Source of the DNA: a bacterium | GTDB taxonomy: Bacteria > Patescibacteriota > Minisyncoccia > UBA6257 > GWB1-50-10 | Length of the DNA: 64,000 nt | Direction of reading: 5' to 3' | Assembly: GCA_021814165.1 (NCBI GenBank) | Contig: JAKAIX010000003.1 | Location: 14,551 to 78,550 of the forward strand | Shown here: piece after piece, positions 1-64,000 of the stretch | How positions within the stretch are numbered: position 1 is the stretch's first letter | Layout of the letters: each line of letters starts with the position of its first letter | The notes under the pieces: model-generated | Told to the model about the DNA's origin: nothing | What the model saw: the letters and a program-made list of their open reading frames with translations, nothing else | Database searches by the model: none | Made by a program: the position numbers and the translations under genes

Positions 1-13
1 GCCATGGGATTGT

Positions 14-583
14 TTGGAAGATCGATGGTTTACAAACGATCTCATCCGCGACGGGATGCATGGTTTCCGGCACGTGTCCAGAGTATCCGTATTGGCGACA
101 TATCTCGCCTTGAGTCGTTTTTCTTTGTCTCAAAAAGAACTTTCCGCAATAATGTTTTCCTGTTTGTTTCATGATTGTCGAAGGAAAAACGACAATGCCG
201 ACCCGCGCCATGGAGAAAGAGCAGCACTCTGGCTAAAGAGAAATCGTGATGTATTACCAAAAGAGCTTCAGTCATTCCTTCCCGCAATATGTTTCTCGAT
301 CTCGGTTCATAACGATCCTTACGACCAGTTATTGAAGACCGACTCTTATAGAAAATTCGGGTTGTTTGTCGATGTTTTGAAAACCGCTGACGCTCTAGAT
401 CGTTATCGTTTTCCGAAGGCCGACTGGTGGATCTCGGAAAAGTTTATCGTTCTTTTGCCTCACGACAAAGAGATGGCGTTCGCATTTGATCTTGCATACC
501 AAAGCGAGTATTCTTTTGTGGGAACCGGAAACAGCAAGCAAGCGATGCTTCGTTCTTGGAATAACCTTTCGAGCAAGAAATGA
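14..583 (+). CDS. HD-domain phosphohydrolase (possibly 5'-truncated by the window edge)
   Basis: The protein has H...HD...H...D metal-binding spacing (MHGFRHVSRV ... CLFHDCRR ... D). The frame is open upstream of the TTG at 14, so the true start may lie before position 1. Confidence 0.6.
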   Translation: MEDRWFTNDLIRDGMHGFRHVSRVSVLATYLALSRFSLSQKELSAIMFSCLFHDCRRKNDNADPRHGERAALWLKRNRDVLPKELQSFLPAICFSISVHNDPYDQLLKTDSYRKFGLFVDVLKTADALDRYRFPKADWWISEKFIVLLPHDKEMAFAFDLAYQSEYSFVGTGNSKQAMLRSWNNLSSKK

Positions 584-618
584 AACAGACCCCTAATTCA
601 AAAAAGAAAAAAAGGGGT

Positions 619-1077
619 CTATTTGATTGATTTAATAACAAAATGTTCTCTCCGAAAAATGATTTCGTCGCCTGCTCTCTTACCGATTAACGCTCTTGCA
701 AAATCGGATTTGTAAGAAATATTCTGTATGTCGTGCTCCGCAAGAACAAGGAAGCTTCCGATACGGATTTTCCTTCCGTCGTCTAATTCCAGCGTCGATC
801 CGAACTTCACCGTTTCACCCATATCTTTCCCCGGTGTGTAGACGATGGCATTCCTCCGTATTTGATTGAGGTGGTTGACTTGTGTTAATACAAGCTTCCT
901 GTGCTCCGCCACCGCTTCTTGAGGGAAATCGTCGTGTCCAAAATTTTCCGTGCTTTGTTGAGCGACTTCCGCTTGTTCTTCTCCAAGCTCCTTGATTCTT
1001 TCATTCAGTGCGATAATCTTTTCTTCGAGTTTTGCCATGTCTTCGGGGAAAAAATAATATTTTCCTGACATATACAC
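619..1077 (-). CDS. greA: transcription elongation factor GreA
   Basis: 152 aa with an N-terminal coiled coil (MAKLEEKIIALNERIKELGEEQAEVA) and a C-terminal FKBP-like domain, which is the typical GreA/GreB architecture and size. Confidence 0.8.
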   Translation of the reverse strand: MYMSGKYYFFPEDMAKLEEKIIALNERIKELGEEQAEVAQQSTENFGHDDFPQEAVAEHRKLVLTQVNHLNQIRRNAIVYTPGKDMGETVKFGSTLELDDGRKIRIGSFLVLAEHDIQNISYKSDFARALIGKRAGDEIIFRREHFVIKSIK

Positions 1078-1203
1078 TACCCTCCTTATTTATTTGCTGG
1101 AGTTAATGTAAAAGAAAAATATGGAATTTGTCAAGTTCTTTTTCTGGTGTGTTTTTTAAAGAAAAACAGAACCGCAATCGTTAAAATGCGATTGCGGTTA
1201 GTA

Positions 1204-1449
1204 TTAGTCACTGATTAGACACGCCGAATCTGTTCCCTTTTCTATTTTCTCCAATGCCAAATTGAATCCTTTCAGGTTTTTTACTCGTTCGATTCCTATC
1301 TCTTTGAGTTCAAAGTTGGGGTTAAAAATCTTCTTGCCGAATTTTTCTTCTATCGCCCTCATTGAATTTCCTAGAAAATAAGGACCGATGATTTTTCCGG
1401 TGTTCTGAAGGGCAATGGCCGCTACCGTGATACTAATTGTTGTTTTCAA
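1204..1449 (-). CDS. small hypothetical protein (TTG start)
   Basis: An 81-aa ORF with a GGAGG ribosome-binding site (RBS) 5 nt upstream of the TTG, and a stem-loop plus T-run terminator downstream at 1150-1200. Confidence 0.5.
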   Translation of the reverse strand: MKTTISITVAAIALQNTGKIIGPYFLGNSMRAIEEKFGKKIFNPNFELKEIGIERVKNLKGFNLALEKIEKGTDSACLISD

Positions 1450-1526
1450 ATTACCTCCTTATTTTTCTTATCATACCACAAGTCGTCTCGTTAAACGAGT
1501 GTTTGGTATGATATAATAAAGAAACA

Positions 1527-4253
1527 ATGAGCCGGAAGATGAGATTATACGGAGCGGTTGCGGGCATCCTCGCGCTTTCGATTGCGGGGTTTGCCGCGGT
1601 GCGCGCCCTAACCTCGATTGATTCGAATATCATTACCGTCACGACCCCCCCCTCTCAGACCGGGTATCGGGCGCAATGCGCTCCCTTGAGTACCTCGACG
1701 ATATTCATCTCATGGAACGGAAATTTCACGCCTCCCGCGATTGCGACGCTCTACGGGAGCAATACCCAGTCCGCCCTTGCCTCGGCGCCGAAGCTTTTTG
1801 AGAAGACCGGTTCGGGGGATTATACGGATTCGGGACTTGCCGTCGGCGCGCAGCGTTTTTATAGGGTTGACACTAAGCTTGCCGACGGGACAGCCATTAC
1901 GGGATCGATCTTTTCTTGTTACTCGCTCTCCCCATCAAGCGATACCCCGACGCTTCTCGGGATATTTGCGAACAGCCCCTCGGATATGTTCTTTAACTGG
2001 AAGGACAACGCGACGTCAACCAGCCCGTATCATTTCGAAGTGCAAAAAATCAGAGTGACACCGAATATGCCGACTTCGACGGCGACGACTTCGCCCGGAG
2101 TCGCGGCAGACAGCGTACCTCTCACCTGGACCGTCTCGGCAACCTCGACACCGTATTACACGGCAATCGAGCGAAGCACCTCGACGACCGACCGCTTTAC
2201 TATAACGAGAGACGCTTCCTTCCGCTCTTTTTCGACGGGTGATTGGGATCCGCTTCTCTCGGGAAACCCGCACACGTTTACATACACCGACACTTCGGTC
2301 GAAGATGCGACAACATATTACTACCGTTTCAAAACGTGCTCTTCGATCCCGATCGGAGGGTTCTATGCAACCTCTCTCTCCGGAAAGGAACAGTTGAACC
2401 CGGCGACGACGAAACCTTCTCCCGCGTGCAGTGCTCCCCAACCGTCCGATGCGGGCATGATGGTGAGAACGCCTCCTCTCGCGCCGACGAATCTCACCGC
2501 GACCGCAGTCTCCGATTCGGCGATCGATCTCGCGTGGACGAACCGGTCGAGGAACGCAACGGGGTACGTGATCGAGCGATCGGTGCAGACCGAAAATAAT
2601 TACAGTTTCCTCGCGAGCGTGGGGAACAACACGACTTCGTACCGCGACTCGGGTCTCGCCGCGGGGACGATCTACTACTACCGCATTCGGGCGTATAAGA
2701 ATTTCGGCGGAGGAGTTACGCTTTATTCCGACTGGGCGTTTTCCGGAAGCGCGACCACGAATTTCGACGTGATGGTGACCGTAACGGGAGGCGACGGATC
2801 GGTCTCGAGCGATCCTTCCGGAATAAATAAGTGCACCTCGGCTTGTTCCGCCGTGTTCCCCTCGGGGACTTCGGTTACGCTCACTGCGACTTCTACGAAA
2901 GCGAGTTCCACGTTTAGTTTCTGGAACGGGAACTGGTGCAATGGAAGTGTAGATCCCGCATGTACGATGAGCGGGAACGCGAACGTGGAGGCCCTGTTTA
3001 ACACTTCGACTCCTCCTTCCGCAGCCTTCTCCATACCCAATCCGCAGACATCCCAAACTGCCTCCGGCGGTTCAAAAACGGTCTCGGGAGCTTCCACGAC
3101 TTCCGGTTCTCTTCAGCCGCCCACAAATCTCCAGGGTGCGGCCATCTCGCCGCTCGCGGTGCGTCTCACGTGGAATCCCGTCCCCGGCGCCGACGGGTAC
3201 AGCGTGATACGGGGAGGAAGCCAAATCGCGCTTACTTTAAATCCTTTGTGGTATGACAATCAGGGCGTGGGGTGCGGAGGAACGTATGTGTATGCGGTGG
3301 AATCATTCCTCTACGGACCAAACGGGACGGTGGGGACGTATTCGGCTCCTTCACCGAGCGTAGCGGTCCCCGTGAGTTGCACGAGTCAGCCCACCGTCTC
3401 CGTGACTGCCCCGAACGGAGGATCGTACAAGGCGGGGAGTACGTTGGTAATACAATGGAACGCAACGGGCATTACGAGTAATGCAAACAGCATTGCGGTC
3501 TCCGTCTATAAGGTGCGCGCGGATAATAATTATTTCGGAGTTGCGCCCGATTTCGGCGTAACTTGGTACAATACGGTTTCGGCAAACGGCATTATTCTCG
3601 ACACGGGGTCGTATACGTGGGCGATTCCTTCCACGTTCGCGCCGGGCCAGTATGTGGTGCAGGTGGCGATTCCTTACGGTCTCAAGGCATACAGCGCACC
3701 GTTCTCCATCACAAGCGCGCAGGCCTCGCTTCTCGAAGCGGCAGGAAGCATACGCGATGTCGTAGTGGGAAGCATCACCGCCGCCTGGAATACGCTTACG
3801 GACGGAGTGCAAACGCTTCTCTCGTGGTTTCGCGCGCGCGTTCCCGTTACGGAAGGGAAAACGGGAAGCAGTATAGATTACGATGCTTATTTCGCGCAGT
3901 CGACTTCGACGACACCCGTACCCTCATGGAAAGACAAAGGACTTCTCCCCGACACGGTATATCTGTATCGCGTGCGGGTGGTGTATGACAGCGGGCAGAA
4001 TAGTCCGTGGTCTCAAATGATCGCGGGAAAGACGCTTGGAGGGAACGAGAGCAAACTGCAGGGAGTTGCCGGGGTGTGTATTAACAACAGCTATTGCGAA
4101 CAAAGAGTTGTCGAGGTGCCGAACTATCAGCACCAATATCTCGATCCGAACGATCCGACGAAGATGCTTACCGAACATAGCGAATCGCAGTGCACGGTGA
4201 ACGCGGATTGCAGGAACGTGGGACGATCAAGCCAGATATTCGAGGAGCGGTAA
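1527..4253 (+). CDS. large secreted/cell-surface protein with multiple fibronectin type III-like repeats
   Basis: N-terminal signal/TM segment. Repeated FN3 signatures occur (PPTNLTATAVSDSAIDLAWTN...GYVIERS; LQPPTNLQGAAISPLAVRLTWNPVPGADGYSVIRG). Composition is Thr/Ser-rich over 908 aa. Confidence 0.75.
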   Translation: MSRKMRLYGAVAGILALSIAGFAAVRALTSIDSNIITVTTPPSQTGYRAQCAPLSTSTIFISWNGNFTPPAIATLYGSNTQSALASAPKLFEKTGSGDYTDSGLAVGAQRFYRVDTKLADGTAITGSIFSCYSLSPSSDTPTLLGIFANSPSDMFFNWKDNATSTSPYHFEVQKIRVTPNMPTSTATTSPGVAADSVPLTWTVSATSTPYYTAIERSTSTTDRFTITRDASFRSFSTGDWDPLLSGNPHTFTYTDTSVEDATTYYYRFKTCSSIPIGGFYATSLSGKEQLNPATTKPSPACSAPQPSDAGMMVRTPPLAPTNLTATAVSDSAIDLAWTNRSRNATGYVIERSVQTENNYSFLASVGNNTTSYRDSGLAAGTIYYYRIRAYKNFGGGVTLYSDWAFSGSATTNFDVMVTVTGGDGSVSSDPSGINKCTSACSAVFPSGTSVTLTATSTKASSTFSFWNGNWCNGSVDPACTMSGNANVEALFNTSTPPSAAFSIPNPQTSQTASGGSKTVSGASTTSGSLQPPTNLQGAAISPLAVRLTWNPVPGADGYSVIRGGSQIALTLNPLWYDNQGVGCGGTYVYAVESFLYGPNGTVGTYSAPSPSVAVPVSCTSQPTVSVTAPNGGSYKAGSTLVIQWNATGITSNANSIAVSVYKVRADNNYFGVAPDFGVTWYNTVSANGIILDTGSYTWAIPSTFAPGQYVVQVAIPYGLKAYSAPFSITSAQASLLEAAGSIRDVVVGSITAAWNTLTDGVQTLLSWFRARVPVTEGKTGSSIDYDAYFAQSTSTTPVPSWKDKGLLPDTVYLYRVRVVYDSGQNSPWSQMIAGKTLGGNESKLQGVAGVCINNSYCEQRVVEVPNYQHQYLDPNDPTKMLTEHSESQCTVNADCRNVGRSSQIFEER

Positions 4254-4361
4254 CGTCTGGAATCTGGAATTAGGAGTTAGGGAATATTCTGCACAAAGAA
4301 TATCCCGTTTCCACAATTCCTAATTCCTAATTCCTAATTCCTAATTCCTTATTCGCGTTAG
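4254..4361. repeat. palindromic intergenic element with AATTCCT tandem repeats (hairpin/terminator between convergent genes)
   Basis: A perfect hairpin gggaatattct-gcacaa-agaatatccc is flanked by ggaattagg / cctaattcc arms. The unit aattcct is repeated four times in tandem (4316-4345). Confidence 0.7.
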
Positions 4362-5081
4362 TTATGCGCGCGCGGCAGTGAGGCCGATAATTTTTTTTGC
4401 TCCCGCTTTCTTCAATATTCTCGCCGCTTCCCGCATCGTCGCGCCGGAGGTGATGACGTCATCCACGAGAAGGATATTTTTCCCCCGCACAGGTTCCGGA
4501 TTCGTTACCGCAAAGCTTCCGAGGACGTTATTCACGCGCTCCTCCCGTTCCTTTAATGCGGTTTGTGAGGGAGTTGCCCTTGTCCTTATGAGTATGTTCT
4601 CGATTATCGGTATCTCGTCCGTGCGGAGCGTACGGGCAAGGAGGAGCGACTGGTTGAAACCGCGTCTTCGCAGTTTTCGCGGATGGAGCGGGATCGGGAC
4701 GATTACGAAATCGGAGAAGGAAATACCGCCAAGTTCCATGCTCAAGAGAAGATAACGGCGAAGTTCTTCCCCGAGCGGAGTCGTTACAACCTTAACCCCG
4801 TCATATTTGAAAAGATGGAGAAGTTCTCGAATTCTTGTGTTTCCGTAACTCCACGGGGCGATTCCCGTGAATCGCGTTCCCGGGTGGCAGGAAGGAACCG
4901 CGGGAGATCTCCGTCCGCATGAAGGGCAAAAGAACCCCGCCGGAAAATCAAATGGCAGCGTGCAATTTTTGCAAAGCCATCGCGCTCGCTCTCCCGTTTC
5001 GAGATGCGCGCGACAAGAAAGACAGCGCGGAGGGAAAAGCGCGTCTTCGAAAAATTGCCGGATGCGACGGAACGATTGCAT
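4362..5081 (-). CDS. comFC: ComF-family phosphoribosyltransferase (competence protein ComFC-like)
   Basis: The C-terminal PRTase motif (LLVDDVITSGATMREAARILKKAGAKKI) and an N-terminal Cys-rich zinc-finger-like region (C-x2-C ... C-x2-C) match ComFC. The ATG at 5081 is preferred because the longer ORF (to 5147) would overlap the divergent pilM start codon. Confidence 0.7.
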   Translation of the reverse strand: MQSFRRIRQFFEDALFPPRCLSCRAHLETGERARWLCKNCTLPFDFPAGFFCPSCGRRSPAVPSCHPGTRFTGIAPWSYGNTRIRELLHLFKYDGVKVVTTPLGEELRRYLLLSMELGGISFSDFVIVPIPLHPRKLRRRGFNQSLLLARTLRTDEIPIIENILIRTRATPSQTALKEREERVNNVLGSFAVTNPEPVRGKNILLVDDVITSGATMREAARILKKAGAKKIIGLTAARA

Positions 5082-5131
5082 TTTCAGTTCTTTGTGAGGT
5101 GTCATTTCTATGCTAGAATCATGATGTAAAA

Positions 5132-6235
5132 ATGAAAATAGGACCATTCTTCGCCGACTTTTTCAGGGATATCGGGAATTTTTTCCGATCGGGTTCTGTG
5201 CTTGGCGTGGACATCGGGACGGTTTCCGTAAAGTGTGTCGAGCTTGGAATGAAACAAGAGCGGTTCGCACTCATGAATTACGGGATACTCGAATCGAGAG
5301 AATATCTTCTTCATCCGAATCGCGCGCTCCAGACAAGTTCTTTGAAAATTTCGGAACAGGATGCAACCGCTCTTCTCAAAACTGCGCTTCTTGAAATGAA
5401 GTCGAAGACAAAGATAGCCGTCGCTTCTATCCCCGCGTTCGCCGCTTTTATGACGGTACTAGACATGCCGCTCCTCTCGAGAGAGGAGACGACGAAAGCG
5501 GTATTATTTCAAGCGCCGCAGCACATCCCGCTTCCTATACACGAAGTGGCGCTTGATTGGATGAAGGTCGACGAGTTCGACGGACCGGAACGCACCCGGT
5601 ATCAACGCATCTTCCTTATTGCAATTCCCGAAACGGTTATCCATTCTTATAAAACCATTTTTCATAATGCGGGCTTGGAACTTACGGCGCTCGAAGTGGA
5701 CGGTCTCGCATTCGCACGGGCACTGTTTCCGACTGAAACCCCCCCGACTCTTCTTATCGATCTCGGCGCGGAAGCGACCAGCATGTTCGTTATGGGAGGA
5801 GGCGTCATGCACTATGCGAGCGAGACCGATTATGGCGGCATCTACCTCACGCAAGCGATCGCAAGAAGTTTGGGGATTACGCTGATGCGTGCCGAAGAAT
5901 TGAAGCGCAGAAGGGGGCTCTTGAAGGGCGGGGCGGAGTCGGAGTTATCAACATTAACGCTTCCGTATCTTGATGTTATACTACAAGAAGTAAGCCATGT
6001 GAGAGAGGTGTATGAGCGCCGGTACTCGAAGAAAGTCGAGCGCATCATGCTCGCGGGCGGCGCAGCGAATCTTCTCGGCGTCGAGAAGTACTTCAGCGCC
6101 GAAACCGGCCTTCCTTCCGTTTCTCCGAGCGCGTTTCGCGGCATGGAGTATGATCTTCGGCTCGAACCGGCGCTTCGAGAGCTTCAAAACGAACTCCCCG
6201 TGGCAATAGGGCTCGCAAAGCGGTATTTTGCGTGA
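5132..6235 (+). CDS. pilM: type IV pilus assembly protein PilM (actin-like ATPase fold)
   Basis: The motif GVDIGTVSVKCVEL and an FtsA/actin-like fold match PilM. It is the first gene of a pilMNO-like operon. Confidence 0.75.
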   Translation: MKIGPFFADFFRDIGNFFRSGSVLGVDIGTVSVKCVELGMKQERFALMNYGILESREYLLHPNRALQTSSLKISEQDATALLKTALLEMKSKTKIAVASIPAFAAFMTVLDMPLLSREETTKAVLFQAPQHIPLPIHEVALDWMKVDEFDGPERTRYQRIFLIAIPETVIHSYKTIFHNAGLELTALEVDGLAFARALFPTETPPTLLIDLGAEATSMFVMGGGVMHYASETDYGGIYLTQAIARSLGITLMRAEELKRRRGLLKGGAESELSTLTLPYLDVILQEVSHVREVYERRYSKKVERIMLAGGAANLLGVEKYFSAETGLPSVSPSAFRGMEYDLRLEPALRELQNELPVAIGLAKRYFA

Positions 6236-6247
6236 TATAAAGGATAT

Positions 6248-6805
6248 ATGCCCGACACAAAGCCAAGCGGCACACAAGAGCAATTCGTCACCGAACCCAT
6301 ATCGGTCGGGTTCCCGTGGCGTCTTTTGGTATTTTCGGTCGTGCTCTTCGGACTTTCCATTTTCATCTATGTGGGATTGAACGTCGGATATGAATCGTAT
6401 CTCGACTCGAAGTCGACGTCGCTTGATCAGAAACTAGCCCAACTCTCGAATTCGGTGAGCGAGCAGGATCAGCAACAGTTCATCGTGTTCTACTCCCAAC
6501 TCGCCAACCTGAAGAAAGTTCTCGCGGAGCACGCATTCGGCGGGAACGTGTTTCCGTTCCTTGAAACAAACACGCTTCCGCAGGTGTCCTACACCGATGC
6601 GGAGTACAATCATACCGCATCGCAAGTTACCCTTACCGGAGAAGCGTCTTCGCTCCAGATGCTTGCCGCCCAACTTGCGCAATTTAATAAAGCATCGGGC
6701 GTCCAGAGAACAACATTGTCTTCCCTGAACTTCAGTCCGAGAGGGACGGTAAGTTTTTCCATTGAGATCGTGTTTGCGCCCGACTTTTTCTCGAAACCAT
6801 TATGA
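6248..6805 (+). CDS. pilN: PilN-like pilus assembly protein (single-pass membrane, coiled coil)
   Basis: Single TM helix (WRLLVFSVVLFGLSIFIYVGL) followed by a Gln-rich coiled coil. Its position after pilM supports the call. Confidence 0.5.
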   Translation: MPDTKPSGTQEQFVTEPISVGFPWRLLVFSVVLFGLSIFIYVGLNVGYESYLDSKSTSLDQKLAQLSNSVSEQDQQQFIVFYSQLANLKKVLAEHAFGGNVFPFLETNTLPQVSYTDAEYNHTASQVTLTGEASSLQMLAAQLAQFNKASGVQRTTLSSLNFSPRGTVSFSIEIVFAPDFFSKPL

Positions 6806-7389
6806 AAACGTCATCCAAAAGAATCCTAAGCATACTGTTCTCGGCGCTGTTTCTTATGGCAACCCTTATCATTTACGGCAATCTGATTCAGCCGGAAATC
6901 CAGGCCTCGAGCGAGAAGCAGTCGATAGTCGCTTCGAAACAAAGTCTTTTTGATAATCAGGAGGCGGTGGTATCGCAGGTATCGAAACTGATCGGACAAC
7001 TTCAGAATGCAGCGCAGCTCCAGCAAACGCTCTCACTCGTTATTCCTGTGGGGGGCGGGGTAACGGATATATTAAATCAGTGGGAGGGGATAGCCGAGGT
7101 AAGCCAAGTTACGATTCAGTCCTTGAATATCAAGCCGCCCACGGTGCTTCTCGGCACGAAGCAACCGCTCCAGAAACGCCTTGGTAATCTCGAAATTGAG
7201 GCAAGCGTTTCGGGAACGTACGGAGAATTGAAACAATTTCTTCGTGCGCTCGAATCGAGCACGCGGATCACCAATGTTAACAGTTTCGATATCAAACCAT
7301 TCTTCTCGAACGTCGCGGGAAGCCAGTCGTCCTCGGAAGGAACGTATACGCTCCAGGTCTCCGCAGTCGTGTTCTACCAGGAACAATAA
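6802..7389 (+). CDS. pilO: PilO-like pilus assembly protein
   Basis: N-terminal TM helix and a periplasmic coiled coil. It overlaps the pilN stop by 4 nt, indicating translational coupling. Confidence 0.5.
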   Translation: MKTSSKRILSILFSALFLMATLIIYGNLIQPEIQASSEKQSIVASKQSLFDNQEAVVSQVSKLIGQLQNAAQLQQTLSLVIPVGGGVTDILNQWEGIAEVSQVTIQSLNIKPPTVLLGTKQPLQKRLGNLEIEASVSGTYGELKQFLRALESSTRITNVNSFDIKPFFSNVAGSQSSSEGTYTLQVSAVVFYQEQ

Positions 7390-7401
7390 CCATTCACTAC
7401 C

Positions 7402-7692
7402 ATGGCAATCATCGTCCAAGAAGAAAAGAAACCGGTTAATTGGTTTAATATCGTTATCATCGCGGTGTTTGTGGCCGTGCTCTTTTTCGCGGCATATTTC
7501 GTGTTTTTCAAAAAGCCGGAACTCGTCGATGTCGTGGTTCCCGCAAAACTCCAAAATCTAGGCCAGATTTCCCAGGCGCAGCTTGATCCCGGATCGACGA
7601 TCGAAACCCTCAACAAATACTTTTCGAAGAATTTCAGCCAGACGGTAACTATCCCGACGCCGGGGAGGACAAATCCATTCCAACCGTTTTAG
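7402..7692 (+). CDS. small membrane protein in the pilus operon (PilP-like?)
   Basis: 96 aa with one TM helix (WFNIVIIAVFVAVLFFAAYFVFF). It is the last gene before a palindromic element. Confidence 0.4.
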   Translation: MAIIVQEEKKPVNWFNIVIIAVFVAVLFFAAYFVFFKKPELVDVVVPAKLQNLGQISQAQLDPGSTIETLNKYFSKNFSQTVTIPTPGRTNPFQPF

Positions 7693-7812
7693 GAAAAATC
7701 CTAAATCCTAATTTCTAAATCCTAAACAATGATCGAAATCCGAATGACCGAAACCCGCGTTTTGATCATTTGAATTTGTTTAGTATTTAGGATTTTGAAT
7801 TTAGGATTTCTT
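7693..7812. repeat. palindromic intergenic element with AATCCTA / TCCTAA repeats (large hairpin between pilus sub-operons)
   Basis: Left arm aaaatcctaaatcctaatttctaaatcctaaac and right arm gtttagtatttaggattttgaatttaggatttc are imperfect reverse complements. An inner inverted repeat (IR) aatgatcgaaa / tttgatcattt is also present. The composition is related to the 4254-4361 element. Confidence 0.65.
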
Positions 7813-7816
7813 TTAT

Positions 7817-9547
7817 ATGACCGATCAAGAACTTATTCAAGCGCTGGTACAAAAAGGATTGCTCGAAGGAGCATCCGCGAAAAAACTCCTCGAGGAGGCG
7901 GCGCTCAAAAGTCGCTCTCCCGAAGACCTCCTCTATGAAGAGCGCCTTGCGGACGAAGTGGCGGTAGCGAAAGCAAAAAGCGAACTCCTGGGAATTCCTT
8001 ACAAAAAGATCGATCCCGCTTCCGTGACCGACGATCTGTTGTCGCTGATTTCCCGCGACGCATCGCGGGCATATCGCGTGATACCAATAGAGCGGCGGAA
8101 AGACATGCTTATTGTGGGAATGCTTCGTCCCGACAATCTCCCGGCGCAAGAGATGCTTCGCTTCATCGCCAAACGTGAGCGGGTGAGTCTCGGAGTATAT
8201 ATCGTGACGCCTTCCGATCTCGCGACGGTCTGGCGGAGATATGCGCCATACCGGAGCGAGGTCGAAGCGGCGGTGAAGGAGATAGGAACTCCGAGAAGAA
8301 CCGACGATCTCATGGTGACGCTCGAAGAAGGAGGGGGCAGTGCCGACGACGCGCCTATCATCAAAATCGTAGCCTCGACGCTTCGCGAAGCGGTTGACCT
8401 GAGAGCTTCCGATATTCATATAGAACCGCAGCACGCGCGCTTAAGAATCAGATTCAGGATTGACGGCGATCTCCAGGAAGGCGCCTCGGTTCCCTCGGCG
8501 CTTTCCCAGCCGCTTATTTCCCGCGTCAAGGTGCTCTCCCGCTTGCGCCTCGACGAGACGCGCGTGCCTCAGGACGGGAGATTCAGAACGGTAATAGGAG
8601 GAAGAGATATCGATTTTCGCGTTGCGACTTTCCCCACGCCGAGCGGAGAGAAAGTAGCGCTTCGCGTTCTGGATCCCTCGACCGGCCTCAAGGGACTTCA
8701 AGAGCTCGGACTGAATGAACACAACGCGAGAATACTCGAAGAAGCGGCGGGCGCGCCGTTCGGGATGATCTTGATTACCGGTCCCACCGGATCCGGAAAA
8801 TCAACGACGCTCTACGCGATGTTACAGCGTCTTAATTCGGACAAGGTGAATATCGTAACTCTTGAGGACCCCGTCGAATATTTCATGGACGGCGTGAATC
8901 AATCCCAAGTAAAGCCGGAGATCGGTTATGATTTTGCTTCGGGTCTGCGCCAGATTCTCCGGCAAGACCCCGATATTATTATGGTAGGCGAAATCCGCGA
9001 CTCCGAAACGGCGGGACTCGCCGTGAATGCGGCGTTGACCGGCCATCTTATGCTTTCAACGCTCCACACGAATAACGCAATCGGGGTCGTACCGCGGCTC
9101 ATTGATCTCGGCGTGCCGAGCTTTCTCCTCTCCTCCTCGCTGAATCTGATGCTCGCGCAGCGTCTTGTTGGCAAACTGTGCCCCGAATGCAAGCGCGCCG
9201 CACCCGCTCCCGACGAAATGCAGAAGATTATCAGAAAGACCGTAGAAAAACTTCCTGAGGAGATCAAATCGAAACTGTCTTTCAAATCCCCGTATGAGGT
9301 GTATCATGCGGAACCGAACCCGGACTGCAAAACATGTAAAGGAAAAGGAACCAGGGGGCGCGTCGCGATATTCGAGATTTTCAGAATGACAAGGGAGTTG
9401 GGCGAGGTTATCAATAAAGGATTCTCTGAAAATGCGCTTATGGACGAGACCGTACGGCAGGGGATGGTGGATATGCGCGCCGACGGCATCTTAAAGGCGC
9501 TTCAGGGAGAGGTAATGCTTGAAGAGGTTTTGAGAGAGACCGAATAA
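7817..9547 (+). CDS. pilB: type IV pilus assembly ATPase PilB (GspE family)
   Basis: Walker A GPTGSGKSTT, a GspE N-terminal domain and a C-terminal tetracysteine motif (CPECK...CKTCKGKG) are present. Confidence 0.9.
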   Translation: MTDQELIQALVQKGLLEGASAKKLLEEAALKSRSPEDLLYEERLADEVAVAKAKSELLGIPYKKIDPASVTDDLLSLISRDASRAYRVIPIERRKDMLIVGMLRPDNLPAQEMLRFIAKRERVSLGVYIVTPSDLATVWRRYAPYRSEVEAAVKEIGTPRRTDDLMVTLEEGGGSADDAPIIKIVASTLREAVDLRASDIHIEPQHARLRIRFRIDGDLQEGASVPSALSQPLISRVKVLSRLRLDETRVPQDGRFRTVIGGRDIDFRVATFPTPSGEKVALRVLDPSTGLKGLQELGLNEHNARILEEAAGAPFGMILITGPTGSGKSTTLYAMLQRLNSDKVNIVTLEDPVEYFMDGVNQSQVKPEIGYDFASGLRQILRQDPDIIMVGEIRDSETAGLAVNAALTGHLMLSTLHTNNAIGVVPRLIDLGVPSFLLSSSLNLMLAQRLVGKLCPECKRAAPAPDEMQKIIRKTVEKLPEEIKSKLSFKSPYEVYHAEPNPDCKTCKGKGTRGRVAIFEIFRMTRELGEVINKGFSENALMDETVRQGMVDMRADGILKALQGEVMLEEVLRETE

Positions 9548-9831
9548 AGATGTGTTTTTGCTTCTGCGCCGCGTTCCCTCTCGCTCGGGCGCTTGCTTAC
9601 AAAACATACAAACCGGGGAAGATGAACGTGTTTTGGAAGCATGCCGAGGAGTTCACGACGAGGGGCCATCTTATCCATTTGGCCGGTCTTACCCTCGTTC
9701 GAAGGAACGCGGCGCGAATTACTTGTTGTTATGGTTATTTCCTTCCTCGCGAAGTTCTTACCTTCTGTGATACAATGAACGAAGGAGTAATTTGATGGTC
9801 TCTCGTTTTGATGTAATAGGTATATATTGGT

Positions 9832-10908
9832 ATGGCAATCGATTTTAAGGAGAAGTTGAACGAGTTACTGCTCGAAACGGCGAAGCAAAACGCCTCCGAC
9901 ATCCATATCGCGGTAGGAAGACGCCCCACAATCAGGGTGGACAGCGTGCTTATTCCTCTCCCGAACGAGCCGATACTTACTAAAGAAGAAGCCGAGGGAA
10001 TCGTTTTTGCGCTTCTGACCGAAGAACAGAAAAAGACGTTCTTAAACGACCGCCAGCTCGATTTTTCTTTCAACTACGAAGACAAAGCGCGTTTTCGCGT
10101 AAACACTTATTTCCAGCGCGGATTTGTCGCCGCGGCGCTCCGGCTTATTCCAGCGCAGATCAAGACGCTTGAGGAGCTGAATATGCCGCCTCTTCTCCAC
10201 GATTTCGCGAAGATGAATCAGGGCTTCGTATTGGTGGTGGGGCCGGCTGGGCACGGAAAATCCACGACGCTTGCGGCGCTCTTGGATGAGATCAATCACA
10301 AGAGAAACGATCATATTATCACCGTTGAGGATCCGATAGAATATATTTTTTCGCAGGACAGATGTATTGTTTCGCAGAGAGAAGTCGGCATGGACACTCA
10401 TTCGTTCCATGACGCGCTTCGCGCCATTCTCCGGCAGGATCCCGATGTTATCATGGTAGGAGAAATGCGCGACCCGGAGACGATCGCGACGGCCATGACC
10501 GCCGCCGAGACGGGACACCTGGTATTTTCCACGCTCCATACCAACTCCGCGTCGCAGACGATCGACCGCATTATCGACAGCTTCCCGCCGAATCAGCAGG
10601 GACAAATTGTTTCCCAGCTCGCCTCGACTTTGGTTGCAATCGTTTCGGAGCGTCTCATTCCCCGAATCGGCGGAGGGAGAATTCCCGCAACCGAGATCAT
10701 GCTCGCGAATCCGGCGATACGGAATCTTATCCGGGAGAAAAAGATTTATCAGATCGATCTCGTGATAGAAACGAGCGTACAAGAGGGGATGATGTCCCTG
10801 AACCGATCGCTCGTAAGTCTGGTGCGGAGGAAAGAAGTGGCGCTTGATCAAGCGGAAACCTTTTCTCTGAATCCTGCGGAGTTGAGAATTCTCCTTGAAA
10901 GGAGTTAA
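9832..10908 (+). CDS. pilT: twitching motility ATPase PilT
   Basis: 358 aa with Walker A GPAGHGKSTT, the His-box region FSTLHTNSA, and PilT/PilU family length. Confidence 0.9.
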   Translation: MAIDFKEKLNELLLETAKQNASDIHIAVGRRPTIRVDSVLIPLPNEPILTKEEAEGIVFALLTEEQKKTFLNDRQLDFSFNYEDKARFRVNTYFQRGFVAAALRLIPAQIKTLEELNMPPLLHDFAKMNQGFVLVVGPAGHGKSTTLAALLDEINHKRNDHIITVEDPIEYIFSQDRCIVSQREVGMDTHSFHDALRAILRQDPDVIMVGEMRDPETIATAMTAAETGHLVFSTLHTNSASQTIDRIIDSFPPNQQGQIVSQLASTLVAIVSERLIPRIGGGRIPATEIMLANPAIRNLIREKKIYQIDLVIETSVQEGMMSLNRSLVSLVRRKEVALDQAETFSLNPAELRILLERS

Positions 10909-10928
10909 AGAATTTCAAAGAAAAGCGT

Positions 10929-12137
10929 ATGGCGAAGTTTAATTACAAAGCGCGCACGAAAGACGGAGGACTTCAGGTGGGGAACGTGGAGGCATCGAGC
11001 CGCGACACGGCTTTGAGCATTCTTCTAAGCCACCAGCTTTTCGTGCTGAGCCTGGAACCCGTGGTCGAAGACAACTGGTACACGCGCGTACTCGATTTCT
11101 TCAAACGGGTGAAGACGCAGGATCTCATGATTTTTACCAGGCAGTTTTCAACGCTTCTCGCATCCCAGGTGCCGCTCTCGGACAGCTTGGCAAATCTCTA
11201 CAAGCAGACGACGAAGCCGGTTCTCAAGGAGGCGTTGTATGAGATCGCAAACGATGTTGATGCGGGATTTTCGCTTTCCCAGGCGCTCGAGCGTCATCAC
11301 GGGATATTCTCCGAGTTTTACGTGAACATGATCAAGTCCGCGGAAGTGACGGGGCGTTTGAGCGAAGTGTTAAGTTTCCTTGCGGATTATCTCGAGAAGC
11401 AGGCGACGCTCGTTTCCAAGGTAAAGAACGCGCTTACCTACCCCGCGTTCGTGATCGTGCTCTTCGTGGTCGTGGTGATTGTGATGGTTACAATGGTGTT
11501 CCCGCAAATTCTCCCGATTTTCAACGAATCGAAAGTCGAGCTTCCCTTCCTTACGAAGGTGCTTTTGGGAGTGAGCACGTTCATGGCAAACTGGTGGTGG
11601 GTACTCTTGATCGCCTTCGGGGTGGCTGTCGTGCTTCTCGTCGATTATTTTCAAACGAACGAAGGAAAAGCGGTGCTGGACACCCTTTCCCTGAAGGTGC
11701 CGGTTTTGGGACCGATGTTCCAAAAGCTTTATATCGCGCGGTTTGCCGAGTCGGCGCGAGTGCTCATAAAAGGAGGTCTTACCATTCCGCAGGCGGTTGA
11801 GATTTCTTCCCACACGATAGGAAACGTGGTGTATCAAGAACGGCTTCATGAAGCGGCGGAACAGGTGCGGAAAGGGAAGCTGCTCTCGCAAACCCTGATA
11901 GGACTCGAAGAGTTCCCCCCGCTCGTGGGGCAGCTTATTAGCGTGGGAGAATCGACCGGCCGTCTTGAGGATCTCCTGGGGAAGGTGACCGACTTCTATA
12001 GCCGCGAGGTGGACGATATGGTGAACAATCTCGTGACCCTGATCCAGCCGATCCTTATGGTTATTATCGGAGGAGTAATCGCGGCACTTTTTGCCTCTAT
12101 TCTTCTTCCGATCTACAGTCTGTCCCAGTCGTTCTAA
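10929..12137 (+). CDS. pilC: type IV pilus inner-membrane platform protein PilC (GspF family)
   Basis: Two GspF-type repeats with three TM segments and 402 aa length. Confidence 0.85.
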   Translation: MAKFNYKARTKDGGLQVGNVEASSRDTALSILLSHQLFVLSLEPVVEDNWYTRVLDFFKRVKTQDLMIFTRQFSTLLASQVPLSDSLANLYKQTTKPVLKEALYEIANDVDAGFSLSQALERHHGIFSEFYVNMIKSAEVTGRLSEVLSFLADYLEKQATLVSKVKNALTYPAFVIVLFVVVVIVMVTMVFPQILPIFNESKVELPFLTKVLLGVSTFMANWWWVLLIAFGVAVVLLVDYFQTNEGKAVLDTLSLKVPVLGPMFQKLYIARFAESARVLIKGGLTIPQAVEISSHTIGNVVYQERLHEAAEQVRKGKLLSQTLIGLEEFPPLVGQLISVGESTGRLEDLLGKVTDFYSREVDDMVNNLVTLIQPILMVIIGGVIAALFASILLPIYSLSQSF

Positions 12138-12194
12138 TACTAATATGATATAATGAAGAGTGATACAAATGGTCGATATTTTCTAAAAAAACAA

Positions 12195-12614
12195 ATGAGA
12201 ACAAACAACAAAGGTTTTACCCTTATCGAAATGCTTGTCGTGATCGCGATGATCGGGCTCTTGTCGGCGGTAGTATTGGTCGCTCTCGGGCCTTCGAGAA
12301 ACAAGGCGAAGGATACGAGAATCATCTCGGATATCCAACAGATTCGGTCGGTTGCGGAGACGCGCTATAATCCGACGACGAATACCTACGCGATAACGGC
12401 GGTTACCGCATGCAACGCCGATAGCGGTTCCACCGACATTAATACCGCCTTGAAGGATATCGATACCAATAACGGAAGCGCGTGTACTATCAATCTTACT
12501 GCGAATAGCAACGGGTATGCCGTGTCGGCAAAAACCGCATCGGGTAATAATTACTGCGTGGACAGCACCGGGAAGGTGGCATCAAGCACTGCGGCAGCGG
12601 GGATATGTCCGTAA
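12195..12614 (+). CDS. pilA: type IV pilin (prepilin, class III signal peptide)
   Basis: The leader MRTNNKG is followed by FTLIEMLVVIAMIGLL, a G|FTLIE N-methyl-Phe motif with Glu+5. An alternative upstream ATG at 12153 is abutted by a -10 box. Confidence 0.8.
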   Translation: MRTNNKGFTLIEMLVVIAMIGLLSAVVLVALGPSRNKAKDTRIISDIQQIRSVAETRYNPTTNTYAITAVTACNADSGSTDINTALKDIDTNNGSACTINLTANSNGYAVSAKTASGNNYCVDSTGKVASSTAAAGICP

Positions 12615-12729
12615 CGGACGGTGAGAAAAATAAGCGGGCGTCTTTCGAGAGGCGCTCGTTTTTTTCTTACTACGCAATGAAGTCGCTATCGGCTACGGCA
12701 TGTCTGTTGGGTTCATGTGATGTGGTATA

Positions 12730-13182
12730 ATGGAAGATATGAAAAATAACAAAGCTTTCACGTTGATTGAAATGCTCGTCGTCGTTGCCGTCATCGGGCT
12801 TCTTTCATCCGTACTCCTTACGGCTCTTGGCCCCGCGAAGGATAGAGCGAAGGACTCGAGAATCATCCAGGAAATAAATCAGGTGCGATCGCTTGCGGAG
12901 ACGATGTATAACGGCACGTACGCTACGCTGGAGACGCTTCCATCGCCTTCCATTCAGAATCCTAATTTGAAATCGCTTGCGGATGACATCACGGCGCAGG
13001 GGGGAGAACTTAACATAATCAAAGGGCCGGCCCCTTCCACGACCTATGTCGCATATTCGCGTCTCAATATCACGGCGGGGAATCCTTCGGTCCCCCAGGT
13101 GCAATTTTATTGTACGGACAGCGGCGGCAGATCGGGTTTCACGATAACCGAACCGAGTAACGGAGTAAAGTGCCCTCTCTAA
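12730..13182 (+). CDS. second type IV pilin paralog (Ala at -1 of cleavage site)
   Basis: KNNKA|FTLIEMLVVVAVIGLL is a pilin N-terminus with Ala instead of the canonical Gly before Phe+1. Confidence 0.8.
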   Translation: MEDMKNNKAFTLIEMLVVVAVIGLLSSVLLTALGPAKDRAKDSRIIQEINQVRSLAETMYNGTYATLETLPSPSIQNPNLKSLADDITAQGGELNIIKGPAPSTTYVAYSRLNITAGNPSVPQVQFYCTDSGGRSGFTITEPSNGVKCPL

Positions 13183-13197
13183 ACGGTTTCATACGCC

Positions 13198-14094
13198 ATG
13201 GTAACCATCGCGCTTCTTTTTATATTCGGGCTCGCGATAGGAAGTTTCTTGAATGTTGTGGTGTTTCGTTATACGCCCGAGAGAACGGTTTTTGACGGGA
13301 AACGGCTCGGGGGAAGATCTCGATGTCCGCACTGCGGGCACGTACTCGGCGCGGGAGAGCTTGTGCCGATAGTGAGTTTTTTTATCCAGAAAGGAAGATG
13401 CCGATCGTGCGGGCATCGTCTTTCCCTGCAATACCCGCTTGTCGAGCTCGCAAGTGCGGCGGTTTTCGCGTTCGTGCCGCTTTTCCTGAACGCCGCGTAC
13501 GGCATGAGCGGAGCGACGTTCTTCTCCGCGGGAGCGCCACTCTGGTATTACTGCCTTGTTGCGGCATGGGTGCTCGCGATTATAACGTGGATCGTAATTA
13601 CCGCCATCGATCTCCGTCATTACGTGATTCCGAACGAGTTAAACGCTTTTCTTTTAATATTGGGGGTTTGCGGCACGGCGCTTCTCTCCGCGTATCGCGG
13701 GGGCATCTTTCCGTTTCGGATATCGTTTCTCCGGAATTTCGCGCTCCTCTTCTCGTTCTCGGACAATGTCGTTTCGAACCACGTGGCGGGCATGATATTC
13801 GGCGGATTGTTCTTCGCGCTTCTCGTGTTCTTAAGCAGAGGAAAAGGCATGGGGTTCGGCGACGTGAAGCTCGCATTCGCATCCGGGCTTATCCTTGGTT
13901 GGCCCGATATCGCGCTTGCAACGATGCTCTCCTTCATATTGGGAGGAGCTTTCGGAGGAATTCTTATTCTCGCGGGAGCAAAAACGATGAAAGACAAAAT
14001 TCCTTTCGCGCCCTTCCTTGTGCTCGGGTTTCTGCTTACCATATTCTTCGGGCACGCGATAGTGGGAGGATATCTCCGGATATTCGGATTATAA
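13198..14094 (+). CDS. pilD: prepilin peptidase PilD (A24 family)
   Basis: The N-terminal C-x2-C...C-x2-C zinc motif (CPHCGH...CRSCGH) and a multi-TM body with aspartyl-protease regions fit A24. Confidence 0.85.
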   Translation: MVTIALLFIFGLAIGSFLNVVVFRYTPERTVFDGKRLGGRSRCPHCGHVLGAGELVPIVSFFIQKGRCRSCGHRLSLQYPLVELASAAVFAFVPLFLNAAYGMSGATFFSAGAPLWYYCLVAAWVLAIITWIVITAIDLRHYVIPNELNAFLLILGVCGTALLSAYRGGIFPFRISFLRNFALLFSFSDNVVSNHVAGMIFGGLFFALLVFLSRGKGMGFGDVKLAFASGLILGWPDIALATMLSFILGGAFGGILILAGAKTMKDKIPFAPFLVLGFLLTIFFGHAIVGGYLRIFGL

Positions 14095-14180
14095 GTGATA
14101 TGACGGTAACGCGGCGGTGGTACCACGGTGACGCGGCCGTTTTCTACTGTATCGCTGTCGCGTTCCCTGCTATAATTTTG

Positions 14181-14699
14181 ATGATGAGGCGGAACGGCAA
14201 CCGGAAAGGATTTTCTCTTATTGAAACACTTATCGTGGTGGCCATCCTGGCGATACTTTCGTCCATGCTTCTCGCATACAACAACTCGAGCACGGGCCGC
14301 GTGGCGCTTTTTAGCGATCAGGCGACCGTTGCGGGCGTGCTTGAACGGGCGAAGTCGCTCGCACTCGAGAAATGGAGAAACGGAAACAATTCCGCGTGTG
14401 CGTTCGGGGTGCACTTCGACAAAGCGGCCGGCGCCTTCTTTCTGTACCAAAGCATGCCGCGATCGCCGCTTCCTGACCCGTGCAAGGACTTGGACAGGAG
14501 TTTCATGTCGGGAGACGTGGTATTACAGGAGTTGAAGCTTTCCGGGGCTGTTGAATTTCTTGTTGCGCCGGATAACGTCTATTTCGTTCCTCCATATCTT
14601 GATACGTACGGGACGGGCATCGTATCGTTGAGGATAAAAGGCACGACGGATACCTCATCCGTCACTATAAGCGCCGGAGGAGCCATTACTTCGAGCTAG
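14181..14699 (+). CDS. minor pseudopilin (GspH/FimT-like)
   Basis: MMRRNGNRKG|FSLIETLIVVAILAIL is a prepilin N-terminus. The ORF track merges it into a spurious 458-aa frame overlapping pilD. Confidence 0.6.
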   Translation: MMRRNGNRKGFSLIETLIVVAILAILSSMLLAYNNSSTGRVALFSDQATVAGVLERAKSLALEKWRNGNNSACAFGVHFDKAAGAFFLYQSMPRSPLPDPCKDLDRSFMSGDVVLQELKLSGAVEFLVAPDNVYFVPPYLDTYGTGIVSLRIKGTTDTSSVTISAGGAITSS

Positions 14700-14703
14700 A
14701 TTT

Positions 14704-15219
14704 ATGATGCAACGATTTTTGAAAATAACACGGGAAGAGAAGGGAAGTTTAATGATAGAGTCGATGGTCGCGACTACGCTGGTCGTGATCGGCATTTTGG
14801 GAATCATGTCGCTTCTTTCCAGATCCGCCAACTTAAGTCATTATGCGTCGCATAGTTTCCAGGCGACGTATCTCGCGGCCGAGGGAATCGAGGTGGTAAA
14901 GAATATTCTTGACACCGATATATCGAGAAATATGCAATGGGGCACGAGCATGCAAGGCGCGGCTTCGCCGCTTTGCGTGTATTACAACACCGTCACTAAT
15001 CTGGATTTAGCGTCATGCGCCGGCGGGGAAGGAATTGCATATGCCCCTTCAGCAGGCCTCTTTCTTGGTCCGAATTCCGGGGCGCTCTTCAAAAGAGAAG
15101 TCACGGTAACCGAGACGGGCGGCGTGTATGATGTTATATCCACAGTCAGTTGGAAGGAGGGAAGCGAGCAGAAGTCGGTTGTGCTTGAAGACACGTTTTA
15201 TCCGTGGAGAACGCAATGA
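14704..15219 (+). CDS. minor pseudopilin (PilV-like)
   Basis: EEKGS|LMIESMVATTLVVIGILGI is a degenerate prepilin motif followed by a hydrophobic helix. Confidence 0.5.
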   Translation: MMQRFLKITREEKGSLMIESMVATTLVVIGILGIMSLLSRSANLSHYASHSFQATYLAAEGIEVVKNILDTDISRNMQWGTSMQGAASPLCVYYNTVTNLDLASCAGGEGIAYAPSAGLFLGPNSGALFKREVTVTETGGVYDVISTVSWKEGSEQKSVVLEDTFYPWRTQ

Positions 15220-15779
15220 TTGCTATGAAGAAAATATTACAACGAGTGGGAGGGTTCACAATTGTCGAGCTAATCGTCGCGATGGGACTTTTTGCGGTCC
15301 TGACCGCGATCGCGGTCGCGGCGTTCACACAAGCGCTCCGGAGCGAGCGGCGGCTTACCTCGACGATGAGCATGGATGCAAATGCGAGTATCGCACTGGA
15401 AGAGATGGCTCGCGAGATACGGACCGGATACAACTTTCCCCCCGCGGGATCATACCCCTCACTTCCTTTCGTTTCTTCCCAGAACAAAGGAACGGCGGTG
15501 AGCTATGCGCTCGACGGAAACGGTGCAATCACGAGAAATGGTTCCCCTATAACCTCGGGGAACGTGCGGGTGTCAATGTTGAATTTTATCATCACCCAAG
15601 ACAACCCCCCCTGCGATCCGTGGCGCGTTACGATAGTGATGACGATAAGCCAGAAATCCCCATCTGACTACGCGGGCGACGTACCGATCCAGACAACGGT
15701 GAGCTCGAGAATTCTTCCGCGCGAAGTTCCTTTTAAAGACAAGGCGAGTGCACCTACGCTTATCATGAACTGCAAATAG
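15204..15779 (+). CDS. minor pseudopilin (PilW-like)
   Basis: QRVGG|FTIVELIVAMGLFAVL is a canonical prepilin motif. Confidence 0.6.
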   Translation: MENAMIAMKKILQRVGGFTIVELIVAMGLFAVLTAIAVAAFTQALRSERRLTSTMSMDANASIALEEMAREIRTGYNFPPAGSYPSLPFVSSQNKGTAVSYALDGNGAITRNGSPITSGNVRVSMLNFIITQDNPPCDPWRVTIVMTISQKSPSDYAGDVPIQTTVSSRILPREVPFKDKASAPTLIMNCK

Positions 15780-15781
15780 CC

Positions 15782-18261
<2,480 letters not shown>

Positions 18262-18398
18262 AACGCGGCGTGTGTCCTCAAAAAATCACATATGTGAGAT
18301 TTTGAGTACATAGCCGTTTTTGTGTGAGCAAAGACAATCCCGTTTCTTATTAAAAACCAATTTGGCATACACGCGCACCTCACGTATAATGCTTGGGT

Positions 18399-18710
18399 AT
18401 GAAGCGCGAAGAGTTGGAAAAACTGGCGGAACTCGCAAGAATCGAACTCCACTCCGAGGAGGAAGAACGGCTCCAGAGAGACATGGAGAACATACTCAAC
18501 TATTTTAAAGAACTTCAGGAGCTTCCGACGGAAGACGTTCTTCCCGTTGCGGGAGGCACGTCGTTTTCGAACGTGTTTCGCGAAGACGTTCCGGGAGAGG
18601 GCATGGATGGCGAGGCCGCGCGCACGGCGTTCCCTGAAACGGAGGACGGGTTTCTTAAGGTGCCGCCGGTGTTCTCAGCAGAAGGCGGATCCTCCTCCGG
18701 AGGAGAGTAA
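18399..18710 (+). CDS. gatC: Asp/Glu-tRNA amidotransferase subunit C
   Basis: Small acidic protein (LAELARIELHSEEEERLQRDMENILNYFKEL) immediately upstream of gatA. A TATAAT box ends 4 nt before the ATG at 18393 (so ~10 nt before the 18399 start used here), so the mRNA is probably leaderless. Confidence 0.8.
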   Translation: MKREELEKLAELARIELHSEEEERLQRDMENILNYFKELQELPTEDVLPVAGGTSFSNVFREDVPGEGMDGEAARTAFPETEDGFLKVPPVFSAEGGSSSGGE

Positions 18711-18712
18711 TT

Positions 18713-20167
18713 ATGAACTTAAAAGAACTTACCATTGCATCGTTGCATGAGAACTTGGTGAAGAAGACATTCTCCGCCCGCGAAGTAACGCGCGATTTTT
18801 TGGATACTGTTCGTGCGGAAGACGAAAAAATCGGAGCGTATCTTTCCGTGTTGGAAGATAGCGCTCTGGAGCAGGCGGATTGCGTCGACTCGATGATTAA
18901 GGAGGGAAAAGAAATCGGCCCTCTCGCGGGAGTCCCGCTTGCGATCAAGGATAATATGCTCATCAAGGGGACGCGTACGACTGCGGCATCGAAAATATTG
19001 GAGCGCTATGAGGCGAGTTACGACGCGGAAGTCATTAAGAAGTTAAAGAAAGAAAATGCCATCTTTCTCGGGAAAACGAATTTGGATGAATTTGCGATGG
19101 GCGCCTCGACTGAGAATTCGGGATTTCACATGACAAAAAATCCGCACGACCTCAAGCGCGTCGCCGGAGGATCATCGGGCGGATCCGCCGCCGCGGTTGC
19201 GGCGCATATGGCACTCGCCGCGCTGGGGTCCGACACGGGGGGATCCGTCCGCCAACCATCGGCATTCTGCGGCGTGGTGGGAATGAAACCAACCTACGGT
19301 GCGGTTTCGCGATCGGGTTTGATCGCAATGGCGTCAAGCCTGGATCAAATAGGGCCGATTACAAAGACGGTTGAGGACGCAGAGATTCTTTTTTCCGCGA
19401 TACGAGGGAACGACACGTACGATGCGACGAGCGCGGAAGATAAAGCTATTCACGAGTTTCGCGAGCTTCCGTCCGAGGCGGTAAAGAAACTAAAAATAGG
19501 GGTTCCGAAGGAATTTTTCGTCGATGGAATGGATAGTAGGGTAACGCATGCCGTTGAGGAGGCGATTGCCCGCTTGAAAACCCTCGGATTTACCTTTAAA
19601 GAAATCAGCTTGCCGCATTCGAAGTATGCGCTCGCGGTATATTACATCATCATGCCTGCGGAGGTATCATCGAATCTCGCGCGGTTCGAAGGAATGCGTT
19701 ACCCGGGAATTACGGAGGTGAGGCGCGAAGTGAATAACCTGAGAGATTTATATTTTAAGACGAGAGGGGAAGGATTCGGTGCCGAACCTAGGAGAAGAGT
19801 CCTCCTCGGAACATACGTACTCTCCGCGGGATATTACGACGCATACTATGCGAAAGCTCAAAAAGTGCGGCGGCTCATCAGAAACGATTTTGAAAAAGCG
19901 TTTCGTAGTGTTGACGTAATCCTCGCGCCCGTTACGCCGACGCCGGCGTTTGCAATAGGGGAAAAAGCTTCCAATCCGCTTGAGATGTACCTTTCCGACA
20001 TCTTCACGGTACAGGCGAATCTTGCGGGTCTTCCAGGGATTTCCATTCCGGTAAAGAAATATACGGTAGGAAGCGGCGAGTTGCCGGTCGGGTTTCAACT
20101 CGTAGGCAAGTCGTTTCACGAGCGCGATCTTTTCGGAATAGGGAAGTTATATCAAAGGGAGGAATAG
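18713..20167 (+). CDS. gatA: Asp/Glu-tRNA amidotransferase subunit A (amidase)
   Basis: The amidase signature GGSSGGSAAAVAA and Ser-cisSer-Lys triad context are present. Length 484 aa. Confidence 0.9.
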   Translation: MNLKELTIASLHENLVKKTFSAREVTRDFLDTVRAEDEKIGAYLSVLEDSALEQADCVDSMIKEGKEIGPLAGVPLAIKDNMLIKGTRTTAASKILERYEASYDAEVIKKLKKENAIFLGKTNLDEFAMGASTENSGFHMTKNPHDLKRVAGGSSGGSAAAVAAHMALAALGSDTGGSVRQPSAFCGVVGMKPTYGAVSRSGLIAMASSLDQIGPITKTVEDAEILFSAIRGNDTYDATSAEDKAIHEFRELPSEAVKKLKIGVPKEFFVDGMDSRVTHAVEEAIARLKTLGFTFKEISLPHSKYALAVYYIIMPAEVSSNLARFEGMRYPGITEVRREVNNLRDLYFKTRGEGFGAEPRRRVLLGTYVLSAGYYDAYYAKAQKVRRLIRNDFEKAFRSVDVILAPVTPTPAFAIGEKASNPLEMYLSDIFTVQANLAGLPGISIPVKKYTVGSGELPVGFQLVGKSFHERDLFGIGKLYQREE

Positions 20168-20202
20168 GAAAAAAAACCGCTCATTCGAGCGGTTTCTTTT
20201 TT

Positions 20203-20280
20203 TGGCGCAGTGGACGGGAGTTGAACCCGCGATCTCCGCCGTGACAGGGCGGCGCTTTAGACCAACTAAGCTACCACTGC
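20203..20280 (-). tRNA. tRNA-Asp (GTC), CCA encoded
   Basis: Cloverleaf on the reverse complement: acceptor gcagtgg/ccactgc, anticodon stem ccgcc/ggcgg with loop CTGTCAC, T-loop ttcaact, discriminator G. Confidence 0.85.
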
Positions 20281-20314
20281 ACTATTTCTGGTCTTTAGTG
20301 TAGCAAATGAAGAG

Positions 20315-21016
20315 TTATTTTGACAAACTGCCCTTAGTTAAAGAGAGCACAGCATCACGTAATCCCAAGACCTTATATTGAAGACGGGAGCTTTTTCTTA
20401 CTCGGATAACCAGGGTGCCAAAATGATTAAAAAAATTATCATATACTTTCTTATTTTTGGATTTTATAAAAATCGTTTTGTTGAATTGTCTTTTTGGTAC
20501 CCCGGTGATACGTGACCAGTGGAATAGTAACTCCTTTTCTCTTTGTGAGTGAATATTATTGATCATAACATTCAGGATTAAATCTCCTTTCTTCACCTTT
20601 AGTATTTTTATAAGCCAGAGGAGTGCGAGACGAACGAGCTCAGGGTTGGAATTGGTAAGTTGGAATTTATGTCCGCTTTTGTTTCCTTCTCCCAGATGGA
20701 GACCTATTCCCAGCATTAATAAATCGCGACCATCTACTTTCCGAACAATTTGTGTGCCTTCTTTTTGATACTCTTCCATAAGATGCATTTTCTTTTCTCT
20801 TTGCATCCTTGCCCCAAGCAATCTACCTTTATGTCCGCCTTCCACCATTCGACGCCTTAAGTTTTCCAGTTGTCCTTTCGTGAGAACTATATCTGTACAC
20901 CAAGCACTTGCAGTACTCTTCGAAATTCTTAGCTTGTCCGCAATTTCTTTTATGCTTGATCCCTTTCTCCTCATTTCCGATGCGAGTATTTTTTCTCTTG
21001 ATTTTGCCATAGTCAA
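20315..21016 (-). CDS. low-GC HTH protein with LAGLIDADG-like motif (putative free-standing homing-endonuclease-like / mobile gene)
   Basis: The N-terminus has a resolvase-type HTH (GSSIKEIADKLRISKSTASAWC). The body carries LLMLGIGLHLGEGNKS followed by a hydrophobic helix, resembling a LAGLIDADG core. The locus is markedly AT-rich versus flanking DNA and wedged between tRNA-Asp and tRNA-Met. Confidence 0.5.
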   Translation of the reverse strand: MTMAKSREKILASEMRRKGSSIKEIADKLRISKSTASAWCTDIVLTKGQLENLRRRMVEGGHKGRLLGARMQREKKMHLMEEYQKEGTQIVRKVDGRDLLMLGIGLHLGEGNKSGHKFQLTNSNPELVRLALLWLIKILKVKKGDLILNVMINNIHSQREKELLFHWSRITGVPKRQFNKTIFIKSKNKKVYDNFFNHFGTLVIRVRKSSRLQYKVLGLRDAVLSLTKGSLSK

Positions 21017-21121
21017 ACAACCAGAATAGTGCTTACATTATACCACAGCGGAGGTACGTTTTCTGATTGCCAACGGTTTAATAATTCCTTCTTGGAGGTT
21101 TCTAGAAAGACTGGCTTTTAG

Positions 21122-21195
21122 TACCGGGGGTGGGAATCGGACCCACGACCTCAACTTTATGAGTGTTGCGCTCTAACCAACTGAGCTACCCCGGC
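21122..21195 (-). tRNA. tRNA-Met or tRNA-Ile2 (CAT anticodon), elongator type
   Basis: Reverse complement gives gccgggg-ta-gctc-agttggtta-gagc, anticodon loop ctCATaa, T-arm gtggg-tccgatt-cccac. The 31:39 A-A mismatch and an unusual UCC in the T-loop are noted. Confidence 0.65.
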
Positions 21196-21272
21196 GTACT
21201 TGAAGTATATCGTGCCTCTTTCCAATGCGTCAATAAAATTGTCTTTTGTGGATATTTCTGATACTATATGCG

Positions 21273-21345
21273 CGCGGGGAGGAGCAACTGGTCGCTCGTT
21301 TGGCTCATAACCAAAAGGCTGCGGGTTCGAATCCCGCCCCCGCAA
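21273..21345 (+). tRNA. initiator tRNA-fMet (CAT)
   Basis: Acceptor CGCGGGG with a C1-A72 mismatch. The sequence closely parallels E. coli tRNA-fMet (ggagca...gctcataacc...ggttcgaatcc...cccccgcaa). CCA is not encoded. Confidence 0.7.
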
Positions 21346-21360
21346 CAAATAAGGTTAAAA

Positions 21361-22506
21361 ATGTGTATGAGAGAAATCGTTATCGAATCGCCGGAAGAAA
21401 AGAAATTGAGAGCCGAAGTTGCAGCACGGACGGATGCGGACGGGATGCGCATGAGCCGTTTTTTGGGCATGCCCGATCTCTCGCGCACGGAAGGAAATCC
21501 CATCGCGGAAATCGTTACCCGGATATTGGCAAGCCCGTATTTCGGGGATCTCGATATCATAACAACTCCGGAGATCGTACCGGCAAGCGTGAGCTTCGAC
21601 CTCTTCGATTTTCCCGCCGATCATCCGGCACGGAGCCGTTCGGATACTTATTATATAAATGACGAGCATATTCTCCGCACGCACACTACCGTGATGTGGT
21701 ATTACTATCTTCAGGACGAGGAGGTAAGGGCGCGCATCGCGGCAAACAAGCCGGTGGGTTGTTTCAGTTTCGGAAAGGTATACCGGAGAGACGAGATCGA
21801 CCGGAATCACATGAACGTGTTCCATCAGATCGACGGTTGGTATCTCGCGCCGAAAGCGGTGAAGACGATAGGAGTGAAAGAACTTGAAGAGTCGCTGGGT
21901 GCGATTGCAACCGCGGTATTCGGACCCGATGTAAAGTATCGTCTGAATGAGGATACGTTTCCCTACACACATCCGTCCCGCGAAATGGAAGTTCAAATCA
22001 AGGATAAATGGGTGGAAGTGGTCGGATGCGGCGTGGTGAAGGGGAGCGTACTTGAGAAGCTGGGCGTGGATTCCTCGAATTACACCGGTTGGGCGTTCGG
22101 ATTCGGACTCGAGCGTCTCGCCATCGTGAGCATGAACCTTCCCGACATCCGGCTTCTCTGGTCGAAGGATCCGCGGGTAACGCGCCAGCTGAAACTCGGG
22201 AATGAATTCAAGGAAGTAAGCAAATTTCCGCCTATTACGCGCGACATCTCGTTCGTTGTAGGCAACGATTTCGTGCCGAACGATTATTTCGATTGTATTC
22301 GCGATCTCGGCGACGATCTCGTCGAAGAGGTATCGCTTCTGGACAAGTACGAGAACAAGGAAAAGTTCGGGGAAGGGAAAACAAGCTACACCTATCGCAT
22401 CGTGTATCGCTCAAACGAGCGCACGCTTACCGTCGAGGAAATCAACCCCATTCAGGAGAAAATCATCGAGGAAACGAAGGAGAAATTTCACGCGGAAGTG
22501 AGGTAG
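21361..22506 (+). CDS. pheS: phenylalanyl-tRNA synthetase alpha subunit
   Basis: Class II aaRS motifs are present (FPYTHPS...; GWAFGFGLERLAIV). The upstream part of the ORF-track frame overlaps tRNA-fMet and is not coding. Confidence 0.85.
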   Translation: MCMREIVIESPEEKKLRAEVAARTDADGMRMSRFLGMPDLSRTEGNPIAEIVTRILASPYFGDLDIITTPEIVPASVSFDLFDFPADHPARSRSDTYYINDEHILRTHTTVMWYYYLQDEEVRARIAANKPVGCFSFGKVYRRDEIDRNHMNVFHQIDGWYLAPKAVKTIGVKELEESLGAIATAVFGPDVKYRLNEDTFPYTHPSREMEVQIKDKWVEVVGCGVVKGSVLEKLGVDSSNYTGWAFGFGLERLAIVSMNLPDIRLLWSKDPRVTRQLKLGNEFKEVSKFPPITRDISFVVGNDFVPNDYFDCIRDLGDDLVEEVSLLDKYENKEKFGEGKTSYTYRIVYRSNERTLTVEEINPIQEKIIEETKEKFHAEVR

Positions 22507-22618
22507 TTTATATCCCGCACGCATTCATTCGTGCATAAGTTCCCGACATCCGGAGGTTTCTGTGAACGAGAGATATGGTGGTTCCGCCTATAGTCTAGGA
22601 AGGAACGTAATATAAAAG

Positions 22619-24739
22619 TTACTCCCTGTGCACCTCGGTTTGGAATTCCGCGAGCCGCTTTGAAAGAAGCGGATATTTTTTTAGCTTAAGATCCTCCTTG
22701 AGGATGCGAATCGCCTCCGCACGCGCCTCTTTTACGAGTTCGGGATGGCGCAACGCTTTCATCGCGAGATCGGGGATACCGGTTTGGGAATTTCCGAAAA
22801 ATTCTCCGGGACCGCGCTGGCGCAGATCCCGCTCGGCGAGTTCGAGTCCGTTCCTCGCCTCGACAATTGCCTTGAGACGCGCGCGCGCGGTTTCGGAACT
22901 CGAATCCGTGAAAAGGAAGCAGTATGACTGATGTACTCCGCGCCCCACGCGTCCTCTGAATTGATACAGTTGAGCGAGTCCGAATCGGTCCGCACCCTCG
23001 ATAATCATGATAGTTGCATTCGGAACGTCGACACCCACTTCGACGACGGAGGTCGAGACGAGTAAGTCGACTCGTCGTTCCATAAACTCTTTCATAACCC
23101 GTTCTTTCTCGATCGCCTTCATCTTGCCGTGAAGCATTACTATGCGAAGATCGGGAAACACCTTTTTGGAAAGTTTCTCATATTCTTCGGTAACGGACTT
23201 CACGTCAAGCTGCTGTAATTCTCTGAACGAGAATCTCTCGGGGGCATCGGGGTTTGCTTGGCGCGGTTCGATGCGCGGACAGATCACGAATATCTGCCGC
23301 CCGGCGTTCGCCTGTTTCCTTACGAATTCATAGGTCGTCGCACGCTCTTTTTGGGTAACCGTCTTGGTGATGATGGGCTTTCTGTCTTTCGGAAGTTCGG
23401 TGATGAGCGAGAGATCGAGATCGCCGAAGAGCGTGAGGGAAAGGGTGCGCGGAATCGGGGTCGCTGACATACTCAAAAAGTGGGGAATAGCCTCTCTTTT
23501 CTTCACGAGCACGGCTCGCTGTTCGACGCCGAAGCGGTGTTGCTCATCGATAATAATGAAACCGAGCGAACGGAACGTTACGTCCGACTGCAAAAGCGCG
23601 TGCGTGCCAACGATAATTTCTATCGCTCCGTCTTTCACCTCTTTTAATAGCTCCTTTTTCTTTTTAATGGTCTCGAGATTGTTTCCGTAGAATACCTTCG
23701 CATCGTGTCCCGTGACGAGCGCGACTCCTCCTTCGAACTCGCCGAAGAATTTTTTGAACGTTTCGTAATGCTGGCGCGCGAGTATCTCCGTCGGCGCCAT
23801 GAGTGCCGCCTGATATCCGTGGTGCGCCGCGTGCAACGCCGCAATTGCGACAACCACGGTTTTTCCCGATCCTACGTCCCCTTGGAGAAGTCGGTTCATC
23901 GGGGTCGCACGTGCCGTGTCTTTCAAGATTTCCCAGAGTGATCGTTTCTGGGAAAAAGTGAGCGGAAAGGGGAGATGGAGAAGAAGATCTTTTATAAAAG
24001 GGAGGTCGACGGGGAATGAAGGAGCGCGCTGTTCCGTGAGCGCGAGTTTTTGTTTTACGTTGAAAAGTTGAAGAAAAAAGAGATCCTCGAATGCAAACCG
24101 TTCTTTCGCGCGGAGCGCCTCCGGAAGCTCGAGGGGAAAATGAATACTGTGAAGCGCAAGGTTTATATCGGGAAGATGTTCGCGCGAGAGCAATGCGCGG
24201 GGAAGCGGGTCTTCCAGCTGCGGGAGATGATCCAGGACGGGTTTTATGAGATATCTAATTCCTTTCGAGGTGAGCCCTTTCGTTTCGGGATAGACCGGTA
24301 CGATACGAGCGGTGTGTTTCGTCTCGTACGCTTCTCTCACGAGCTCGTAGGTAGGATTCGAAAGATAGATATCTTCCTTTTCACTTACCTTTCCCGAGAA
24401 GTTGGCGATGCGGCCCGGCTGAAGAGTGTTTTTGATATACGGCTGATTAAACCAGACGGCGCGGATCGACCCCGAGTCGTCGCGTATCACGACCTCCGTG
24501 ACATACAAATTTCTCCGCCACGCGCGGCGCCCGCTCACTTCTTCGACCATGCCCTGAATAGTCGCTTCCTGATTCGGAATAAGATCCGCGATTTTATAAA
24601 CTTGTGAGAAATCCTCGTAACGAGTGGGAAAGTGCCACAGAAGATCGCGCACGGAGGAGATCCCCATCTTCTTGAGCTTCACGAGGAACTTCTGCCCTAT
24701 CCCGTGGATCGCCGAGAGCGGCGTCTCGAGCGTTATCAT
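22619..24739 (-). CDS. recG: ATP-dependent DNA helicase RecG
   Basis: N-terminal wedge domain, SF2 helicase motifs (GDVGSGKT Walker A, DEQHRFG) and 706 aa length. Confidence 0.9.
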   Translation of the reverse strand: MITLETPLSAIHGIGQKFLVKLKKMGISSVRDLLWHFPTRYEDFSQVYKIADLIPNQEATIQGMVEEVSGRRAWRRNLYVTEVVIRDDSGSIRAVWFNQPYIKNTLQPGRIANFSGKVSEKEDIYLSNPTYELVREAYETKHTARIVPVYPETKGLTSKGIRYLIKPVLDHLPQLEDPLPRALLSREHLPDINLALHSIHFPLELPEALRAKERFAFEDLFFLQLFNVKQKLALTEQRAPSFPVDLPFIKDLLLHLPFPLTFSQKRSLWEILKDTARATPMNRLLQGDVGSGKTVVVAIAALHAAHHGYQAALMAPTEILARQHYETFKKFFGEFEGGVALVTGHDAKVFYGNNLETIKKKKELLKEVKDGAIEIIVGTHALLQSDVTFRSLGFIIIDEQHRFGVEQRAVLVKKREAIPHFLSMSATPIPRTLSLTLFGDLDLSLITELPKDRKPIITKTVTQKERATTYEFVRKQANAGRQIFVICPRIEPRQANPDAPERFSFRELQQLDVKSVTEEYEKLSKKVFPDLRIVMLHGKMKAIEKERVMKEFMERRVDLLVSTSVVEVGVDVPNATIMIIEGADRFGLAQLYQFRGRVGRGVHQSYCFLFTDSSSETARARLKAIVEARNGLELAERDLRQRGPGEFFGNSQTGIPDLAMKALRHPELVKEARAEAIRILKEDLKLKKYPLLSKRLAEFQTEVHRE

Positions 24740-24838
24740 GTCGCGACCAGTATATCAGAAATCAGAGCGGAAATCCATGCTTGTAAGCGGCGGGCGGAGG
24801 GGGTATCGTAGGAATAGAAAATTAATTTCGAGGTCAAA

Positions 24839-25591
24839 ATGAAAGCGGTGATTGTATCGGCGTTTTTTCTGCTGTTTGGTGTTTGTGTCTCCGCTGGGAA
24901 GGAGTTTCCCAAGGAATCCGCGGCGCGGAAGATATTTTTGAGGATAAAAGACGACAATCTTCCCAAAGAATATGTGGAGGCCGTGATGAAGGATCCGCGG
25001 ATGAGATTCGATCGAGCGCTTATTGACACGATACGGACGCTGAAAAGAAGGAGAACCGGATTCGGCTTCATGTTTGATTCCGTTTCGGTCGCTCGCGGAA
25101 AAAGTTTCCTCAAAGGATACGCACCCCTGGGCGGCGTTTCCAAGAAATACGGTGTTCCTCCCGAGATTCTTACTGCAATGTTCAGAATCGAGTGCGATCT
25201 CGGCTTGAATGCGGGAACATTCTGCGCTCCTACCACCTTTTACACTCTCTATGTTCACTTTCCGAAATATAGAGCGTTTGCCCTGCGGGAGATGAGAATG
25301 TTTCTCAGGTGGTGCAAAAAGGAGAGTATAGATCCGTTCTCGGTTCGCGGTTCTTGGATGGGGGCTCTTTTCCTTACTCAGTTCATGCCGTCATCGCTCG
25401 GCTTCGGAGTGGATGGCGACGGCGACGGAAAGGTAAATCTTCTGAGTTTTACCGATGCGTTATTCAGTATTGGAAACTATCTGAAGAAGGCAGGCTACAG
25501 GAGAAATCCCAGAAAGGCGGTCTTTCAATACAACCACAACGAAGCATATGTGAAAGCGGTCTTTCGATACGCGGAGTTGATCAAAAAATAA
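24839..25591 (+). CDS. lytic murein transglycosylase (MltB-like, GH103)
   Basis: Signal peptide present. The motifs FLTQFMPSS and VDGDGDGKVNL are characteristic of the MltB family. Confidence 0.7.
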   Translation: MKAVIVSAFFLLFGVCVSAGKEFPKESAARKIFLRIKDDNLPKEYVEAVMKDPRMRFDRALIDTIRTLKRRRTGFGFMFDSVSVARGKSFLKGYAPLGGVSKKYGVPPEILTAMFRIECDLGLNAGTFCAPTTFYTLYVHFPKYRAFALREMRMFLRWCKKESIDPFSVRGSWMGALFLTQFMPSSLGFGVDGDGDGKVNLLSFTDALFSIGNYLKKAGYRRNPRKAVFQYNHNEAYVKAVFRYAELIKK

Positions 25592-25621
25592 GAGTCCCGA
25601 AACGTTTTTGTGTCGGGACTT

Positions 25622-26362
25622 TTATATTTCTTCATCCCGGTTTGTTTCCAGAAACCCGGAGACTTTTATTACGTCCGCGGGGTTGCCGAAGTCGAACCAG
25701 TAGTCCTTGATTTCTTTCACTTTCACCTTTCCCTGCTTCGCGAGCATGCGGATCGCATCCGTGAGCTCGTACTCTCCCCGCGGGGACACGCCGACGCGGT
25801 CTATTACATCGAAAATTTCCGACGTGAACTTTGCGAGCCCGGTGTTAATAAGATTGGAGACGAATGTATTGGGTTTCTCTATTATGTCTTCAAGAAACTC
25901 TCCCCGGGTGAGAAGTACCCCGTATTTTTCCGGGTGCGCGTGCTTGAAGCCGCTGACATAAGTAAATTCATCGTTCATTGCAATCGATCTGATATCCTTG
26001 GAGGAATATATGTTATCCCCGAATATCGCGATAAACGGTTCGCTCCCCACGGCATGTTTCACGCACTGGATCGGGATTGCGGTTCCATATTTCGCGGTTC
26101 CGGCGACCTCGAATTGATCGACGAGTTCGATGGGAAACTCGTCGTGATATTCCCTCGCAAACTCTTCCATTGCCTCCTTCTTGTGCCCGACGACGAGAAT
26201 CATCTCGGTGATGCCCGCTTCTTTTAGGTTCCGAAGCACGTAGTACAAAAAAGGCCGGTCACGGACCTTAATGAGGTGTTTCGGTTTGTTCACGGCGAGG
26301 TGAAGCATGCGTGTGCCCTTTCCCGCCGCCGCGATGACCGCTTTTCGTACAGTACCGTCCAT
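25622..26362 (-). CDS. sugar-phosphate nucleotidyltransferase (GalU/RmlA-like)
   Basis: The motif AAGKGTRM (G-x-G-T-R) is 10 residues from the N-terminus. The -10 box abuts the ATG. The longer ORF-track version (to 26593) runs into the tRNA region and is rejected. Confidence 0.8.
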   Translation of the reverse strand: MDGTVRKAVIAAAGKGTRMLHLAVNKPKHLIKVRDRPFLYYVLRNLKEAGITEMILVVGHKKEAMEEFAREYHDEFPIELVDQFEVAGTAKYGTAIPIQCVKHAVGSEPFIAIFGDNIYSSKDIRSIAMNDEFTYVSGFKHAHPEKYGVLLTRGEFLEDIIEKPNTFVSNLINTGLAKFTSEIFDVIDRVGVSPRGEYELTDAIRMLAKQGKVKVKEIKDYWFDFGNPADVIKVSGFLETNRDEEI

Positions 26363-26485
26363 ACGGTTATTATGATGAGCGAAAAGTAGAAAATTGTAAA
26401 TTACGATCCTATCTTGCGCCTCTTCAAAATCATAGAACGAATTTGAAGCGAAAAGGGGATCGGTCTGCCTACACAAGCAGAGGAA

Positions 26486-26540
26486 AACCCCAGCAGGAAT
26501 CGAACGTCGCTTCGCTCCTTGAGAACCCTCGGTTCTCAAC
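26486..26540 (-). repeat. degenerate partial copy of tRNA-Lys 3' half (pseudo-tRNA fragment)
   Basis: The reverse complement ttctcaaggagcgaagcgacgttcgattcctgctgggg aligns with the tRNA-Lys anticodon-stem-to-3'-end sequence ttttaaggagaaggtcgcaggttcgagtcctgctggggg. Confidence 0.5.
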
Positions 26541-26620
26541 GGGCTTCGCCCCGCTCTCCTGCACGGGAGACTAGCGTGTTCTCCCGACCCCACTCCTGTT
26601 CGAGTACTGCGAGAGAAGAT

Positions 26621-26650
26621 AAAAATTCCCGGAACGAATCCGGGAATTTT
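26621..26650. terminator. bidirectional rho-independent terminator hairpin
   Basis: aaaaattcccgg-aacgaa-tccgggaattttt: a GC stem flanked by an A-run and a T-run. Confidence 0.6.
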
Positions 26651-26657
26651 TGTCTTG

Positions 26658-26730
26658 TGCCCCCAGCAGGATTCGAACCTGCGACCTTCTCCTTAAGAGG
26701 GAGCAGCTCTACCAACTGAGCTATAGGGGC
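26658..26730 (-). tRNA. tRNA-Lys (CTT)
   Basis: Reverse complement gcccctatagctcagttggtagagc...ctCTTaa...ggtcgcaggttcgaatcctgctgggggc-a. It is near-identical to the tRNA-Lys(TTT) at 61997 except for the anticodon and the T-loop. Confidence 0.85.
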
Positions 26731-26858
26731 CCTCCTCCGCTTTGATTGTATTATCAAAGCTTCGGACGGGCAAGAATGATGGATCATTATATTCTCGTCC
26801 TTCCGAAGCTCGAATATATTTTCGAGCGAAGGCGGGAGATGTTATCTTATAAATTAAT
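26731..26858. repeat. ~130-bp tRNA-Lys upstream segment duplicated (inverted) at 61866-61996
   Basis: Shared sequence with inner palindromes: cctcctccgctttgattgtattatcaaagcttcggacgggcaagaatgatggatcattatattctcgtccttccgaagctcgaatatatttt. Confidence 0.75.
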
Positions 26859-26927
26859 AGGCCTTGCCGCTTTAGTCAATCAAATCCGCCTCTTTCCGAT
26901 CTTTTTGCTTCCGCGTTTTCTTCTTGG

Positions 26928-27767
26928 TCAAGGCGCGGGCGGAGGCAATTTGTAGTTCCCCGTTGCGAGAATCTTTCTTTCTCCCGCATCCAGAACCACA
27001 TATTGGCCTATTTCGGAAAAACCTGTTGCCGCACCGCTGACCCCTTTTTCGATAAATTCGATAACTGTTTGTTCGTTGGGAAACCCTCTAAGCGATTGTG
27101 GGAAAAAGTCAGGATATTTGGACTTTAATCTGCCAATGGTGGCCACAACTATTTTCCCTCCACGCGAAGACCCCGTGCCGCTTCCTTTTAAAATCAGCGC
27201 CGCGTCTTTAATGTCTGTAATCCAGTTTTTTATGGGAAGATGTTTCTCGCGTGATTCAGGTTCTCCGGTTGGTTGGCCACAGCCAGATTCCGGAGGCGGC
27301 GCCGTTCCGCCCGAACAAGTTCGTACAATGAAGTCTTCGCTACTTGTTGCATAATTTCGTTTCGTTTGGTTATCAAACCATTCATTCACTCTGATATATT
27401 TAATGTCGCTATTTGGTAAAACAAAAGAACTGGCCGCATAGGTGAGGCGTACGTTACCTGTGTTGATTTCATCTGGATCGAGTGAGGTTTCGATATCAAA
27501 GGGCTCCGCACCCGAAGCAATCGCCGCGGCATCTTTAGTATGAAGGCTGGCAATAGCGAGTAATGAACTACGTAAATCTACTTTCTCTACGGCAGTGGTT
27601 GTCGAAGTTGATGATGGCATCGTCGATGGAGGAGCGGAAGTCAAGAAAGAATCCGGGATTGGCATGGACCGCGGGGATTTTTTTACCAAAGCTAAGTATC
27701 CTACCGCCGCCAGAAAAGCAACGACGAGCAGAGAAAGAATGATGCTTGCAAATCCTTTTTCATTCAT
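26928..27767 (-). CDS. membrane-anchored hypothetical protein (Ser/Thr/Pro-rich linker, extracytoplasmic domain)
   Basis: N-terminal TM helix (ASIILSLLVVAFLAAVGYLAL), an STTT-rich linker, and 279 aa. Confidence 0.6.
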   Translation of the reverse strand: MNEKGFASIILSLLVVAFLAAVGYLALVKKSPRSMPIPDSFLTSAPPSTMPSSTSTTTAVEKVDLRSSLLAIASLHTKDAAAIASGAEPFDIETSLDPDEINTGNVRLTYAASSFVLPNSDIKYIRVNEWFDNQTKRNYATSSEDFIVRTCSGGTAPPPESGCGQPTGEPESREKHLPIKNWITDIKDAALILKGSGTGSSRGGKIVVATIGRLKSKYPDFFPQSLRGFPNEQTVIEFIEKGVSGAATGFSEIGQYVVLDAGERKILATGNYKLPPPAP

Positions 27768-27794
27768 ATGATTGATTTTCTAGAAATTTCTTAC

Positions 27795-27871
27795 TGGTGC
27801 CCTCGGCAGGACTTGAACCTGCAACCCTTTGGTTCGAAGCCAAATACTCTATCCAATTGAGCTACGAGGGC
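27795..27871 (-). tRNA. tRNA-Arg (TCG), CCA encoded
   Basis: Reverse complement gccctcg-ta-gctcaattggatagagt, anticodon stem tttgg/ccaaa with loop cTTCGaa, T-arm gcagg-ttcaagt-cctgc, acceptor cgagggc-a-cca. Confidence 0.85.
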
Positions 27872-27932
27872 TTTACTATTCGCATTCTACCCCGGTTTCT
27901 CGAAAAGAGGAAGGCGGGATATAATATGACTA

Positions 27933-29411
27933 ATGCGATCGGTGGTTCCGAAAGAGGTAAAGGAAACGGCGGCAATGCTCTCCCAAGCGGGGTATCGGGC
28001 GTATCTCGTAGGCGGGTGCGTGCGCGACGTGCTCTTGAAGCGCGATCCCAAGGATTGGGATATCGCGACCGACGCGCGTCCCGAGGAGATACAAAAAACG
28101 TTTCCGGAGAACGTGTATGAGAATGATTTTGGGACCGTGGGAATAAAAACGAAGTCCGAAGACCCGCGTCTCAGGATCGTCGAAGTGACCACCTTCAGGA
28201 TCGAGAGCGATTACTCCGATAAGCGCCACCCCGATGCCGTACGGTTTGCAAAAACCATCGAAGAAGATCTCTCCCGCAGGGATTTCACCATAAACGCAAT
28301 GGCGATAAATCCGGAAGCAAGGGACAAAAAATCGGGAACCGAAGAAATAGTGGATCCTTACGGCGGACAGAAAGATTTGAAAAACAAGGTTATCCGCACG
28401 GTGGGGGATCCGCGGAAACGCTTCGAAGAAGACGCACTCCGTCTTATGCGCGCGGTACGATTCGCGGTAGAGCTCGGTTTTGAAGTAGAACCGGCAACTC
28501 TGCGGGCAATGAAGGAACACGCGGGGCTTCTTGAGATGATCTCGAAGGAGCGGATTCGCGACGAATTGATAAAAATCGTCATGACACCCCGCGCGGCCGA
28601 AGGCATAATTCTCCTTGAGGATACGGGACTTCTTCCTCACGTTATTCCCGAGCTCAAGGAGGGAGTCGGATGCGGTCAGAACAAGCATCATATCTATACC
28701 GTGTTCGATCACAACGTGCGCGCCTTAAACTACACGGCAGAGAAACATTACTCCCTCGAAGTTCGCCTCGCGGCGCTTCTTCATGACGTCGGAAAGCCGA
28801 GGACGAAACGCGGCGAGGGACCCGATTCGACGTTTTACAATCACGAGGGAGTGGGGGCGAGAATGACGGCGAAGATTATGGATCGCCTTCGTGTCCCGAA
28901 AGAGACTGCCGAACGGGTAATTCACCTTGTGCGTTACCACCTTTTCTACTACAACGTCGGCGAAGTAACTGAGGCGGGCGTCAGGCGTTTTATTCAGCGC
29001 GTAGGAGAGGAATACATCGACGATCTCTTCAAGGTCCGCGAAGCGGATCGCATCGGTTCAGGCGTGCCGAAAGCCGTTCCTTACAAGCTTCGCCACCTTC
29101 GCTTTATGATGGAAAAGGTGAAGCGCGACCCGATTCATCCGAAGATGTTAAAAATGAAGGGAGACACGGTAATGGAACTTCTGCATATCCCGCCGGGGCC
29201 CAAAGTGGGGCAGCTTCTTTCGGTGCTCCTTGAGGAAGTGCTTGACGATCCGTCCTTGAATACGGAACAATACCTCCACGCCCGCGTGAAAGAACTCGCC
29301 GTGCATCCGGAGAAAGAACTCAAAGCGCTTGCGGAGAGGGCGAGGGAGAAAAAAGAAGAGTTCGAAAGCGGCATTGAGGAAGACATAAAGAAAAAATATT
29401 TTGTGAAATAG
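27933..29411 (+). CDS. cca: CCA-adding enzyme / tRNA nucleotidyltransferase with HD domain
   Basis: Pol-beta NTase motif (GGCVRD...DWDIATDA), a tRNA-NT head, and a C-terminal HD domain (LLHDVGKP). Confidence 0.85.
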   Translation: MRSVVPKEVKETAAMLSQAGYRAYLVGGCVRDVLLKRDPKDWDIATDARPEEIQKTFPENVYENDFGTVGIKTKSEDPRLRIVEVTTFRIESDYSDKRHPDAVRFAKTIEEDLSRRDFTINAMAINPEARDKKSGTEEIVDPYGGQKDLKNKVIRTVGDPRKRFEEDALRLMRAVRFAVELGFEVEPATLRAMKEHAGLLEMISKERIRDELIKIVMTPRAAEGIILLEDTGLLPHVIPELKEGVGCGQNKHHIYTVFDHNVRALNYTAEKHYSLEVRLAALLHDVGKPRTKRGEGPDSTFYNHEGVGARMTAKIMDRLRVPKETAERVIHLVRYHLFYYNVGEVTEAGVRRFIQRVGEEYIDDLFKVREADRIGSGVPKAVPYKLRHLRFMMEKVKRDPIHPKMLKMKGDTVMELLHIPPGPKVGQLLSVLLEEVLDDPSLNTEQYLHARVKELAVHPEKELKALAERAREKKEEFESGIEEDIKKKYFVK

Positions 29412-29415
29412 AGAT

Positions 29416-29823
29416 ATGAATCTGCCTTCATTCAAAGACGAACGCATCTGGAGAGTACTTACCAACTTTTGGACCTATCTCTTCATCATTTTTATCATAA
29501 TTAATTTTTTTGACAGGGATGCGCTTGATTTTCTTATCGCTCCCTTCAGCGTGGTGTACATCGGCATTCTCGGGCTTTACGTGGGTACGAAGGAATTCGA
29601 TCGGTGGTACGACATGCACGAGAGCCGCCATCCGGGGGAACTTTTCGTCTTCATGTGGACGGTGGTGGTGTTCGGACTTCTTATCCTCTCGGCGGTGCTT
29701 CAAAACGGCTACAGGGTGTCTTCGGAGGGGATCGCTGTGTATATCATGGTGCTCTCGGTTTTCGCGCTCACGCAGAAATCAAAACGGCTCCACGAGCGGA
29801 AAAAAGCGAGAAAGAGAAAGTAG
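29416..29823 (+). CDS. small multi-pass membrane protein, hypothetical
   Basis: 135 aa with 3-4 predicted TM helices and a basic C-terminal tail. Confidence 0.55.
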   Translation: MNLPSFKDERIWRVLTNFWTYLFIIFIIINFFDRDALDFLIAPFSVVYIGILGLYVGTKEFDRWYDMHESRHPGELFVFMWTVVVFGLLILSAVLQNGYRVSSEGIAVYIMVLSVFALTQKSKRLHERKKARKRK

Positions 29824-29832
29824 AAAATAAAA

Positions 29833-29862
29833 AACATCCGCCCTTTCGGCGGATGTTTTTTG
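29833..29862 (+). terminator. rho-independent terminator
   Basis: aacatccgcc-ctttc-ggcggatgtt followed by TTTTT. Confidence 0.8.
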
Positions 29863-30012
29863 TGGACCCACGGGGAATCTCACGCGCTCGCTCTCACTCG
29901 CTTTTCAAAACCCACGGTTTTGAATCCGCTTCACTCATTCCTCCACGGGGAAACTCCCGTTTCCCCGACCCCTTTCCCACTCGGCAATGTTCACCCCATT
30001 AGACATTCGTTG

Positions 30013-30083
30013 TGGACCTAGGGAGAATCGAACTCCCGTCCCGGCAATGCGAATGCCGTGTTCTACCACTAAACCATAGGCCC
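30013..30083 (-). tRNA. tRNA-Ala (CGC)
   Basis: Reverse complement gggccta...cggca-ttCGCat-tgccg...gggag-ttcgatt-ctccc-taggtcc-a. The G3:U70 Ala identity pair is present. Confidence 0.8.
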
Positions 30084-30222
30084 TAATTTACCACCTATGT
30101 CTAATGGAGCGAATGTTCCCGATTTGTACGAAAATTCTAAAATTTTCGTCTACAAATCGCAATCCCGCTTGCGGGGCCGCGTAATACCACTTTACTATGG
30201 GCCCGTTGGTCTAGGGTGCTTG

Positions 30223-30293
30223 TCGGGCTGCTGGGAGTCGAACCCAGTCTACACGCACCCGAAGCGTGCGTACTACCGCCATACTCCAGCCCG
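30223..30293 (-). tRNA. tRNA-Pro (CGG)
   Basis: Reverse complement cgggctg...cacgc-ttCGGgt-gcgtg...ctggg-ttcgact-cccag-cagcccg-a. C1:G72 and discriminator A73 are typical of tRNA-Pro. Confidence 0.7.
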
Positions 30294-30397
30294 ATCCAAG
30301 CATTTCAAGAATAAATGAATTTGAAGAAGAAGGGAAGGTCTTACTCCGGTTCTCGGAGAGTTGAGCAAAAAAACCTTTGAATATATGATTATCTCAT

Positions 30398-32080
30398 ATG
30401 ACCGGAGGGCTGCTTGAGCTTGCGATCGTGATATTGGTTGCCGCCGTACTCGGTTCGGCGGCAAAGCTGTTCCGTCAGCCCGTCATTCTTGCCTATCTCG
30501 CGACGGGGATTGTCATCGGCTACTTCGGACTATTTAACTTCCAGGACAAGGAAGTGTTTTCGATTTTTTCCGACCTTGGCATTATGTTCCTTCTCTTCCT
30601 CGTCGGACTCGAAATCAATTACACATCACTCCGTCTTGTGGGGAAGGCGTCAGTGATTCTGGGATTGGGACAAATCGTGTTTACGGCCGCGCTCGGCTAT
30701 CTTATTACGGCCGCGCTCGGGTTTCCTCCGCTTCAGGCGATCTACATTGCGGTCGCGCTCACGTTCTCAAGTACCATCATTATCGTAAAACTCCTTTCCG
30801 ACAAGAGGGAACTCCATAGCTTGCACGGAAAAATGAGTGTCGGCCTGCTCCTCGTACAGGATCTGGTCGCGGTGCTTATTCTTATCTTTCTCGCGAGTGT
30901 CGATACCGGCGGGGGCGGCATATGGTGGAATGTTATTCTCACCGTTCTGAAGGGGATAGCGCTGTTTGCCTTCATTCTGTTTCTCGGACGGAAAGTGTTC
31001 CCGCCGCTTTTTGACAGGATCGCCCGGTCGCAGGAGCTCCTTTTCCTTGCCAGCGTGGCGTGGCTTTTTCTTCTCGCCGCGGCGATTGCGAAAATAGGAT
31101 TTTCGATCGAGATCGCGGGGCTCCTTGCGGGGCTCGCGCTCGCGAATTCCTCCGAACGATTTGAAATTTCCCACAAGCTCCGCCCGCTTCGGGATTTTTT
31201 CATCCTTATTTTTTTCGTCATTCTCGGTACGTCGCTCACGTTATCGAATTTCAACGGTCTCGCGTCTCCCATCATACTCCTGTCGCTCTTCGTGCTTATC
31301 GGAAACCCTCTTATTATTCTCGTACTCATGGGGATCATGGGATACCGGAAGCGGACGAGTTTTCTCACGGGGATGAATATCGCGCAGATTTCCGAATTCA
31401 GTTTGGTGCTCGCGGCGGTGGGGCTTAAGATCGGCCACATCACCGAAGGAGTTGTCGCGCTTATCACGGCGGTGGGAATCATCACGATTGCATTCTCCTC
31501 GTATTTCATCATGCACGGGGAGACGATTTACCGGTTCTTCTCAAGACCGCTCTCGCTTTTCGAGCGGAAGAGAACGAAAGAGACGGAGCTCTCGGATGGG
31601 GAAGAGGCGAAGCCCATCGTACTTATCGGGTGCGGCCGGACGGGGGAGAGTTTGGCATTGGGGCTTCCGAGGAGCGAAATCTTGATTGTCGACTTTGATC
31701 CCGATGTGGTGAAGAAGCTCAAAATGAGGGGGTTTTCGGTGCTCTACGGGGACAGTGCGGACGACGAACTGTTCCACAGGGCGCACATGAAAGAAGCGAA
31801 GTTGGTAATCTCCACGAGCCCCGATCTCGACGATAATCTGGCGCTTCTCGCGCAGCTTTCGATGCCGAATGACACCAGGCCTAAAGTTATCGTGCGCGCC
31901 GACACGGAAGAAAACGCAAAGGCGCTCTACGAGCATGGAACCGATTACGTGCTTCTTCCTCACTTCACCTCGGGGCAGTATCTGGGGAAGACGATTGCGC
32001 TTGATCCGGCGATGGAGGTACTCCAAACTCTCCGGGAAAACGACCTAAAGCTTCTTGAGGCCATAGACGGGAAGAAATGA
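30398..32080 (+). CDS. monovalent cation:proton antiporter (CPA2, KefB/KefC-like) with C-terminal RCK/TrkA-N domain
   Basis: ~12 TM Na/H-exchanger core, then a Rossmann domain with IVLIGCGRTGESLALGL. Length 560 aa. Confidence 0.85.
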   Translation: MTGGLLELAIVILVAAVLGSAAKLFRQPVILAYLATGIVIGYFGLFNFQDKEVFSIFSDLGIMFLLFLVGLEINYTSLRLVGKASVILGLGQIVFTAALGYLITAALGFPPLQAIYIAVALTFSSTIIIVKLLSDKRELHSLHGKMSVGLLLVQDLVAVLILIFLASVDTGGGGIWWNVILTVLKGIALFAFILFLGRKVFPPLFDRIARSQELLFLASVAWLFLLAAAIAKIGFSIEIAGLLAGLALANSSERFEISHKLRPLRDFFILIFFVILGTSLTLSNFNGLASPIILLSLFVLIGNPLIILVLMGIMGYRKRTSFLTGMNIAQISEFSLVLAAVGLKIGHITEGVVALITAVGIITIAFSSYFIMHGETIYRFFSRPLSLFERKRTKETELSDGEEAKPIVLIGCGRTGESLALGLPRSEILIVDFDPDVVKKLKMRGFSVLYGDSADDELFHRAHMKEAKLVISTSPDLDDNLALLAQLSMPNDTRPKVIVRADTEENAKALYEHGTDYVLLPHFTSGQYLGKTIALDPAMEVLQTLRENDLKLLEAIDGKK

Positions 32081-32207
32081 GGGGACTTGTGGATAGATTT
32101 TTTCCTCTTGCGCCCCTTTTTGGTATAATAAGAGCAAGGTATATATCCGGTTTCTTTGCTGAGATCGGAAAAGGTCGGGTAATAATAAGAAAGGACGCAA
32201 TTCATTC

Positions 32208-32885
32208 ATGTTTATTCAAGATTGGGCGTCATTGGTCGTAGGTTCGCTTCAGAATCTCTGGGTCGGCTTTTTGAGTACGCTTGCGAGTATCGTGGGCGCG
32301 CTCATCGTGCTTATCATCGGTCTTATCGTTGCTGCGGGCATCGCTTCGCTCGTCGAAAAGATCGTGAATCTCGTGAAGCTCGACAAGCTTCTCGTAAATA
32401 TGGGACTTCAAGAGTATTTCGATCGTGCGGGACTCCGGTTAAACAGTGGAAAATTCTTCCACAGAATCGTCTACTGGTTCCTCGTGGTCGTCTTCCTGCT
32501 TGCGGCGACCGATATCCTTGGCTTCTACTCCCTCTCCAGTTTCTTGAGAGATGTATTGCTGTACGTTCCGAACGTGATCGTGGCGGTGTTGATCATGCTT
32601 GCGGCGCTTGTCATCGGGCACTTCCTGAAGAATGCCGTCACCGTTTCCGTGAAAGGCGCGCGTTTGCATGGTGCGGGATTTCTTGGCTCGCTCACGTGGT
32701 GGGCGGTCGTCGTGTTCGGATTTCTCGCGGCGCTTTCGCAGCTCGGTATCGCGGTGGTGATCGTGAACGCCTTAGTGACCGGTTTTATCGCCATGCTTGC
32801 GCTTGCCTTCGGGCTCGCGTTCGGTTTGGGCGGAAAAGACCAGGCGGCACAGGTGCTCTCGAAATTCCGCGAGCACACGCACTAG
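32208..32885 (+). CDS. membrane protein with repeated conserved TM-helix units (MscS-associated TM_helix-like), function unknown
   Basis: Several similar hydrophobic repeats (LIVLIIGLIVAAGIASL; WFLVVVFLLAATDILG; AVLIMLAALVIGHFL). Confidence 0.5.
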   Translation: MFIQDWASLVVGSLQNLWVGFLSTLASIVGALIVLIIGLIVAAGIASLVEKIVNLVKLDKLLVNMGLQEYFDRAGLRLNSGKFFHRIVYWFLVVVFLLAATDILGFYSLSSFLRDVLLYVPNVIVAVLIMLAALVIGHFLKNAVTVSVKGARLHGAGFLGSLTWWAVVVFGFLAALSQLGIAVVIVNALVTGFIAMLALAFGLAFGLGGKDQAAQVLSKFREHTH

Positions 32886-33144
32886 AAGTTGTTTCTAGAG
32901 TCAGAGAAAACTCCTCGCTTCTGCGGGGAGTTTTGTTGTAGGAGAATATTATCTTCCCCTCGTTCACAAACCTTCAAATATCAGGAACTTTGGTTCGCTC
33001 GCACGTTCCTCGCCATCCTGCTCGGCCTTACGGCGAGGGGCCTGACTCGGCGACGCGGCTCGCTCACAAGTTCCAAGGTATTTTCCGGTAATGTTCACTC
33101 GGAGAAGATAATATTCTATTTTCCTTCCTATTCTCTTTCTCATT

Positions 33145-33363
33145 AATGGATTTCTCTTTCTTCTGTCCGTGCCAAGTGCTTCGTTCATAATACTTTCACT
33201 GCATTCATCCTCGGAAAATTGAGGGGTTGTGCAACTCAACCTCATCCGCGCTTCGCGGATTCGGGATTCGAACAACGCACAACTCCCTCATTTCTCTCGT
33301 CTTTATGCAAGAAAGTATTTTATTCACTCCGCAAGGCACGGACAGAAGAAAGAGAAATCCATT
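33145..33363. mobile_element. MITE-like element: perfect 29-bp terminal inverted repeats flanking a 161-bp core
   Basis: Arm 33145-33173 (aatggatttctctttcttctgtccgtgcc) is the exact reverse complement of arm 33335-33363 (ggcacggacagaagaaagagaaatccatt). The core is non-coding. The element lies in the 5' leader of rplU. Confidence 0.55.
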
Positions 33364-33403
33364 CTTGCTTTTTTTTGCGGCCCCGTGTATTCTGAACTCT
33401 GTT

Positions 33404-33721
33404 ATGGCAGGAGAACAAACGGCGATAATCCAAACGGGAGGAAAACAATATGTGGTGCATGCGGGTGCGAAGCTCATTGTGGAAAAACTCGATGGCAAGG
33501 CGGGAGACGAGATTATATTCGATAAAGTGCTCTTGAAGGGAGACGACGCGAAGGTGGAAATAGGGACGCCGTACCTTTCGGGTGTGCGCGTCACGGGAAC
33601 GATTGCGGAGCAGGGAAGGGATGAAAAGAAAGTTATCTTCAGATATCACTCAAAGACGAGATACAGGAAGCTTAAAGGGCACCGTCAGCCGCACACGAAG
33701 GTAGTCATCACGAACATATAA
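33404..33721 (+). CDS. rplU: 50S ribosomal protein L21
   Basis: MAGEQTAIIQTGGKQYVVHAGAKLIVEKL matches the L21 N-terminus (xAIIxTGGKQYkV). Length 105 aa. Confidence 0.85.
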   Translation: MAGEQTAIIQTGGKQYVVHAGAKLIVEKLDGKAGDEIIFDKVLLKGDDAKVEIGTPYLSGVRVTGTIAEQGRDEKKVIFRYHSKTRYRKLKGHRQPHTKVVITNI

Positions 33722-33723
33722 AA

Positions 33724-33745
33724 AACGCCGGGGAGGCGTTTTTTG
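33724..33745 (+). terminator. rho-independent terminator after rplU
   Basis: aacgcc-gggga-ggcgtt followed by TTTT. Confidence 0.75.
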
Positions 33746-33748
33746 TCG

Positions 33749-34345
33749 TTAGTCGCGGTGTTCGAACGAACTTGCAAGCGACGCGTCATCCGCGAATTCT
33801 ATCTCGCCTCCCGTAGGTATACCGCGGGAAAGACGGGTTATTTTTTTCGCGAGTCCGCCGAATTCTTTTGCAATGAGATCCGCCGTAAAGTCGCCGATGG
33901 ACGTCGGATTCAGGGCAATTATGAGTTCGCGGAGCGGCGCACCCCTTTTTCCGAGGGTTTGCTTCAGGCGTTCGAGACGGAGTTTTTGCGCCGTTTCCAG
34001 CACCCCCTTCTCCGCGAGTTTTCCGAGGATGAAGTATTTTCCGCGGAATACCCCCGCAGTCTCGAAGGTGAGAAGATCGGTTTCTTTTTCAAGTATGGCA
34101 ATGATGTCGGACATTCGATGGGGATCGTTACAGACGGCACATCGCGGTTCGTCTTCGTGTTTCAGGAAAAAACATTCGTCGCATCGATCGAGCTCTCGGA
34201 GCGCGCCGAGGGAGGATTCAAGCTCGCGGAGCGTCGCTTTGTCAAGCGAGGTCAGAAAGAACGCGAGTCGCGTCGCTTGTCGCGGCCCCATTGAGGGGAG
34301 ACGGGAAAACGCATCAATAAAATTTTTTATCTCTTTCGGAATCAC
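33749..34345 (-). CDS. recR: recombination protein RecR
   Basis: HhH N-terminus, C4 zinc finger (CDEC...CAVC), Toprim domain and 198 aa. Confidence 0.9.
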   Translation of the reverse strand: MIPKEIKNFIDAFSRLPSMGPRQATRLAFFLTSLDKATLRELESSLGALRELDRCDECFFLKHEDEPRCAVCNDPHRMSDIIAILEKETDLLTFETAGVFRGKYFILGKLAEKGVLETAQKLRLERLKQTLGKRGAPLRELIIALNPTSIGDFTADLIAKEFGGLAKKITRLSRGIPTGGEIEFADDASLASSFEHRD

Positions 34346-34349
34346 GGCG

Positions 34350-35741
34350 TTAGAATTCTTCTGTGTGTTGCGTATCGATATTTTTGAACCCCACGCGTTC
34401 CTGATCGTATATGAGTCTGATCGTGCCCACGGGTCCGTTCCGGTGTTTCGCGATTATAATCTCGGCCGTTCTTTGTTCTTCTTCGGTCGCGTCGAGGCGG
34501 TCTCTGTCCTTCCGGTAGATAAAGAGCACCACGTCCGCATCTTGCTCGAGAGAGCCGCTCTCGCGGAGGTCGGAAAGGCGGGGGATTTTTACCTCGCGTT
34601 TGTCGACGTCGCGAGAAAGCTGGGAAACGGCGATCACGGGGACGTTCAGTTCGCGCGCGAGCGCCTTGAGGCCGCGGGAGGTTTCCGTAACCTGTTGCAC
34701 CATATTGTCGCTTGAAGTCCGCGGTTGTATGAGTTGGAGATAATCTACGATGATAAGATCGATTCCCTGCTCCAATTGGAGGCGTCGCGCCATGGAACGC
34801 ATCTGAAGCAAAGTGGGGGACGCGTTGTCGTCGATGAATATCCTCGATTTTGAGAGTTCATCGAGCCCTTGTTGGACAAGCGCGAACTCCATCTCGTCGT
34901 TTAGGCGGCCGGTGCGGAGTCGCCAGAGAGGAATCTGCGCCTGCCCGGCGATCAGCCGGTCGATTATCTGTTCGCGGGACATTTCGATTGAAAAAAGCGC
35001 TACGGATTTTCCTCCCGTGATCGCTGCTTGGCGCGCGATATCGAGCACGAGCGCCGTCTTTCCGAGTGAAGGCCGCGCTCCCACAATGATAAGATCGGAA
35101 GGTTGAAGCCCCGAGAGCATCCTGTCGAGGTCGTGAAACTGGGTGGCAATGCCCCGGAGCGACCCCTTCTCTCCGTGATGGAGTTTCTCAAACCGCTCGT
35201 ATGCGGCGGGAAGCTCGTCTTTTATTGAAACGAACCGTTGGGGACGGGAACGCTGGGAGATGCTGAATATTCTCTGTTCCACGTCTTCGAGAAGAGCTTC
35301 AAAATTCTTTTCCTCGAACGCCTTCTCGTTGATTTCGGAAGATGCTTGTATAAGGTCGCGCCGTACGCGTTTCTCTCGGACGATGTTTGCATAATGAGCC
35401 ACATGCGCGGATGTCGGCACGCTCCCCACGAGTTCGGTCAGGTAATCGATGCCTCCGATGTCTTCAAGCTGTTTCTTTTCCTTGAGTTCATGGGAAACCG
35501 TCAGAAGATCGATCGGCTCGCCGCGGCTCCAGAGTTCCAGGATCGCCTGATATATCTTTTTGTTTTTTGATTCGTAGAAATCGCTCGGCGTGAGCGCATC
35601 CGCCACCTGGATTACGGCGTTTTTGTCGAGCATGAGCGATCCCAGTACGGAAAGTTCCGCCTCGGTATCCTGCGGAGGGAGTTTAAATGAATCTTGTGTT
35701 GTCGGTTTTTTGGGCATAATTTCGAAAAACGAAAAATCCAA
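34350..35741 (-). CDS. dnaB: replicative DNA helicase DnaB
   Basis: N-terminal DnaB domain, Walker A GARPSLGKTA, RecA-like core and 463 aa. Confidence 0.9.
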   Translation of the reverse strand: MDFSFFEIMPKKPTTQDSFKLPPQDTEAELSVLGSLMLDKNAVIQVADALTPSDFYESKNKKIYQAILELWSRGEPIDLLTVSHELKEKKQLEDIGGIDYLTELVGSVPTSAHVAHYANIVREKRVRRDLIQASSEINEKAFEEKNFEALLEDVEQRIFSISQRSRPQRFVSIKDELPAAYERFEKLHHGEKGSLRGIATQFHDLDRMLSGLQPSDLIIVGARPSLGKTALVLDIARQAAITGGKSVALFSIEMSREQIIDRLIAGQAQIPLWRLRTGRLNDEMEFALVQQGLDELSKSRIFIDDNASPTLLQMRSMARRLQLEQGIDLIIVDYLQLIQPRTSSDNMVQQVTETSRGLKALARELNVPVIAVSQLSRDVDKREVKIPRLSDLRESGSLEQDADVVLFIYRKDRDRLDATEEEQRTAEIIIAKHRNGPVGTIRLIYDQERVGFKNIDTQHTEEF

Positions 35742-35828
35742 ATGCCAACTATCAAATCAAATCCAAGATCCTGATGTCAAAAACGTTTTTGACATTTGTC
35801 ATTTGGACTTCGGCATTCTAAATAGAAC

Positions 35829-37271
35829 TTAGAGTTTATAAATGAAGGTACCCAATGGCGTATCTTCTAAGGAGTATCCTAGCACGCGAGCCTCGTCTCT
35901 CAAAACGTCGGCGTGCGTAAACTGTTTACGGTCTCTGGATAAATCCCGCTCGGCGGCGATTTTCCTCACATTTTCGGGGATATCGGGGTTGTTAATGGAA
36001 ATACCAAGCGCCGAAAGAAGCTTAAAAAAACAGCCGCGAAGCGCCTCGGTTTCTTTAAAAGAGAGATTCCACAACCGCTCCTGATATTCCGCTGCCAGTT
36101 TGAAAAGGCACGCGATCGCTGCGGGGGTATTGAAATCGTCTTCAAGCGCTTCCTCGAACTCCTGCGTGGTGCGAACGGCATCTTCCTCCGCGGTTGTTGC
36201 CGCTTCCTTTTCTTTATTTTTCTCTCCCACGAACGCGAGCTTCTCCAAAAACAACCGCAACCTTTCAAATGTTGCCTGAGCCTCCTGTATCGATTCTCCC
36301 GAGTAGTCGATGGGAGAACGATAATGGAAACCGAGAAAGAACCAACGGAGAAGTTCCGGCGAATATTGTTTGACGGCATCCCTGATGGTGATGAAATTTC
36401 CCAAACTCTTGGACATTTTTTTCCCGTTTATAGTGAGAAGTCCGGTGTGCATCCAGATCCGCACGAGCGGCTCTTTCCCGGAGGCGGCTTCTTGTTGCGC
36501 GATTTCGGCTTCGTGATGGGGGAACTTCAGTTCGAGCGCGCCGCCGTGAAGATCGTACTGCGGTCCGAAATAATGTTCGGTGATCGCGGTGTCTTCGATG
36601 TGCCATCCGGGACGTCCCCAGCCGAGCTCGGTGCGCCACGCGGGCTCGCCGTCTTCGGTGAGTACGAACTTCGCGGATTCATCCGGCAGGGGAGGCGTTT
36701 TCGGAAATTTCCAGAGTGCGAAATCGCCGCGGTTCCGTTTTGCAACACTTTCATCAATTCTTGAAACCGCGTCTTCCGCCTGAATCGCGGTTCTTCTGGA
36801 AAGCTTCCCGTATGAGGGGAATTTGGTGATGTCAAAATAAATGCCGTCCGCCTCGATTTCGTACGCGAACCCTTTCTGTTTAAGCGCGCGGACTTGTTTC
36901 ACGATCTCCGTGATGAATTCGCTCGCGGGAGCGTAGCGGTTTACGGATTCGATCTTTAAGGTGCGCATATCCTCGAAGTACGAATTTTTGAAAAACGAAG
37001 CGATATGCTCCGGGGTTTCACCCCGCTCTTTGGCTCGGGTGATAATTTTATCGTCTATGTCGGTGATGTTTTGAAGATAAAACACGTCCCATCGCTTGAA
37101 ATTCCTAAGATACCGCACGAACGTATCGTATGCGAAATACGTTCTTGCGTGCCCCATGTGCGCGTAGTCGTATACCGTGGGGCCGCAGACAAATATATGG
37201 AGCGGCCGCTCGTCCGGTTTTTCAAGGAGTTCTTTCTTTCCCGAGAGTGTGTTTAAGATCCGCATAGACAT
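35829..37271 (-). CDS. cysS: cysteinyl-tRNA synthetase
   Basis: HIGH motif (HMGHARTY), KMSKS motif (KMSKSLGN) and the CGPTVYD N-terminus. Confidence 0.9.
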   Translation of the reverse strand: MSMRILNTLSGKKELLEKPDERPLHIFVCGPTVYDYAHMGHARTYFAYDTFVRYLRNFKRWDVFYLQNITDIDDKIITRAKERGETPEHIASFFKNSYFEDMRTLKIESVNRYAPASEFITEIVKQVRALKQKGFAYEIEADGIYFDITKFPSYGKLSRRTAIQAEDAVSRIDESVAKRNRGDFALWKFPKTPPLPDESAKFVLTEDGEPAWRTELGWGRPGWHIEDTAITEHYFGPQYDLHGGALELKFPHHEAEIAQQEAASGKEPLVRIWMHTGLLTINGKKMSKSLGNFITIRDAVKQYSPELLRWFFLGFHYRSPIDYSGESIQEAQATFERLRLFLEKLAFVGEKNKEKEAATTAEEDAVRTTQEFEEALEDDFNTPAAIACLFKLAAEYQERLWNLSFKETEALRGCFFKLLSALGISINNPDIPENVRKIAAERDLSRDRKQFTHADVLRDEARVLGYSLEDTPLGTFIYKL

Positions 37272-37275
37272 TCGT

Positions 37276-38292
37276 TTATTGAGTGAAGTTCAGAATTACG
37301 TCATCGACCCGAGGCGATTGTGTTTGCAGAAGATCGCTTTGCAAACGCGCGCGGTAGCGATAGTAGCGGTAATTATTGTAGTAGGAACTATTCACGCAGA
37401 TAGGTGTATTGGGAGCCGCGCATCCGGTTCCTCCGTTCATGCTCTGCGAGCAGGCGGCGCCGTAGTAAGTCGCGCTCGTGTCATCGGGTCCGATAAAATT
37501 CCATGGACCGTTCGCGTTCGCCGACGCGGCGATCTGGAAACTGGTGCAAAGCCCCGTACCGCTTCCCGGATTTCCTTGCCAAATGATGCTTCCGAGAGTT
37601 GCGCCGTCCGATATCCCCGTATCGAACGTTTCCGAATCGAGGTAGCCGATGGTACTCGTCGATCTCCATAAAGTGTTTACAAGATATTGCACCGTGCCGC
37701 AACTCGAATTGTTAGCGCAGTTGAAACTGATCCACCCGTCCAAATCGTTCCATGCGTATCCGTTGAAATTTCCGTTTGCATCGATGGTGACGCCGTACGA
37801 TTGCGTGCCGGGGCATACGGAAGTCCCAAGACCTCCGCAGAAACTGATCCACCCGATGGTATCGTTCCACGCATATCCGCTCAGGACGCCGTCCGCCTGC
37901 GCGTTCGAGCACGTGCCGTCGGCATTATGCGTCGCGCTTGCTCCGTTGCAGACCCCGTAGTTTGATGTGCCGCAGATATTCCCGGCTCTTGTCGTCGCGC
38001 AATCGAGAGAAATATCGCCGACTGACGAACTCGCATACCCTTGTACCCGCGAGCCGCTCACGGTGACTGTGAGCGGCGTGTAGAAATCCCACCAGCCGCT
38101 CCCGTCGTCCCATGCAACGGAGCTTGAGGGAGTGGAACTGACGTTGGTCGCCGCCATCCCGACCGGCGCCGCTACTCTGGAGAGCGCATACGCAATGCCG
38201 GCACACACCGCGACCACCGTGAACCAAGAAATGATTCGCGCTCCTCCCATTCCGGCAGCAGAGGTTCGGTGATTGTCCATATTTTTCCCCAC
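37276..38292 (-). CDS. secreted/membrane-anchored repeat protein (GYAWND-x2-GWISF repeats), function unknown
   Basis: N-terminal TM/signal segment, Gly/Ser/Asn/Thr-rich body, and internal repeats SGYAWNDTIGWISFCGG / NGYAWNDLDGWISFNCANN. The matching DNA tandem repeats are visible at 37715-37890. Confidence 0.65.
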   Translation of the reverse strand: MGKNMDNHRTSAAGMGGARIISWFTVVAVCAGIAYALSRVAAPVGMAATNVSSTPSSSVAWDDGSGWWDFYTPLTVTVSGSRVQGYASSSVGDISLDCATTRAGNICGTSNYGVCNGASATHNADGTCSNAQADGVLSGYAWNDTIGWISFCGGLGTSVCPGTQSYGVTIDANGNFNGYAWNDLDGWISFNCANNSSCGTVQYLVNTLWRSTSTIGYLDSETFDTGISDGATLGSIIWQGNPGSGTGLCTSFQIAASANANGPWNFIGPDDTSATYYGAACSQSMNGGTGCAAPNTPICVNSSYYNNYRYYRYRARLQSDLLQTQSPRVDDVILNFTQ

Positions 38293-38360
38293 TCTTTCCT
38301 GTTAGTATATCAAAAAAACGGGCTTCTATGCTATAATACGACGGTAAAAGGTCGTTTTCG

Positions 38361-38843
38361 ATGCGCTATTCAGACGTCGATTATATTATGAAAAATGTGA
38401 ACAAAATTTTAGTAGCGGTTATCGTTGTTCTCGTTCTCGTACTTGCGGGCGTTGTCGTTTGGCAGACGTGGATCGCCGGTCCTTCGTATTATGCCGTGTA
38501 TCTTCGAACGGGTGACCTTTATTTCGGCGAGCTTTCGAGATTTCCTTCCTTCGAGTTGCAGCACGTCTACATGTTGCAGGTGAATGCACAGAACAACCAG
38601 AACCCGATCAGCGTCCAGAAATTTACGAACGTATTCTGGGGGCCGGAGGATTCCATAAAACTCAACCGTGACGAGGTGGTGTGGTACACGAAATTGAAAT
38701 CGGACAGCCAGCTCGTGAAGTTGATCGCTTCAAACCCGGAACTTCTTCCTTCCGCGACGGGGGCTCCTCAAGGAACGGCGCCTCAAGGAACAGCACCTCA
38801 AAAACCGTCTTCAGATCAATCGAAAACGGATAAACAGAATTAA
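38361..38843 (+). CDS. membrane-anchored hypothetical protein with C-terminal PQGTA repeats
   Basis: N-terminal TM helix (ILVAVIVVLVLVLAGVVVW) and a C-terminal tail APQGTAPQGTAPQKP. Confidence 0.55.
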   Translation: MRYSDVDYIMKNVNKILVAVIVVLVLVLAGVVVWQTWIAGPSYYAVYLRTGDLYFGELSRFPSFELQHVYMLQVNAQNNQNPISVQKFTNVFWGPEDSIKLNRDEVVWYTKLKSDSQLVKLIASNPELLPSATGAPQGTAPQGTAPQKPSSDQSKTDKQN

Positions 38844-38865
38844 TCTGAGGTACGCGGGATTCCGA

Positions 38866-38934
38866 AAAACCCCGGCGTTTCCCGACAGCAGTCCTCTTTG
38901 AGGGATTGCTGTCGGGTTTTCCGCCGGGGTTTTT
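38866..38934. terminator. long imperfect hairpin (bidirectional terminator-like)
   Basis: aaaaaccccggcg...cccgacagcag-tcctctttgaggga-ttgctgtcggg...cgccggggttttt: nested GC stems with A/T runs on both sides. Confidence 0.6.
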
Positions 38935-38946
38935 GCTATGATATAA

Positions 38947-39375
38947 GTGTATATGACTTCATCCGGAAAAGGTCAGATTGCGCTTCCGTTCGTTCTTCTC
39001 ATAAGCGGCATCATCATCGAAATCGTTATCGCGGGATCGTTCGTTACGTACTTTGCGAGTGGTTCCGGATACAGCTCACGGCTTCAGGCGCGCGCGTGGG
39101 CGGCCGCGATGTCGGGAGTGCAGGACGCGTTGGTGAAAATTGCCAAGGATAAAGAATTCGCTCCTTCGACGGTTCAATATGAGTTTACGCTCGACACGGA
39201 TACCGCGACCGTAACCGTTTCGAGAACTCCAGACGCTACGGGGCAGTATTATGTGTACACTGTTACCTCTCTCGGTTCCGCGGGAAGCAGACAAAAGGAA
39301 TTAACTGCGACTGCGGTGGTGCATCAAACCACGGGTGCGCTGCAGCTTCAGTCGGTCGTCGATACGCCGCTCTAA
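38947..39375 (+). CDS. PilX-like / pilin-like small protein (hydrophobic N-terminal helix, no canonical prepilin site)
   Basis: GQIALPFVLLISGIIIEIVIAGSF resembles the PilX N-terminal segment, followed by a beta-rich Thr-rich domain. Confidence 0.45.
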   Translation: MYMTSSGKGQIALPFVLLISGIIIEIVIAGSFVTYFASGSGYSSRLQARAWAAAMSGVQDALVKIAKDKEFAPSTVQYEFTLDTDTATVTVSRTPDATGQYYVYTVTSLGSAGSRQKELTATAVVHQTTGALQLQSVVDTPL

Positions 39376-39388
39376 ATACCATCGGGCC

Positions 39389-40891
39389 ATGCAAAAAGCA
39401 CTCAAACAAATTTTATATCTCTTGGAGAAATTAAGTTCGAAGCCGAGGATAGACGGGCTTGAAATACACGACGGAGGTCTCGAGTACGTATTTCTCGAGG
39501 AACAGGTTCCGCGCACCGCGGCGGTGCGCCTTCCCCCAGGGGTGTTCGAGAACGGCAAGCTGAAAAATCCCGAGCAGTTCTCCGAAGCGCTTGGGCGGCT
39601 CCACGAGATCGTCGCGCCCAATGATCCGGGAAAGCTGTTGCGGGTCACGCTCGTGTTGCCGGAAGGACTCGTTTACACCCAAAGCTTTGAAATTCCCAAC
39701 GTGGGCGAGGACAAACTCGAGGAGGCCGTGACGCTCAATCTTCAGATGATTTCTCCCATGCCGATTGAAGAAGCGAACATGAGTGCGCAGATTATCTCGG
39801 AGACGCAGGATCAATATGAACTCATAGGCGCGTTTGCAAATCGCGCATCGATTGCGGAATTGAAAGATACTCTTGCAAAAGCGCATTTTATCCCCGTCGC
39901 GTTCGAGTGTTCCGCGTTCGCGCTTGCGCGGCTTGTAAGGCGCTTTGTAAAACACCAGGCGCAGTCCGTGCTGCTCTTGGAAACTTCAAGCGACGGTCTT
40001 TCGCTTTTTATTCTGCGGGAAGGAACGCTCCATTTCAGTTATTTCAGATCGTGGCAATCGATCCGCGGCGAAGCTCAATCGATCCCTCGTGAACTTTTCG
40101 ATGCCATCGTGGTGCAGGAAACGCGGAAGGTCGTGAATTTTGCGGTAAGCAAGTTTGGGGAGGCGCCCGCGGAACTGTGGCTTATGGCGGGAGGATTCGA
40201 AAAAGAAATCGCCGAGGTTTTGGGAACGAACTTCTCATTTAAAATATTTCCCTTTGTCCTCGGTTCATATCCGAATGTAGCCCAGCCGTTCTACGCGTCG
40301 CTGGGCGCTACTCTTCGGAATTGGGAAGAGGAGCAGAAAAGATTCGCGTCTATCAATCTCGGAGGCGAGGATCTCTCAAATGAGATAAAAGAGGAACAGA
40401 TTCTTAATTTCATCGTTTTGTGGAGAAATATAATAGTAGGCGTTCTCGCGATTATACTCGTTGCATTCGGTTTGTCCGCTACCTTTTTGGTAAAGCAATC
40501 GAATCTTTTGACTCAGACGGCCTCTTCCTTCACGCCGAGAGACGCGGGAAGCGACTATGCGGCACTCTCCGAGCGTGCGGACGAGTTTAATGCGCTGGTG
40601 CGCGCAATTCGGGAAGTGAAGCAAGGAAATCTTCCTTGGCAGCCGCTCCTTGCCCATCTTTTTTCCGTCATGGAAGAACAACAGATCACGCTCCGCGCTA
40701 TCGAAGTGCAGTCGCTCTACGATCCGATACGGCTCGGTGCGACCGCCCCCGATAATCAGGCGGTGACGAAGTTTAAGAACGCCCTTTCAGACGACCCGAA
40801 GTTCAAAAATATAGATCTCCCGCTTACGCAGATAGCCGTTTTGGGGAGTAACTCGGTTTCGTTTAATGTTACGTTTCAATTTGTTCCGTGA
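39389..40891 (+). CDS. PilM-like actin-fold domain fused to a PilN/PilO-like membrane segment (pilus assembly-like fusion protein)
   Basis: N-terminal half has a PilM/FtsA-like fold, a central TM helix (FIVLWRNIIVGVLAIILVAFGLSATFLV) and a C-terminal periplasmic coiled-coil region. Confidence 0.45.
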   Translation: MQKALKQILYLLEKLSSKPRIDGLEIHDGGLEYVFLEEQVPRTAAVRLPPGVFENGKLKNPEQFSEALGRLHEIVAPNDPGKLLRVTLVLPEGLVYTQSFEIPNVGEDKLEEAVTLNLQMISPMPIEEANMSAQIISETQDQYELIGAFANRASIAELKDTLAKAHFIPVAFECSAFALARLVRRFVKHQAQSVLLLETSSDGLSLFILREGTLHFSYFRSWQSIRGEAQSIPRELFDAIVVQETRKVVNFAVSKFGEAPAELWLMAGGFEKEIAEVLGTNFSFKIFPFVLGSYPNVAQPFYASLGATLRNWEEEQKRFASINLGGEDLSNEIKEEQILNFIVLWRNIIVGVLAIILVAFGLSATFLVKQSNLLTQTASSFTPRDAGSDYAALSERADEFNALVRAIREVKQGNLPWQPLLAHLFSVMEEQQITLRAIEVQSLYDPIRLGATAPDNQAVTKFKNALSDDPKFKNIDLPLTQIAVLGSNSVSFNVTFQFVP

Positions 40892-41457
40892 GGCGGCGTG
40901 AGAAGCATGCGGAGTTTCTGAAATACTTTTTCGAACGCCGGTTCATCGCTGCGCCGCGTCTTTTGCAAGACGAAAGCGCCCGCCTTCCCGTTTCTGCCGG
41001 TTCCCCGGACGCCGATCCGCGCGCGCCAGAACTTGTTGGTGTGAAGCGCGCCGATTATCGATTCGATGCCGTGATGTCCCGCCGATCCTCTCTCAAAGCC
41101 GGTCTTCATGGTTCCTACGGCGAGATCGGTGTCGTCGTGGAGCACTAAAAGTGATCGTGTCGGAATTTCAAAATACGCGAGTGCGTGCCGAATCGCCGCT
41201 CCGGACTCGTTCATGTAGGTGCGGGGAATGACGAATATCCGCGACCCAATCTTTGTGTAACGGAAATCGTTTCTCGTGCGCCACTTATGATCTCCGGATG
41301 AAGCGAAAAGCGCTTCGAGCGCTCGCATGCCTATGTTGTGATATGTTGCGGCGAAATCGGGATCGGGATTCCCGAGTCCCGCAACAAGGAGTATTTCCGC
41401 GGGATTAAACGCGATACTTTTCTCGTTCTCTCCCTTTGTATTGCCTTTTTTCGGCAT
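40876..41457 (-). CDS. pth: peptidyl-tRNA hydrolase
   Basis: LLVAGLGNPDPDFAATYHNIGMRALE matches the Pth signature (GLGNPG-x-Y-x2-T/N-RHN-x-G). The 3' end overlaps the convergent upstream gene by 16 nt. The N-terminal extension may indicate a later start. Confidence 0.8.
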   Translation of the reverse strand: MPKKGNTKGENEKSIAFNPAEILLVAGLGNPDPDFAATYHNIGMRALEALFASSGDHKWRTRNDFRYTKIGSRIFVIPRTYMNESGAAIRHALAYFEIPTRSLLVLHDDTDLAVGTMKTGFERGSAGHHGIESIIGALHTNKFWRARIGVRGTGRNGKAGAFVLQKTRRSDEPAFEKVFQKLRMLLTPPHGTN

Positions 41458-41480
41458 ATCTCATAAGATTACCACATAAT

Positions 41481-42020
41481 ATGAGGAAATTCCTCTGGTC
41501 ACTATTCGAGATGCTCGAGACGGTAGCGATCGCCGTCGTGGCGGTTCTTCTTGTACGCTCGTTCGTGACCCAGCCGTTTCTCGTAAGCGGTTCCAGCATG
41601 GAGCCGACGTTCAGCGACGGCAATTACCTTTTGGTTGACGAGCTTTCTTATGATTTCAGGGCGCCGGAGCGCGGCGAAGTAGTGGTGTTCAAATATCCCG
41701 GCGATCCGAGTTCATATTTTATAAAGCGCATCATAGGACTTCCCGGCGAGACGGTGAATATCCGCAATGGAAATGTCAGCGTGACAAACGCGCAGGGGAC
41801 CGAGATGCTGAACGAATCGTATACGTTGAAGAACGATACTACCACGAATATGGAACGGACACTTGGGAAGGGGGAATATTTTGTGATGGGTGACAACAGA
41901 AACTTCAGTTTTGATTCGAGAAGCTGGGGTCCCGTCCCAACGAAGGACATCGTAGGGGTGGTTCGCTTCAGGTTGTGGCCCCTGCAATCGGCTAAGGCGT
42001 TCAGCGCGCCGCATTATTAA
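41481..42020 (+). CDS. lepB: signal peptidase I
   Basis: TM anchor, the catalytic-Ser region VSGSSMEPTF, and the catalytic-Lys region with GDNRNFSFDSRSWG. Confidence 0.85.
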   Translation: MRKFLWSLFEMLETVAIAVVAVLLVRSFVTQPFLVSGSSMEPTFSDGNYLLVDELSYDFRAPERGEVVVFKYPGDPSSYFIKRIIGLPGETVNIRNGNVSVTNAQGTEMLNESYTLKNDTTTNMERTLGKGEYFVMGDNRNFSFDSRSWGPVPTKDIVGVVRFRLWPLQSAKAFSAPHY

Positions 42021-42023
42021 AAC

Positions 42024-43343
42024 GTGATGGGGAAAGAAACAAGACCTCCGGCGAAGAAATCGCAAAAAACGGTCAAACCCTGCGCATTTTCTACCGCGCC
42101 GGGAATGGCGGACATCCTTCCTAAAGAACAGGAGTGGTGGAAGCTCGTGTGGCAGCTTGGGAATGCGACGAGCGAACTCCATGATTTTAACTTCATAGAA
42201 ACCCCCATCATCGAAGAAGCGGGGATGTTTGAAGAAGCGGCGGGAATCGCGAAAGAATTGGTGGAGAAAGAACTCTTTTTATTGAAGACGAAGGAGAAAA
42301 AAACGCTGGCGCTTTCTTTTTGTCCGAAAATATCGGTGCTTCGGAGCTATCTGGAACACCGCCTCGCATACTTTTCTTCCCCGCTTAAGGTGTTCTACCT
42401 CACGCCCGTGTTGAAAAAGGTAAGGGCGGGATCGGGGAGTATTCGGGAGTTTCATGAATGGGGATTCCAGATTATGGGAGAAGGAGACCCCATCTATGAT
42501 GGGGAAATCATTCTCGCGGTATACGATTTCCTGAAGGGACTGAGACTGAAACAATTGACTCTCAAGATTAACAGCGCAGGATGCCGCGTATGCCGCCCCG
42601 CATTCCGGCAGAAGATAAAAACGCACTACCGGAATGAACGGGAACGTTTGTGCAAATCCTGCGAACGGAATCTCGAAACGAACGTGTTTGCGCTCCTCCA
42701 TTGCGAGGAAGCGAAGTGCAAGGAGGTGATCGCCGAGGCGCCGATCATACTTGATTACCTCTGTCAGAATTGCAACAACCATTTCAAATCGGTACTGGAA
42801 CTCGTGGAGGACAACGAGATTGCGTACGAGCCCGACGCGCACCTCCTGCCGGTGAACGATTACGGCATGAGAACGACGTTTGAATTTTTCGTGTCCGAGC
42901 TTCGACTTCCCGTCGCGCGGGGAGGACGTTTCGATTATCTCGCGGAGATATTCGGGGGGAGGATCACGCCGAGCGTGAACGGTGCGCTGCATATCGAGCA
43001 GGTCATCGAAGCGATGAAACTCCAGGGGATTGTTCCTCACCCGAGAACAAAACCGAGAGTCTTCTTCGTGGTATTGGGAGATCAGGCAAAAAAGAGCGCG
43101 TTGCGTCTTATGAACAAACTTCGCTCGTGCGGTGTCGCGGTCGTCGAAGTGGTGGGAAAAAAGACGTTGAAGGCGCAGTTGAAAAGCGCCGAACGAATGA
43201 ATATTTCTTTGGCGCTCCTCTTGGGACAGAAAGAAGTATTCGAAGGTACGGTGATAATCCGTGATATGACTTCGGGAGCGCAGGAGACGATATTGGCGGA
43301 GAAACTCGTCGAAGAAGTAAAACGAAGAATCAACAGCAAATAA
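42024..43343 (+). CDS. hisS: histidyl-tRNA synthetase
   Basis: Class IIa core with GGRFDYLAEIFGG (HisS motif) and a C-terminal anticodon-binding domain. Confidence 0.8.
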   Translation: MMGKETRPPAKKSQKTVKPCAFSTAPGMADILPKEQEWWKLVWQLGNATSELHDFNFIETPIIEEAGMFEEAAGIAKELVEKELFLLKTKEKKTLALSFCPKISVLRSYLEHRLAYFSSPLKVFYLTPVLKKVRAGSGSIREFHEWGFQIMGEGDPIYDGEIILAVYDFLKGLRLKQLTLKINSAGCRVCRPAFRQKIKTHYRNERERLCKSCERNLETNVFALLHCEEAKCKEVIAEAPIILDYLCQNCNNHFKSVLELVEDNEIAYEPDAHLLPVNDYGMRTTFEFFVSELRLPVARGGRFDYLAEIFGGRITPSVNGALHIEQVIEAMKLQGIVPHPRTKPRVFFVVLGDQAKKSALRLMNKLRSCGVAVVEVVGKKTLKAQLKSAERMNISLALLLGQKEVFEGTVIIRDMTSGAQETILAEKLVEEVKRRINSK

Positions 43344-43359
43344 TTTTCAATTCTCATTC

Positions 43360-43788
43360 ATGGATTGTATCTTCTGTAAAATTGCAAACAAAGAAATGGA
43401 CGCACTCACGATAGGCGAGGGCGATTTGACGATCACGTTTCTCGATATATTTCCTCATGCCAAAGGACATGCGGTGGTAATTCCCAAGACGCACCGTGAA
43501 ACGGTCGGCGATCTTACAAAAGAAGAACTCGCCGCGTTATTCTCCGCAGTACAGGATGCGGTGCAGCTTTTGGGGCACGCGCTCCAGCCGGACGGTTTTA
43601 CGATAGGAATCAATCAGGGAAAAGCGGCGGGCCAGGCGGTTCCCCACCTTCACGTCCATGTTCTGCCCCGTTTCGAGCGGGATGGCGGCGGCTCGGTACA
43701 TTCGGTCGTGAACGCGCCGTCCGAAGAGCCGCTTGCGGAGTTAAGGGAAAAAATAGTACAGTCGAAGCAGAAGAAAATGGTCGGGTGA
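43360..43788 (+). CDS. HIT-family (histidine triad) nucleotide hydrolase
   Basis: MDCIFCKI N-terminus and the histidine triad HLHVHVLPR. Confidence 0.85.
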   Translation: MDCIFCKIANKEMDALTIGEGDLTITFLDIFPHAKGHAVVIPKTHRETVGDLTKEELAALFSAVQDAVQLLGHALQPDGFTIGINQGKAAGQAVPHLHVHVLPRFERDGGGSVHSVVNAPSEEPLAELREKIVQSKQKKMVG

Positions 43789-44012
43789 ACACAATACGCA
43801 TTATGGAGATACGAAAAAGGAAAAACGAAAGTACCAGCTCATTCCTGTACCGTTTCAACAAACGAGTGCAGCAAACCGGGGTGCTTAAAGAAGTAAAAAA
43901 GAGAAGGTTTCATTCTCGCCCGGTAAACCGCCGCGCGCGACGAAATGCGGCGCTGTATCGCAAAACGAAGGTTGAGACGATCACGAAGGCGAAGAAACAA
44001 GGTAACCGTTAG
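43785..44012 (+). CDS. rpsU: 30S ribosomal protein S21
   Basis: Highly basic 75 aa with the GVLKEVKKRRFHSRP region typical of S21. Its ATG overlaps the hit stop (ATGA). Confidence 0.8.
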   Translation: MNTIRIMEIRKRKNESTSSFLYRFNKRVQQTGVLKEVKKRRFHSRPVNRRARRNAALYRKTKVETITKAKKQGNR

Positions 44013-44023
44013 TCTTAAGAATT

Positions 44024-44482
44024 ATGCTGAAGGAGAAAATCAGCGAAGATTTGACGCGTGCAGTGAGAGAGCGGAACGAAGTGCGAGTAAGCACGTTGCG
44101 TTTGCTTTCCGCGAGCATGCATAATCGCGAAATCGAAAAAAGGGGAAAAGGAGAAGAAGGATCGCTCAACGACGATGAAGTAAAGGAGCTTATCCGTCGT
44201 GAAGCGAAGAAACGAAAAGAAGCCATTACATTATATAGGAAGGGAGAAAGAGAGGAACTTGCGTTGAAGGAAGAAAGAGAGCTCTCCGTGCTAGAGGAGT
44301 ACCTTCCGCCGCAGGCGGGGGAAGAAACGATACGGGAAGCGATCGAGGATGCAATCGCGCGCGTGCGTCCGGAGAGCCCGAAGGATTTCGGTAAGGTTAT
44401 GGGCGCGGTTATGAAAACACTCCACGGTACCGCCGATACGGATAAAGTGACAGAAATGATAAAGGAACGACTTGGAGCTTGA
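44024..44482 (+). CDS. GatB/YqeY-domain protein
   Basis: The YqeY fold signature (SEDLTRAVRERNEVRVSTLRLLSASMHNREIEK) is present. The gene is commonly linked to rpsU. Confidence 0.8.
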   Translation: MLKEKISEDLTRAVRERNEVRVSTLRLLSASMHNREIEKRGKGEEGSLNDDEVKELIRREAKKRKEAITLYRKGEREELALKEERELSVLEEYLPPQAGEETIREAIEDAIARVRPESPKDFGKVMGAVMKTLHGTADTDKVTEMIKERLGA

Positions 44483-44925
44483 AACGCAGAGGAGAAAACA
44501 TGGCAAATCGGATCCTAATTGAAAGCGAGCATCCGTCGTTTCGTCCGCTTGAACGGCATCTGGCATCCGTGATGCGGAAAGTTCTGCAGCACCTTCGGAA
44601 AGAGCGCTGTATAGTGGAACTTACGCTCCTTACGGACGGGACGATGAGAGACTATAATCGGAAATTCAGAAAAAAGGACAGGCCTACGACGGTTTTAAGC
44701 TTCGATGCGAAGAAACGTTTTCCGAGACCCGATCTCGGAGAAGGACGTTATCTGGGGGAGCTCTTTCTTGCCCCTCGGTACATCAAGTCCGTGTGTCAGG
44801 ACATTGATTTACTTGCCGTACATGGCGTACTGCATCTCCTCGGGTATACACACGGGGCACGACATGCTAGGATAACAATGGAGCGGCGCGAGCGGGTGCT
44901 CGCCCGCGCGCTCGGGAAAAAATAA
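44479..44925 (+). CDS. ybeY: rRNA maturation endoribonuclease YbeY
   Basis: The zinc-binding motif HGVLHLLGYTH (H-x3-H-x5-H) is present. Confidence 0.85.
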   Translation: MKRRGENMANRILIESEHPSFRPLERHLASVMRKVLQHLRKERCIVELTLLTDGTMRDYNRKFRKKDRPTTVLSFDAKKRFPRPDLGEGRYLGELFLAPRYIKSVCQDIDLLAVHGVLHLLGYTHGARHARITMERRERVLARALGKK

Positions 44926-44941
44926 TTTTGTTCTCTTCCGT

Positions 44942-46159
44942 ATGGCTACTATTATTACTGGTCTCGATATCGGCTCCTCCCAAATAAAAGGAACTGTGGT
45001 CGAGGTCGGGAAAGACGGAATGTTATCCGTGCTTTCCGTATTTCGCGAGTCTTCCGAGGGATTTCGGAGAGGAGTGCTTGTTGATGCAGATGAGGCGGGT
45101 GCGAAAATGCGCGCGCTTGCCGCTGACCTCCAGAAAATTTCAAAGAAAGCGATTCGGAACGTATTTGTGAATATCAATAGCGAGCAGGTAAAGGCAAAGG
45201 TTTCGAAAGGTGTCGCGGCCGTTTCCCGGGCCGACAAAGAAATTCAACCGGAAGATCTTGATCGCGTGACGCAGGCGTCGCGCGCGGTGAAACTGATGTC
45301 AAACTCGATCGTGCTTCACAATATCGTGAAGGAATATTTTGTGGACGACGTGGGCGACATCAGAGATCCCCTCGGCATGACGGGAAGCCGTCTCGAGGTT
45401 TCGACGATGATTATCGAAGGATTTATGCCGCAGGTGAACCCTCTTATAAAGGTGTTGGAGGGCGCGGGCATTGGCATCGGCGGGCTCATTTTTAATCCGC
45501 TCGCCGCCGCGCGCGCGGTGCTCTCGAAAAAACAGAAAGAGCTCGGCGTGGTAATGATTGATTTCGGCGCGGGAACAACGACGGTTGCCGTGTATGAAGA
45601 AGGAAAAGTGCTCCACGTGAAGAGTTTGCCGCTCGGAGCCGCATATGTGACGAACGATATTGCGATCGGTCTCAAGGTTCCCGTGGAAATTGCGGAGAAG
45701 CTCAAAACTGCGTATGGTTCGGCGCTGGCGGGGGATATCGGGAGAAAAGAAACGGTGGCACTTTCCGAAATAGACCCGCGGCTCGAAGGAGAAGTGTCGC
45801 GCCGGTTTCTTGCGGAAATCATAGAAGTGCGACTTGCGGAAATTCTTGATTGTGTGAATAATGAACTGAAGCTTGTAGGGAGAGATGTGCAACTGCCGGC
45901 GGGCGTAGTCATTACCGGGGGCGGGGTGAAGATGGCGGGAATAGCGGAGTTGGTGAAGCGGGAACTGCGACTGCCTGTCCAGATGGGGTTTCCCGATTTG
46001 AGCGAATTCGACGTGATGAACCCGACGCACAAGGAAGCACTCGACGATCCAGAATTTGCGGTCGCGGTGGGGCTTGCGCTTTGGGGAAACGCCGAAAATA
46101 AGGAAGTGGCGGCGGGTCTGGGAGCGGTAAAAGGTTTTTTCAAAAACTTCCTTCCGTAG
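44942..46159 (+). CDS. ftsA: cell division protein FtsA
   Basis: The actin-like ATPase N-terminus (ITGLDIGSSQIKGTVV) and its position directly upstream of ftsZ. Confidence 0.85.
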   Translation: MATIITGLDIGSSQIKGTVVEVGKDGMLSVLSVFRESSEGFRRGVLVDADEAGAKMRALAADLQKISKKAIRNVFVNINSEQVKAKVSKGVAAVSRADKEIQPEDLDRVTQASRAVKLMSNSIVLHNIVKEYFVDDVGDIRDPLGMTGSRLEVSTMIIEGFMPQVNPLIKVLEGAGIGIGGLIFNPLAAARAVLSKKQKELGVVMIDFGAGTTTVAVYEEGKVLHVKSLPLGAAYVTNDIAIGLKVPVEIAEKLKTAYGSALAGDIGRKETVALSEIDPRLEGEVSRRFLAEIIEVRLAEILDCVNNELKLVGRDVQLPAGVVITGGGVKMAGIAELVKRELRLPVQMGFPDLSEFDVMNPTHKEALDDPEFAVAVGLALWGNAENKEVAAGLGAVKGFFKNFLP

Positions 46160-46177
46160 TATTTCAAGAGACGTAGT

Positions 46178-47419
46178 ATGAAAAAAAATTCAAAGAAGAA
46201 ATCAAACGCATCGCACGCGAAGCAGAAAAAGAGCACCTTCGCGAGATCGAAAGCGGCGAACGGCACCACCATCATAAAAGTAGTGGGAGTGGGCGGCGGC
46301 GGTTCGAACGCCGTTTCTCGGATGATGAGCGGAGAGCGTCCTCGCGGCGTCGAGTTTATCGCGATCAACACTGATGCGCAGGATCTCGATTACGCGGTCG
46401 CGCAGAAAAAACTTTACATAGGGAAAGCGTTGACGCGCGGACTCGGCGCCGGCATGAATCCGGAAATAGGAAAACAGGCCGCGGAAGAAAATCGCTCGGA
46501 GATCGGGGAAGTGCTTGAAGGCGCGGATATCGTGTTTATCACCGCCGGCATGGGCGGCGGCACCGGTACCGGTGCGGCTCCGGTGATCGCCGAGATTGCG
46601 AAAGAAAAGGGAATCCTCACGCTTGCCGTCGTCACAAAACCATTCGGATTCGAAGGAGCGCAACGAATGACGATTGCGCAGGAGGGGGTGAGTCGTTTAA
46701 AAGAAAAAGTGGACGCGCTGGTGGTAATTCCAAACGATCGCATCTTCACGCTTATCGAAAAAGATACGCCAATCATGAAGGCGTTCGCGTTTATCGATGA
46801 AATTCTAAAACAGGCGGTGCACGCCATAGCGGAGCTCATCAACATGCCCGGTATCATTAATGTGGATTTCGCGGATATCAAGACGATTTTAAGGGATTCG
46901 GGAGCCACTTTAATCGGCATCGGCGTCGCATCGGGACAGGACAGAGGAATGAAAGCGGTGAGTGCCGCGGTCAATTCCCCGCTTCTTGAAGTTTCCCTCG
47001 AAGGAGCGAAAGGAGTGCTTTTCTCAATCGCGGGGAGCAGGGATCTTCTTATGACCGAGGTCCAGGATATCGCGAAGGTAATTTCTTCGAATCTCGATTC
47101 GAATGCAAGAGTGATATTCGGGGCGTATCACGATCGAACCTTGAAAGACAAGGCAATCAAGGTGACGGTAATCGCGACGGGTTTTAACGGGGTGTTTTCC
47201 AGCCGTGCGCAGAACGTTCCTTCTCTCTTTATGTCCGTTGAAGCGCCCAAAAAAGAGGTAAAAACACCATCTTCTTTTATGGAGGAAATGGAAGAACGGG
47301 AGCGGGAAGAAGAAAGAGAGGGAGAAGAGAAGGTAAAGAGCCAGAAACAAAGCGCCCCGAAGATTGAAAAGACCGAGCCCTGGGAAATTCCCGCATTTTT
47401 GAGGAAGAAAAAGAAATAA
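46178..47419 (+). CDS. ftsZ: cell division GTPase FtsZ
   Basis: GVGGGGSNAV and the tubulin signature GGGTGTGAAP are present, with an acidic/basic C-terminal tail. Confidence 0.95.
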   Translation: MKKNSKKKSNASHAKQKKSTFARSKAANGTTIIKVVGVGGGGSNAVSRMMSGERPRGVEFIAINTDAQDLDYAVAQKKLYIGKALTRGLGAGMNPEIGKQAAEENRSEIGEVLEGADIVFITAGMGGGTGTGAAPVIAEIAKEKGILTLAVVTKPFGFEGAQRMTIAQEGVSRLKEKVDALVVIPNDRIFTLIEKDTPIMKAFAFIDEILKQAVHAIAELINMPGIINVDFADIKTILRDSGATLIGIGVASGQDRGMKAVSAAVNSPLLEVSLEGAKGVLFSIAGSRDLLMTEVQDIAKVISSNLDSNARVIFGAYHDRTLKDKAIKVTVIATGFNGVFSSRAQNVPSLFMSVEAPKKEVKTPSSFMEEMEEREREEEREGEEKVKSQKQSAPKIEKTEPWEIPAFLRKKKK

Positions 47420-47447
47420 ATTTTTCGAACGGGACACAAAAAGAAAG

Positions 47448-47474
47448 GACCACGTGGAAAAACGTGGTTTTTTG
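47448..47474 (+). terminator. rho-independent terminator after ftsZ
   Basis: accacg-tggaaaaa-cgtggt followed by TTTTT. Confidence 0.7.
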
Positions 47475-47711
47475 GTGTAACGGAAGTGTAATAATGTCGG
47501 AAAGCGGGGAAAAGCTTGACAGATGCGGGGAAAAAGTATGATTTTTATGTCCGGGTTTTCCGCCGGACTAATTTTTTCCGACAGTTTTGAAATGGAATGG
47601 ACAAAGACCATATTTTTTTGCATTGTGGGGTACTTATCCACCGTTGCACAAAACGAAGAACCCCCTACAATGAAAACGTCGGTCATTTTATTTTTAATTT
47701 TTTCCACATCA

Positions 47712-49952
47712 ATGTCGTTCACATCGATAAAAAAGCGCGAAGGTCAAATCGTTCCGTTCGATGAAGGTCGCATCACAAACGCCGTGTGGAAGGCAATGCA
47801 GGCGATCGGAGAAGGGAGCGAAAAAGATGCGGAAAAAGTTTCCGCGAACGTCGTAAAGGAGCTCGTAAAAAAATACGCTCCCGATCACGTTCTGGAAATC
47901 GAAGAAGTTCAGGACGCGGTTGAATCGCAGCTCATCGCAGGGGATTATGCGAAGACCGCGAAGGCATATATTTTATACCGGGAGGAACGCGCCAGACTCC
48001 GTGCATTGCGCCCGGAGATTCCTCCCGCCGATCAGGAGAAAATCCAAGAAGACAGCAAATATTTCAGAGGACCGTACAACGAATTTATTTTTTATCAGAT
48101 GTATTCGCGATGGCGTGACGACTTGGGGCGAAGAGAAACGTGGAGCGAAACCATCGATCGTTTCATGGACTACATGCGCGAGAACGTGGGAGACAAATTA
48201 ACGAACGAGGAGTACGAAGAAGTGCAGAGCGCGATTCTCCGTCAGGAAATTTGTCCCTCAATGAGACTCTTGTGGTCGGCGGGCGATGCGTGCAGAAAGA
48301 CGAACGTCTGCGCATACAATTGTTCGTATGTCGCACCGACGTCGTGGCAGGATTTGGGCGAGATCATGTATATTTCGATGTGCGGCGCCGGGCTCGGATT
48401 CAGCGTGGAAGCGGAGAACGTCGAGAAGTTTCCCCAAATAAAAAAGCAGTCGGGGAAGAAAGCGCCCGCGATTGTCGTTGATGACAGCAAAGAAGGTTGG
48501 GCGGACGCGTTCGTTGCGGCTATTACCGCGTGGGCCGACGGAAAGGACGTCGATATCGATTATTCGAAGATACGCCCCGCCGGCGCCCGTTTGAAAACAA
48601 TGGGAGGAAGAGCATCGGGTCCCGATCCGCTTCGGGAGCTCATGGAATTCGCAAAACATAAAGTATTGGGTCGCCAGGGCCGCCGCCTTTCGACGCTCGA
48701 TCTCCACGACATCATCTGTAAGATCGGACTCATTGTGGTTGCGGGAGGCGTGCGACGGAGCGCTTTGATTTCACTCTCCGATCTGGATGATGAAACGATG
48801 CGCGATGCGAAGAAAGGACAATTCTATTTGACGGAAGGCCAGCGTTCGATGGCAAATAATTCCGCGGTATACGAAGGGAGACCTTCTGCCGAGGAATTCT
48901 TGGATGAATGGGGGGCGCTCGTGAAATCGAAATCGGGAGAGCGGGGCATGTTCAACCGCGGCGGACTCGAAAAACAGGTTCCCGCGCGCCGGTGGGAAAA
49001 GATAAGGGATCAGGTGCAGGTTGGTTTGAATCCGTGCGGGGAAATAGTGCTTCGCTCGAAGCAATTTTGCAATCTCACCTCGATGGTAGTCCGTCCCGAC
49101 GATACGAGAGAATCGCTTTTGAGAAAAATGCGTTTGGCGACGATCGTGGGGACGTATCAAGCGACACTTACCAGTTTCCCGTACCTTTCGAAAGAGTGGA
49201 AGGGGAACTGCGATGAGGAGGCGCTCCTCGGGGTCTCGATTACGGGATATTACGACAACGAGGTGATACGAAACGACGCCCTGCTTGATGAGCTTCGGGA
49301 AGAGGGGGTCAAGGTGAACAAGAAATATGCGAAGCGTCTCGGTATTAACGAATCAAGCGCTATCACGTGCGTGAAGCCCCATGGGAACTCCGGGCAACTC
49401 CTCGGCGTCGGGTCGGGGATGCATCCGTGGTTCGCGCCGTACTTCATTCGCCGCGTGCGCGTGAGCGTGAATGATCCGATGTTTAAATTTGCGAAGGAGC
49501 AGAATGTCCCCGCATTCCCCGAAGTCGGTTATTCCACGTCGAGCGCAACGACGATGGTGCTCGAATTTCCCGTCGCGGCGCCAAAGGGAGCACTTTTCGT
49601 AAAAGATGTTTCAGCGCTCGAGCTTCTCGACGAATGGAAACGGCTCAAATTGCATTTTACGGAACACAACCCGTCGGTCACGATTTATGTGGGAGACGAT
49701 GAATGGATAAAAGTCGCGAATTTCATTTATGAGAACTGGGATATCGTAGGAGGGCTTTCATTTCTTCCCCGTACGGATCACATATATCAGCTCGCTCCGT
49801 ATGAAGAAATCACGAAAGAAGAGTACGAGCGCCGCGCGCAAGAACTCGGCGATCTCGATTTCTCGAAAATCATGCTCTACGAGCACGACGACTATACGAT
49901 CGGCGCGAAGGAACTCGCGTGCGTGGGGGGGGTGTGTGAAATATCCGCTTAG
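47712..49952 (+). CDS. nrdJ: ribonucleotide reductase, class II (adenosylcobalamin-dependent, NrdJ-like) with N-terminal ATP-cone
   Basis: ATP-cone (SIKKREGQIVPFDEGRITNAV) and the active-site loop NPCGEIVL are present. There is no glycyl-radical motif and no separate small subunit. The ATG at 47712 is preferred, because the upstream part of the ORF-track frame is AT-rich leader. Confidence 0.75.
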   Translation: MSFTSIKKREGQIVPFDEGRITNAVWKAMQAIGEGSEKDAEKVSANVVKELVKKYAPDHVLEIEEVQDAVESQLIAGDYAKTAKAYILYREERARLRALRPEIPPADQEKIQEDSKYFRGPYNEFIFYQMYSRWRDDLGRRETWSETIDRFMDYMRENVGDKLTNEEYEEVQSAILRQEICPSMRLLWSAGDACRKTNVCAYNCSYVAPTSWQDLGEIMYISMCGAGLGFSVEAENVEKFPQIKKQSGKKAPAIVVDDSKEGWADAFVAAITAWADGKDVDIDYSKIRPAGARLKTMGGRASGPDPLRELMEFAKHKVLGRQGRRLSTLDLHDIICKIGLIVVAGGVRRSALISLSDLDDETMRDAKKGQFYLTEGQRSMANNSAVYEGRPSAEEFLDEWGALVKSKSGERGMFNRGGLEKQVPARRWEKIRDQVQVGLNPCGEIVLRSKQFCNLTSMVVRPDDTRESLLRKMRLATIVGTYQATLTSFPYLSKEWKGNCDEEALLGVSITGYYDNEVIRNDALLDELREEGVKVNKKYAKRLGINESSAITCVKPHGNSGQLLGVGSGMHPWFAPYFIRRVRVSVNDPMFKFAKEQNVPAFPEVGYSTSSATTMVLEFPVAAPKGALFVKDVSALELLDEWKRLKLHFTEHNPSVTIYVGDDEWIKVANFIYENWDIVGGLSFLPRTDHIYQLAPYEEITKEEYERRAQELGDLDFSKIMLYEHDDYTIGAKELACVGGVCEISA

Positions 49953-49971
49953 GTTTACAATAGCGAAACGG

Positions 49972-50000
49972 AAAATCCCCGGGACGACCGGGGATTTCTT
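49972..50000. terminator. bidirectional terminator between convergent genes
   Basis: aaatccccgg-gacga-ccggggattt with flanking A/T runs. Confidence 0.7.
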
Positions 50001-50053
50001 TTATAAAAATACTTTTCCGAGAATTACCGGCTTGATGCCGTTGTGGTTTCTTA

Positions 50054-50899
50054 TTAATTCTGGAAAATCTCCTTGATGTATTCTTTTCGCTCCGGCGTCC
50101 AACGGACGTACGTGTCTTCTCCCGGGTACATCCAGATGATATTCGTATTCGGAGAGGCAACATTTCGTATCTGATCCGCCGCTTCCCGCGGCGTCGGCCA
50201 TGAGGTAAGACCGTTACTCCTGAGAGATGCGAAAGCGTCGATGTAATTTCTCCAGGTTCCGCTTTCATAGAACGCGAGACCGTGCGTTTGGATGATCGGC
50301 TGGATTTCGAAACCGTCGCGTTCTATTTTTTCCGCCAGTCTCCTTTGGGATCCGTACATGCTGATTGCGCCGTAGATGGGGTAGTAATCGGGCTGGAATC
50401 CCGCAAGATGGAGATTGGGAATATTCAGAAGTTCCTCATAGGTTTCTATCCTCGGTGTTGCGATAAGCACTTTCTTGCCGGGGAATTTCTCCTTACTCCA
50501 GCCGATCCAACGCTCGATATCGCTGTTGTCGTAGTTACTCTTATGGAGATGCGGTTCGTCGAGTGCAAATCCCTCTACTTCGGATCGGTTTCCCAATATC
50601 TCCATTCTCTTGAAGTCATCGGGATGGAGTGTACCCGCGCTTACATACACCTTTAATCCTTCCTTCCCCGCCTCGTCGATCCTTCGCACCGCATCTTCTT
50701 CACTGAAGTTGCTGATAAGGACATAGCTTATGCCCAGTCGTTTCATTTCCGCGTAGTATGCGGGATTGTCGGCCGACCAGAAACCGAATTTGAGCGTCGG
50801 CGGGAGTTCATGGGATTGCGGCCGCTCGATAACGGAGAAGACAAGGAATATCAAGACGAAAAGCGCGGCAACGGAGAGGATATAAACCAGTTTTTTCAT
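50054..50899 (-). CDS. membrane-anchored putative glycoside-hydrolase-like TIM-barrel protein, function unknown
   Basis: N-terminal TM helix, then alternating beta/alpha character (GISYVLISNF...GLKVYVSAG...VLIATPRIETYEE). Low-confidence fold inference. Confidence 0.5.
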   Translation of the reverse strand: MKKLVYILSVAALFVLIFLVFSVIERPQSHELPPTLKFGFWSADNPAYYAEMKRLGISYVLISNFSEEDAVRRIDEAGKEGLKVYVSAGTLHPDDFKRMEILGNRSEVEGFALDEPHLHKSNYDNSDIERWIGWSKEKFPGKKVLIATPRIETYEELLNIPNLHLAGFQPDYYPIYGAISMYGSQRRLAEKIERDGFEIQPIIQTHGLAFYESGTWRNYIDAFASLRSNGLTSWPTPREAADQIRNVASPNTNIIWMYPGEDTYVRWTPERKEYIKEIFQN

Positions 50900-51825
50900 T
50901 TTTCCAACCTCCTTATGACCGCCTCGATTTTCGGCCAGAGTTGTTTGCGCATGAGTATCGAGCCGGTTTTGTGTTCCGGCTGTCGCGGAATTCCCAGGGC
51001 CTCGGAGAGTATCGCTTCTGATTTTCCGTCGATGGTAAGAAGTATGTTGTACCCCTTAAGAATATCAACGCCGGTAAAGAAAAAATATTCGAGATGTTCC
51101 TCTTTTCGAATGCGATTTAATACGGTAAGAAGCTCCTCTTTTAACGCGGTGAGGGTTGATTCGAGGTTAGCGATTTCAATCTGGGCGATGCAGGTTTTTT
51201 TGCCGCCGATCGTCTTTGGGGAAATATCCTGGAATATCACCTCATAAAGATTGTCGGCGGAAATGTTCGATTTTGATTCAAACATCCGTTTGGTGTAATC
51301 GTCGGGGAGGTCGATGAGTGTTTTGAGATAATCGGCGGCATTCTTGTCTCTTGCGGTTGTCACGGAATTTCTGAAATCCACCGTGCTGGAGACGATAGCC
51401 GAGTAGAGATACGTGGCGGTCTTGGGGGATGGTACAAACCCGTGTGTTTTGAGCCGCTCAACGATAAGTGTGGCGCATGAGCCCACCGGTTCTATGGTCT
51501 TTCGGGCGTTTATAAACTGCTCCGTGAATACGAGCTCGCGGTGATCGAAAAGTTCTATGACGTGCTCGGGGGAAATCGTCGGTTCCATTGCTTCGGGGTC
51601 CGCGGTATCAACCAGCACAAACCGATCGTCCGGGCCGTATTCTCCGGAATGTTTCTCGACGGGGAAGTAACCGGTGAATTGTTGTACGAATTTTACTTCA
51701 AGGCCGATATCGCCGTAGTAAACCGCTTTCGCGGGCATACCGGATGCGTTGAGAAATTCCGAGTAGGCGATCATGCATGCAATACCGTCGATGTCGGGAC
51801 AGTCGTAGGAAGTTACAATAGTCAT
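50896..51825 (-). CDS. DHH/DHHA2 phosphoesterase, family-II inorganic pyrophosphatase-like
   Basis: Motif I YDCPDIDGIAC, motif II VLVDTAD, a DHR in place of DHH (LFDHRE), and EPVGSCATLIV resembling PpaC. Confidence 0.65.
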   Translation of the reverse strand: MTIVTSYDCPDIDGIACMIAYSEFLNASGMPAKAVYYGDIGLEVKFVQQFTGYFPVEKHSGEYGPDDRFVLVDTADPEAMEPTISPEHVIELFDHRELVFTEQFINARKTIEPVGSCATLIVERLKTHGFVPSPKTATYLYSAIVSSTVDFRNSVTTARDKNAADYLKTLIDLPDDYTKRMFESKSNISADNLYEVIFQDISPKTIGGKKTCIAQIEIANLESTLTALKEELLTVLNRIRKEEHLEYFFFTGVDILKGYNILLTIDGKSEAILSEALGIPRQPEHKTGSILMRKQLWPKIEAVIRRLEK

Positions 51826-51960
51826 GCTGTTATTTTTATCTACAATACCTCGCCGCTTGCGGCGAGGATATACGTAGCAGATAAAAATATCCTGAGCCGC
51901 ATCGAAGGATTACCTTTCGTGGATACCACACCGCTTACGGTGCGATAATTCATTTTACCA

Positions 51961-51987
51961 AAAAACCGCCCGATTGGGGCGGTTTAG
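51961..51987 (-). terminator. rho-independent terminator
   Basis: On the reverse complement: aaaccgcccc-aatc-gggcggttttttgg. Confidence 0.7.
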
Positions 51988-52005
51988 AGACAACGATTCC
52001 GAGGT

Positions 52006-52707
52006 CTATTTACTGAACAATCTTACAAGCCAGCCGAACAAACTGAACGTGCTCTCCTGGGCCTGTATGAAGTTTTGGATCTTCGTTTGTTCCTGCGTTA
52101 ATACCTGAATCTGACTTTGGAGTTGCGTCTTGACCGCTTCATCCTTGACGTTTTCCGATAACTTGTTGAGTTGTTCCAATCTGTCTTGCGTCTGTGCCAC
52201 TTCGCTTCTCAATGTTCCAAGATTCTTGTAATCGGAACCGAAGAGAAATGTTGCAATTTTGTTTTTCGCCTTGACCTCTTCCATCGCCTGTATCGTGGTG
52301 GTTGCGGATTGATTCTGCTCTTCGGCAATCGTGCGCACCTCCTGTCCTATTCCTCCCTTTTCCTTGTCGGCAACATCCAAGAGTCCGTGGACGAAATTCG
52401 AGACCGTACTGCGATGTTCTTCGCCATTGATCTCTCCCTTATCTTCTCGCTCCTGTTCGTTGTTTTGATTCTCTCCTTCCGTCGTCGTTGCGTCCTGCTC
52501 ATGATTTTCCCTTTCCATCGTCGATGTATTCTGTTCCCGATCTTGTTCTTGGTTTTGAACCTTATATCCCGCCTCTATTTTGTCTCCGCCCCCGGATTGT
52601 TCGTTATCTTCCGCGACCGTCTGCTTGTTTTGGCTCGCGGCATGGACGCTGATCGCAACGGCAAAGACAAGAATCCACATTCCTGTTGCTATGACTTTAT
52701 TTTTCAT
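52006..52707 (-). CDS. secreted/membrane-anchored coiled-coil protein with acidic Glu/Asn/Gln-rich region, hypothetical
   Basis: TM/signal helix (VIATGMWILVFAVAISV), an acidic low-complexity segment, and a C-terminal coiled coil. The ORF track extends the frame to 52812. Confidence 0.5.
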   Translation of the reverse strand: MKNKVIATGMWILVFAVAISVHAASQNKQTVAEDNEQSGGGDKIEAGYKVQNQEQDREQNTSTMERENHEQDATTTEGENQNNEQEREDKGEINGEEHRSTVSNFVHGLLDVADKEKGGIGQEVRTIAEEQNQSATTTIQAMEEVKAKNKIATFLFGSDYKNLGTLRSEVAQTQDRLEQLNKLSENVKDEAVKTQLQSQIQVLTQEQTKIQNFIQAQESTFSLFGWLVRLFSK

Positions 52708-52842
52708 ACGTGAAAGAAAAATTACTGAACTGCCGACCTTTCCTCTATTATAGCGGATTAAACAATGGATGTCTCGCTCTCGTTTTGAAAGCTTATGTAC
52801 CGAATAATACAAACCCTCTTTTGTGAAAGAGGGTCTTTTGGT

Positions 52843-53202
52843 CTAAAAATTTGCTCTTGGCATCCCACTCAAAAAAGCAGTGAGCCATAACATCCATGCA
52901 AACAGCGAGAACCGGGTGAAATAGCTCTCATATCTCCCTTGTTTTCTGATAGCAAGAAAAGCCCAGGAGAGATGAAGCAACATTATAAGTAACGCGGAGT
53001 AACCCGAAATGACGTGGGTGCTAAGAGCGAACTTATGTTCCGCTCTTAGAAACATCATTGAAGTTCCGGCGAGATCACATATGAATCCGGAGCTGAATAC
53101 GACGACCATCCATCTCTTCAATCTTCTGCTGATTCTCTCCGACCAGATTGCGGTCGTGTAGAGAACCAGTGCGCTGACTATGAACAATACCGCTATAATC
53201 AT
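52843..53202 (-). CDS. small integral membrane protein (4 TM), hypothetical
   Basis: Strong RBS GGAGGG 6 nt upstream of the ATG at 53202. Four hydrophobic helices. Confidence 0.6.
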   Translation of the reverse strand: MIIAVLFIVSALVLYTTAIWSERISRRLKRWMVVVFSSGFICDLAGTSMMFLRAEHKFALSTHVISGYSALLIMLLHLSWAFLAIRKQGRYESYFTRFSLFAWMLWLTAFLSGMPRANF

Positions 53203-53473
53203 GATCACCCTCCTGGTTATAAGGGAGGACGAGAAAGTGAATGGAGGTACATAGCAGCCATTGTGATTATTCCTCCCAGTATGAGTGACAGAATTATCAC
53301 CCACTCTAGCTTCTTTTCTGATATTGCCATTTCAACCTCAGAATTGTTAAAGATACAGATAAAGTACCACGCTTGCGGCATTCGTCAATGAAAACAATCA
53401 GGGTTCTAAAAATGCAGATCTTTACAAGAAATAGGCAAATAGGCAGAATAGGTAGTAACTAGCTCTTTAGGAG

Positions 53474-54049
53474 ATGAATATGAATATCGACATCAAGTCG
53501 CATCCGGTCTCGGTGTTGCAGCCGTTTTTCAGAGATATAGCCCTTGTTCTCGGTTCATCTGCAATGCTCGAGTTCAGTTACTATAAGTACCAACCGCAGA
53601 CGCTGGAGGACGAGCGAAAACTCTTCAAGGTAAATATTACGGATGTCACTCCGGAATGGTTTTTTGAAATCCATCAGAAGATAGAAGAAGGATACGAACT
53701 TGCGATGCACTCGCGAGTATGGAATGGAAACGAGATGAGGCACATGTTAATGGCTGATATGGCGGTTAAGAACAGCCGGATGGACTTGCTTCCAAGAAGA
53801 ATGTATCTGCCGAGTCTTCAGAAATCCGTACAGCCGCACTACTTCAATTCCGGCCGCTCGTTCCATTCTTATGTCCCCGTTCTGACCTCGGATGATGACG
53901 CGCTAAGAAAATTTTTCTGCGACCTACTCATCCACCACAGCCAGCTTTTTGATGGCAGATGGATGGGACACCGCCTACTGGCAGGCTACGCCGCGTTGCG
54001 ATGGAGTTGCAATACCGGGCAGTATCGCTCCGCCCCAAGATTGGTTTAA
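53474..54049 (+). CDS. hypothetical protein (no recognisable motif)
   Basis: 191-aa ORF with coding-like composition, ending ~120 nt before the glycosyltransferase start. Confidence 0.4.
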   Translation: MNMNIDIKSHPVSVLQPFFRDIALVLGSSAMLEFSYYKYQPQTLEDERKLFKVNITDVTPEWFFEIHQKIEEGYELAMHSRVWNGNEMRHMLMADMAVKNSRMDLLPRRMYLPSLQKSVQPHYFNSGRSFHSYVPVLTSDDDALRKFFCDLLIHHSQLFDGRWMGHRLLAGYAALRWSCNTGQYRSAPRLV

Positions 54050-54167
54050 AGAGAAAGAGGTTGCTTATATCGGCAACCTCTTATTATTTAAGACGATTTC
54101 ATCAGGTTTTCCGTTTTTTCTCGCTTTGCCGTTGTGGTATCATGGAGCAGTAATAGCGCGTGATATT

Positions 54168-55274
54168 ATGGTTATTTCAATTCCCTCATTCGGGTTGAAC
54201 ACGACGGGCGGCGACAGAGTGATTGTATCGCTTGCAAACGGTCTTGCGGAGAGAGGGCATACGGTCTATGTGGTGAATCTCGGGGCGGATCCCATTCCGT
54301 ATCGCGTTTCTCCGAAAGTCCGCATCACGCGGGTCCCGTTTGATGAAGATAAAAAGGATTTTTTGAACTTCGTCGTGAAGGGAATGACGGAACTCGCGAA
54401 TCATCTTCCCGATTCGGATGTCTACCTCGCGAACTGGGTATTCACCGTCTTCTCATGTGTCGCGAAGCGCGGCAAGGGAAAGACGGTATTTCTTTCCCAG
54501 GCGGATGAGATGTATGCGTTTAAGGACCGATCACTCAGCGTTTTAAACGGACTTTCCTACGGGGCATACCTTCTTCGCGCCCCGGTAATCGTGCCGTCCG
54601 ATTCGTTGCGGAAAATAGTGAAAAAAAGATTCGGCAGCGAGGCCCTGATTATTCCTCCTTGTGTCGATACGAGCGTTTTCAAGCCGGGAGCGCCGCACCG
54701 CTCCGCCGTGTTGAAGCTGCTCTTCGTGGGCGACATAGAGAGTGAAAACAAGGGGCTTGCCATACTTCTTTCCGCATGCGAGAAGATAAAAAACATCCGC
54801 TTTGAACTGCACGTTGCCACTCAGCGGAACATTACGCCGAACGACATCGCGCCGCGGGCGAAGTTTCCCGTTGTCATTCATAAGCCGGAAAACGACGAAG
54901 CGCTCGCCCGAGTATACCGTTCAAGTGATATATTCTTTCATCTTTCGAGGAAAGAAGGGTTCGGTCTCACTCTCCTTGAAGCGATGGCATGCGGATGCGT
55001 GAGCATCGTCACGGATTCCGGAGGCGTAAATGATTTTGCGGTGTCTAAGGGGAACTGTATTTTTGTAAAAAGGGACGGCAATTCCGTGGCGAGGGCGATT
55101 CGTTCCGTTTATGCGGATTTGAGGCGTCTGAGAAAAACACTCGGGAAAAACGCGGTCCTCACGGCGGCGCGCTATACGGAAAAGGAGATGACCGACCGTT
55201 TCGAGGATTTTTTCTTCGAGATATCGTCGAAAAAGCATGGCAAAAAGGAAAATAGGAATATACGTCGCTCATGA
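54168..55274 (+). CDS. glycosyltransferase family 1 (GT4)
   Basis: The N-terminal GT-B start MVISIPSFGLNTTGGDRVIVSLANGLAERGHTVYVV and the C-terminal motif EGFGLTLLEAMACGCVSIVTDSGG are present. Confidence 0.8.
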   Translation: MVISIPSFGLNTTGGDRVIVSLANGLAERGHTVYVVNLGADPIPYRVSPKVRITRVPFDEDKKDFLNFVVKGMTELANHLPDSDVYLANWVFTVFSCVAKRGKGKTVFLSQADEMYAFKDRSLSVLNGLSYGAYLLRAPVIVPSDSLRKIVKKRFGSEALIIPPCVDTSVFKPGAPHRSAVLKLLFVGDIESENKGLAILLSACEKIKNIRFELHVATQRNITPNDIAPRAKFPVVIHKPENDEALARVYRSSDIFFHLSRKEGFGLTLLEAMACGCVSIVTDSGGVNDFAVSKGNCIFVKRDGNSVARAIRSVYADLRRLRKTLGKNAVLTAARYTEKEMTDRFEDFFFEISSKKHGKKENRNIRRS

Positions 55275-55917
55275 CGACGACGCAATTATAGGAGCGGGAG
55301 GAACGATCGTAAAAACGCGGGCGGAAGGAGGGGAAGTATACGTGGTTATCGTCACCGACGGGGCAAACTCGCATTCGAGCGTTTTTGGCTTTGAGGAACA
55401 CCCGAGTAAGGAAGAAGTGAAGGCAAAACGGAAAGAAGAAATAAAAAAGGCGATGCGCGTGCTTGATGTTTCTCCCGAATTCGTCTTTTTTCTCGACCGA
55501 CCGGACGGAAGAAACGATATCTGGGGAGGGGATGAGAAACTTTTTGGAGACATTCTCGCGATAACCGAGCGCGAGCGCCCGGACGCCGTCTATTCGAACT
55601 ATACGTTCGATCCGCATACTGATCACGTGGCGGTAGGGAAGATAGTGGAGGGCATACTCGGGAGAATGAGCCGGACGCCGGAAGCTTTCCAATTCGCGAT
55701 TCAGGGGATTATCGAACGCCCCGATCGGGTTGTTCCGATTGCGGATGTGGTGGAGAGAAAAAGACAAGCGCTCTTCGAGATGAAAAGCCAGGTGCTTTCG
55801 GATCCGTACGAAAACGAAGGGTGGCGGAAACAGCCGCGCCCCATCCTGTCGGAAGATGAGGTGCAAAAGTTTTTGAGCGACAGAGAAACGTTCCGGGTTT
55901 TAAAAACCATCGGATGA
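55237..55917 (+). CDS. PIG-L/LmbE-family N-acetylglucosaminyl deacetylase
   Basis: IGIYVAHDDDAIIGAGGTIVK (HxDD motif) and the downstream HTDH metal-binding motif are present. Confidence 0.8.
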   Translation: MAKRKIGIYVAHDDDAIIGAGGTIVKTRAEGGEVYVVIVTDGANSHSSVFGFEEHPSKEEVKAKRKEEIKKAMRVLDVSPEFVFFLDRPDGRNDIWGGDEKLFGDILAITERERPDAVYSNYTFDPHTDHVAVGKIVEGILGRMSRTPEAFQFAIQGIIERPDRVVPIADVVERKRQALFEMKSQVLSDPYENEGWRKQPRPILSEDEVQKFLSDRETFRVLKTIG

Positions 55918-56052
55918 TTTTGATTGGAACGTCGCTATCCGACCAGGCTCGAATCCATCCGTCGTAATCCTATTACTCTTGGTGATGGGATGCGTGAAAC
56001 TTCCTGGTAAAAAATAAGCACCCCTCTTTCGAATGAAGGAAGGGCGCTAGTT

Positions 56053-56427
56053 TTAGATAAAATTTAAGAAGTAGTGCAGAACAGCTCCTGCGACGAGTGC
56101 TGCAGCAGCTCTCAATATCATCTCCTTATAGAGAGTGATTAGTTTCCTGCCCCTTGTAGCTCCTTCCTCTTCCGCCTCGATTTCAAGGTGGTTGTGATTC
56201 CTTTTCACCCTGTAATCGTGTTTCACGAAAGCGAAAAGGAGGTATATTCCTGCGCCTTGAGAAAGCGTGAGTGCCGGGACGAAGTGGAATGTTCCCGTCA
56301 CGAACCACAGCCATAGCACTTTTAGCACGAAGCCGTGGATTAGCGAACGGAGGAGGAATCCTCCCGCCCCGGTAAGGTGAACGTCGAAGAAATTAAGAAA
56401 CTTCTTCTTTCCTTTTAGCGTTTTCAA
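56053..56427 (-). CDS. small membrane protein (3 TM), hypothetical; TTG start behind RBS GGAGA
   Basis: Sits downstream of conserved promoter P1. RBS ataGGAGAatagaaTTG. Hydrophobic helices GGFLLRSLIHGFVLKVLWLWFV and AAAALVAGAVLHYFL. Confidence 0.5.
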   Translation of the reverse strand: MKTLKGKKKFLNFFDVHLTGAGGFLLRSLIHGFVLKVLWLWFVTGTFHFVPALTLSQGAGIYLLFAFVKHDYRVKRNHNHLEIEAEEEGATRGRKLITLYKEMILRAAAALVAGAVLHYFLNFI

Positions 56428-56476
56428 TTCTATTCTCCTATGAAATTGGTAAAAATCTAAATGTTTAAGTGAAAAT

Positions 56477-56505
56477 AAAATAGCACATTTCTGTGCCATA
56501 GTCAA
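56477..56505 (-). promoter_or_regulatory. conserved sigma70-like promoter P1 (TTGACT-17-TATTTT) with embedded CACAGAAATGTG palindrome
   Basis: Reverse complement TTGACTatggcacagaaatgtgcTATTTT. The same 25-nt core recurs at 58637-58665 and 61030-61053. Confidence 0.6.
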
Positions 56506-56560
56506 CCTCAACTTTACCTCTCTGTTAATTTCTCCCTTAAGATCCGCCCATTCTTGCTTC

Positions 56561-57343
56561 TTAAAGCTTTTCAAATATGTAACCTCTGGCGCGAATTGCA
56601 GGTACGATCTTCCGCAATACGTCGTAGCTTGCCGGAGCGTTCGGTCCTCCTATGTGCATTAAAATAACACCGTTGTTCTTTAATCGCGCAAGAATGTGGT
56701 TCGCTATTCTGTTTCCGTCCGGATTAAAAGGGTCAGACGCAAATATATTTCCTTCGTTGATCTCGAGTCCTAAGCTTTGTACGAGCGCGTCGTCTCCCTT
56801 TCCGCTGCAAAGACCGGGGTATCGGAAGTAGCGGGGTTTTTGTCCGGTAATATGCTCCAGAATCGTCTGTGTTTCTTCGATCTGCGCTATCTTTTCCTGG
56901 GGAGTAACGAGGGGAGTAAGCCAATAGCAGTGAGGAATGAAACCGGACTCGTCATAGCTGTGATTTTGGAAAGAAAACATTGTTGTGCTGGCAAGAGAAC
57001 GCATGAGATCGGGATATGTCTCGGCAAAAAGCCCAGATACAAAGAAGGTGGCGGGAATCCGTTCTTTCTCCAGATATGCGAAGATGCGCGGATCATACCA
57101 TTCTTGTACCAGCCCTTTTTGGTACTTACGTAGCATGGCCTCGTTCATGTCCATATCCATGGTGAGGAAGATGGTTTTGTGGGATTCTGCGATCGTGCCG
57201 CTTGCAACCGCCATAACGGTAGATACCGGCATATATGAGGAGGGATCCGCACGTCTCTGGTATGCCGAATGGAACGCGGGAATGTAGGCACATAACAAAA
57301 ATATGAATACGGCACCGGGTAGAAGAAAAATTAAATGTTTCAT
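56561..57343 (-). CDS. polysaccharide deacetylase (NodB/CE4 family), secreted
   Basis: Signal peptide present. The motifs TFFVSG (Asp/His motif 1 region), HSYDE/H-x-H-like and RYPGL are characteristic of CE4. Confidence 0.75.
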   Translation of the reverse strand: MKHLIFLLPGAVFIFLLCAYIPAFHSAYQRRADPSSYMPVSTVMAVASGTIAESHKTIFLTMDMDMNEAMLRKYQKGLVQEWYDPRIFAYLEKERIPATFFVSGLFAETYPDLMRSLASTTMFSFQNHSYDESGFIPHCYWLTPLVTPQEKIAQIEETQTILEHITGQKPRYFRYPGLCSGKGDDALVQSLGLEINEGNIFASDPFNPDGNRIANHILARLKNNGVILMHIGGPNAPASYDVLRKIVPAIRARGYIFEKL

Positions 57344-57662
57344 GTACTGCCGCGATTTGATTTAAATGTCATTATAATGGCACAGCTTATACAAAGACAC
57401 AAAGAGGGAGGAGAAATTCGAATCCTGCATGAATGCATCAAGACGACATCCGAAAAGCAAGAGCTCCTCGGTCGCACGATAACAAGAATCGACCACCCCT
57501 CTATGTGGACAAGTTCAGAGCCGTGGAGTGGGGGAAAATTGAAAAGAGACCCACATTTCTACTGGTTAATTATTCATTTCGGAGGGTCGCTTAGGATCCT
57601 TAAAAAATAAAGAGCAGCCTTCAATAAAGCTGCCCTCATAATTACTTGATTATTAGCTAAGA

Positions 57663-57992
57663 CTAAGAGAGAAGTTCTCTTGCCTTAGTTTCAACAACTT
57701 TTTTCAGCTTATCCTCGTCTACAAGGGTTCTGACGATAGGATTCGAAGGTTGAATGTTTAAAACAGCCTTCTTTTCTTCCACTCGTATGCTACCCTCTAT
57801 CTTGGCGCGTTTGAACCCTTGTTTGACTTTGAAAGAGAAAATCATCAAGTTGCCGATCCGCCAGAGTTTTTCCGGATCCTTTATTTCCACCTTCTTATCA
57901 GAAAAATCTTTCTTCATTAGTTCGGAAAGAAAGTTATCGATCCTTTTGACTGCCTCGGTTGTACCGAGATTGTGTGATATTGTTATTTCCAA
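57663..57992 (-). CDS. polyhydroxyalkanoic-acid-system family protein-like (TIGR02610-type small protein), function unknown
   Basis: MEITISHNLGTTEAVKRIDNFLSELMKK...KIEGSIRVEEKKAVLNIQ parallels the small PHA-system family (M.I.I.H.LG...EG.i.vee..i.v.l). A terminator follows at 57611-57645. Confidence 0.5.
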   Translation of the reverse strand: MEITISHNLGTTEAVKRIDNFLSELMKKDFSDKKVEIKDPEKLWRIGNLMIFSFKVKQGFKRAKIEGSIRVEEKKAVLNIQPSNPIVRTLVDEDKLKKVVETKARELLS

Positions 57993-58013
57993 GTTGTCCT
58001 CCTTAGGAATTGT

Positions 58014-58532
58014 TTATTTACTGTGTGTAACTTTGTGTATGACAATTTCGATGCCAAAATTCGGATCGGTATATTTTCTGAGGAGAAGATCTTTTATTTC
58101 AAGCACGTATGCAGCCTCGTTTGGATCTGAGAGTTCCTGGATAGCCTCTTCTACTGTTTTACCGGTAGTGCTTATGTTTCTGTTAAACCAGGTGTTCGAG
58201 CGCCAAAGGCTAAATCTCACCTTTTCAAGATCGTATTGTTTTATCATACCGATTTCCTGACCATCGGCTGCTATTAATATAAAACGAAGGTTTTCTATCC
58301 TGTCCGGTCTTCTCAGACGCCGATTCCACGCACTTGTCCATGGATAGCGGGACATTAGATCAGAGTCGGCCTTCTGAACCTGCGGTACTTTATGCAATTT
58401 TTTGATCTCTGGGTATCTCTTCAGAAAAGGATATTCCTTCAAAAGCGCATCGATTCGTATATTCAGTATGCTTTTTTTGACAACATCGATGATCATTTCT
58501 GCGAGTAATTCTGTTTCTGTCTTATCTCTCAT
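58014..58532 (-). CDS. hypothetical protein (172 aa) behind conserved promoter P2
   Basis: RBS AAGGAG 7 nt before the ATG (MRDKTETELL). Coding-like composition; no recognised motif. Confidence 0.6.
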   Translation of the reverse strand: MRDKTETELLAEMIIDVVKKSILNIRIDALLKEYPFLKRYPEIKKLHKVPQVQKADSDLMSRYPWTSAWNRRLRRPDRIENLRFILIAADGQEIGMIKQYDLEKVRFSLWRSNTWFNRNISTTGKTVEEAIQELSDPNEAAYVLEIKDLLLRKYTDPNFGIEIVIHKVTHSK

Positions 58533-58636
58533 AGTTTTCTCCTTGTGACATCCAGCCACAATTTACGAAGTGGGTATTCCACCCGCTTCAGAGTTGTTGA
58601 ATTTGTTAAATAACACCCGATAGATTGGGTGTAAAG

Positions 58637-58665
58637 AAAATAACACATTTCTGTTCTATTGTCAA
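58637..58665 (-). promoter_or_regulatory. conserved promoter P2 (TTGACA-17-TATTTT) with ACAGAAATGTGT core
   Basis: Reverse complement TTGACAatagaacagaaatgtgtTATTTT. Followed by a ~100-nt 5' UTR containing the hairpin acacccaatctatcgggtgt. Confidence 0.6.
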
Positions 58666-58818
58666 CTTTAATTCCGAGCTGTACGTGAACTTCGAACCGT
58701 AATAATGGACGGCTGGCACTCTTACGAAATGTGCGCGACCGTCAAAATGCTCCGCCGGGAGTTATCGTTCGATTGGATTGATTAAAGATTTTCTTCAATC
58801 TGATAATATGTACGTTCG

Positions 58819-59331
58819 TCATATTTTTCGGCTGTCGTATGCCCAGTGCAGAACCGCCTGCCTTTGTGCAGGCCGGCAAGTTAAATCTTTCGGCCGGCAA
58901 TTCTTTTTGATTTGCGATATGTGTCGGCTGATCGCTTTCCACCGCTTGATCTGCCGTTCGTCTTCGCCCGGAAGCCGCCTGCCCATGTAGTAGCGACAAT
59001 ACCACTGGAACCAGCCGCGAGGGTCGTGCTTTTCGTTGATCCAACCTTTCTCAACCCAGACTTTAAGCGGCTGGCTAGCATGCTTATGGAAAAAGTTGAG
59101 TGTGTCGTCGTGATGTTCTAGTGAAAGCTTGGCGCGAGTAAACCAGTCTTTTGGAAATTCCTTTTTGCAGTCGGTCATATATTTGCCGCCAAAGACGCCG
59201 AGCGCGAGCATCTGTTTTGGCGTAAGCTCCGGCTTGAAATCCGGATGAAAATTCCGTCCTACCGGTTCGGTAAGCTGGTACTTGTAACCTTTCTGAAATT
59301 TATCGTTTACTTTTACGGTCTTTTTTCTCAT
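58819..59331 (-). CDS. conserved hypothetical basic protein (GWFQWYCRYYMGRR motif)
   Basis: 170 aa, Lys/Arg/Trp-rich, with no TM helix. It is upstream of and probably co-transcribed with the P2 unit. Confidence 0.55.
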   Translation of the reverse strand: MRKKTVKVNDKFQKGYKYQLTEPVGRNFHPDFKPELTPKQMLALGVFGGKYMTDCKKEFPKDWFTRAKLSLEHHDDTLNFFHKHASQPLKVWVEKGWINEKHDPRGWFQWYCRYYMGRRLPGEDERQIKRWKAISRHISQIKKNCRPKDLTCRPAQRQAVLHWAYDSRKI

Positions 59332-59340
59332 AAATATTTG

Positions 59341-59799
59341 TTATCGGATTACAAGATATATGGCCAAGAGAAGCAATCCGCCCCACCAGCCGATATCGGA
59401 GACAATGAGGCTTGCCATGATTTTCCTTTGCCAGGAAGCCGGCAGGAGTTCTCCGGACAGGCCCTCTTTCTCACGCTTCAATAAAAACGGACTGACTTTG
59501 AAAGACAGAAAATAGCCGTTCAAGATGAGGGCGAGCGCGATCACCGCATGGATGAGCGGAATGCCGGCAAAGCTTTGCTCGCGGTAGAAAATCATACCGC
59601 CGATAATAGCGAGCATAATGCCGGCCCAGATCATCGGCTTAGTCACTTTGTGCGTGCGTGTAGTAGCTTCGGTCCAGTATGATGACTTTCGTCCGAGAAA
59701 ACCGTGGATATCTATGACCGTTACCGCTCCAAGGCCGATCACGAAACCGGCGAAGAATAGAAATAGTCCGATTGTATCGAGCCATTCGACCGAGCTCAT
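59341..59799 (-). CDS. integral membrane protein (4 TM), hypothetical
   Basis: Hydrophobic helices (IGLFLFFAGFVIGLGAVTVI; MIWAGIMLAIIGGMIFY; IHAVIALALILNGYFL; GWWGGLLLLAIYLVI). Confidence 0.55.
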   Translation of the reverse strand: MSSVEWLDTIGLFLFFAGFVIGLGAVTVIDIHGFLGRKSSYWTEATTRTHKVTKPMIWAGIMLAIIGGMIFYREQSFAGIPLIHAVIALALILNGYFLSFKVSPFLLKREKEGLSGELLPASWQRKIMASLIVSDIGWWGGLLLLAIYLVIR

Positions 59800-59808
59800 G
59801 ATAATAGA

Positions 59809-60285
59809 TTAATTGAGAACATAAATTGAATAATTTAAGTACATGGCAAAACTAACCCATGCTATGTAAGGCACCAAGAGCCATGCCGTCGGACGAGATA
59901 TTTTTGCAAAAGCGATGATCGTGGCAAGAATAGCAAGCCAGAGGAATATGATCTCAATAAATGCGCCGCCCGGAGAATGCAGACCGAAAAAGATAATTGA
60001 CCAAAGTGTGTTCAATACCAACTGGCCGAGAAATATGCCGAGGGCAATTTTTACATCCCTTCTCACAAGCCCCTTTTTCCAGACCAGAAACGCGGCGATG
60101 CCCATGAGCGTGTAGAGTGTCGTCCAAACCGGACCGAAGACCCACGCAGGAGGATTTAGAACCGGTTTGACGATCCCGGCATACCAAGTCGGGATGGCCG
60201 AGGCGGTAAAAATCGAACCGATTATTCCAGCCGCTTCTGATACCACGATCGCAATAACCAATTTGAAGAAATTATTGAGCTTCAT
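59809..60285 (-). CDS. tspO: TspO/MBR family tryptophan-rich sensory protein
   Basis: 5-TM protein with PAWVFGPVWTTLYTLMGIAAFLVW (W-x-PP-x-W-x-F-x3-W-x2-LY signature) and 158 aa. Confidence 0.75.
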   Translation of the reverse strand: MKLNNFFKLVIAIVVSEAAGIIGSIFTASAIPTWYAGIVKPVLNPPAWVFGPVWTTLYTLMGIAAFLVWKKGLVRRDVKIALGIFLGQLVLNTLWSIIFFGLHSPGGAFIEIIFLWLAILATIIAFAKISRPTAWLLVPYIAWVSFAMYLNYSIYVLN

Positions 60286-60467
60286 AATTCAATTTTACCA
60301 TTTACTGCTATTTTCGTCCTAGTCTACCGGGGCGAGTTTGGTGGTATTTGTCAATCTAGCTTAGTGGATAGAACGCGTGAGGACTTGTTTGGTGTAAAAT
60401 AATGAACCGCTAAGAAAAAATCTTAGCGGTAAGCAGTCGGTCTGCTTAGTCCTTTGAAGTTATACAC

Positions 60468-60962
60468 CTAGGAGAAGAGGGGGCCGGCGATACTAACACC
60501 GATAATGTGTGGTGAGAGGCTCTTTTCCGATCTCGGTTGATAAGAGACGATTTTCCAATCTTCTCTTATAGCAAGAGCCCCATGTTCTGTGCCGACTATA
60601 TTGTGTGCTGTTGCCCAGAAAAGTTGTTCGAGGATATCGGCCTTCTCTTCAAGCGGCTCAAGCTTGCTTTTGAACTTTTTGCATTCTTCCGATACTCTTT
60701 CTAATCCGTCGCCTTTTTCGTCTCTGAGCGCGTCACGCAGAAGACCGGGCAGATCCATTTTCTTGTGAAACAGTCCGTGTTCTGTTTTTAGAGTGTTTAT
60801 TTCTTGGACCATTTTCGAATGTAGAGAATAAATCTTCTTCATTTCATCGTCTGCCTCTCCGACGATCCTTTCTTCCTCGAGTTTTTCTCCCGCTTTTTCA
60901 GGGGCGATGATATCAGTAACACCATTGATCTCATTAGAGAGACCCTGCAAAAAACTAGTCAT
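60468..60962 (-). CDS. acidic coiled-coil hypothetical protein behind conserved motif P3
   Basis: RBS AAGGAGG 7 nt before the ATG. Glu/Lys-rich helical protein with no recognised domain. Confidence 0.5.
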   Translation of the reverse strand: MTSFLQGLSNEINGVTDIIAPEKAGEKLEEERIVGEADDEMKKIYSLHSKMVQEINTLKTEHGLFHKKMDLPGLLRDALRDEKGDGLERVSEECKKFKSKLEPLEEKADILEQLFWATAHNIVGTEHGALAIREDWKIVSYQPRSEKSLSPHIIGVSIAGPLFS

Positions 60963-61029
60963 TTGTGACCTCCTTCGGTTGATGGTTAGTTAGATGGATA
61001 AGGAATTATGAAATTGCAATAATAGAGTG

Positions 61030-61053
61030 ACACATTTCTATGCTATTTGTCAA
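61030..61053 (-). promoter_or_regulatory. third copy of the conserved CACATTTCT-N-TGTCAAC motif (P3; -10 element degenerate)
   Basis: Plus strand gacacatttctatgctatttgtcaacg. The TTGACA -35 and the AGAAATGTGT core are retained, but the -10 is poor (CACTCT) or displaced (TATTAT, 23-nt spacing). Confidence 0.45.
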
Positions 61054-61236
61054 CGTTTCGGCGGAGTTTCACCCGTATCTGAACTCTGCAGGTAGGACTC
61101 GCTTCTCGCGTTGCTCGAAACACTCAAAAAACATAGTCGTTTCACTCCTTGTTTTTGGGTGCCTCCGGTTCAAGCTCTACCTGTACGAAACAGAAACCAA
61201 AATACCGCACCATAAAGATGCGGCATTTTGATTTTT

Positions 61237-61308
61237 GCTCCGGCGGTAGGATTCGAACCTACAACCATCTCCTTAACAGGGAGCCGCACTACCATTGTGC
61301 TACGCCGG
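61237..61308 (-). tRNA. tRNA-Asn (GTT)
   Basis: Reverse complement tccggcg-ta-gcacaatggtagtgc...ctGTTaa...gtagg-ttcgaat-cctac-cgccgga-g. A terminator hairpin gccgcatctttatggtgcggtatttt lies downstream. Confidence 0.85.
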
Positions 61309-61451
61309 AATACAGCTATAAGAATAATAACAACAAGGCCCGATGTAAAGTACTCGGGCCCGTTATTCTAGTTACTTAGGAGTTTTAATATTTATTTTTT
61401 GAATTGTTTGTTAAGGTTGCTAATTTATCGTAATTCAATTATAACGTTCTT

Positions 61452-61823
61452 ATGGAACGCAAGGAATTAATCAGAACTATTTATCTATATCTCTTCTCGC
61501 TCGTGGGACTGGTACTGGTAATAATCGGACTTGTCCAAGTCGTGGATCTCGGTCTCAAGTCCCTCGTGTTTACGAACGCGGATCAAGTCGTCATCTATCC
61601 TTCGTACCCCGTAAAACCGGTGCCCTCATCGATCGACGAAAAACAGGCCCAACCGACGCCGGAAGAGCTTGCCGACTACGAGAGGAAACAAGCGGAGTCG
61701 CAGCGCGCCCAGGAAGCGAGTAACAAAGCACGCACCGCGTCAAATGCGCTTGCGATGATTATTATCGGTACCCCGCTTTTCCTGTATCACTGGAAGACGA
61801 TCCAGAAAGACAAGAAGGCCTAG
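61452..61823 (+). CDS. small membrane protein (2 TM), hypothetical
   Basis: TM helices at the N-terminus (LYLFSLVGLVLVIIGLVQVV) and C-terminus (LAMIIIGTPLFLY), with a charged middle region. Confidence 0.5.
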   Translation: MERKELIRTIYLYLFSLVGLVLVIIGLVQVVDLGLKSLVFTNADQVVIYPSYPVKPVPSSIDEKQAQPTPEELADYERKQAESQRAQEASNKARTASNALAMIIIGTPLFLYHWKTIQKDKKA

Positions 61824-61865
61824 ACGTCCTATTTGAGGTATTTGAAATTTAGAATTTTAAGTTTA

Positions 61866-61996
61866 GAATTCTAACGAGCCCCTATAGCTTCCTCCTTCGC
61901 TCAAAAATATATTCGAGCTTCGGAAGGACGAGAATATAATGATCCATCATTCTTGCCCGTCCGAAGCTTTGATAATACAATCAAAGCGGAGGAAGG
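61866..61996. repeat. inverted duplicate of the tRNA-Lys upstream segment (partner of 26731-26858)
   Basis: Near-identical to the reverse complement of 26731-26858 (ttcctccttcgctcaaaaatatattcgagcttcggaaggacgagaatataatgatccatcattcttgcccgtccgaagctttgataatacaatcaaagcggaggaagg). It is preceded at 61868-61881 by a 12-nt echo of the tRNA 5' end (gcccctatagct). Confidence 0.75.
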
Positions 61997-62069
61997 GCCC
62001 CTATAGCTCAGTTGGTAGAGCTGCTCCCTTTTAAGGAGAAGGTCGCAGGTTCGAGTCCTGCTGGGGGCA
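61997..62069 (+). tRNA. tRNA-Lys (TTT)
   Basis: gcccctatagctcagttggtagagc...ctTTTaa...ggtcgcaggttcgagtcctgctgggggc-a. CCA is not encoded. Confidence 0.85.
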
Positions 62070-62074
62070 CAAGA

Positions 62075-62110
62075 TAAAATCTCCGGATTCACTCCGGAGA
62101 TTTTATTTTC
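62075..62110 (+). terminator. rho-independent terminator after tRNA-Lys
   Basis: aaaatctccgga-ttcac-tccggagatttt followed by a T-run. Confidence 0.75.
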
Positions 62111-62226
62111 CTCTATTGACAATAAAAACTGGTTATGGTGAACTACGCTTAGCTACTAAATAACACTTACTTGGAGCTTCCGAAACGTAGTAGGAAGTGG
62201 AGGGTAAGTAGGAAAAGGAGTACACA

Positions 62227-62826
62227 ATGGCAAAATCATCGATTGTTCGAGGTCTGAGCTTTGGCTCAGAATTTTTTACCTGTTTCTTCAAGGAGGTCTT
62301 GGAATTTAGCGGTACGGAAGAAGAAGTATTTGATGCAATAAAAACAGGGAGTCCACTCATCAAAAAATGGGCGAGTGAAGCGATCGCTCACACGAGAGAG
62401 ATTCCGTCTCTCTATAATCTAATGGGTGCTGCCCGTGTGGAACAAACTGTCCCCACTATTGCGGAGGAAAACTTTCCCATCCAACCAGAAGACCTTATCA
62501 AGGAAAAGAGCTACAAGAAGTTTTACTCCATGAAAACCTATGAGTTTGAGGATATGGCTAAAAAAATGAACAAAGAAGGTTACCGTCCTGCAACCATTCG
62601 CGAAATGCTCTCTTGGGCTGTTGAAAATTGGGATGAAAAATACAGTGAATTAAGAATCTTTGCGATTGGTTCACATTATGCCGATCCAATACTACACGCT
62701 TGTGTTCCTGTCCTTCTCGCTCCGATGAGGGGCGGATCTATGCCTAGGAGAGTTCCTAAATTACTACTCAAAAATCCAAAACATTTTGCCACCATGGAAG
62801 ATATTTTTCTCGGTGTCGCGAGATAA
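62227..62826 (+). CDS. hypothetical protein carried on the tRNA-Lys-bounded cassette
   Basis: Strong RBS AAAGGAG 8 nt before the ATG, and an upstream TTGACA box. Low-GC composition, 199 aa, no recognised motif. Confidence 0.5.
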   Translation: MAKSSIVRGLSFGSEFFTCFFKEVLEFSGTEEEVFDAIKTGSPLIKKWASEAIAHTREIPSLYNLMGAARVEQTVPTIAEENFPIQPEDLIKEKSYKKFYSMKTYEFEDMAKKMNKEGYRPATIREMLSWAVENWDEKYSELRIFAIGSHYADPILHACVPVLLAPMRGGSMPRRVPKLLLKNPKHFATMEDIFLGVAR

Positions 62827-62910
62827 CTTTATAAAAGAATCATTGGCTAAGCCGGAGCATTTTTACCCCGGCTTAACTGTTTTTATGGGCTTGCTTTTTA
62901 TCAACTCCGC

Positions 62911-62960
62911 CTCCCTTTTAAGGAGAAGGTCGCAGGTTCGAGTCCTGCTGGGGGCACAAA
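62911..62960 (+). repeat. direct repeat of the tRNA-Lys 3' half (att-like integration scar)
   Basis: ctcccttttaaggagaaggtcgcaggttcgagtcctgctgggggcacaa is identical to tRNA-Lys(TTT) positions 62020-62071, from the anticodon stem through 2 nt past the 3' end. It is followed by a terminator hairpin gcccacc-ttacga-ggtgggt-TTTTT. Confidence 0.8.
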
Positions 62961-63025
62961 AGTTAACTACTTAGGCAAAAATGCCCACCTTACGAGGTGG
63001 GTGTTTTTGTGGTATGATCTCTTAG

Positions 63026-64000
63026 ATGGGGTATTATACTGAGTATTTAAATAAAAACTTGGACTTTAACGGTTTGTCGTCTGAGAGGAAAAACCAGCTC
63101 AGGCAGATCTCAGCACTTCGGGAGGGCAGAGATGTCTTAGTTATTGCCGCTGACCTTAATAAGCAAATACCGCTTATCTCAATCGGTTACAGCGACCTTC
63201 TACCAATTAAAGATCAGATATCTGAACTAAGAGGTGACAAGATTGATATTATACTCGAAACGCCGGGAGGCTCCGGCGAGACAGCGGAAGATATTGTTAA
63301 GTTAGTACGTGAAAGATATACCGAGGTTGGGATCATAATACCTGGCTACGCAAAAAGCGCAGGAACAATAATGGCTATGTCAGGTGATGAAATACTTATG
63401 AGTTCTTCTTCTATATCATCTTTAGGACCAATTGATGCGCAACTATTCTGGCAGGGTAAGATATTTTCTGCAGGAGCTTTTCTAGAGGGACTTAAAAAGA
63501 TACAAAAGGAGGTTGAAGAAACGGGTACTTTAAATAAGACTTATATACCAATTTTGCAGGGCATATCGCCAGGAGAAATTCAGAATGCACAGAATGCTTT
63601 GGATTTCGCACGGATTCTCGTAAAGGAATGGCTTACTCGGTACAAATTCAAGTCGTGGCAAACCCATCTTAAAAATAAGCAGGCAGTGACGCAAGAAGAA
63701 AAAGAATTCTGTGCAAATGAAATTGCTGGAAAATTATGTGACCACCAGCATTGGCTTACACACGCTAGGTCAATCAGATTAAAGGACCTTGAAGATATGG
63801 GTTTGAGAATCACGGATTATTCTAAGATTGATAAATTAGCTGAGGCTATTGACCGTTACTACACACTACTCCAAATGTCATTCTCCTCACCTTTGTATAA
63901 GTTATTTGAAACACCAACAACTCAAATACAGAAATTTCTCGCTCCGATAGTGACAGCACCTCAACAAGATAAACCAAGTGACCAAAACGCAAATATTGCA
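63026..64000 (+). CDS. SDH/S49-type periplasmic serine protease-like protein (ClpP-fold), 3'-truncated by the window end
   Basis: Not in the ORF track (no stop before the window end). Manual translation gives MGYYTEYLNK...DIILETPGGSGETAEDIVKL...YAKSAGTIMAMSGDEILM, with ETPGG and AKSAGT motifs as in the serine dehydrogenase proteinase / signal-peptide-peptidase-like ClpP-fold family. The TATGAT -10 box lies 7 nt before the ATG. Low-GC DNA. Confidence 0.55.
   Translation, partial: MGYYTEYLNKNLDFNGLSSERKNQLRQISALREGRDVLVIAADLNKQIPLISIGYSDLLPIKDQISELRGDKIDIILETPGGSGETAEDIVKLVRERYTEVGIIIPGYAKSAGTIMAMSGDEILMSSSSISSLGPIDAQLFWQGKIFSAGAFLEGLKKIQKEVEETGTLNKTYIPILQGISPGEIQNAQNALDFARILVKEWLTRYKFKSWQTHLKNKQAVTQEEKEFCANEIAGKLCDHQHWLTHARSIRLKDLEDMGLRITDYSKIDKLAEAIDRYYTLLQMSFSSPLYKLFETPTTQIQKFLAPIVTAPQQDKPSDQNANIA

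Follow-up and report, generated by a model that had tools for sequence, protein, structure and literature searches.

An AT-rich open reading frame among tRNA genes of a Patescibacteria genome encodes a helix-turn-helix protein with a single LAGLIDADG-like domain

The open reading frame and its tRNA neighbors

The window, that is, the whole stretch of 64,000 nucleotides analyzed here, carries three tRNA genes grouped around one open reading frame (ORF). The features of this cluster and of the protein it encodes are as follows.

20174..20195, no strand assigned: GC-rich hairpin between A and T runs, read from the sequence
20203..20280, reverse strand: tRNA-Asp(GTC), CCA encoded, 34 nt downstream of the ORF stop (ARAGORN, Rfam)
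20297..20326, reverse strand: promoter-like site (TTGTCA-18-TACACT, TG present) that overlaps the final ORF codons, closely upstream of tRNA-Asp (consensus match only)
20315..21010, reverse strand: ORF of 231 aa (ATG at 21010, TAA at 20317-20315), helix-turn-helix (HTH), long helix, and single LAGLIDADG-like domain
20321..20731, reverse strand: LAGLIDADG-like domain, residues 94-230, predicted topology alpha-beta-alpha-beta-alpha-beta-beta-alpha with an extra helix
20678..20722, reverse strand: motif LLMLGIGLHLGEGNK, residues 97-111, aligned with I-DmoI
20747..20878, reverse strand: one long helix, about 44 residues (45-88), from the HTH to the nuclease-like domain (AF2, H47-90 in 233-aa numbering, pLDDT >90)
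20900..21007, reverse strand: N-terminal HTH, residues 2-37 (Pfam HTH_23, E 7.6e-6; HTH_7, E 0.004)
21016..21071, reverse strand: possible weak hairpin GGCAATCAGAA / TTCTGGTTGTT, enclosing the -10 element and ending 5 nt before the ATG
21037..21045, reverse strand: extended -10 element TGGTATAAT, 26 nt before the ATG (sequence match, predicted function)
21121..21195, reverse strand: tRNA(CAU), elongator type, Met or Ile2, 110 nt upstream of the ORF on the same strand (ARAGORN, Rfam)
21204..21233, reverse strand: sigma-70-like site TTGACG-18-TATACT upstream of tRNA(CAU) (10/12, consensus match only)
21273..21346, forward strand: initiator-like tRNA-fMet (CAT), divergent, without intron, C1/A72 mismatch (ARAGORN, Rfam)

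An earlier note on this DNA had placed the ORF between tRNA-Asp and a tRNA-Met/Ile(CAT), with an initiator tRNA just beyond. This arrangement holds: all three tRNA genes are called by both ARAGORN and Rfam, and the forward-strand tRNA(CAT) reads CGCGGGG...CCCCGCAAC, with the C1/A72 mismatch found in initiator tRNAs. A search of the window with an nhmmer group I intron profile gave no match. Judging from its sequence, the hairpin at 20174..20195 could serve as terminator both of gatA on the forward strand and of the tRNA/ORF unit on the reverse strand.

The ORF is a genuine gene. A chance ORF is ruled out because at least 865 clusters match it at E<=1e-30, family ORFs show dN/dS values of 0.03-0.14, indicative of strong purifying selection, and the AF2 model of the window protein reaches a pLDDT of 93.5. 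The ORF had been delimited as 233 codons at 20315-21016; alignment to 40 homologs disfavors the TTG at 21016 and sets the start at ATG 21010 (MAKS...), leaving 231 residues. Its AT-richness relative to the surroundings, also claimed, is borne out by a GC3 of 0.358 against 0.57-0.63 in the neighboring ligA, gatC, gatA, pheS, recG, and SLT genes; the overall GC is 0.384, 14 points under that of its flanks. Further copies had been suggested as worth seeking, and within the window the ORF is single copy. An identical protein (P0001) is encoded on 16 contigs; a look-up of the window's exact GatA likewise retrieved 16 contigs of this species, all of which carry the ORF, so that neither a strain without it nor a presence/absence polymorphism was found among them.

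The TATAAT promoter attributed to the ORF is present as the extended -10 element TGGTATAAT, at 21045-21037, with a predicted function. A -10 box is kept at the equivalent position in family loci, and the TATAAT of the window ORF is absent from the output of a two-hexamer promoter scan. No clear Shine-Dalgarno sequence follows the element in the window. Across family loci, a hairpin masks the ribosome-binding site (RBS) and contains the gene's own promoter, with covariation support (90% paired, 0/500 shuffles). Covariation within its inner part suggests that this inverted repeat pairs as RNA and is not an operator for a protein. For the window copy, the RBS-hairpin model was not significant (z-score of folding against chance, 0.09).

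Domain architecture and relationship to LAGLIDADG enzymes

The proposal of an HTH followed by a LAGLIDADG-like core with Glu replacing Asp stood up in its HTH and motif, with qualifications regarding the fold. Pfam HTH_23 is matched by 39 of 41 family members, and the N-terminal region forms three short helices in the AF2 model. The long helix that follows probably acts as a spacer or a dimerization element. Conservation is highest in the C-terminal 140 residues of the protein. Here, the putative metal-binding Glu108 (20687-20689) and Lys111 (20678-20680) align with E117 and K120 of the I-DmoI motif GLYVAEGDK, and LLMLGIGLHLGEG is placed at the end of model helix 96-110, matching the expected location of a LAGLIDADG motif, the C-terminal end of helix one. 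The acidic residue (Glu, with one Asp), the Gly, and the Lys of the motif are invariant in 93 of 93 sequences, down to 27% identity.

When PDB sequences were searched with family profiles (hmmsearch), I-DmoI was retrieved at E values of 4e-5 (A1) and 1.3e-4 (A4), the alignment spanning only about 58 residues, and no other fold was significant. Comparison of a predicted structure with LAGLIDADG folds, which had been proposed as a check, gave a mixed outcome: the modeled domain has an extra helix relative to the LAGLIDADG core (alpha-beta-beta-alpha-beta-beta-alpha), and Foldseek returned no significant LAGLIDADG match for the AF2 model (TM <=0.43). Pfam LAGLIDADG models likewise missed the fold: none matched the window protein at E<=10, and the 25 families that the 41 members hit most often include none of them. 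Single-sequence phmmer searches of PDB, NCBIfam, and PHROGs yielded HTH-level or noise matches only. Overall, the protein has an HTH fused to a single LAGLIDADG-like domain, and the profile searches show homology to I-DmoI.

Distribution and descent of the family at tRNA clusters

The window ORF belongs to a large, hitherto unannotated family adjoining tRNA genes in Patescibacteria, whose home is the fMet-Met-Asp tRNA cluster. A same-strand tRNA(CAU) begins at most 60 nt from the ORF stop in 37 of 74 evaluable metagenome loci; in 11 of these (13 loci when L008 and the phage-like L172 are added), the ORF and the tRNA overlap by exactly 10 nt, the stop codon being U8-A9-G10 of the tRNA. Members found ahead of tRNA-Thr, -Ile, -Val, -Lys, and -Ala are paralogs or distant relatives. 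Several paralogs may occur per locus, each by different tRNAs, and distant relatives interrupt arrays of 12-22 tRNAs on phage-like contigs. A tblastn search of 50,697 deposited phage genomes gave no match, and an exact-pattern search of IMG/VR found no "empty" tRNA-tRNA junctions matching two of the phage-like loci. Annotation of the family so far reads only "HTH domain protein."

ORF GC lies under flank GC in 62 of 63 loci and follows host GC across the family (r 0.84, slope 0.76). Since ORF GC tracks host GC, we rejected recent arrival from an AT-rich donor as the family-wide cause of AT-richness; such an arrival is possible for the window copy and L008, both of which are composition outliers.

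Presence of the ORF varies between related genomes at defined tRNA junctions. An uninterrupted tRNA spacer, which the earlier note had proposed looking for in relatives, occurs in L016, where tRNA-Met and tRNA-Asp lie 3 nt apart with no ORF between them. In L017-L022, the fMet/Met junctions are empty, the two tRNAs being 9-39 nt apart. A full-length ORF next to gatA is absent in the 16 nearest GatA relatives, with a truncated relative in L020 only. Other features are related to spread, namely, the patchy distribution, two insertion positions within the cluster, a cassette inverted between relatives, and relatives on phage-like contigs. We found no near-identical ORF copies in unrelated backgrounds. 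ORF identity follows flank identity (e.g., 78% versus 79-86% and 58% versus 59-64%), and dN/dS is low also where the tRNA-fMet is intron-less (L005/L007, 0.03; L097/L111, 0.12). Because the ORF codiverges with its flanks, dN/dS is low, and ORF GC tracks host GC, these sequence comparisons suggest that the gene has long been inherited vertically under selection, rather than passing through the gain-decay-loss cycle of a purely selfish homing endonuclease gene. The suggestion that a mobile homing endonuclease landed at a tRNA site therefore survives in part: the tRNA-linked family and the empty sites in relatives agree with it, whereas fixation in the species, codivergence with the flanks, strong purifying selection, and the lack of recognition of the fold by Foldseek and Pfam do not. 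No target site could be derived from the sequences; a junction palindrome, formed by the 3' acceptor strand of one tRNA and the 5' strand of the next, was not evident by eye in the window or L016.

In 36 of 67 evaluable loci (54%), the ORF adjoins, within about 60-135 nt of its start, a tRNA-fMet gene interrupted at position 33/34 by a group I intron that lacks an ORF. By comparison, a tRNA intron survey reports a Met(CAU) 33/34 intron in 2 of 95 complete Patescibacteria genomes (PMC13011429). The tRNA-fMet is intron-less in the window, as at a minimum of 16 further loci, and the ORFs there are intact and constrained. Intron presence flips inside ORF clades while the ORF persists, and group I introns are absent near distant tRNA-array members and near the window's own clade. 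Given that many genomes, the window's included, combine the ORF with an intron-less tRNA-fMet that has a canonical anticodon loop, a simple model in which the protein cuts the intron-less fMet gene needs resistant variants.

Proposed function, alternatives, and known systems

We favor, with a probability of roughly 0.6, the view that the protein is a homing-type endonuclease of the LAGLIDADG kind, free-standing and homodimeric, which resides in tRNA clusters, is analogous to T4 SegB, and may collaborate with the tRNA-fMet intron. The window protein would be a single-domain, I-DmoI-like site-specific DNA endonuclease with Glu as metal ligand, its N-terminal HTH carried on a long helical arm. 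By analogy with other single-domain LAGLIDADG enzymes, it would most likely form a homodimer, in which two LAGLIDADG helices would pack so as to form a pair of active sites above the minor groove, and the paired HTH modules would make extra contacts with flanking DNA. Its lifestyle would most likely be that of a homing-type selfish element. The predicted cleavage site would be within a strongly conserved tRNA gene or at the junction of two tRNAs, and repair-mediated copying would use the tRNA genes on either side as homology arms. For the window protein, it is dimerization, cleavage, the target, and homing that we infer. Collaborative homing, in which the nuclease would cut intron-less alleles and the intron would shield the resident allele, fits because over half of the family has an intron in the neighboring tRNA-fMet; the adjacency of nuclease gene and intron expected of such a pair is seen at 36 of 67 family loci and not in the window. 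The window copy appears to lie inside a tRNA unit running from promoter to terminator, with its own extended -10.

A wider proposal, which we advance only tentatively, is that the family supplies, in trans, the mobility factor so far missing for the ORF-less group I introns of Patescibacteria tRNA genes, a case of stable, widespread collaborative homing in cellular chromosomes, or else has become a conserved nuclease maintaining or reshuffling tRNA clusters. Its expression would be gated by the tRNA operon. The RBS hairpin would stop translation of read-through transcripts, and with the stop codon inside the next tRNA, RNase P processing would leave a non-stop mRNA.

Alternatively, the protein may be a domesticated LAGLIDADG-derived DNA-binding protein, like WhiA, that no longer propagates itself and works for the host where the tRNA genes cluster; it might regulate the tRNA operon or its own promoter, or be a nuclease for tRNA gene recombination or maintenance. 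We regard this as unlikely. WhiA-type domesticated proteins have lost their catalytic residues, whereas the catalytic-type Glu and Lys are invariant here. Domestication also fits poorly with the patchy occurrence and empty sites among relatives, the several paralogs per locus by different tRNAs, the relatives in phage-like tRNA arrays, and the covarying inner repeat, which argues for RNA pairing over a protein operator. Fungal mitochondrial LAGLIDADG maturases help introns splice, and the family might similarly aid, in trans, the folding and splicing of the adjacent tRNA-fMet group I intron, being retained because the initiator tRNA is essential. The frequency of intron-bearing tRNA-fMet near the ORF start and the strong purifying selection would suit this role, as would the survey's statement that most Patescibacteria tRNA introns have no ORF of their own (PMC13011429). 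Yet these introns are reported to self-splice in vitro (PMC13011429), constrained ORFs persist beside intron-less tRNA-fMet genes and through intron flips, tRNA-array members and the window's clade have no such intron nearby, and the catalytic residues are invariant; a maturase thus seems improbable.

It is very improbable that the ORF instead derives from a transposable element (IS630, IS3, or resolvase type), as a remnant or as an accessory HTH protein, and is not a LAGLIDADG nuclease. One homolog is labeled "transposase" by JGI, and there are weak NCBIfam HTH matches to IS630, IS21, and IS3 transposases (E 4e-5 to 0.02, well short of the cut-offs), but these are confined to residues 14-94. 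No DDE or serine-recombinase domain is present, the well-conserved C-terminal 140 residues match I-DmoI, and the window holds a single copy.

Patescibacteria have tiny genomes that are unusually rich in introns and homing endonucleases. The survey concluded that endonuclease genes are missing from most of their tRNA introns, which are hence poorly mobile (PMC13011429). If the family proteins cut DNA, they would explain the movement and rearrangement of such introns and of tRNA clusters, would be a bacterial-chromosome counterpart to T4 SegB, and would offer a new scaffold, made of an HTH arm and one LAGLIDADG domain, that might be used in engineered nucleases. If they are domesticated, the fold would have been recruited in the WhiA manner a second time, independently, and here without loss of the active site.

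Among known systems, I-DmoI, an archaeal rRNA-intron LAGLIDADG homing endonuclease, resembles the window protein through its C-terminal domain. I-DmoI is an intron-encoded, two-domain monomer, whereas the window protein is free-standing and has one domain, an extra core helix, and an N-terminal HTH on a long helix. The single-domain homodimers I-CreI, I-CeuI, I-MsoI, and I-ShaI, the last from CPR rRNA insertions, match Pfam LAGLIDADG_1/2/3 and are encoded by introns or insertions in rRNA genes; in contrast to I-CreI-type enzymes, the family has no Pfam LAGLIDADG match at the thresholds tried, has an HTH, and adjoins tRNA genes. Within the phylum, rRNA insertions of CPR bacteria commonly encode homodimeric LAGLIDADG enzymes of the single-domain form, and these are active (PMC11270868). 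In WhiA, both LAGLIDADG domains are degenerate and lack catalytic residues, and the HTH is C-terminal; the window protein departs from it in domain number (one), catalytic residues (Glu and Lys kept), and HTH position (N-terminal). The Pfam WhiA models (LAGLIDADG_WhiA, HTH_WhiA) did not match the window protein and are not in the members' top 25 families.

The placement of a free-standing endonuclease gene beside a gene with an ORF-less group I intron is shared with F-CphI and the psbA intron and with mobE and the nrdB intron (PMC2790892, PMC6083498, PMC2988022). Those pairs involve other nuclease families in phages, and cleavage at the insertion site has been shown for them, whereas here we hypothesize it; the window copy also differs in having no intron partner. 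T4 SegB is a phage gene product of the GIY-YIG fold with demonstrated homing, whereas here we infer homing for a LAGLIDADG protein on a bacterial chromosome. The two are alike in that segB is a free-standing nuclease gene between tRNA genes (tRNA-Arg/tRNA-Ile) with its target in a tRNA intergenic region. In T4, I-TevI-III, segB, and mobE also have an RBS-sequestering hairpin with an internal promoter of their own, placed in segB so that only its own transcripts are translated (PMC2988022), and the design of the family loci is similar.

Gene order and composition around the ORF

The ORF lies among three tRNA genes, with tRNA-Asp on one side and two tRNA(CAT) genes on the other, the far one initiator-like.

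Features of the tRNA/ORF locus in the window
Ahead of tRNA-Asp, + strand: ligA, gatC, gatA
20174-20195: GC hairpin with A/T runs, beyond tRNA-Asp
20203-20280, - strand: tRNA-Asp(GTC)
20297-20326, - strand: promoter-like site for tRNA-Asp, TTGTCA-18-TACACT, within the final ORF codons
20315-21016, - strand: ORF as first called (start revised to ATG 21010)
21045-21037, - strand: extended -10, TGGTATAAT, with the ATG 26 nt downstream
21121-21195, - strand: tRNA(CAT)
21233-21204, - strand: promoter-like site ahead of tRNA(CAT)
21273-21346, + strand: tRNA(CAT), initiator-like, with the C1/A72 mismatch, an initiator tRNA feature
Beyond the + strand tRNA(CAT): pheS (+), then recG (-)

When aligned with its homologues, the ORF begins at ATG 21010 (MAKS...) and is 231 aa long. 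The GC content of the ORF is 0.384 and its GC3 is 0.358, against 0.57-0.63 for GC3 in six neighbours. The promoter-like site at 21233-21204 and the hairpin at 20174-20195 bracket the whole tRNA/ORF unit. An earlier note, made from the sequence alone, had described an AT-rich gene with its own TATAAT promoter between three tRNA genes; the gene order, GC3, -10 and bracketing elements bear this description out. After the extended -10, the sequence has no clear Shine-Dalgarno motif. Since the tRNA-Asp promoter-like site is embedded in the ORF, deletion of the ORF would remove the tRNA promoter; embedded promoters of this kind have been noted for T4 endonuclease genes. Elsewhere in the window, 62879-62956 (+) is a tRNA by Rfam alone (34.8 bits, just over threshold), without an ARAGORN call and with an atypical-looking 5' half.

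The HTH and the LAGLIDADG-like domain

Pfam recognizes the N-terminal HTH alone in the window protein. The resolvase-type HTH proposed earlier is found (HTH_7, E 0.004), but HTH_23 is stronger (E 7.6e-6). An AlphaFold2 model from 41 homologues (pLDDT 93.5) consists of a three-helix HTH, a helix of ~44 residues, and an alpha/beta domain at residues 96-232 (233-aa numbering). Among all PDB sequences, the family profile matched only I-DmoI (E 4e-5), the family motif G-L-Y-L-G-E-G-s-K pairing with the second I-DmoI motif, G-L-Y-V-A-E-G-D-K, that is, E117 and K120; a domain-only profile with 89 more diverse sequences returned the same single match (E 1.3e-4). A further list of endonucleases gives 6.9 for an intein endonuclease domain, 6.5 for I-Tsp061I, 6.4 for E-DreI, 6.3 for I-CeuI, 6.2 for PI-PfuI, 5.5 for I-Vdi141I, and 5.2 for I-DmoI, with I-CvuI and I-MsoI lower down. 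Across a non-redundant set of 93 relatives reaching down to 27% identity, every sequence keeps an acidic residue (Glu in 92, Asp in 1), the next Gly, and the Lys; N120, W165, and G198 are likewise conserved. Conservation of this kind is what an active site should show, and what a purely structural or DNA-binding remnant should not.

The LAGLIDADG-like core suggested in the earlier note thus holds at the level of the I-DmoI match and the retained Glu, Gly, and Lys, but not in Foldseek, which gave no significant match for either the full or the domain-only model (pLDDT 94), nor in Pfam, where no LAGLIDADG model matched the window protein at E<=10 or ranked in the top 25 families for the 41 members. 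The predicted topology has an extra helix. We consider it very probable that this is a divergent LAGLIDADG domain. Five proteins of 500-576 aa (P0138, P0142, P0146, P0147, and P0175) carry two or three family-profile matches each; they may be tandem fusions (single-chain pseudo-dimers), or their gene calls may have run through a tRNA.

A large family tied to tRNA genes and a tRNA-fMet intron

A word-indexed search found 42 homologues, the best name being "helix-turn-helix domain-containing protein"; an exhaustive profile search gave 865 clusters with a cut-off of E<=1e-30 and 4159 with one of E<=1e-10, and a metagenome scan confirmed at least 494 relatives. Their contexts are strikingly uniform: an fMet/Met(CAU)/Asp tRNA cluster, often with gatCA, pheS, or ligA close by. 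A tRNA(CAU) on the same strand starts no more than 60 nt from the stop in 37 of 74 evaluable metagenome loci. ORF and tRNA overlap by exactly 10 nt in 11 of these metagenome loci (13 with locus L008 and the phage-like L172), which makes U8-A9-G10 (TAG) of the tRNA the stop codon of the ORF. This stop is seen in L008 (5687-5696), L103, L104, L105, L107, L108, L113, L120, L125, L133, L142, and L172; at other loci, the stop falls within the tRNA D-loop, with overlaps of 21-30 nt. With an ORF stop inside the tRNA, RNase P processing would yield a non-stop mRNA. The immediate upstream neighbour of the ORF is a tRNA-fMet gene, same-strand or divergent, in 52 of 67 evaluable loci. In a small clade (the window, L003, L091, and L099) the ORF follows an elongator-type tRNA(CAU) and precedes tRNA-Asp.

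Second, diverged members occur within some of the same loci: L110:4587-5213(+), just before tRNA-Thr; L114:2-406(+), just before tRNA-Ile(UAU); L150:5007-5513(-), just before tRNA-Thr(CGT) on the opposite strand; and L140:945-1622(+), for which no neighbouring tRNA was detected. Sixteen distant relatives (27-36% identity) break up dense tRNA arrays, with as many as 22 tRNAs in 8.5 kb, on putatively viral IMG/VR contigs 25-497 kb long, and adjoin tRNA-Val, Lys, Ala, Glu, Cys, and others. Among the neighbours of these distant members on the phage-like contigs are a tmRNA in the tRNA array (L186:5148-5567(+)), a Thg1-like tRNA-His guanylyltransferase (L173:2941-3741(-)), and an R2K ATP-grasp gene (L172:764-2398(+)).

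Of 20 loci tested, 13 have a group I intron (Rfam RF00028) immediately ahead of the ORF start, and an nhmmer profile built on 12 Rfam-found introns and run over the whole data set shows that the same element recurs, as in L105:3688-3874(-), L123:3699-3885(-), L134:3680-3894(-), L148:3657-3864(-), and ~30 more family loci. It interrupts tRNA-fMet between U33 and C34 (exon ends ...GGCT and CATAACC...), and the split genes are missed by ARAGORN. The 5' end of the split tRNA is typically 60-135 nt from the ORF ATG, usually as a divergent pair. Among 67 evaluable non-redundant metagenome loci, intron-containing tRNA-fMet adjoins the ORF in 36 (54%), tRNA-fMet is intron-less in 16, the arrangement is window-type in 2, and no upstream tRNA(CAU) was detected in 13. 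No group I intron is present in the tRNA-fMet of the window, in the window-type clade, or in the phage-like arrays. A published survey reports Met(CAU) 33/34 introns in 2 of 95 complete Patescibacteria genomes and concludes that the group's tRNA introns mostly lack endonuclease genes (PMC13011429).

Six intron-less initiator-like tRNAs adjoining ORFs have C33 (loop CCCATAA): L095:646-717, L096:269-340, L097:959-1030, L106:3862-3933, L111:1646-1719, and L133:689-762. U33 is near-universal in tRNAs; the change coincides exactly with the intron insertion site and may represent a resistance allele. At locus L014, which has no family ORF beside its intron-containing tRNA-fMet (10673-10985), there is also a canonical two-motif LAGLIDADG ORF (LGFFVADGNL ... 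VRGYFDGDGHV; 8517-9191(+)) adjoining a partial group-I-intron-like match (9226-9405(+)).

Upstream of the ATG, many family loci share the order -35-like TTGnnn, 17-nt spacer containing GAACCnnnn, TATAAT, ~20 nt, nnnnGGTTC, 2-5 nt, ATG. The two arms form a hairpin enclosing the TATAAT and ~20 nt (alignment A2, e.g., L097:1044-1086, L107:2714-2759, and L182:3942-3990). In 21 sequences selected for a visible hairpin, 90% of cells are paired, with double changes at six pairs; the covariation score was reached by 0 of 500 shuffles, and slid controls were 34-56% paired. Because the 3' arm overlies SD-like GGAGG/GTGGG and the 5' arm belongs to the promoter spacer, the RBS would be masked in transcripts that read through from the upstream tRNA but not in those started at the ORF's own -10, inside the hairpin. 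The window copy has the -10, and its hairpin is not significant (z 0.09).

Long residence, mobility, and function

Several observations favour mobility. The uninterrupted tRNA-Met/tRNA-Asp spacer that the earlier note suggested looking for exists in L016, an empty site where the two genes lie 3 nt apart, with divergent tRNA-fMet as in the window. A full-length ORF is beside gatA in 0 of the 16 nearest GatA relatives (58-66% identity), the only tblastn match being in L020, the nearest, where a truncated, HTH-less relative of the family domain (8354-9079(-)) lies upstream of tRNA-Met and an intron-containing tRNA-fMet (8857-9090(+)) overlaps the ORF's apparent N-terminus on the opposite strand. 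In L017-L022, fMet-Met spacing is 9-39 nt, and in L017-L020 unrelated genes fill the Met-Asp gap. Three times between related genomes (L105 versus L113, L097 versus L106, and L097 versus L111), the block from tRNA-fMet through the ORF to tRNA-Met is inverted relative to its flanks (block collinear, both flanks inverted), with breakpoints at tRNA gene ends. ORF GC is below flank GC in 62 of 63 loci.

Against mobility, ORF identity tracks flank identity, dN/dS is 0.03-0.14, intron-less tRNA-fMet lineages included, and ORF GC correlates with host GC (r 0.84). The ORF is present on all 16 contigs having the window's exact GatA; no near-identical copies were found in foreign contexts, nor any relative in deposited phage genomes. 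Weighed jointly, this evidence makes the family look like an element of old standing that has long been resident and under selection, and not one that landed recently in the window genome. The window copy (14 GC points under its flanks) and L008 (20 points under) are outliers in composition.

What such an element does can be read in several ways. We favour, at a probability of roughly 0.6, a free-standing, homodimeric LAGLIDADG-type endonuclease with an accessory HTH, a homing-type element of tRNA clusters; its dimerisation, cleavage, target, and homing are what we infer. A WhiA-like protein, domesticated for DNA binding or as a nuclease, is a less probable but serious competitor. A maturase acting in trans is unlikely, since within ORF clades the intron comes and goes while constrained ORFs remain where it is absent. 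That the gene is the HTH remnant of a transposon seems very improbable.

Under the homing-type reading, the conserved tRNA genes would act as cleavage target and/or homology arms, and for many family members the ORF-less intron of tRNA-fMet would be the partner in collaborative homing, as likened to F-CphI/psbA and mobE/nrdB (PMC6083498, PMC2790892). The literature searched yielded no description of an HTH-LAGLIDADG family adjoining tRNA genes. LAGLIDADG enzymes, free-standing endonuclease genes of tRNA regions, collaborative homing, and RBS hairpins are known components; what is new is that they come together, that they do so in this host group, and that the unannotated family is so large. 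The expression signals of the family loci share their design with T4 I-TevI-III, segB, and mobE, where an RBS-masking hairpin likewise has an internal promoter (PMC2988022).

Follow-up and report, generated by a model that had tools for sequence, protein, structure and literature searches.

Two inverted tRNA-Lys genes of a small-genome bacterium share an inserted leader element and have probably been partly homogenized

The 64-kb stretch of DNA analyzed here (the window) contains two tRNA-Lys genes on opposite strands, separated by 35 kb. The tRNA-Lys(CUU) gene, with anticodon CTT, lies at 26658-26730 on the minus strand, and the tRNA-Lys(UUU) gene, with anticodon TTT, lies at 61997-62069 on the plus strand. 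Both were identified with ARAGORN and Rfam, which differ by one nucleotide in the start of the former (26657/8) and the end of the latter (62069/70). The CTT gene does not encode CCA, and its T-stem (GCAGG/CCTGC) is of the type found in the TTT genes of relatives. Base-by-base alignment of the two tRNA bodies gave 71 identical positions out of 73; as the initial annotation had described, they differ only in the anticodon (C34/T34) and in one T-loop base (A/G).

The similarity extends beyond the genes on both sides. The upstream block is identical at 101 of 104 positions (97%), and the trailer and terminator at 32 of 43 (74%), with two compensatory changes in the stem. The 60 nt beyond the homology on either side are 52-54% identical in a gapped alignment, which is background. 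A repeat search of the window returned the inverted arms 26726-26838/61888-62000 (113 nt, 96%) and 26643-26733/61994-62084 (91 nt, 95%). No other long inverted repeats are present in the 64 kb except a third tRNA-Lys fragment. Alignment and repeat search thus agree with the initial annotation that near-identical units lie in opposite orientation. The shared flank is near-identical as well, but it is not 130 bp long; it measures ~102-110 nt (26731-26831/38 and 61888/95-61996), and the outer ~20-25 nt of the flanks first proposed are unrelated between the loci. The flank is rich in palindromes, as had been claimed; one of them, GCTTTGATAATACAATCAAAGC, has exactly two occurrences in the window (0.00 expected). 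The duplication is not an assembly artefact, since both copies are present in the independent NCBI assemblies GCA_027423925.1, GCA_027423885.1 and GCA_027423905.1, and three Logan unitigs end exactly where words of k=31 cease to be unique within the repeat.

At the TTT locus, a locus-specific sigma-70-like promoter (TTGAAA-16-TAGAAT; 61842-61869, plus strand) lies outside the repeat and is conserved in the relative L036, which has an empty site. It is followed on the same strand by a 12-nt duplicate of tRNA bases 1-12, GCCCCTATAGCT (61878-61889), as the left copy of a target duplication, and by a 107-nt leader element with an internal promoter-like site (61890-61996). The trailer and terminator hairpin of this unit (62070-62110, plus strand) form the right end of the homology between the copies. 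Apart from 61878-61889, the 12-mer is found in the window at the two tRNA starts and nowhere else (0.00 expected). L036, whose neighboring gene is 84% identical at the amino acid level, matches the window across the promoter and as far as tRNA nucleotide 12. There the window has 119 extra nucleotides, beyond which the match continues; the duplicate occupies the place where the tRNA starts in L036. The element has no counterpart at the TTT locus in L036, L029 or L034. The TTT copy carries 8-bp terminal inverted repeats (CTTCCTCC/GGAGGAAG). At the sequence level, this comparison of filled and empty sites shows a clean 119-bp insertion that duplicated tRNA bases 1-12, and for this reason an intact gene was left downstream of the insert.

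The CTT locus is built differently. Its own promoter-like block (TTGACT-17-TAATTT...ATAAGATAACATCTCCCGC; 26832-26879, minus strand) also lies outside the repeat and is conserved with L015 (neighboring gene 86% identical at the amino acid level) and L021. These relatives share the block up to ...ATCTCYCGC, which is followed by 6 nt and then the tRNA. In the window, a 101-nt copy of the palindrome-rich leader element (26731-26831, minus strand) replaces the last ~6 nt of the ancestral leader, which are AGACAC at the end of the short leader in L015. The copy has no target duplication and lacks the first ~5 nt of the element. The sequence of the junction is consistent with ectopic copying from the TTT locus. 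The trailer and intrinsic terminator hairpin of the CTT unit (26617-26657, minus strand) match the tRNA-Lys(TTT) terminator of another relative, L025, at 35 of 37 positions.

The shared flank had been suggested to be a promoter or a processing leader of the tRNA. The first part of this suggestion does not stand: the upstream layout indicates that the block is not a promoter common to both genes, because outside the repeat the two loci carry different, unrelated promoter-like blocks, each of them conserved at the orthologous locus of relatives. At both loci the element sits between the local promoter and the tRNA, and it is most likely a transcribed leader. As RNA, the element is predicted to fold into a closing stem and three abutting hairpins, a four-way junction of zero-linker helices. 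The predicted minimum free energies of the two copies are -43.8 and -43.9 kcal/mol (z = -6.3 and -5.9), and none of 200 shuffled controls folds as well. The closing stem is CUUCCUCC/GGAGGAAG at the TTT copy and is built partly from the flank at the CTT copy. In the predicted fold of the CTT pre-tRNA, the tRNA cloverleaf is preserved beside the element. The sole substitution within a stem (G/A at 26823/61903) is uncompensated, and two near-identical copies alone provide no covariation by which to judge whether the RNA fold matters. Both copies also contain an internal promoter-like TTGCCC-17-TACAAT that ends 15 nt before the tRNA and is overlapped by perfect palindromes, so some of the element may function at the DNA level instead of as an RNA leader. 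When both copies were searched against Rfam 15 at the gathering threshold and at a permissive E-value, the tRNA alone passed; the best sub-threshold scores of the element are noise (TLS-PK3, 20 bits vs 80; MIR1523, 16-20 bits vs 96). A coding role was rejected, as the open reading frame through the element shifts frame between the copies (31 aa vs 83 aa).

Relatives already have both tRNA genes at the corresponding loci. The CTT gene is found at the Arg-279aa-Lys-NTP_transferase locus in L015, L016, L021 and L022, and the TTT gene at the Asn-DUF5671-Lys-Map locus in L025, L029, L034, L036 and L037. The shared block was found at neither orthologous locus in any relative examined. The proposal that one isoacceptor arose by copying of the other is therefore not supported; the two genes, both already in place, were homogenized and a new insert spread between them, rather than one gene giving rise to the other. 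As in concerted evolution, the paralogues and their flanks are closer to each other than to their syntenic orthologues. The CTT gene of the window has two differences from its TTT paralogue and four from the CTT orthologue in L015, including a compensatory T-stem pair, and it equals the TTT genes of L025 and L036 save for C34. The 102-nt flank is common to the paralogues only. The graded identity (97% for the element and tRNA, 74% for the terminator, random for the flanks) fits a recent conversion tract over an older homology. In L015/L029 the CTT and TTT genes already have the same 5' half, so the tRNA sequences could equally well reflect a conversion tract that stopped short of nucleotide 34 or an anticodon substitution after copying. 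Two candidates from the relatives were dropped: the Lys-Asn neighborhood of L001 as syntenic with the TTT locus, as its intervening open reading frame is unrelated, and a 244-aa open reading frame beside the tRNA-Lys(CTT) of L021 as a homing endonuclease, for which Pfam gives a weak HTH only.

We propose that two pre-existing Lys isoacceptor genes have been partly homogenized and now share a newly acquired, non-coding, palindrome-rich insert, and we consider this explanation as a whole to be probable. In the first step, which the filled and empty sites show, the 107-nt element entered the tRNA-Lys(UUU) locus as the 119-bp insertion. The junctions suggest that the element and the adjoining tRNA sequence were then copied non-reciprocally into the inverted tRNA-Lys(CUU) locus, with the tRNA body as the homology anchor. 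The far end would have been joined inside the old leader (...CTCCCGC/CTTCGC...), with loss of its last 6 nt. Such an event would resemble gene conversion or an SDSA-type event with a non-homologous left junction. Conversion with one-sided homology is unusual, and this counts against the proposal. Because each copy lies between a conserved promoter of its own and tRNA +1, it should be transcribed as a 5' leader; this leader would fold by itself into the four-way junction beside the acceptor stem and then be cut off by RNase P. An internal promoter may come from the element as well. Selection may have kept the anticodon difference, or it may never have been converted. The CTT terminator, which is closer to the TTT terminator of L025 than to that of the window, and a 3'-half remnant behind the CTT gene require one or more additional, earlier events (integration or replacement).

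At the TTT locus the insertion is clean, a 12-bp target duplication is present, the site is empty in relatives and the element has 8-bp terminal inverted repeats; both copies abut tRNA position +1. These features would also suit a target-specific MITE-like mobile element that inserted independently 5' of both tRNA-Lys genes. We regard this as unlikely. At the CTT locus there is no duplication, the start of the element is missing and old leader sequence is replaced. In addition, BLAST and a covariance model of the element found only the two known copies, with no additional one in ~72 kb of this genome of ~775 kb (the window and the L013 extension) or in 225 kb including relatives (the window and 19 loci). 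An exact-pattern scan of genome contigs with the tRNA-Lys 5' half gave four Parcubacteria and two Gordonia, none with the element, and a metagenome scan anchored on the 3' end of the leader and the tRNA gave one match, in which the leader is unrelated. Scans of viral contigs with the element core and the 3'-half att sequence gave no matches, nor did blastn of the element against phage genomes; six-frame peptides of the element, compared with 5.8 billion proteins for spurious open reading frames over other copies, also gave nothing. No transposase was identified. A cassette consisting of element, tRNA, terminator and cargo, inserted as one mobile unit into a resident tRNA at both loci, was rejected because the loci share no similarity beyond the terminator. 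It could also be argued that selection keeps the block identical as a functional regulatory module, as it is as conserved between the copies as the tRNA while the terminator has drifted. As RNA, it would be a structured leader or a released small RNA coordinating both Lys tRNAs, in line with the very stable predicted fold and its zero-linker helices; as DNA, it would be a promoter/operator unit, in line with the internal promoter-like site and its palindromes in both copies. However, the block is absent from both loci of all relatives examined and is thus not needed for tRNA-Lys expression in this clade, its recency explains the near-identity equally well, the only stem substitution is uncompensated, and Rfam gives no match. 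We therefore give this reading little probability. More doubtful still is the idea of a new non-autonomous element or acquired RNA module that occupies tRNA-Lys 5' ends, duplicates 12 tRNA bases so that the gene survives, spreads between isoacceptors, and is released by RNase P as a stable functional RNA, for example one that coordinates how both Lys tRNAs are expressed or processed.

The initial annotation had further proposed the repeats as substrates for homologous recombination that would invert the intervening 35 kb, a reading under which the inversion would be reversible or polymorphic. Inverted homologous repeats are present at both ends; with ~180 nt at 97% identity they are long and similar enough for RecA-type recombination, and a non-reciprocal exchange between the two loci evidently took place. 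Among enterobacteria, inverted tuf genes are known to mediate inversion (PMC6735719). However, only one arrangement is seen here. The 279-aa gene adjoins NTP_transferase, and DUF5671 adjoins the 199-aa island open reading frame, in all ~10 long contigs of the species at each junction, all of them consensus assemblies. On a 184-kb contig of a relative at 66-83% amino acid identity (k141_281567), ~38 kb separates the orthologous ends, whose relative orientation and outside neighbors match those in the window. GC skew is +0.045 outside (left flank) and +0.057 inside, and the cumulative skew rises monotonically with no change of sign; no compositional or strand discontinuity was found by GC skew at the segment boundaries. 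The long repeat is also young and species-specific. A second orientation was found neither in the ~10 long contigs per junction nor in the relative's contig. There is no support for a detectably invertible interval, although consensus assemblies could miss a rare subpopulation, and we consider inversion highly improbable.

The preferred reading, partial homogenization with spread of an insert, has partial parallels. The tufA and tufB genes of enterobacteria evolve in concert by gene conversion, with occasional inversion (PMC5485169, PMC6735719). The tRNA-Lys genes are likewise inverted paralogous translation-machinery genes on one chromosome that would be kept near-identical by non-reciprocal recombination, and their repeats are in principle also substrates for inversion of the interval. 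Unlike tuf, the repeats span only ~180-220 bp, the tRNAs have different anticodons, the putative conversion brought a foreign insert with it and its left junction is non-homologous, and no inversion is seen. Anticodon shifts and remolding of tRNA genes have been described mostly in eukaryotes or mitochondria (PMC3923123, PMC2997554, PMC4783518). As there, a gene is closer to a paralogue with another anticodon than to its own orthologues, and flanking synteny sorts orthologues from paralogues; here, however, a shift would lie within one amino acid family. Bacterial MITEs and small palindromic repeats such as Correia, BOX, RUP and REP form multi-copy families (PMC3184786, PMC2229807, PMC10969869). 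Like them, the element is ~100 bp long and does not code for protein; it has terminal inverted repeats and, at one of its two sites, a target duplication, is predicted to form stable hairpins on co-transcription, and may contain a promoter. It differs in being seen only twice, both times at tRNA-Lys, in its unusually long 12-bp duplication and in that no parent IS was identified.

The case is apparently one of ordinary tRNA-gene homogenization in a small-genome, Parcubacteria-type bacterium. It offers a clean, datable example with known empty sites, in which isoacceptor genes of a minimal-genome Patescibacterium appear to exchange stretches of DNA, carrying a foreign insert with them. A pair of inverted, near-identical tRNA units is not in itself a sign of an invertible segment, and in annotation this tRNA-Lys pair should not be labeled an inversion switch or a promoter duplication. 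It adds a small data point on the concerted evolution of tRNA genes and on their role as insertion hotspots at both the 5' and 3' ends. The interest would be wider if the insert proved to be functional or tRNA-targeting.

Genomic islands that target tRNA genes use integrase att sites in the 3' half of the tRNA. In the window, 3'-half remnants lie downstream of both genes. Within six island open reading frames behind the TTT gene, no integrase or recombinase domain was found, and only an SDH/ClpP-like protease was recognized. Unlike known tRNA-targeted islands, this one has no integrase left, and an island model covers the downstream scars, not the upstream block. The resemblance lies in the direct repeat of the 3' part, the deviant composition and the site being empty in relatives. 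The repeat search showed that the tRNA-Lys(TTT) 3' half (62024-62072) recurs as a perfect 49-nt direct repeat at 62911-62959 (plus strand); this att-like scar marks a low-GC island that is absent from relatives (GC 0.41 vs 0.50-0.51). In relatives, DUF5671, tRNA-Lys and M24 are adjacent, and here ~4.4 kb of extra genes are present. The second remnant, a degenerate tRNA-Lys 3' half reaching from the anticodon loop to the acceptor (26485-26524, minus strand), lies 133 nt downstream of the intact CTT gene.

Two of the nine tRNA genes in the window encode tRNA-Lys: tRNA-Lys(CTT) was called at 26657/8-26730 on the minus strand and tRNA-Lys(TTT) at 61997-62069/70 on the plus strand. The initial annotation described them as inverted, near-identical units with a shared flank of 130 bp. 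Base-by-base alignment in the tRNA orientation confirmed the inverted near-identity and the existence of the flank, the true extent of which is ~102-110 nt. The block of near-identity starts ~102-110 nt 5' of the tRNA, spans the tRNA, and continues more weakly through the terminator hairpin. The upstream blocks are identical at 101 of 104 positions, the tRNA bodies at 71 of 73 (the differences are the anticodon C/T and one T-loop A/G), and the trailer and terminator at 32 of 43. In the 60 nt beyond the shared region on either side, identity is at background only. The terminator stems show two compensatory pair differences (TTCCCGGA/TCCGGGAA versus TCTCCGGA/TCCGGAGA), and thus both terminators are predicted to be functional hairpins still. 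The duplication is real, recent, and accounted for by known processes.

The source organism is a Parcubacteria/Jorgensenbacteria-like Patescibacterium, and in its several NCBI MAG assemblies the contigs with these genes are as long as 775 kb. Three Logan unitigs from different short-read runs (L010, L011, and L012) end at the equivalent of window position 26793. This point is 30 nt beyond the G/A variant (26823) and is exactly where the two copies begin to share k=31 words. The duplication is present in the samples behind these unitigs, and their ends are independent evidence of it. All Lys tRNA genes lack an encoded 3' CCA. A gene for a CCA-adding enzyme (PolyA_pol head and HD domains) lies at 27933-29411 on the plus strand, 1.2 kb from tRNA-Lys(CTT), and tRNA genes for Arg, Ala, and Pro cluster around it.

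Relatives were located through the proteins flanking the tRNA-Lys loci. At the CTT locus of L015 (neighbor protein 86% identical) and L021 (66%), the promoter block runs through ...ATCTCYCGC and 6 nt directly into the tRNA; the window is ~98 nt longer here. At the TTT locus, the alignment of the window with L036 (84%) covers the DUF5671 stop codon, the promoter, and the first 12 tRNA bases, after which the window has 119 nt more than L036 before the tRNA resumes. This surplus consists of a 107-nt element (61890-61996) and a second copy of GCCCCTATAGCT, a 12-mer that occurs in the window only at both tRNA starts and at 61878-61889 (0.00 occurrences expected). At the TTT locus the element therefore sits as a clean insertion that duplicated 12 bp of its target. 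The element is also absent from this locus in L029, L033, L034, and L037. Judged from these alignments, the shared flank is a lineage-specific insertion.

No target duplication is seen at the CTT locus in the comparison with L015 and L021. The junction there reads as ancestral ...CTCCCGC followed by element ...CTTCGC; the CTT copy lacks the element's initial ~5 nt, and nothing is left of the old 'AGACAC'. In the most economical reading, the element would have inserted first at the TTT locus and would then have been copied non-reciprocally to the CTT locus, with tRNA homology as the anchor and end joining in the old leader closing the event. Copying in the reverse direction, from CTT to TTT, is less economical, as it requires additional substitutions at the TTT junction.

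Both Lys isoacceptor genes are present at the same syntenic loci in relatives. Neither gene is therefore new, and the proposed birth of one isoacceptor by copying of the whole unit does not hold. The T-stem is CCAGG/CCTGG in the CTT genes of relatives (L015, L002, L021, and L001) and GCAGG/CCTGC in their TTT genes (L025, L029, L034, and L036). The window CTT gene has the TTT-type T-stem and is identical to the TTT genes of L025 and L036 except for C34; its terminator matches the L025 TTT terminator at 35 of 37 positions. The 3' part of this gene is thus TTT-derived. Its anticodon may have been re-mutated or simply left unconverted, because the 5' halves of both isoacceptors are already identical in L015/L029. 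In tRNA anticodon shift or remolding, paralogues of different anticodon are nearer to each other than to orthologues (PMC3923123, PMC2997554, PMC4783518), and the window pair shows the same pattern. The pair also agrees with concerted evolution of inverted duplicate genes, as in the tufA/tufB paradigm.

The 35-kb segment between the two genes had been proposed to be invertible. At the left junction, the 279-aa gene inside the segment adjoins NTP_transferase/RecG outside it in all long contigs of the species (~10); at the right junction, DUF5671 inside adjoins the 199-aa ORF and protease outside, again in all (~10). Contig breaks in other assemblies are not located at the repeats. The 184-kb contig k141_281567 of a relative has the window order on the CTT side (CysS-DnaB-RecR-L21-MscS-Na/H-CCA-tRNA-Arg-279aa / tRNA-Lys / NTP_transferase-RecG-PheS-GatCA-LigA) and on the TTT side (tRNA-Asn-DUF5671 / tRNA-Lys / Map-CTP_transferase). 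Its two Lys loci are ~38 kb apart in the same relative orientation. GC skew is positive both inside (+0.057) and outside (+0.045) the segment, with a monotonic rise in the cumulative skew. The orientation seen in the window is thus the ancestral one and is uniform, and the junctions, synteny, and unbroken skew do not bear out an invertible segment. Reciprocal recombination is described between inverted copies of the tuf genes (PMC6735719, PMC5485169) and, by analogy, could in principle occur between these repeats. The consensus contigs give no evidence of it here; a rare variant would be visible at the read level only.

The shared flank had also been suggested to be the tRNA promoter, which is not the case: each unit has its own ortholog-conserved promoter outside the repeat. 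That of the TTT unit (TTGAAA-16-TAGAAT, 61842-61869) is kept in L036, and the block of the CTT unit (TTGACT-17-TAATTT then ATAAGATAAC, 26879-26841) is kept in L015 and L021. The two are unrelated to one another. The element lies between these conserved promoters and the tRNA +1; it would therefore be part of the transcript, as a 5' leader, and be cut off by RNase P. Both copies also contain a weak internal promoter-like site (TTGCCC-17-TACAAT) that ends 15 nt 5' of the tRNA.

On the tRNA strand, the element is predicted to fold into a closing stem and three directly abutting hairpins, forming a four-way junction (-43.8 and -43.9 kcal/mol; z = -6.3 and -5.9; no shuffle was as good). The same palindromes are predicted for the DNA, and in the predicted CTT pre-tRNA the cloverleaf and terminator next to the element are intact. 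The two copies are too alike to show covariation, and the only base change within a stem (G/A, 26823/61903) lacks a compensating change, which leaves the fold a prediction and not evidence of function. In the minimum-energy structure predicted for the TTT precursor (61876-62112), the genuine 5' strand of the acceptor stem is displaced by the upstream 12-nt duplicate (GCCCCUA...), which takes its place opposite the 3' acceptor strand. Such pairing may be a source of mis-processing if the outer promoter starts transcription. A protein-coding element was rejected, as the ORF across it shifts frame between the copies.

The element had no match in Rfam, viral contigs, or phage genomes, nor did its six-frame peptides. 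BLAST across all fetched loci and a covariance model built from the element, run over 225 kb, found nothing beyond the two tRNA-Lys copies. The insert has features of bacterial MITEs and small palindromic repeats (PMC3184786, PMC2229807, PMC10969869): a similar size, terminal inverted repeats, a target duplication, and hairpins in transcripts. MITEs are multi-copy, whereas the insert is not in the ~9% of the genome covered, and it has no known parent IS.

Both loci carry further scars, and those downstream of the tRNA-Lys genes agree with classical tRNA-targeted islands. The 3' half of tRNA-Lys(TTT) is repeated directly and perfectly over 49 nt (62024-62072 and 62911-62959). An island with a GC content of 0.41 extends from 62073 past the window end (10620-15080 of L013, which extends the window). 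It is absent from relatives, where methionine aminopeptidase directly follows tRNA-Lys. Its six ORFs encode 199 aa, a 391-aa protease, and 61, 215, 106, and 155 aa. The 391-aa product is SDH/ClpP-like and matches phrog_11747 and head-maturation proteases. No integrase is left among the six, and the region is therefore a decayed integrated island. The intact tRNA-Lys(CTT) is followed, 133 nt downstream, by a degenerate remnant of a tRNA-Lys 3' half (TCTCAAGGAGCGAAGCGACGTTCGATTCCTGCTGGGG, 26485-26524, minus strand), which shows that this locus, too, underwent an older replacement or integration. In L015 only 6 nt separate the tRNA from the start codon of NTP_transferase; the ~290 nt behind tRNA-Lys(CTT) in the window are therefore lineage-specific.

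Other loci show related rearrangements. In L037 (1150-1300), a second tRNA-Lys(TTT) 3' half directly follows the intact gene, its T-loop broken by a ~77-nt hairpin-rich insert. In L033 (930-1050; DUF5671 protein 88% identical), a 10-nt tRNA 5' fragment (GCCCCTATAA) follows the DUF5671 stop codon, and the intact tRNA-Lys(TTT) is preceded by a different spacer of ~115 nt (long hairpin and promoter region). The 5' edge of the tRNA-Lys(TTT) gene is therefore a recurrent rearrangement site. In L025 (6433-6506, on k141_281567), the tRNA-Lys(TTT) unit, from promoter to terminator, is reversed between DUF5671 and Map when compared with the window and with five further relatives; the inversion is local, spanning ~200 bp, and confined to the tRNA unit. 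In other Parcubacteria (L003 2670-2915, L004 1-185, and L007 3720-3960), inverted repeats of ~25 nt (GCTTGCCCCGCGTAGCCTTGGCG ... CGCCAAGGCTACGCGTGGCAAGC) surround each of tRNA-Met and tRNA-Lys and would give long precursor stems with the tRNA enclosed. The leaders there end with a recurring AGCGAAGTRGG, and the window element has an echo of this motif at its 3' end (AGCGGAGGAAGG).

Follow-up and report, generated by a model that had tools for sequence, protein, structure and literature searches.

The 64,000-nucleotide stretch of bacterial DNA analysed here (hereafter, the window) carries a long palindrome, hairpin B, between a membrane-protein gene and rplU, the gene for ribosomal protein L21. 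We tentatively read hairpin B, with a confidence that stays a little below an even chance, as a solitary, species-specific non-coding DNA palindrome that arose in situ within a hypervariable and probably untranscribed spacer. We slightly prefer growth in place by template switching over the arrival of an orphan MITE (miniature inverted-repeat transposable element), and under either of these readings hairpin B is not a regulator of rplU. The preliminary description of this locus had offered a MITE-like element or a structured regulator inside the rplU 5' leader; judged from sequence comparison, the leader reading appears refuted and the MITE reading unproven.

Hairpin B in the gap between a terminator and a putative promoter

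Hairpin B is bracketed by two exact reverse-complementary 29-mers with 161 nt between them (Table 1), and both the coordinates and the complementarity given in the preliminary description were verified, as was the position between the membrane-protein gene (Pfam MS_channel_1st_1) and rplU. Dinucleotide-preserving shuffles of the window lead one to expect 0 matches for such a 29-mer pair, and with up to three mismatches allowed these two arms remain the only matches to the 29-mer in the 64 kb. Pairing extends far past the 29-mers, the 219 nt forming one long imperfect hairpin; when hairpin B is aligned with its own reverse complement, the outer 29 bp are perfect and the interior is ~65-70% matched, with indels. 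With RNA parameters the + strand folds at -106.9 kcal/mol (z -12.7) and the - strand at -118.9 kcal/mol (z -13.4), and with DNA parameters the fold reaches -61.6 kcal/mol (z -12.3), so that the very long RNA hairpin predicted for a transcript of the element is borne out in silico (z about -13). Even folded alone, the 161-nt core is still significantly hairpin-like (z -6.0 / -7.3), with a 7-bp stem and a 3-nt loop at its centre (33244-33260). G-U pairs make up only 2-5 of 79-86 pairs, and hence both strands fold about equally, as those of a DNA-level palindrome would; the same scarcity defeated an attempt to tell the transcribed strand of hairpin B from G-U asymmetry. The GC content of hairpin B is 0.447, against 0.50-0.54 in the flanking genes.

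Table 1. Features of the junction between the membrane-protein gene and rplU (positions in the window)
Feature	Position	Strand	Basis or remark
Membrane protein, 225 aa, mechanosensitive-channel-type conserved TM helix	32208..32885	+	ORF, Pfam PF05552
Intrinsic terminator of the membrane-protein gene, AAAACTCCTCGC-TTCT-GCGGGGAGTTTT then GTT	32907..32937	+	predicted stem-loop
424-bp block missing from L006/L017	32938..33361	.	alignment
Hairpin A, 175-bp long imperfect palindrome	32943..33117	.	outer 14 bp perfect; 21/26 outer positions pair
AT-rich polypyrimidine spacer, 27 bp, between A and B	33118..33144	.	
Hairpin B left arm, 29 nt, AATGGATTTCTCTTTCTTCTGTCCGTGCC	33145..33173	.	
Hairpin B core, 161 nt, itself an imperfect palindrome	33174..33334	.	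no tRNA/Rfam match
Hairpin B right arm, 29 nt, GGCACGGACAGAAGAAAGAGAAATCCATT	33335..33363	.	last ~19 nt resemble L002 spacer
Putative rplU promoter	33365..33393	+	-35 TTGCTT 33365-33370, 17-nt spacer, -10 TATTCT 33388-33393
rplU, ribosomal protein L21, 105 aa	33404..33721	+	Ribosomal_L21p

The element was said to have no protein-coding capacity, and we concur: the ORFs that cross it have no Pfam match, and the 103-aa minus-strand ORF across it, which found only itself in the protein search, is spurious. A likewise spurious 74-aa gene call spans hairpin A and the start of hairpin B and recurs on 16 contigs, all of them the same locus.

Directly upstream of hairpin B lies a second long palindrome, hairpin A, which the preliminary description had overlooked. 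It is the same in all assemblies of the species and shows no similarity to hairpin B or to other parts of the window. Apart from A and B, the only palindrome there to exceed about 100 nt is a repeat-built hairpin at 7696-7809, the rest being terminator-sized. Hairpin A, the spacer and hairpin B together make up the 424-bp block of Table 1. Within it the 10-nt motif TTCTCTTTCT occurs three times, in the spacer (33131-33140), as a direct repeat in the left arm of B (33152-33161) and inverted in the right arm (complement of 33347-33356); compared with shuffles, the excess of nested repeats in the block is non-significant (p about 0.09).

The setting of the block is conserved. The gene order membrane protein, rplU, convergent recR, dnaB, cysS is kept down to ~60% protein identity, the membrane-protein orthologues retaining their synteny with rplU, and the terminator upstream of hairpin A is kept in relatives, with changes on both sides of its stem in the alignments. 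rplU forms a monocistronic unit: it has a terminator of its own at 33722-33745, and no rpmA follows it. Fourteen of 16 relatives carry TTGnnn, a ~17-nt spacer and TA(T/A)nCT ending 9-10 nt before the rplU ATG, the bases between -35 and -10 varying among them, and in the window the corresponding pair is the sole match to TTGnnn-16/18-TAnnnT on either strand of the 518-bp intergenic region. From this conservation we infer that TTGCTT-17-TATTCT is the rplU promoter and that the mRNA would be essentially leaderless, as the rplU promoter in this group as a whole appears to make it. The public rplU gene call of 118 aa, which starts at the TTG at 33365, that is, in the -35 hexamer, probably extends the gene by 13 codons too many. 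The last base of hairpin B, 33363, lies 1 nt upstream of the -35 hexamer. Because the -35/-10 pair lies downstream of it, the hairpin stands upstream of the putative promoter and outside the leader; with a predicted terminator before A and this promoter after B, the two hairpins would fill the terminator-promoter gap, apparently the one part of this intergenic region that can be dispensed with.

The junction in related genomes

For comparison across species we defined the spacer as the stretch from the terminator T-tract to the -35 hexamer and determined it in the four nearest species, in L040 and in the outgroup pair. The four nearest species are 88-90% identical to the window in the nucleotide sequence of the membrane-protein gene (dS 0.40-0.58), and L040 is 84% identical in nucleotide and 95% in protein sequence. 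The spacer measures 0 nt in L006/L017, 32 nt in L040, 60 nt in L002, about 100 nt in L010, about 190 nt in L019, 424 nt in the window and about 660 nt in L018, and in more distant relatives the whole intergenic region of 73-107 bp consists of terminator and promoter only. In L006, a 94%-identical relative, GAGTTTTGTT is followed immediately by TTCTTGC, the terminator T-tract touching the -35 hexamer, so that the window differs by one clean extra block, GAGTTTTGTT[GTAGG...AATCCA]TTCTTGC.

Hairpin B is absent from L006, L040 and L002, and L018 and L019 have unrelated hairpins in its stead. The L018 junction holds two, of 204 nt (3087-3290) and 287 nt (about 3416-3702), with outer arms matched at 28/29 and 21/24 positions, and the L019 junction holds a perfect 20-bp palindrome (about 3302-3345). 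In local alignments judged against shuffles, none of these hairpins aligns with A or B (z < 1.5). At dS 0.4-0.6 neutral sites would be expected still to be about 65% identical; with no alignment despite this divergence, the hairpins are not conserved orthologues. A search of the L018 intergenic region with Rfam returned only a sub-threshold match of plant-miRNA type, which amounts to a generic long hairpin. Different long hairpins thus turn up at this junction, a hot spot with a hypervariable spacer of 0 to about 660 nt; hairpin-rich expansions, unrelated in sequence, are found here in five of the seven species of this small Patescibacteria clade. No switch of GC skew occurs near 33 kb, so that by skew the locus is not at a replication origin or terminus.

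The A-B region is 100% identical in the NCBI, the ENA and four Logan assemblies made from different runs. Such identity across independent assemblies indicates that the sequence is real rather than an assembly artefact and that it has reached fixation in the population sampled; the locus does not differ among samples of the species, and no excision polymorphism was seen among them. The membrane-protein gene is identical on 11 public contigs, including contig DAIBYN010000001.1 (599,737 bp) of GCA_027423925.1, and homologues of its product are labelled Patescibacteria or Candidatus Jorgensenbacteria.

One contig that looked like a 99%-identical strain (P0123/L039) was rejected as a chimeric Logan contig of the window species and the L019 species. 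Up to ~nt 535 of the membrane-protein gene, this contig (L039, from Logan SRR13240876) matches the window species at 100% identity; from there on, over gene positions about 535-678 and the 155 nt that follow, it matches the L019 species at 100%, and it ends in the middle of the perfect palindrome of L019. Most likely it is a de Bruijn-graph chimera of two co-occurring species, the alternative being a real recombinant; a chimera would also account for the ending of contigs L013-L015 at that place (L016 stops earlier).

Competing accounts of the origin and role of hairpin B

Two accounts can be set aside with little hesitation. According to the preliminary description, hairpin B was located inside the rplU 5' leader and might be a structured cis-regulator replacing the usual L21 leader, that is, an autoregulatory structure co-transcribed with the L21 mRNA. 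Its place directly upstream of rplU, shared with the Rfam L21_leader, and the very stable RNA hairpin that it would form if transcribed speak for such a role. However, it lies upstream of the promoter rather than downstream, the conserved -35/-10 pair following it 9-10 nt before the ATG; it is not conserved even in the closest relatives, from which it is absent; and no covariance model, that of L21_leader or of any other family, matches it even at E up to 10, leaving this account with a very small probability. We rate as equally improbable that hairpin B represents a degenerate tRNA, a tRNA-derived element or an assembly artefact. The motif ggattcgaac, pointed out earlier as resembling a tRNA T-arm, is indeed present in the core (33264-33273), but its flanks form no T-arm stem, ARAGORN finds no tRNA in the region, and Rfam, applied with the gathering threshold to the whole window and with E up to 10 to the intergenic region, has no match in the region. 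Palindromes can be assembly chimeras, and one chimeric contig was indeed encountered here (L039); against an artefact, at least five samples and three assembly pipelines yield the identical sequence, which sits within a 600-kb contig. Even taken jointly, a leader, a tRNA-derived element and an artefact amount to only a slight chance.

The account that we prefer invokes template switching during replication at inverted repeats (inverted duplication or quasipalindrome correction), by which one arm is copied onto the other. A stem would be created from native spacer sequence and then extended outward, so that the outermost 29 bp would be the youngest, and hence perfect, and the interior older and decayed. 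The promoter-proximal right arm would be native and the left arm its reverse-complement copy. Hairpin B would have no dedicated function and would be tolerated, as a presumably neutral presence, since the gap is probably untranscribed; its possible side effects would be an added barrier to read-through from upstream and a change of sequence where an UP element of the rplU promoter would lie.

What points to such an origin is, above all, the right arm. Its last ~19 nt, GAAGAAAGAGAAATCCATT, resemble the promoter-proximal spacer of L002, GAAAGAAGAG-AATCCCTT, although L002 has no hairpin B; the identity is 82% over 45 nt, promoter included, and p is about 0.001-0.006 in anchored tests with composition-preserving shuffles as the control, for a similarity that is short, of low complexity and borderline after correction for ten comparisons. 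L002 also shares the 10-mer TTTCTGCGTG with the right arm of the second L018 hairpin, at a matching distance from the -35 hexamer (p about 0.01-0.04). This resemblance suggests a native promoter-proximal arm from which the other one was copied; given a native right arm, the perfect left arm has to be its reverse-complement copy, which is the signature of template switching. Growth outward from the base would, in addition, account for the outer arms being the most perfect in B, in A and in both L018 hairpins, and the scarce G-U pairs and the thrice-occurring 10-nt motif are consistent with a palindrome at the level of DNA. Template switching is known both to create hairpin stems and to make imperfect ones perfect (PMC8794818, PMC7202029, PMC5941160, PMC13100816). 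Like the quasipalindrome mutations so described, hairpin B has perfect arms beside an older imperfect palindrome, no flank duplication and a locus-specific occurrence, with one arm perhaps native and an apparently unique sequence without copies in what was searched. The described arms are, however, usually ~5-50 nt long, against ~100-nt arms and 219 bp in hairpin B (PMC8794818, PMC7202029, PMC5941160, PMC13100816). This mechanism copies nearby sequence only, which leaves the source of ~200 nt of new sequence per hairpin (~100 per arm) unexplained, and it must assume several rounds of switching plus divergence; the block bears no significant nested-repeat signature, the 60-nt spacer of L002 could be the deletion remnant of an inserted element, and the anatomy of hairpin B (29-bp repeats, a 161-bp core, dG about -110 kcal/mol) matches MITEs such as QMITE2 (PMC10969869).

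That last point leads to the principal competitor, to which we assign a real, if smaller, likelihood, perhaps a third of our belief: hairpin B might be an orphan MITE or foldback element, or the relic of one, inserted in the permissive terminator-promoter gap, with hairpin A and the hairpins of the sister species being independent insertions of other such elements. MITEs are defined as shorter than 500 bp, with terminal repeats of 4-30 bp, non-coding, intergenic, AT-richer and forming a stable stem-loop, and QMITE2 of Coxiella burnetii has terminal repeats of 23-29 bp, a core of 113-145 bp and a dG of -113 (PMC10969869). Hairpin B fits this definition and closely resembles QMITE2; it shares its size, 29-bp repeats, non-coding core and whole-length stem-loop with QMITE2, the Correia elements of Neisseria and ERIC (PMC10969869), and, as with prokaryotic MITEs, it is intergenic, beside a terminator and a promoter, of lower GC, with a second element alongside. 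The presence/absence difference against L006 is clean, and the sequence of hairpin B has no local source. That MITE copy number may go down to 1, that MITEs cluster and that their flanking direct repeats fade with age (PMC10969869) are all compatible with what is found here. The MITE-like anatomy and the lineage-specific insertion put forward in the preliminary description thus hold, whereas other copies and a clear target-site duplication were not found in what was searched, nor a partner transposase in the window.

The search for copies bears most directly on this possibility. No second copy of hairpin B was detected in the 64-kb window (blastn with word size 7, nhmmer) or in L038, a further 8.8 kb of the source genome, the two together covering about 73 kb, with ~88% of the genome outside. 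Among collections scanned for exact 20-24-mers only, GTDB representatives had 0 matches to an outer 24-mer (the source species is not in that collection), JGI metagenomes had one unrelated chance match to an inner 20-mer (the source species is not in JGI either) and IMG/VR had 0 matches to 24-mer and 22-mer probes; blastn against phage and plasmid collections likewise gave 0 matches. In Logan assemblies, which are de Bruijn graphs, no 31-mer occurs twice within one accession (PMC12424806), and four Logan k=31 contigs run unbroken through recR, rplU, B, A and the membrane-protein gene, with unique flanks; had those samples contained a near-identical second copy, the contigs would have been interrupted at the borders of B, and the intactness of both ends thereby argues against a mobile family. 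The preliminary description had proposed that the 29-mer be looked for elsewhere, dispersed copies favouring a MITE and a unique, conserved region with compensatory changes favouring a regulator; since the 29-mer looks unique and the region is not conserved in that manner, neither alternative describes the locus as stated.

No obvious target-site duplication had been noted before, and we too find none that is unambiguous in the flanks CTCATT and CTTGC; relative to the empty site of L006 the 424-bp block lies within TTTT without duplication, a 2-bp TT duplication being possible. Domains of transposases, integrases or reverse transcriptases are absent from the about 50 ORFs of the window. The only lead is an ORF at 20318-21016 (-), of 233 aa and located between tRNA-Asp and tRNA-Met, which has a weak N-terminal IS630-like helix-turn-helix (23 bits in NCBIfam, where the cut-off is 100; Pfam HTH_23), without a catalytic domain or repeats that match hairpin B. 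Unlike prokaryotic MITEs, then, hairpin B is apparently single-copy, has no family in the searched collections, no partner insertion sequence seen in the window and no clear target-site duplication, and its right terminus looks like native sequence of a relative that lacks it; the orphan-MITE account moreover needs four or five single-copy families to have hit one gap in sister species. REPINs and BIMEs, REP doublets that RAYT transposases mobilise, offer a further comparison, being likewise extragenic hairpin-forming units after a terminator with conserved outer parts and a variable middle, but REPs are 20-40 nt long, reach copy numbers of tens to hundreds and are accompanied by a RAYT gene (PMC3116915, PMC3333891), whereas hairpin B is apparently single-copy and no Y1_Tnp-type domain is found in the window ORFs. 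In our literature search, no publication on MITEs or on long hairpins in Patescibacteria came up.

There is, lastly, the scenario in which hairpin B is a selected structural element whose structure is conserved without its sequence, for example a transcriptional insulator or extra terminator for the rplU promoter, a cruciform at a supercoiling-sensitive promoter, or a dsRNA processed by RNase III. We consider it unlikely. Five of seven clade species do have a hairpin-rich junction with unrelated sequences, the outermost pairing of B, A and the two L018 hairpins is complete or almost complete, shuffled controls fold much less well than the hairpins, and, as tRNA genes here sit in long extended stems, processing of long helices may be routine. 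On the other hand, L006 lacks the spacer, L040 has 32 nt without a hairpin and the distant relatives make do with their short intergenic regions; neither strand has a promoter-like site that would drive A or B; read-through should be blocked beforehand by the strong upstream terminator; and the T-run, which is part of the promoter spacer, starts 5 nt past the stem of hairpin B, a poor geometry for an intrinsic terminator. The very few G-U pairs, and the absence among samples of the within-species variation that covariation requires, do not favour this scenario either. Nothing was found in support of a dedicated function of hairpin B; an extra barrier to read-through or a promoter-near cruciform is possible, and the recurrence of hairpins at the junction is the only hint of such a role. 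We are similarly doubtful, and slightly more so, that the long hairpins (175-290 bp, with near-perfect outer stems) arise repeatedly upstream of a leaderless rplU and persist on account of structure, not sequence; such recurrent hairpins could represent a new insulator at the DNA or RNA level, or else a site-specific, sequence-independent insertion or growth of hairpins undescribed in bacteria. About as small, or a little smaller still, is the chance that none of the accounts considered here is correct.

If in-situ growth by template switching is what happened, hairpin B would be an unusually large and clean case of the birth and growth of a palindrome by this route in natural bacteria; if it is a MITE, it would be among the first reports of a miniature mobile element from Candidate Phyla Radiation bacteria. 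The junction hairpins are set in a reduced-genome lineage that tolerates almost no spare DNA, and the recurrence of long, sequence-unrelated hairpins at one junction of such a genome is noteworthy despite there being no conserved function and no family.

Other hairpins and repeats in the window and in relatives

Several further structures were encountered. The tRNA-Ala(cgc) gene of the window (29981-30122) is flanked by a 33-nt inverted repeat, and tRNA-Pro(cgg) has a perfect ~15-bp extension of its acceptor stem in L002 (394-497) and in L019 (2075-2176), which differs between the species yet pairs in each (GGTAATACCATTTGG vs GGTGATATCCTTTGG); these extended stems suggest a conserved helix for pre-tRNA processing. 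A 223-bp segment is duplicated at 93% identity (26611-26832 on the - strand and 61894-62113 on the + strand); it comprises a terminator-like hairpin and tRNA-Lys with flanking sequence, the anticodon being ctt in one of the copies and ttt in the other. The hairpins at 7696-7809, directly in front of the ATG at which a type IV pilus ATPase gene starts, and at 4259-4354, which are intergenic, are built of short tandem units and their complements, of the AAATCCTA type and the GGAATTA/TAATTCC type.

From about 50000 to 64000 (including 53474-54049) the GC content of the window falls from about 0.51 to 0.43-0.48, and this part, which has an archaeo-eukaryotic-primase-like gene and many ORFs that match no family, may have been acquired as an island. 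In the Saccharibacteria relative L034 there are long intergenic hairpins at 4301-4399 (99 nt) and 4746-4899 (154 nt), one of them built of repeated AAAGCTCAAATACCAAA-like units, and long intergenic hairpins may be common across Patescibacteria.
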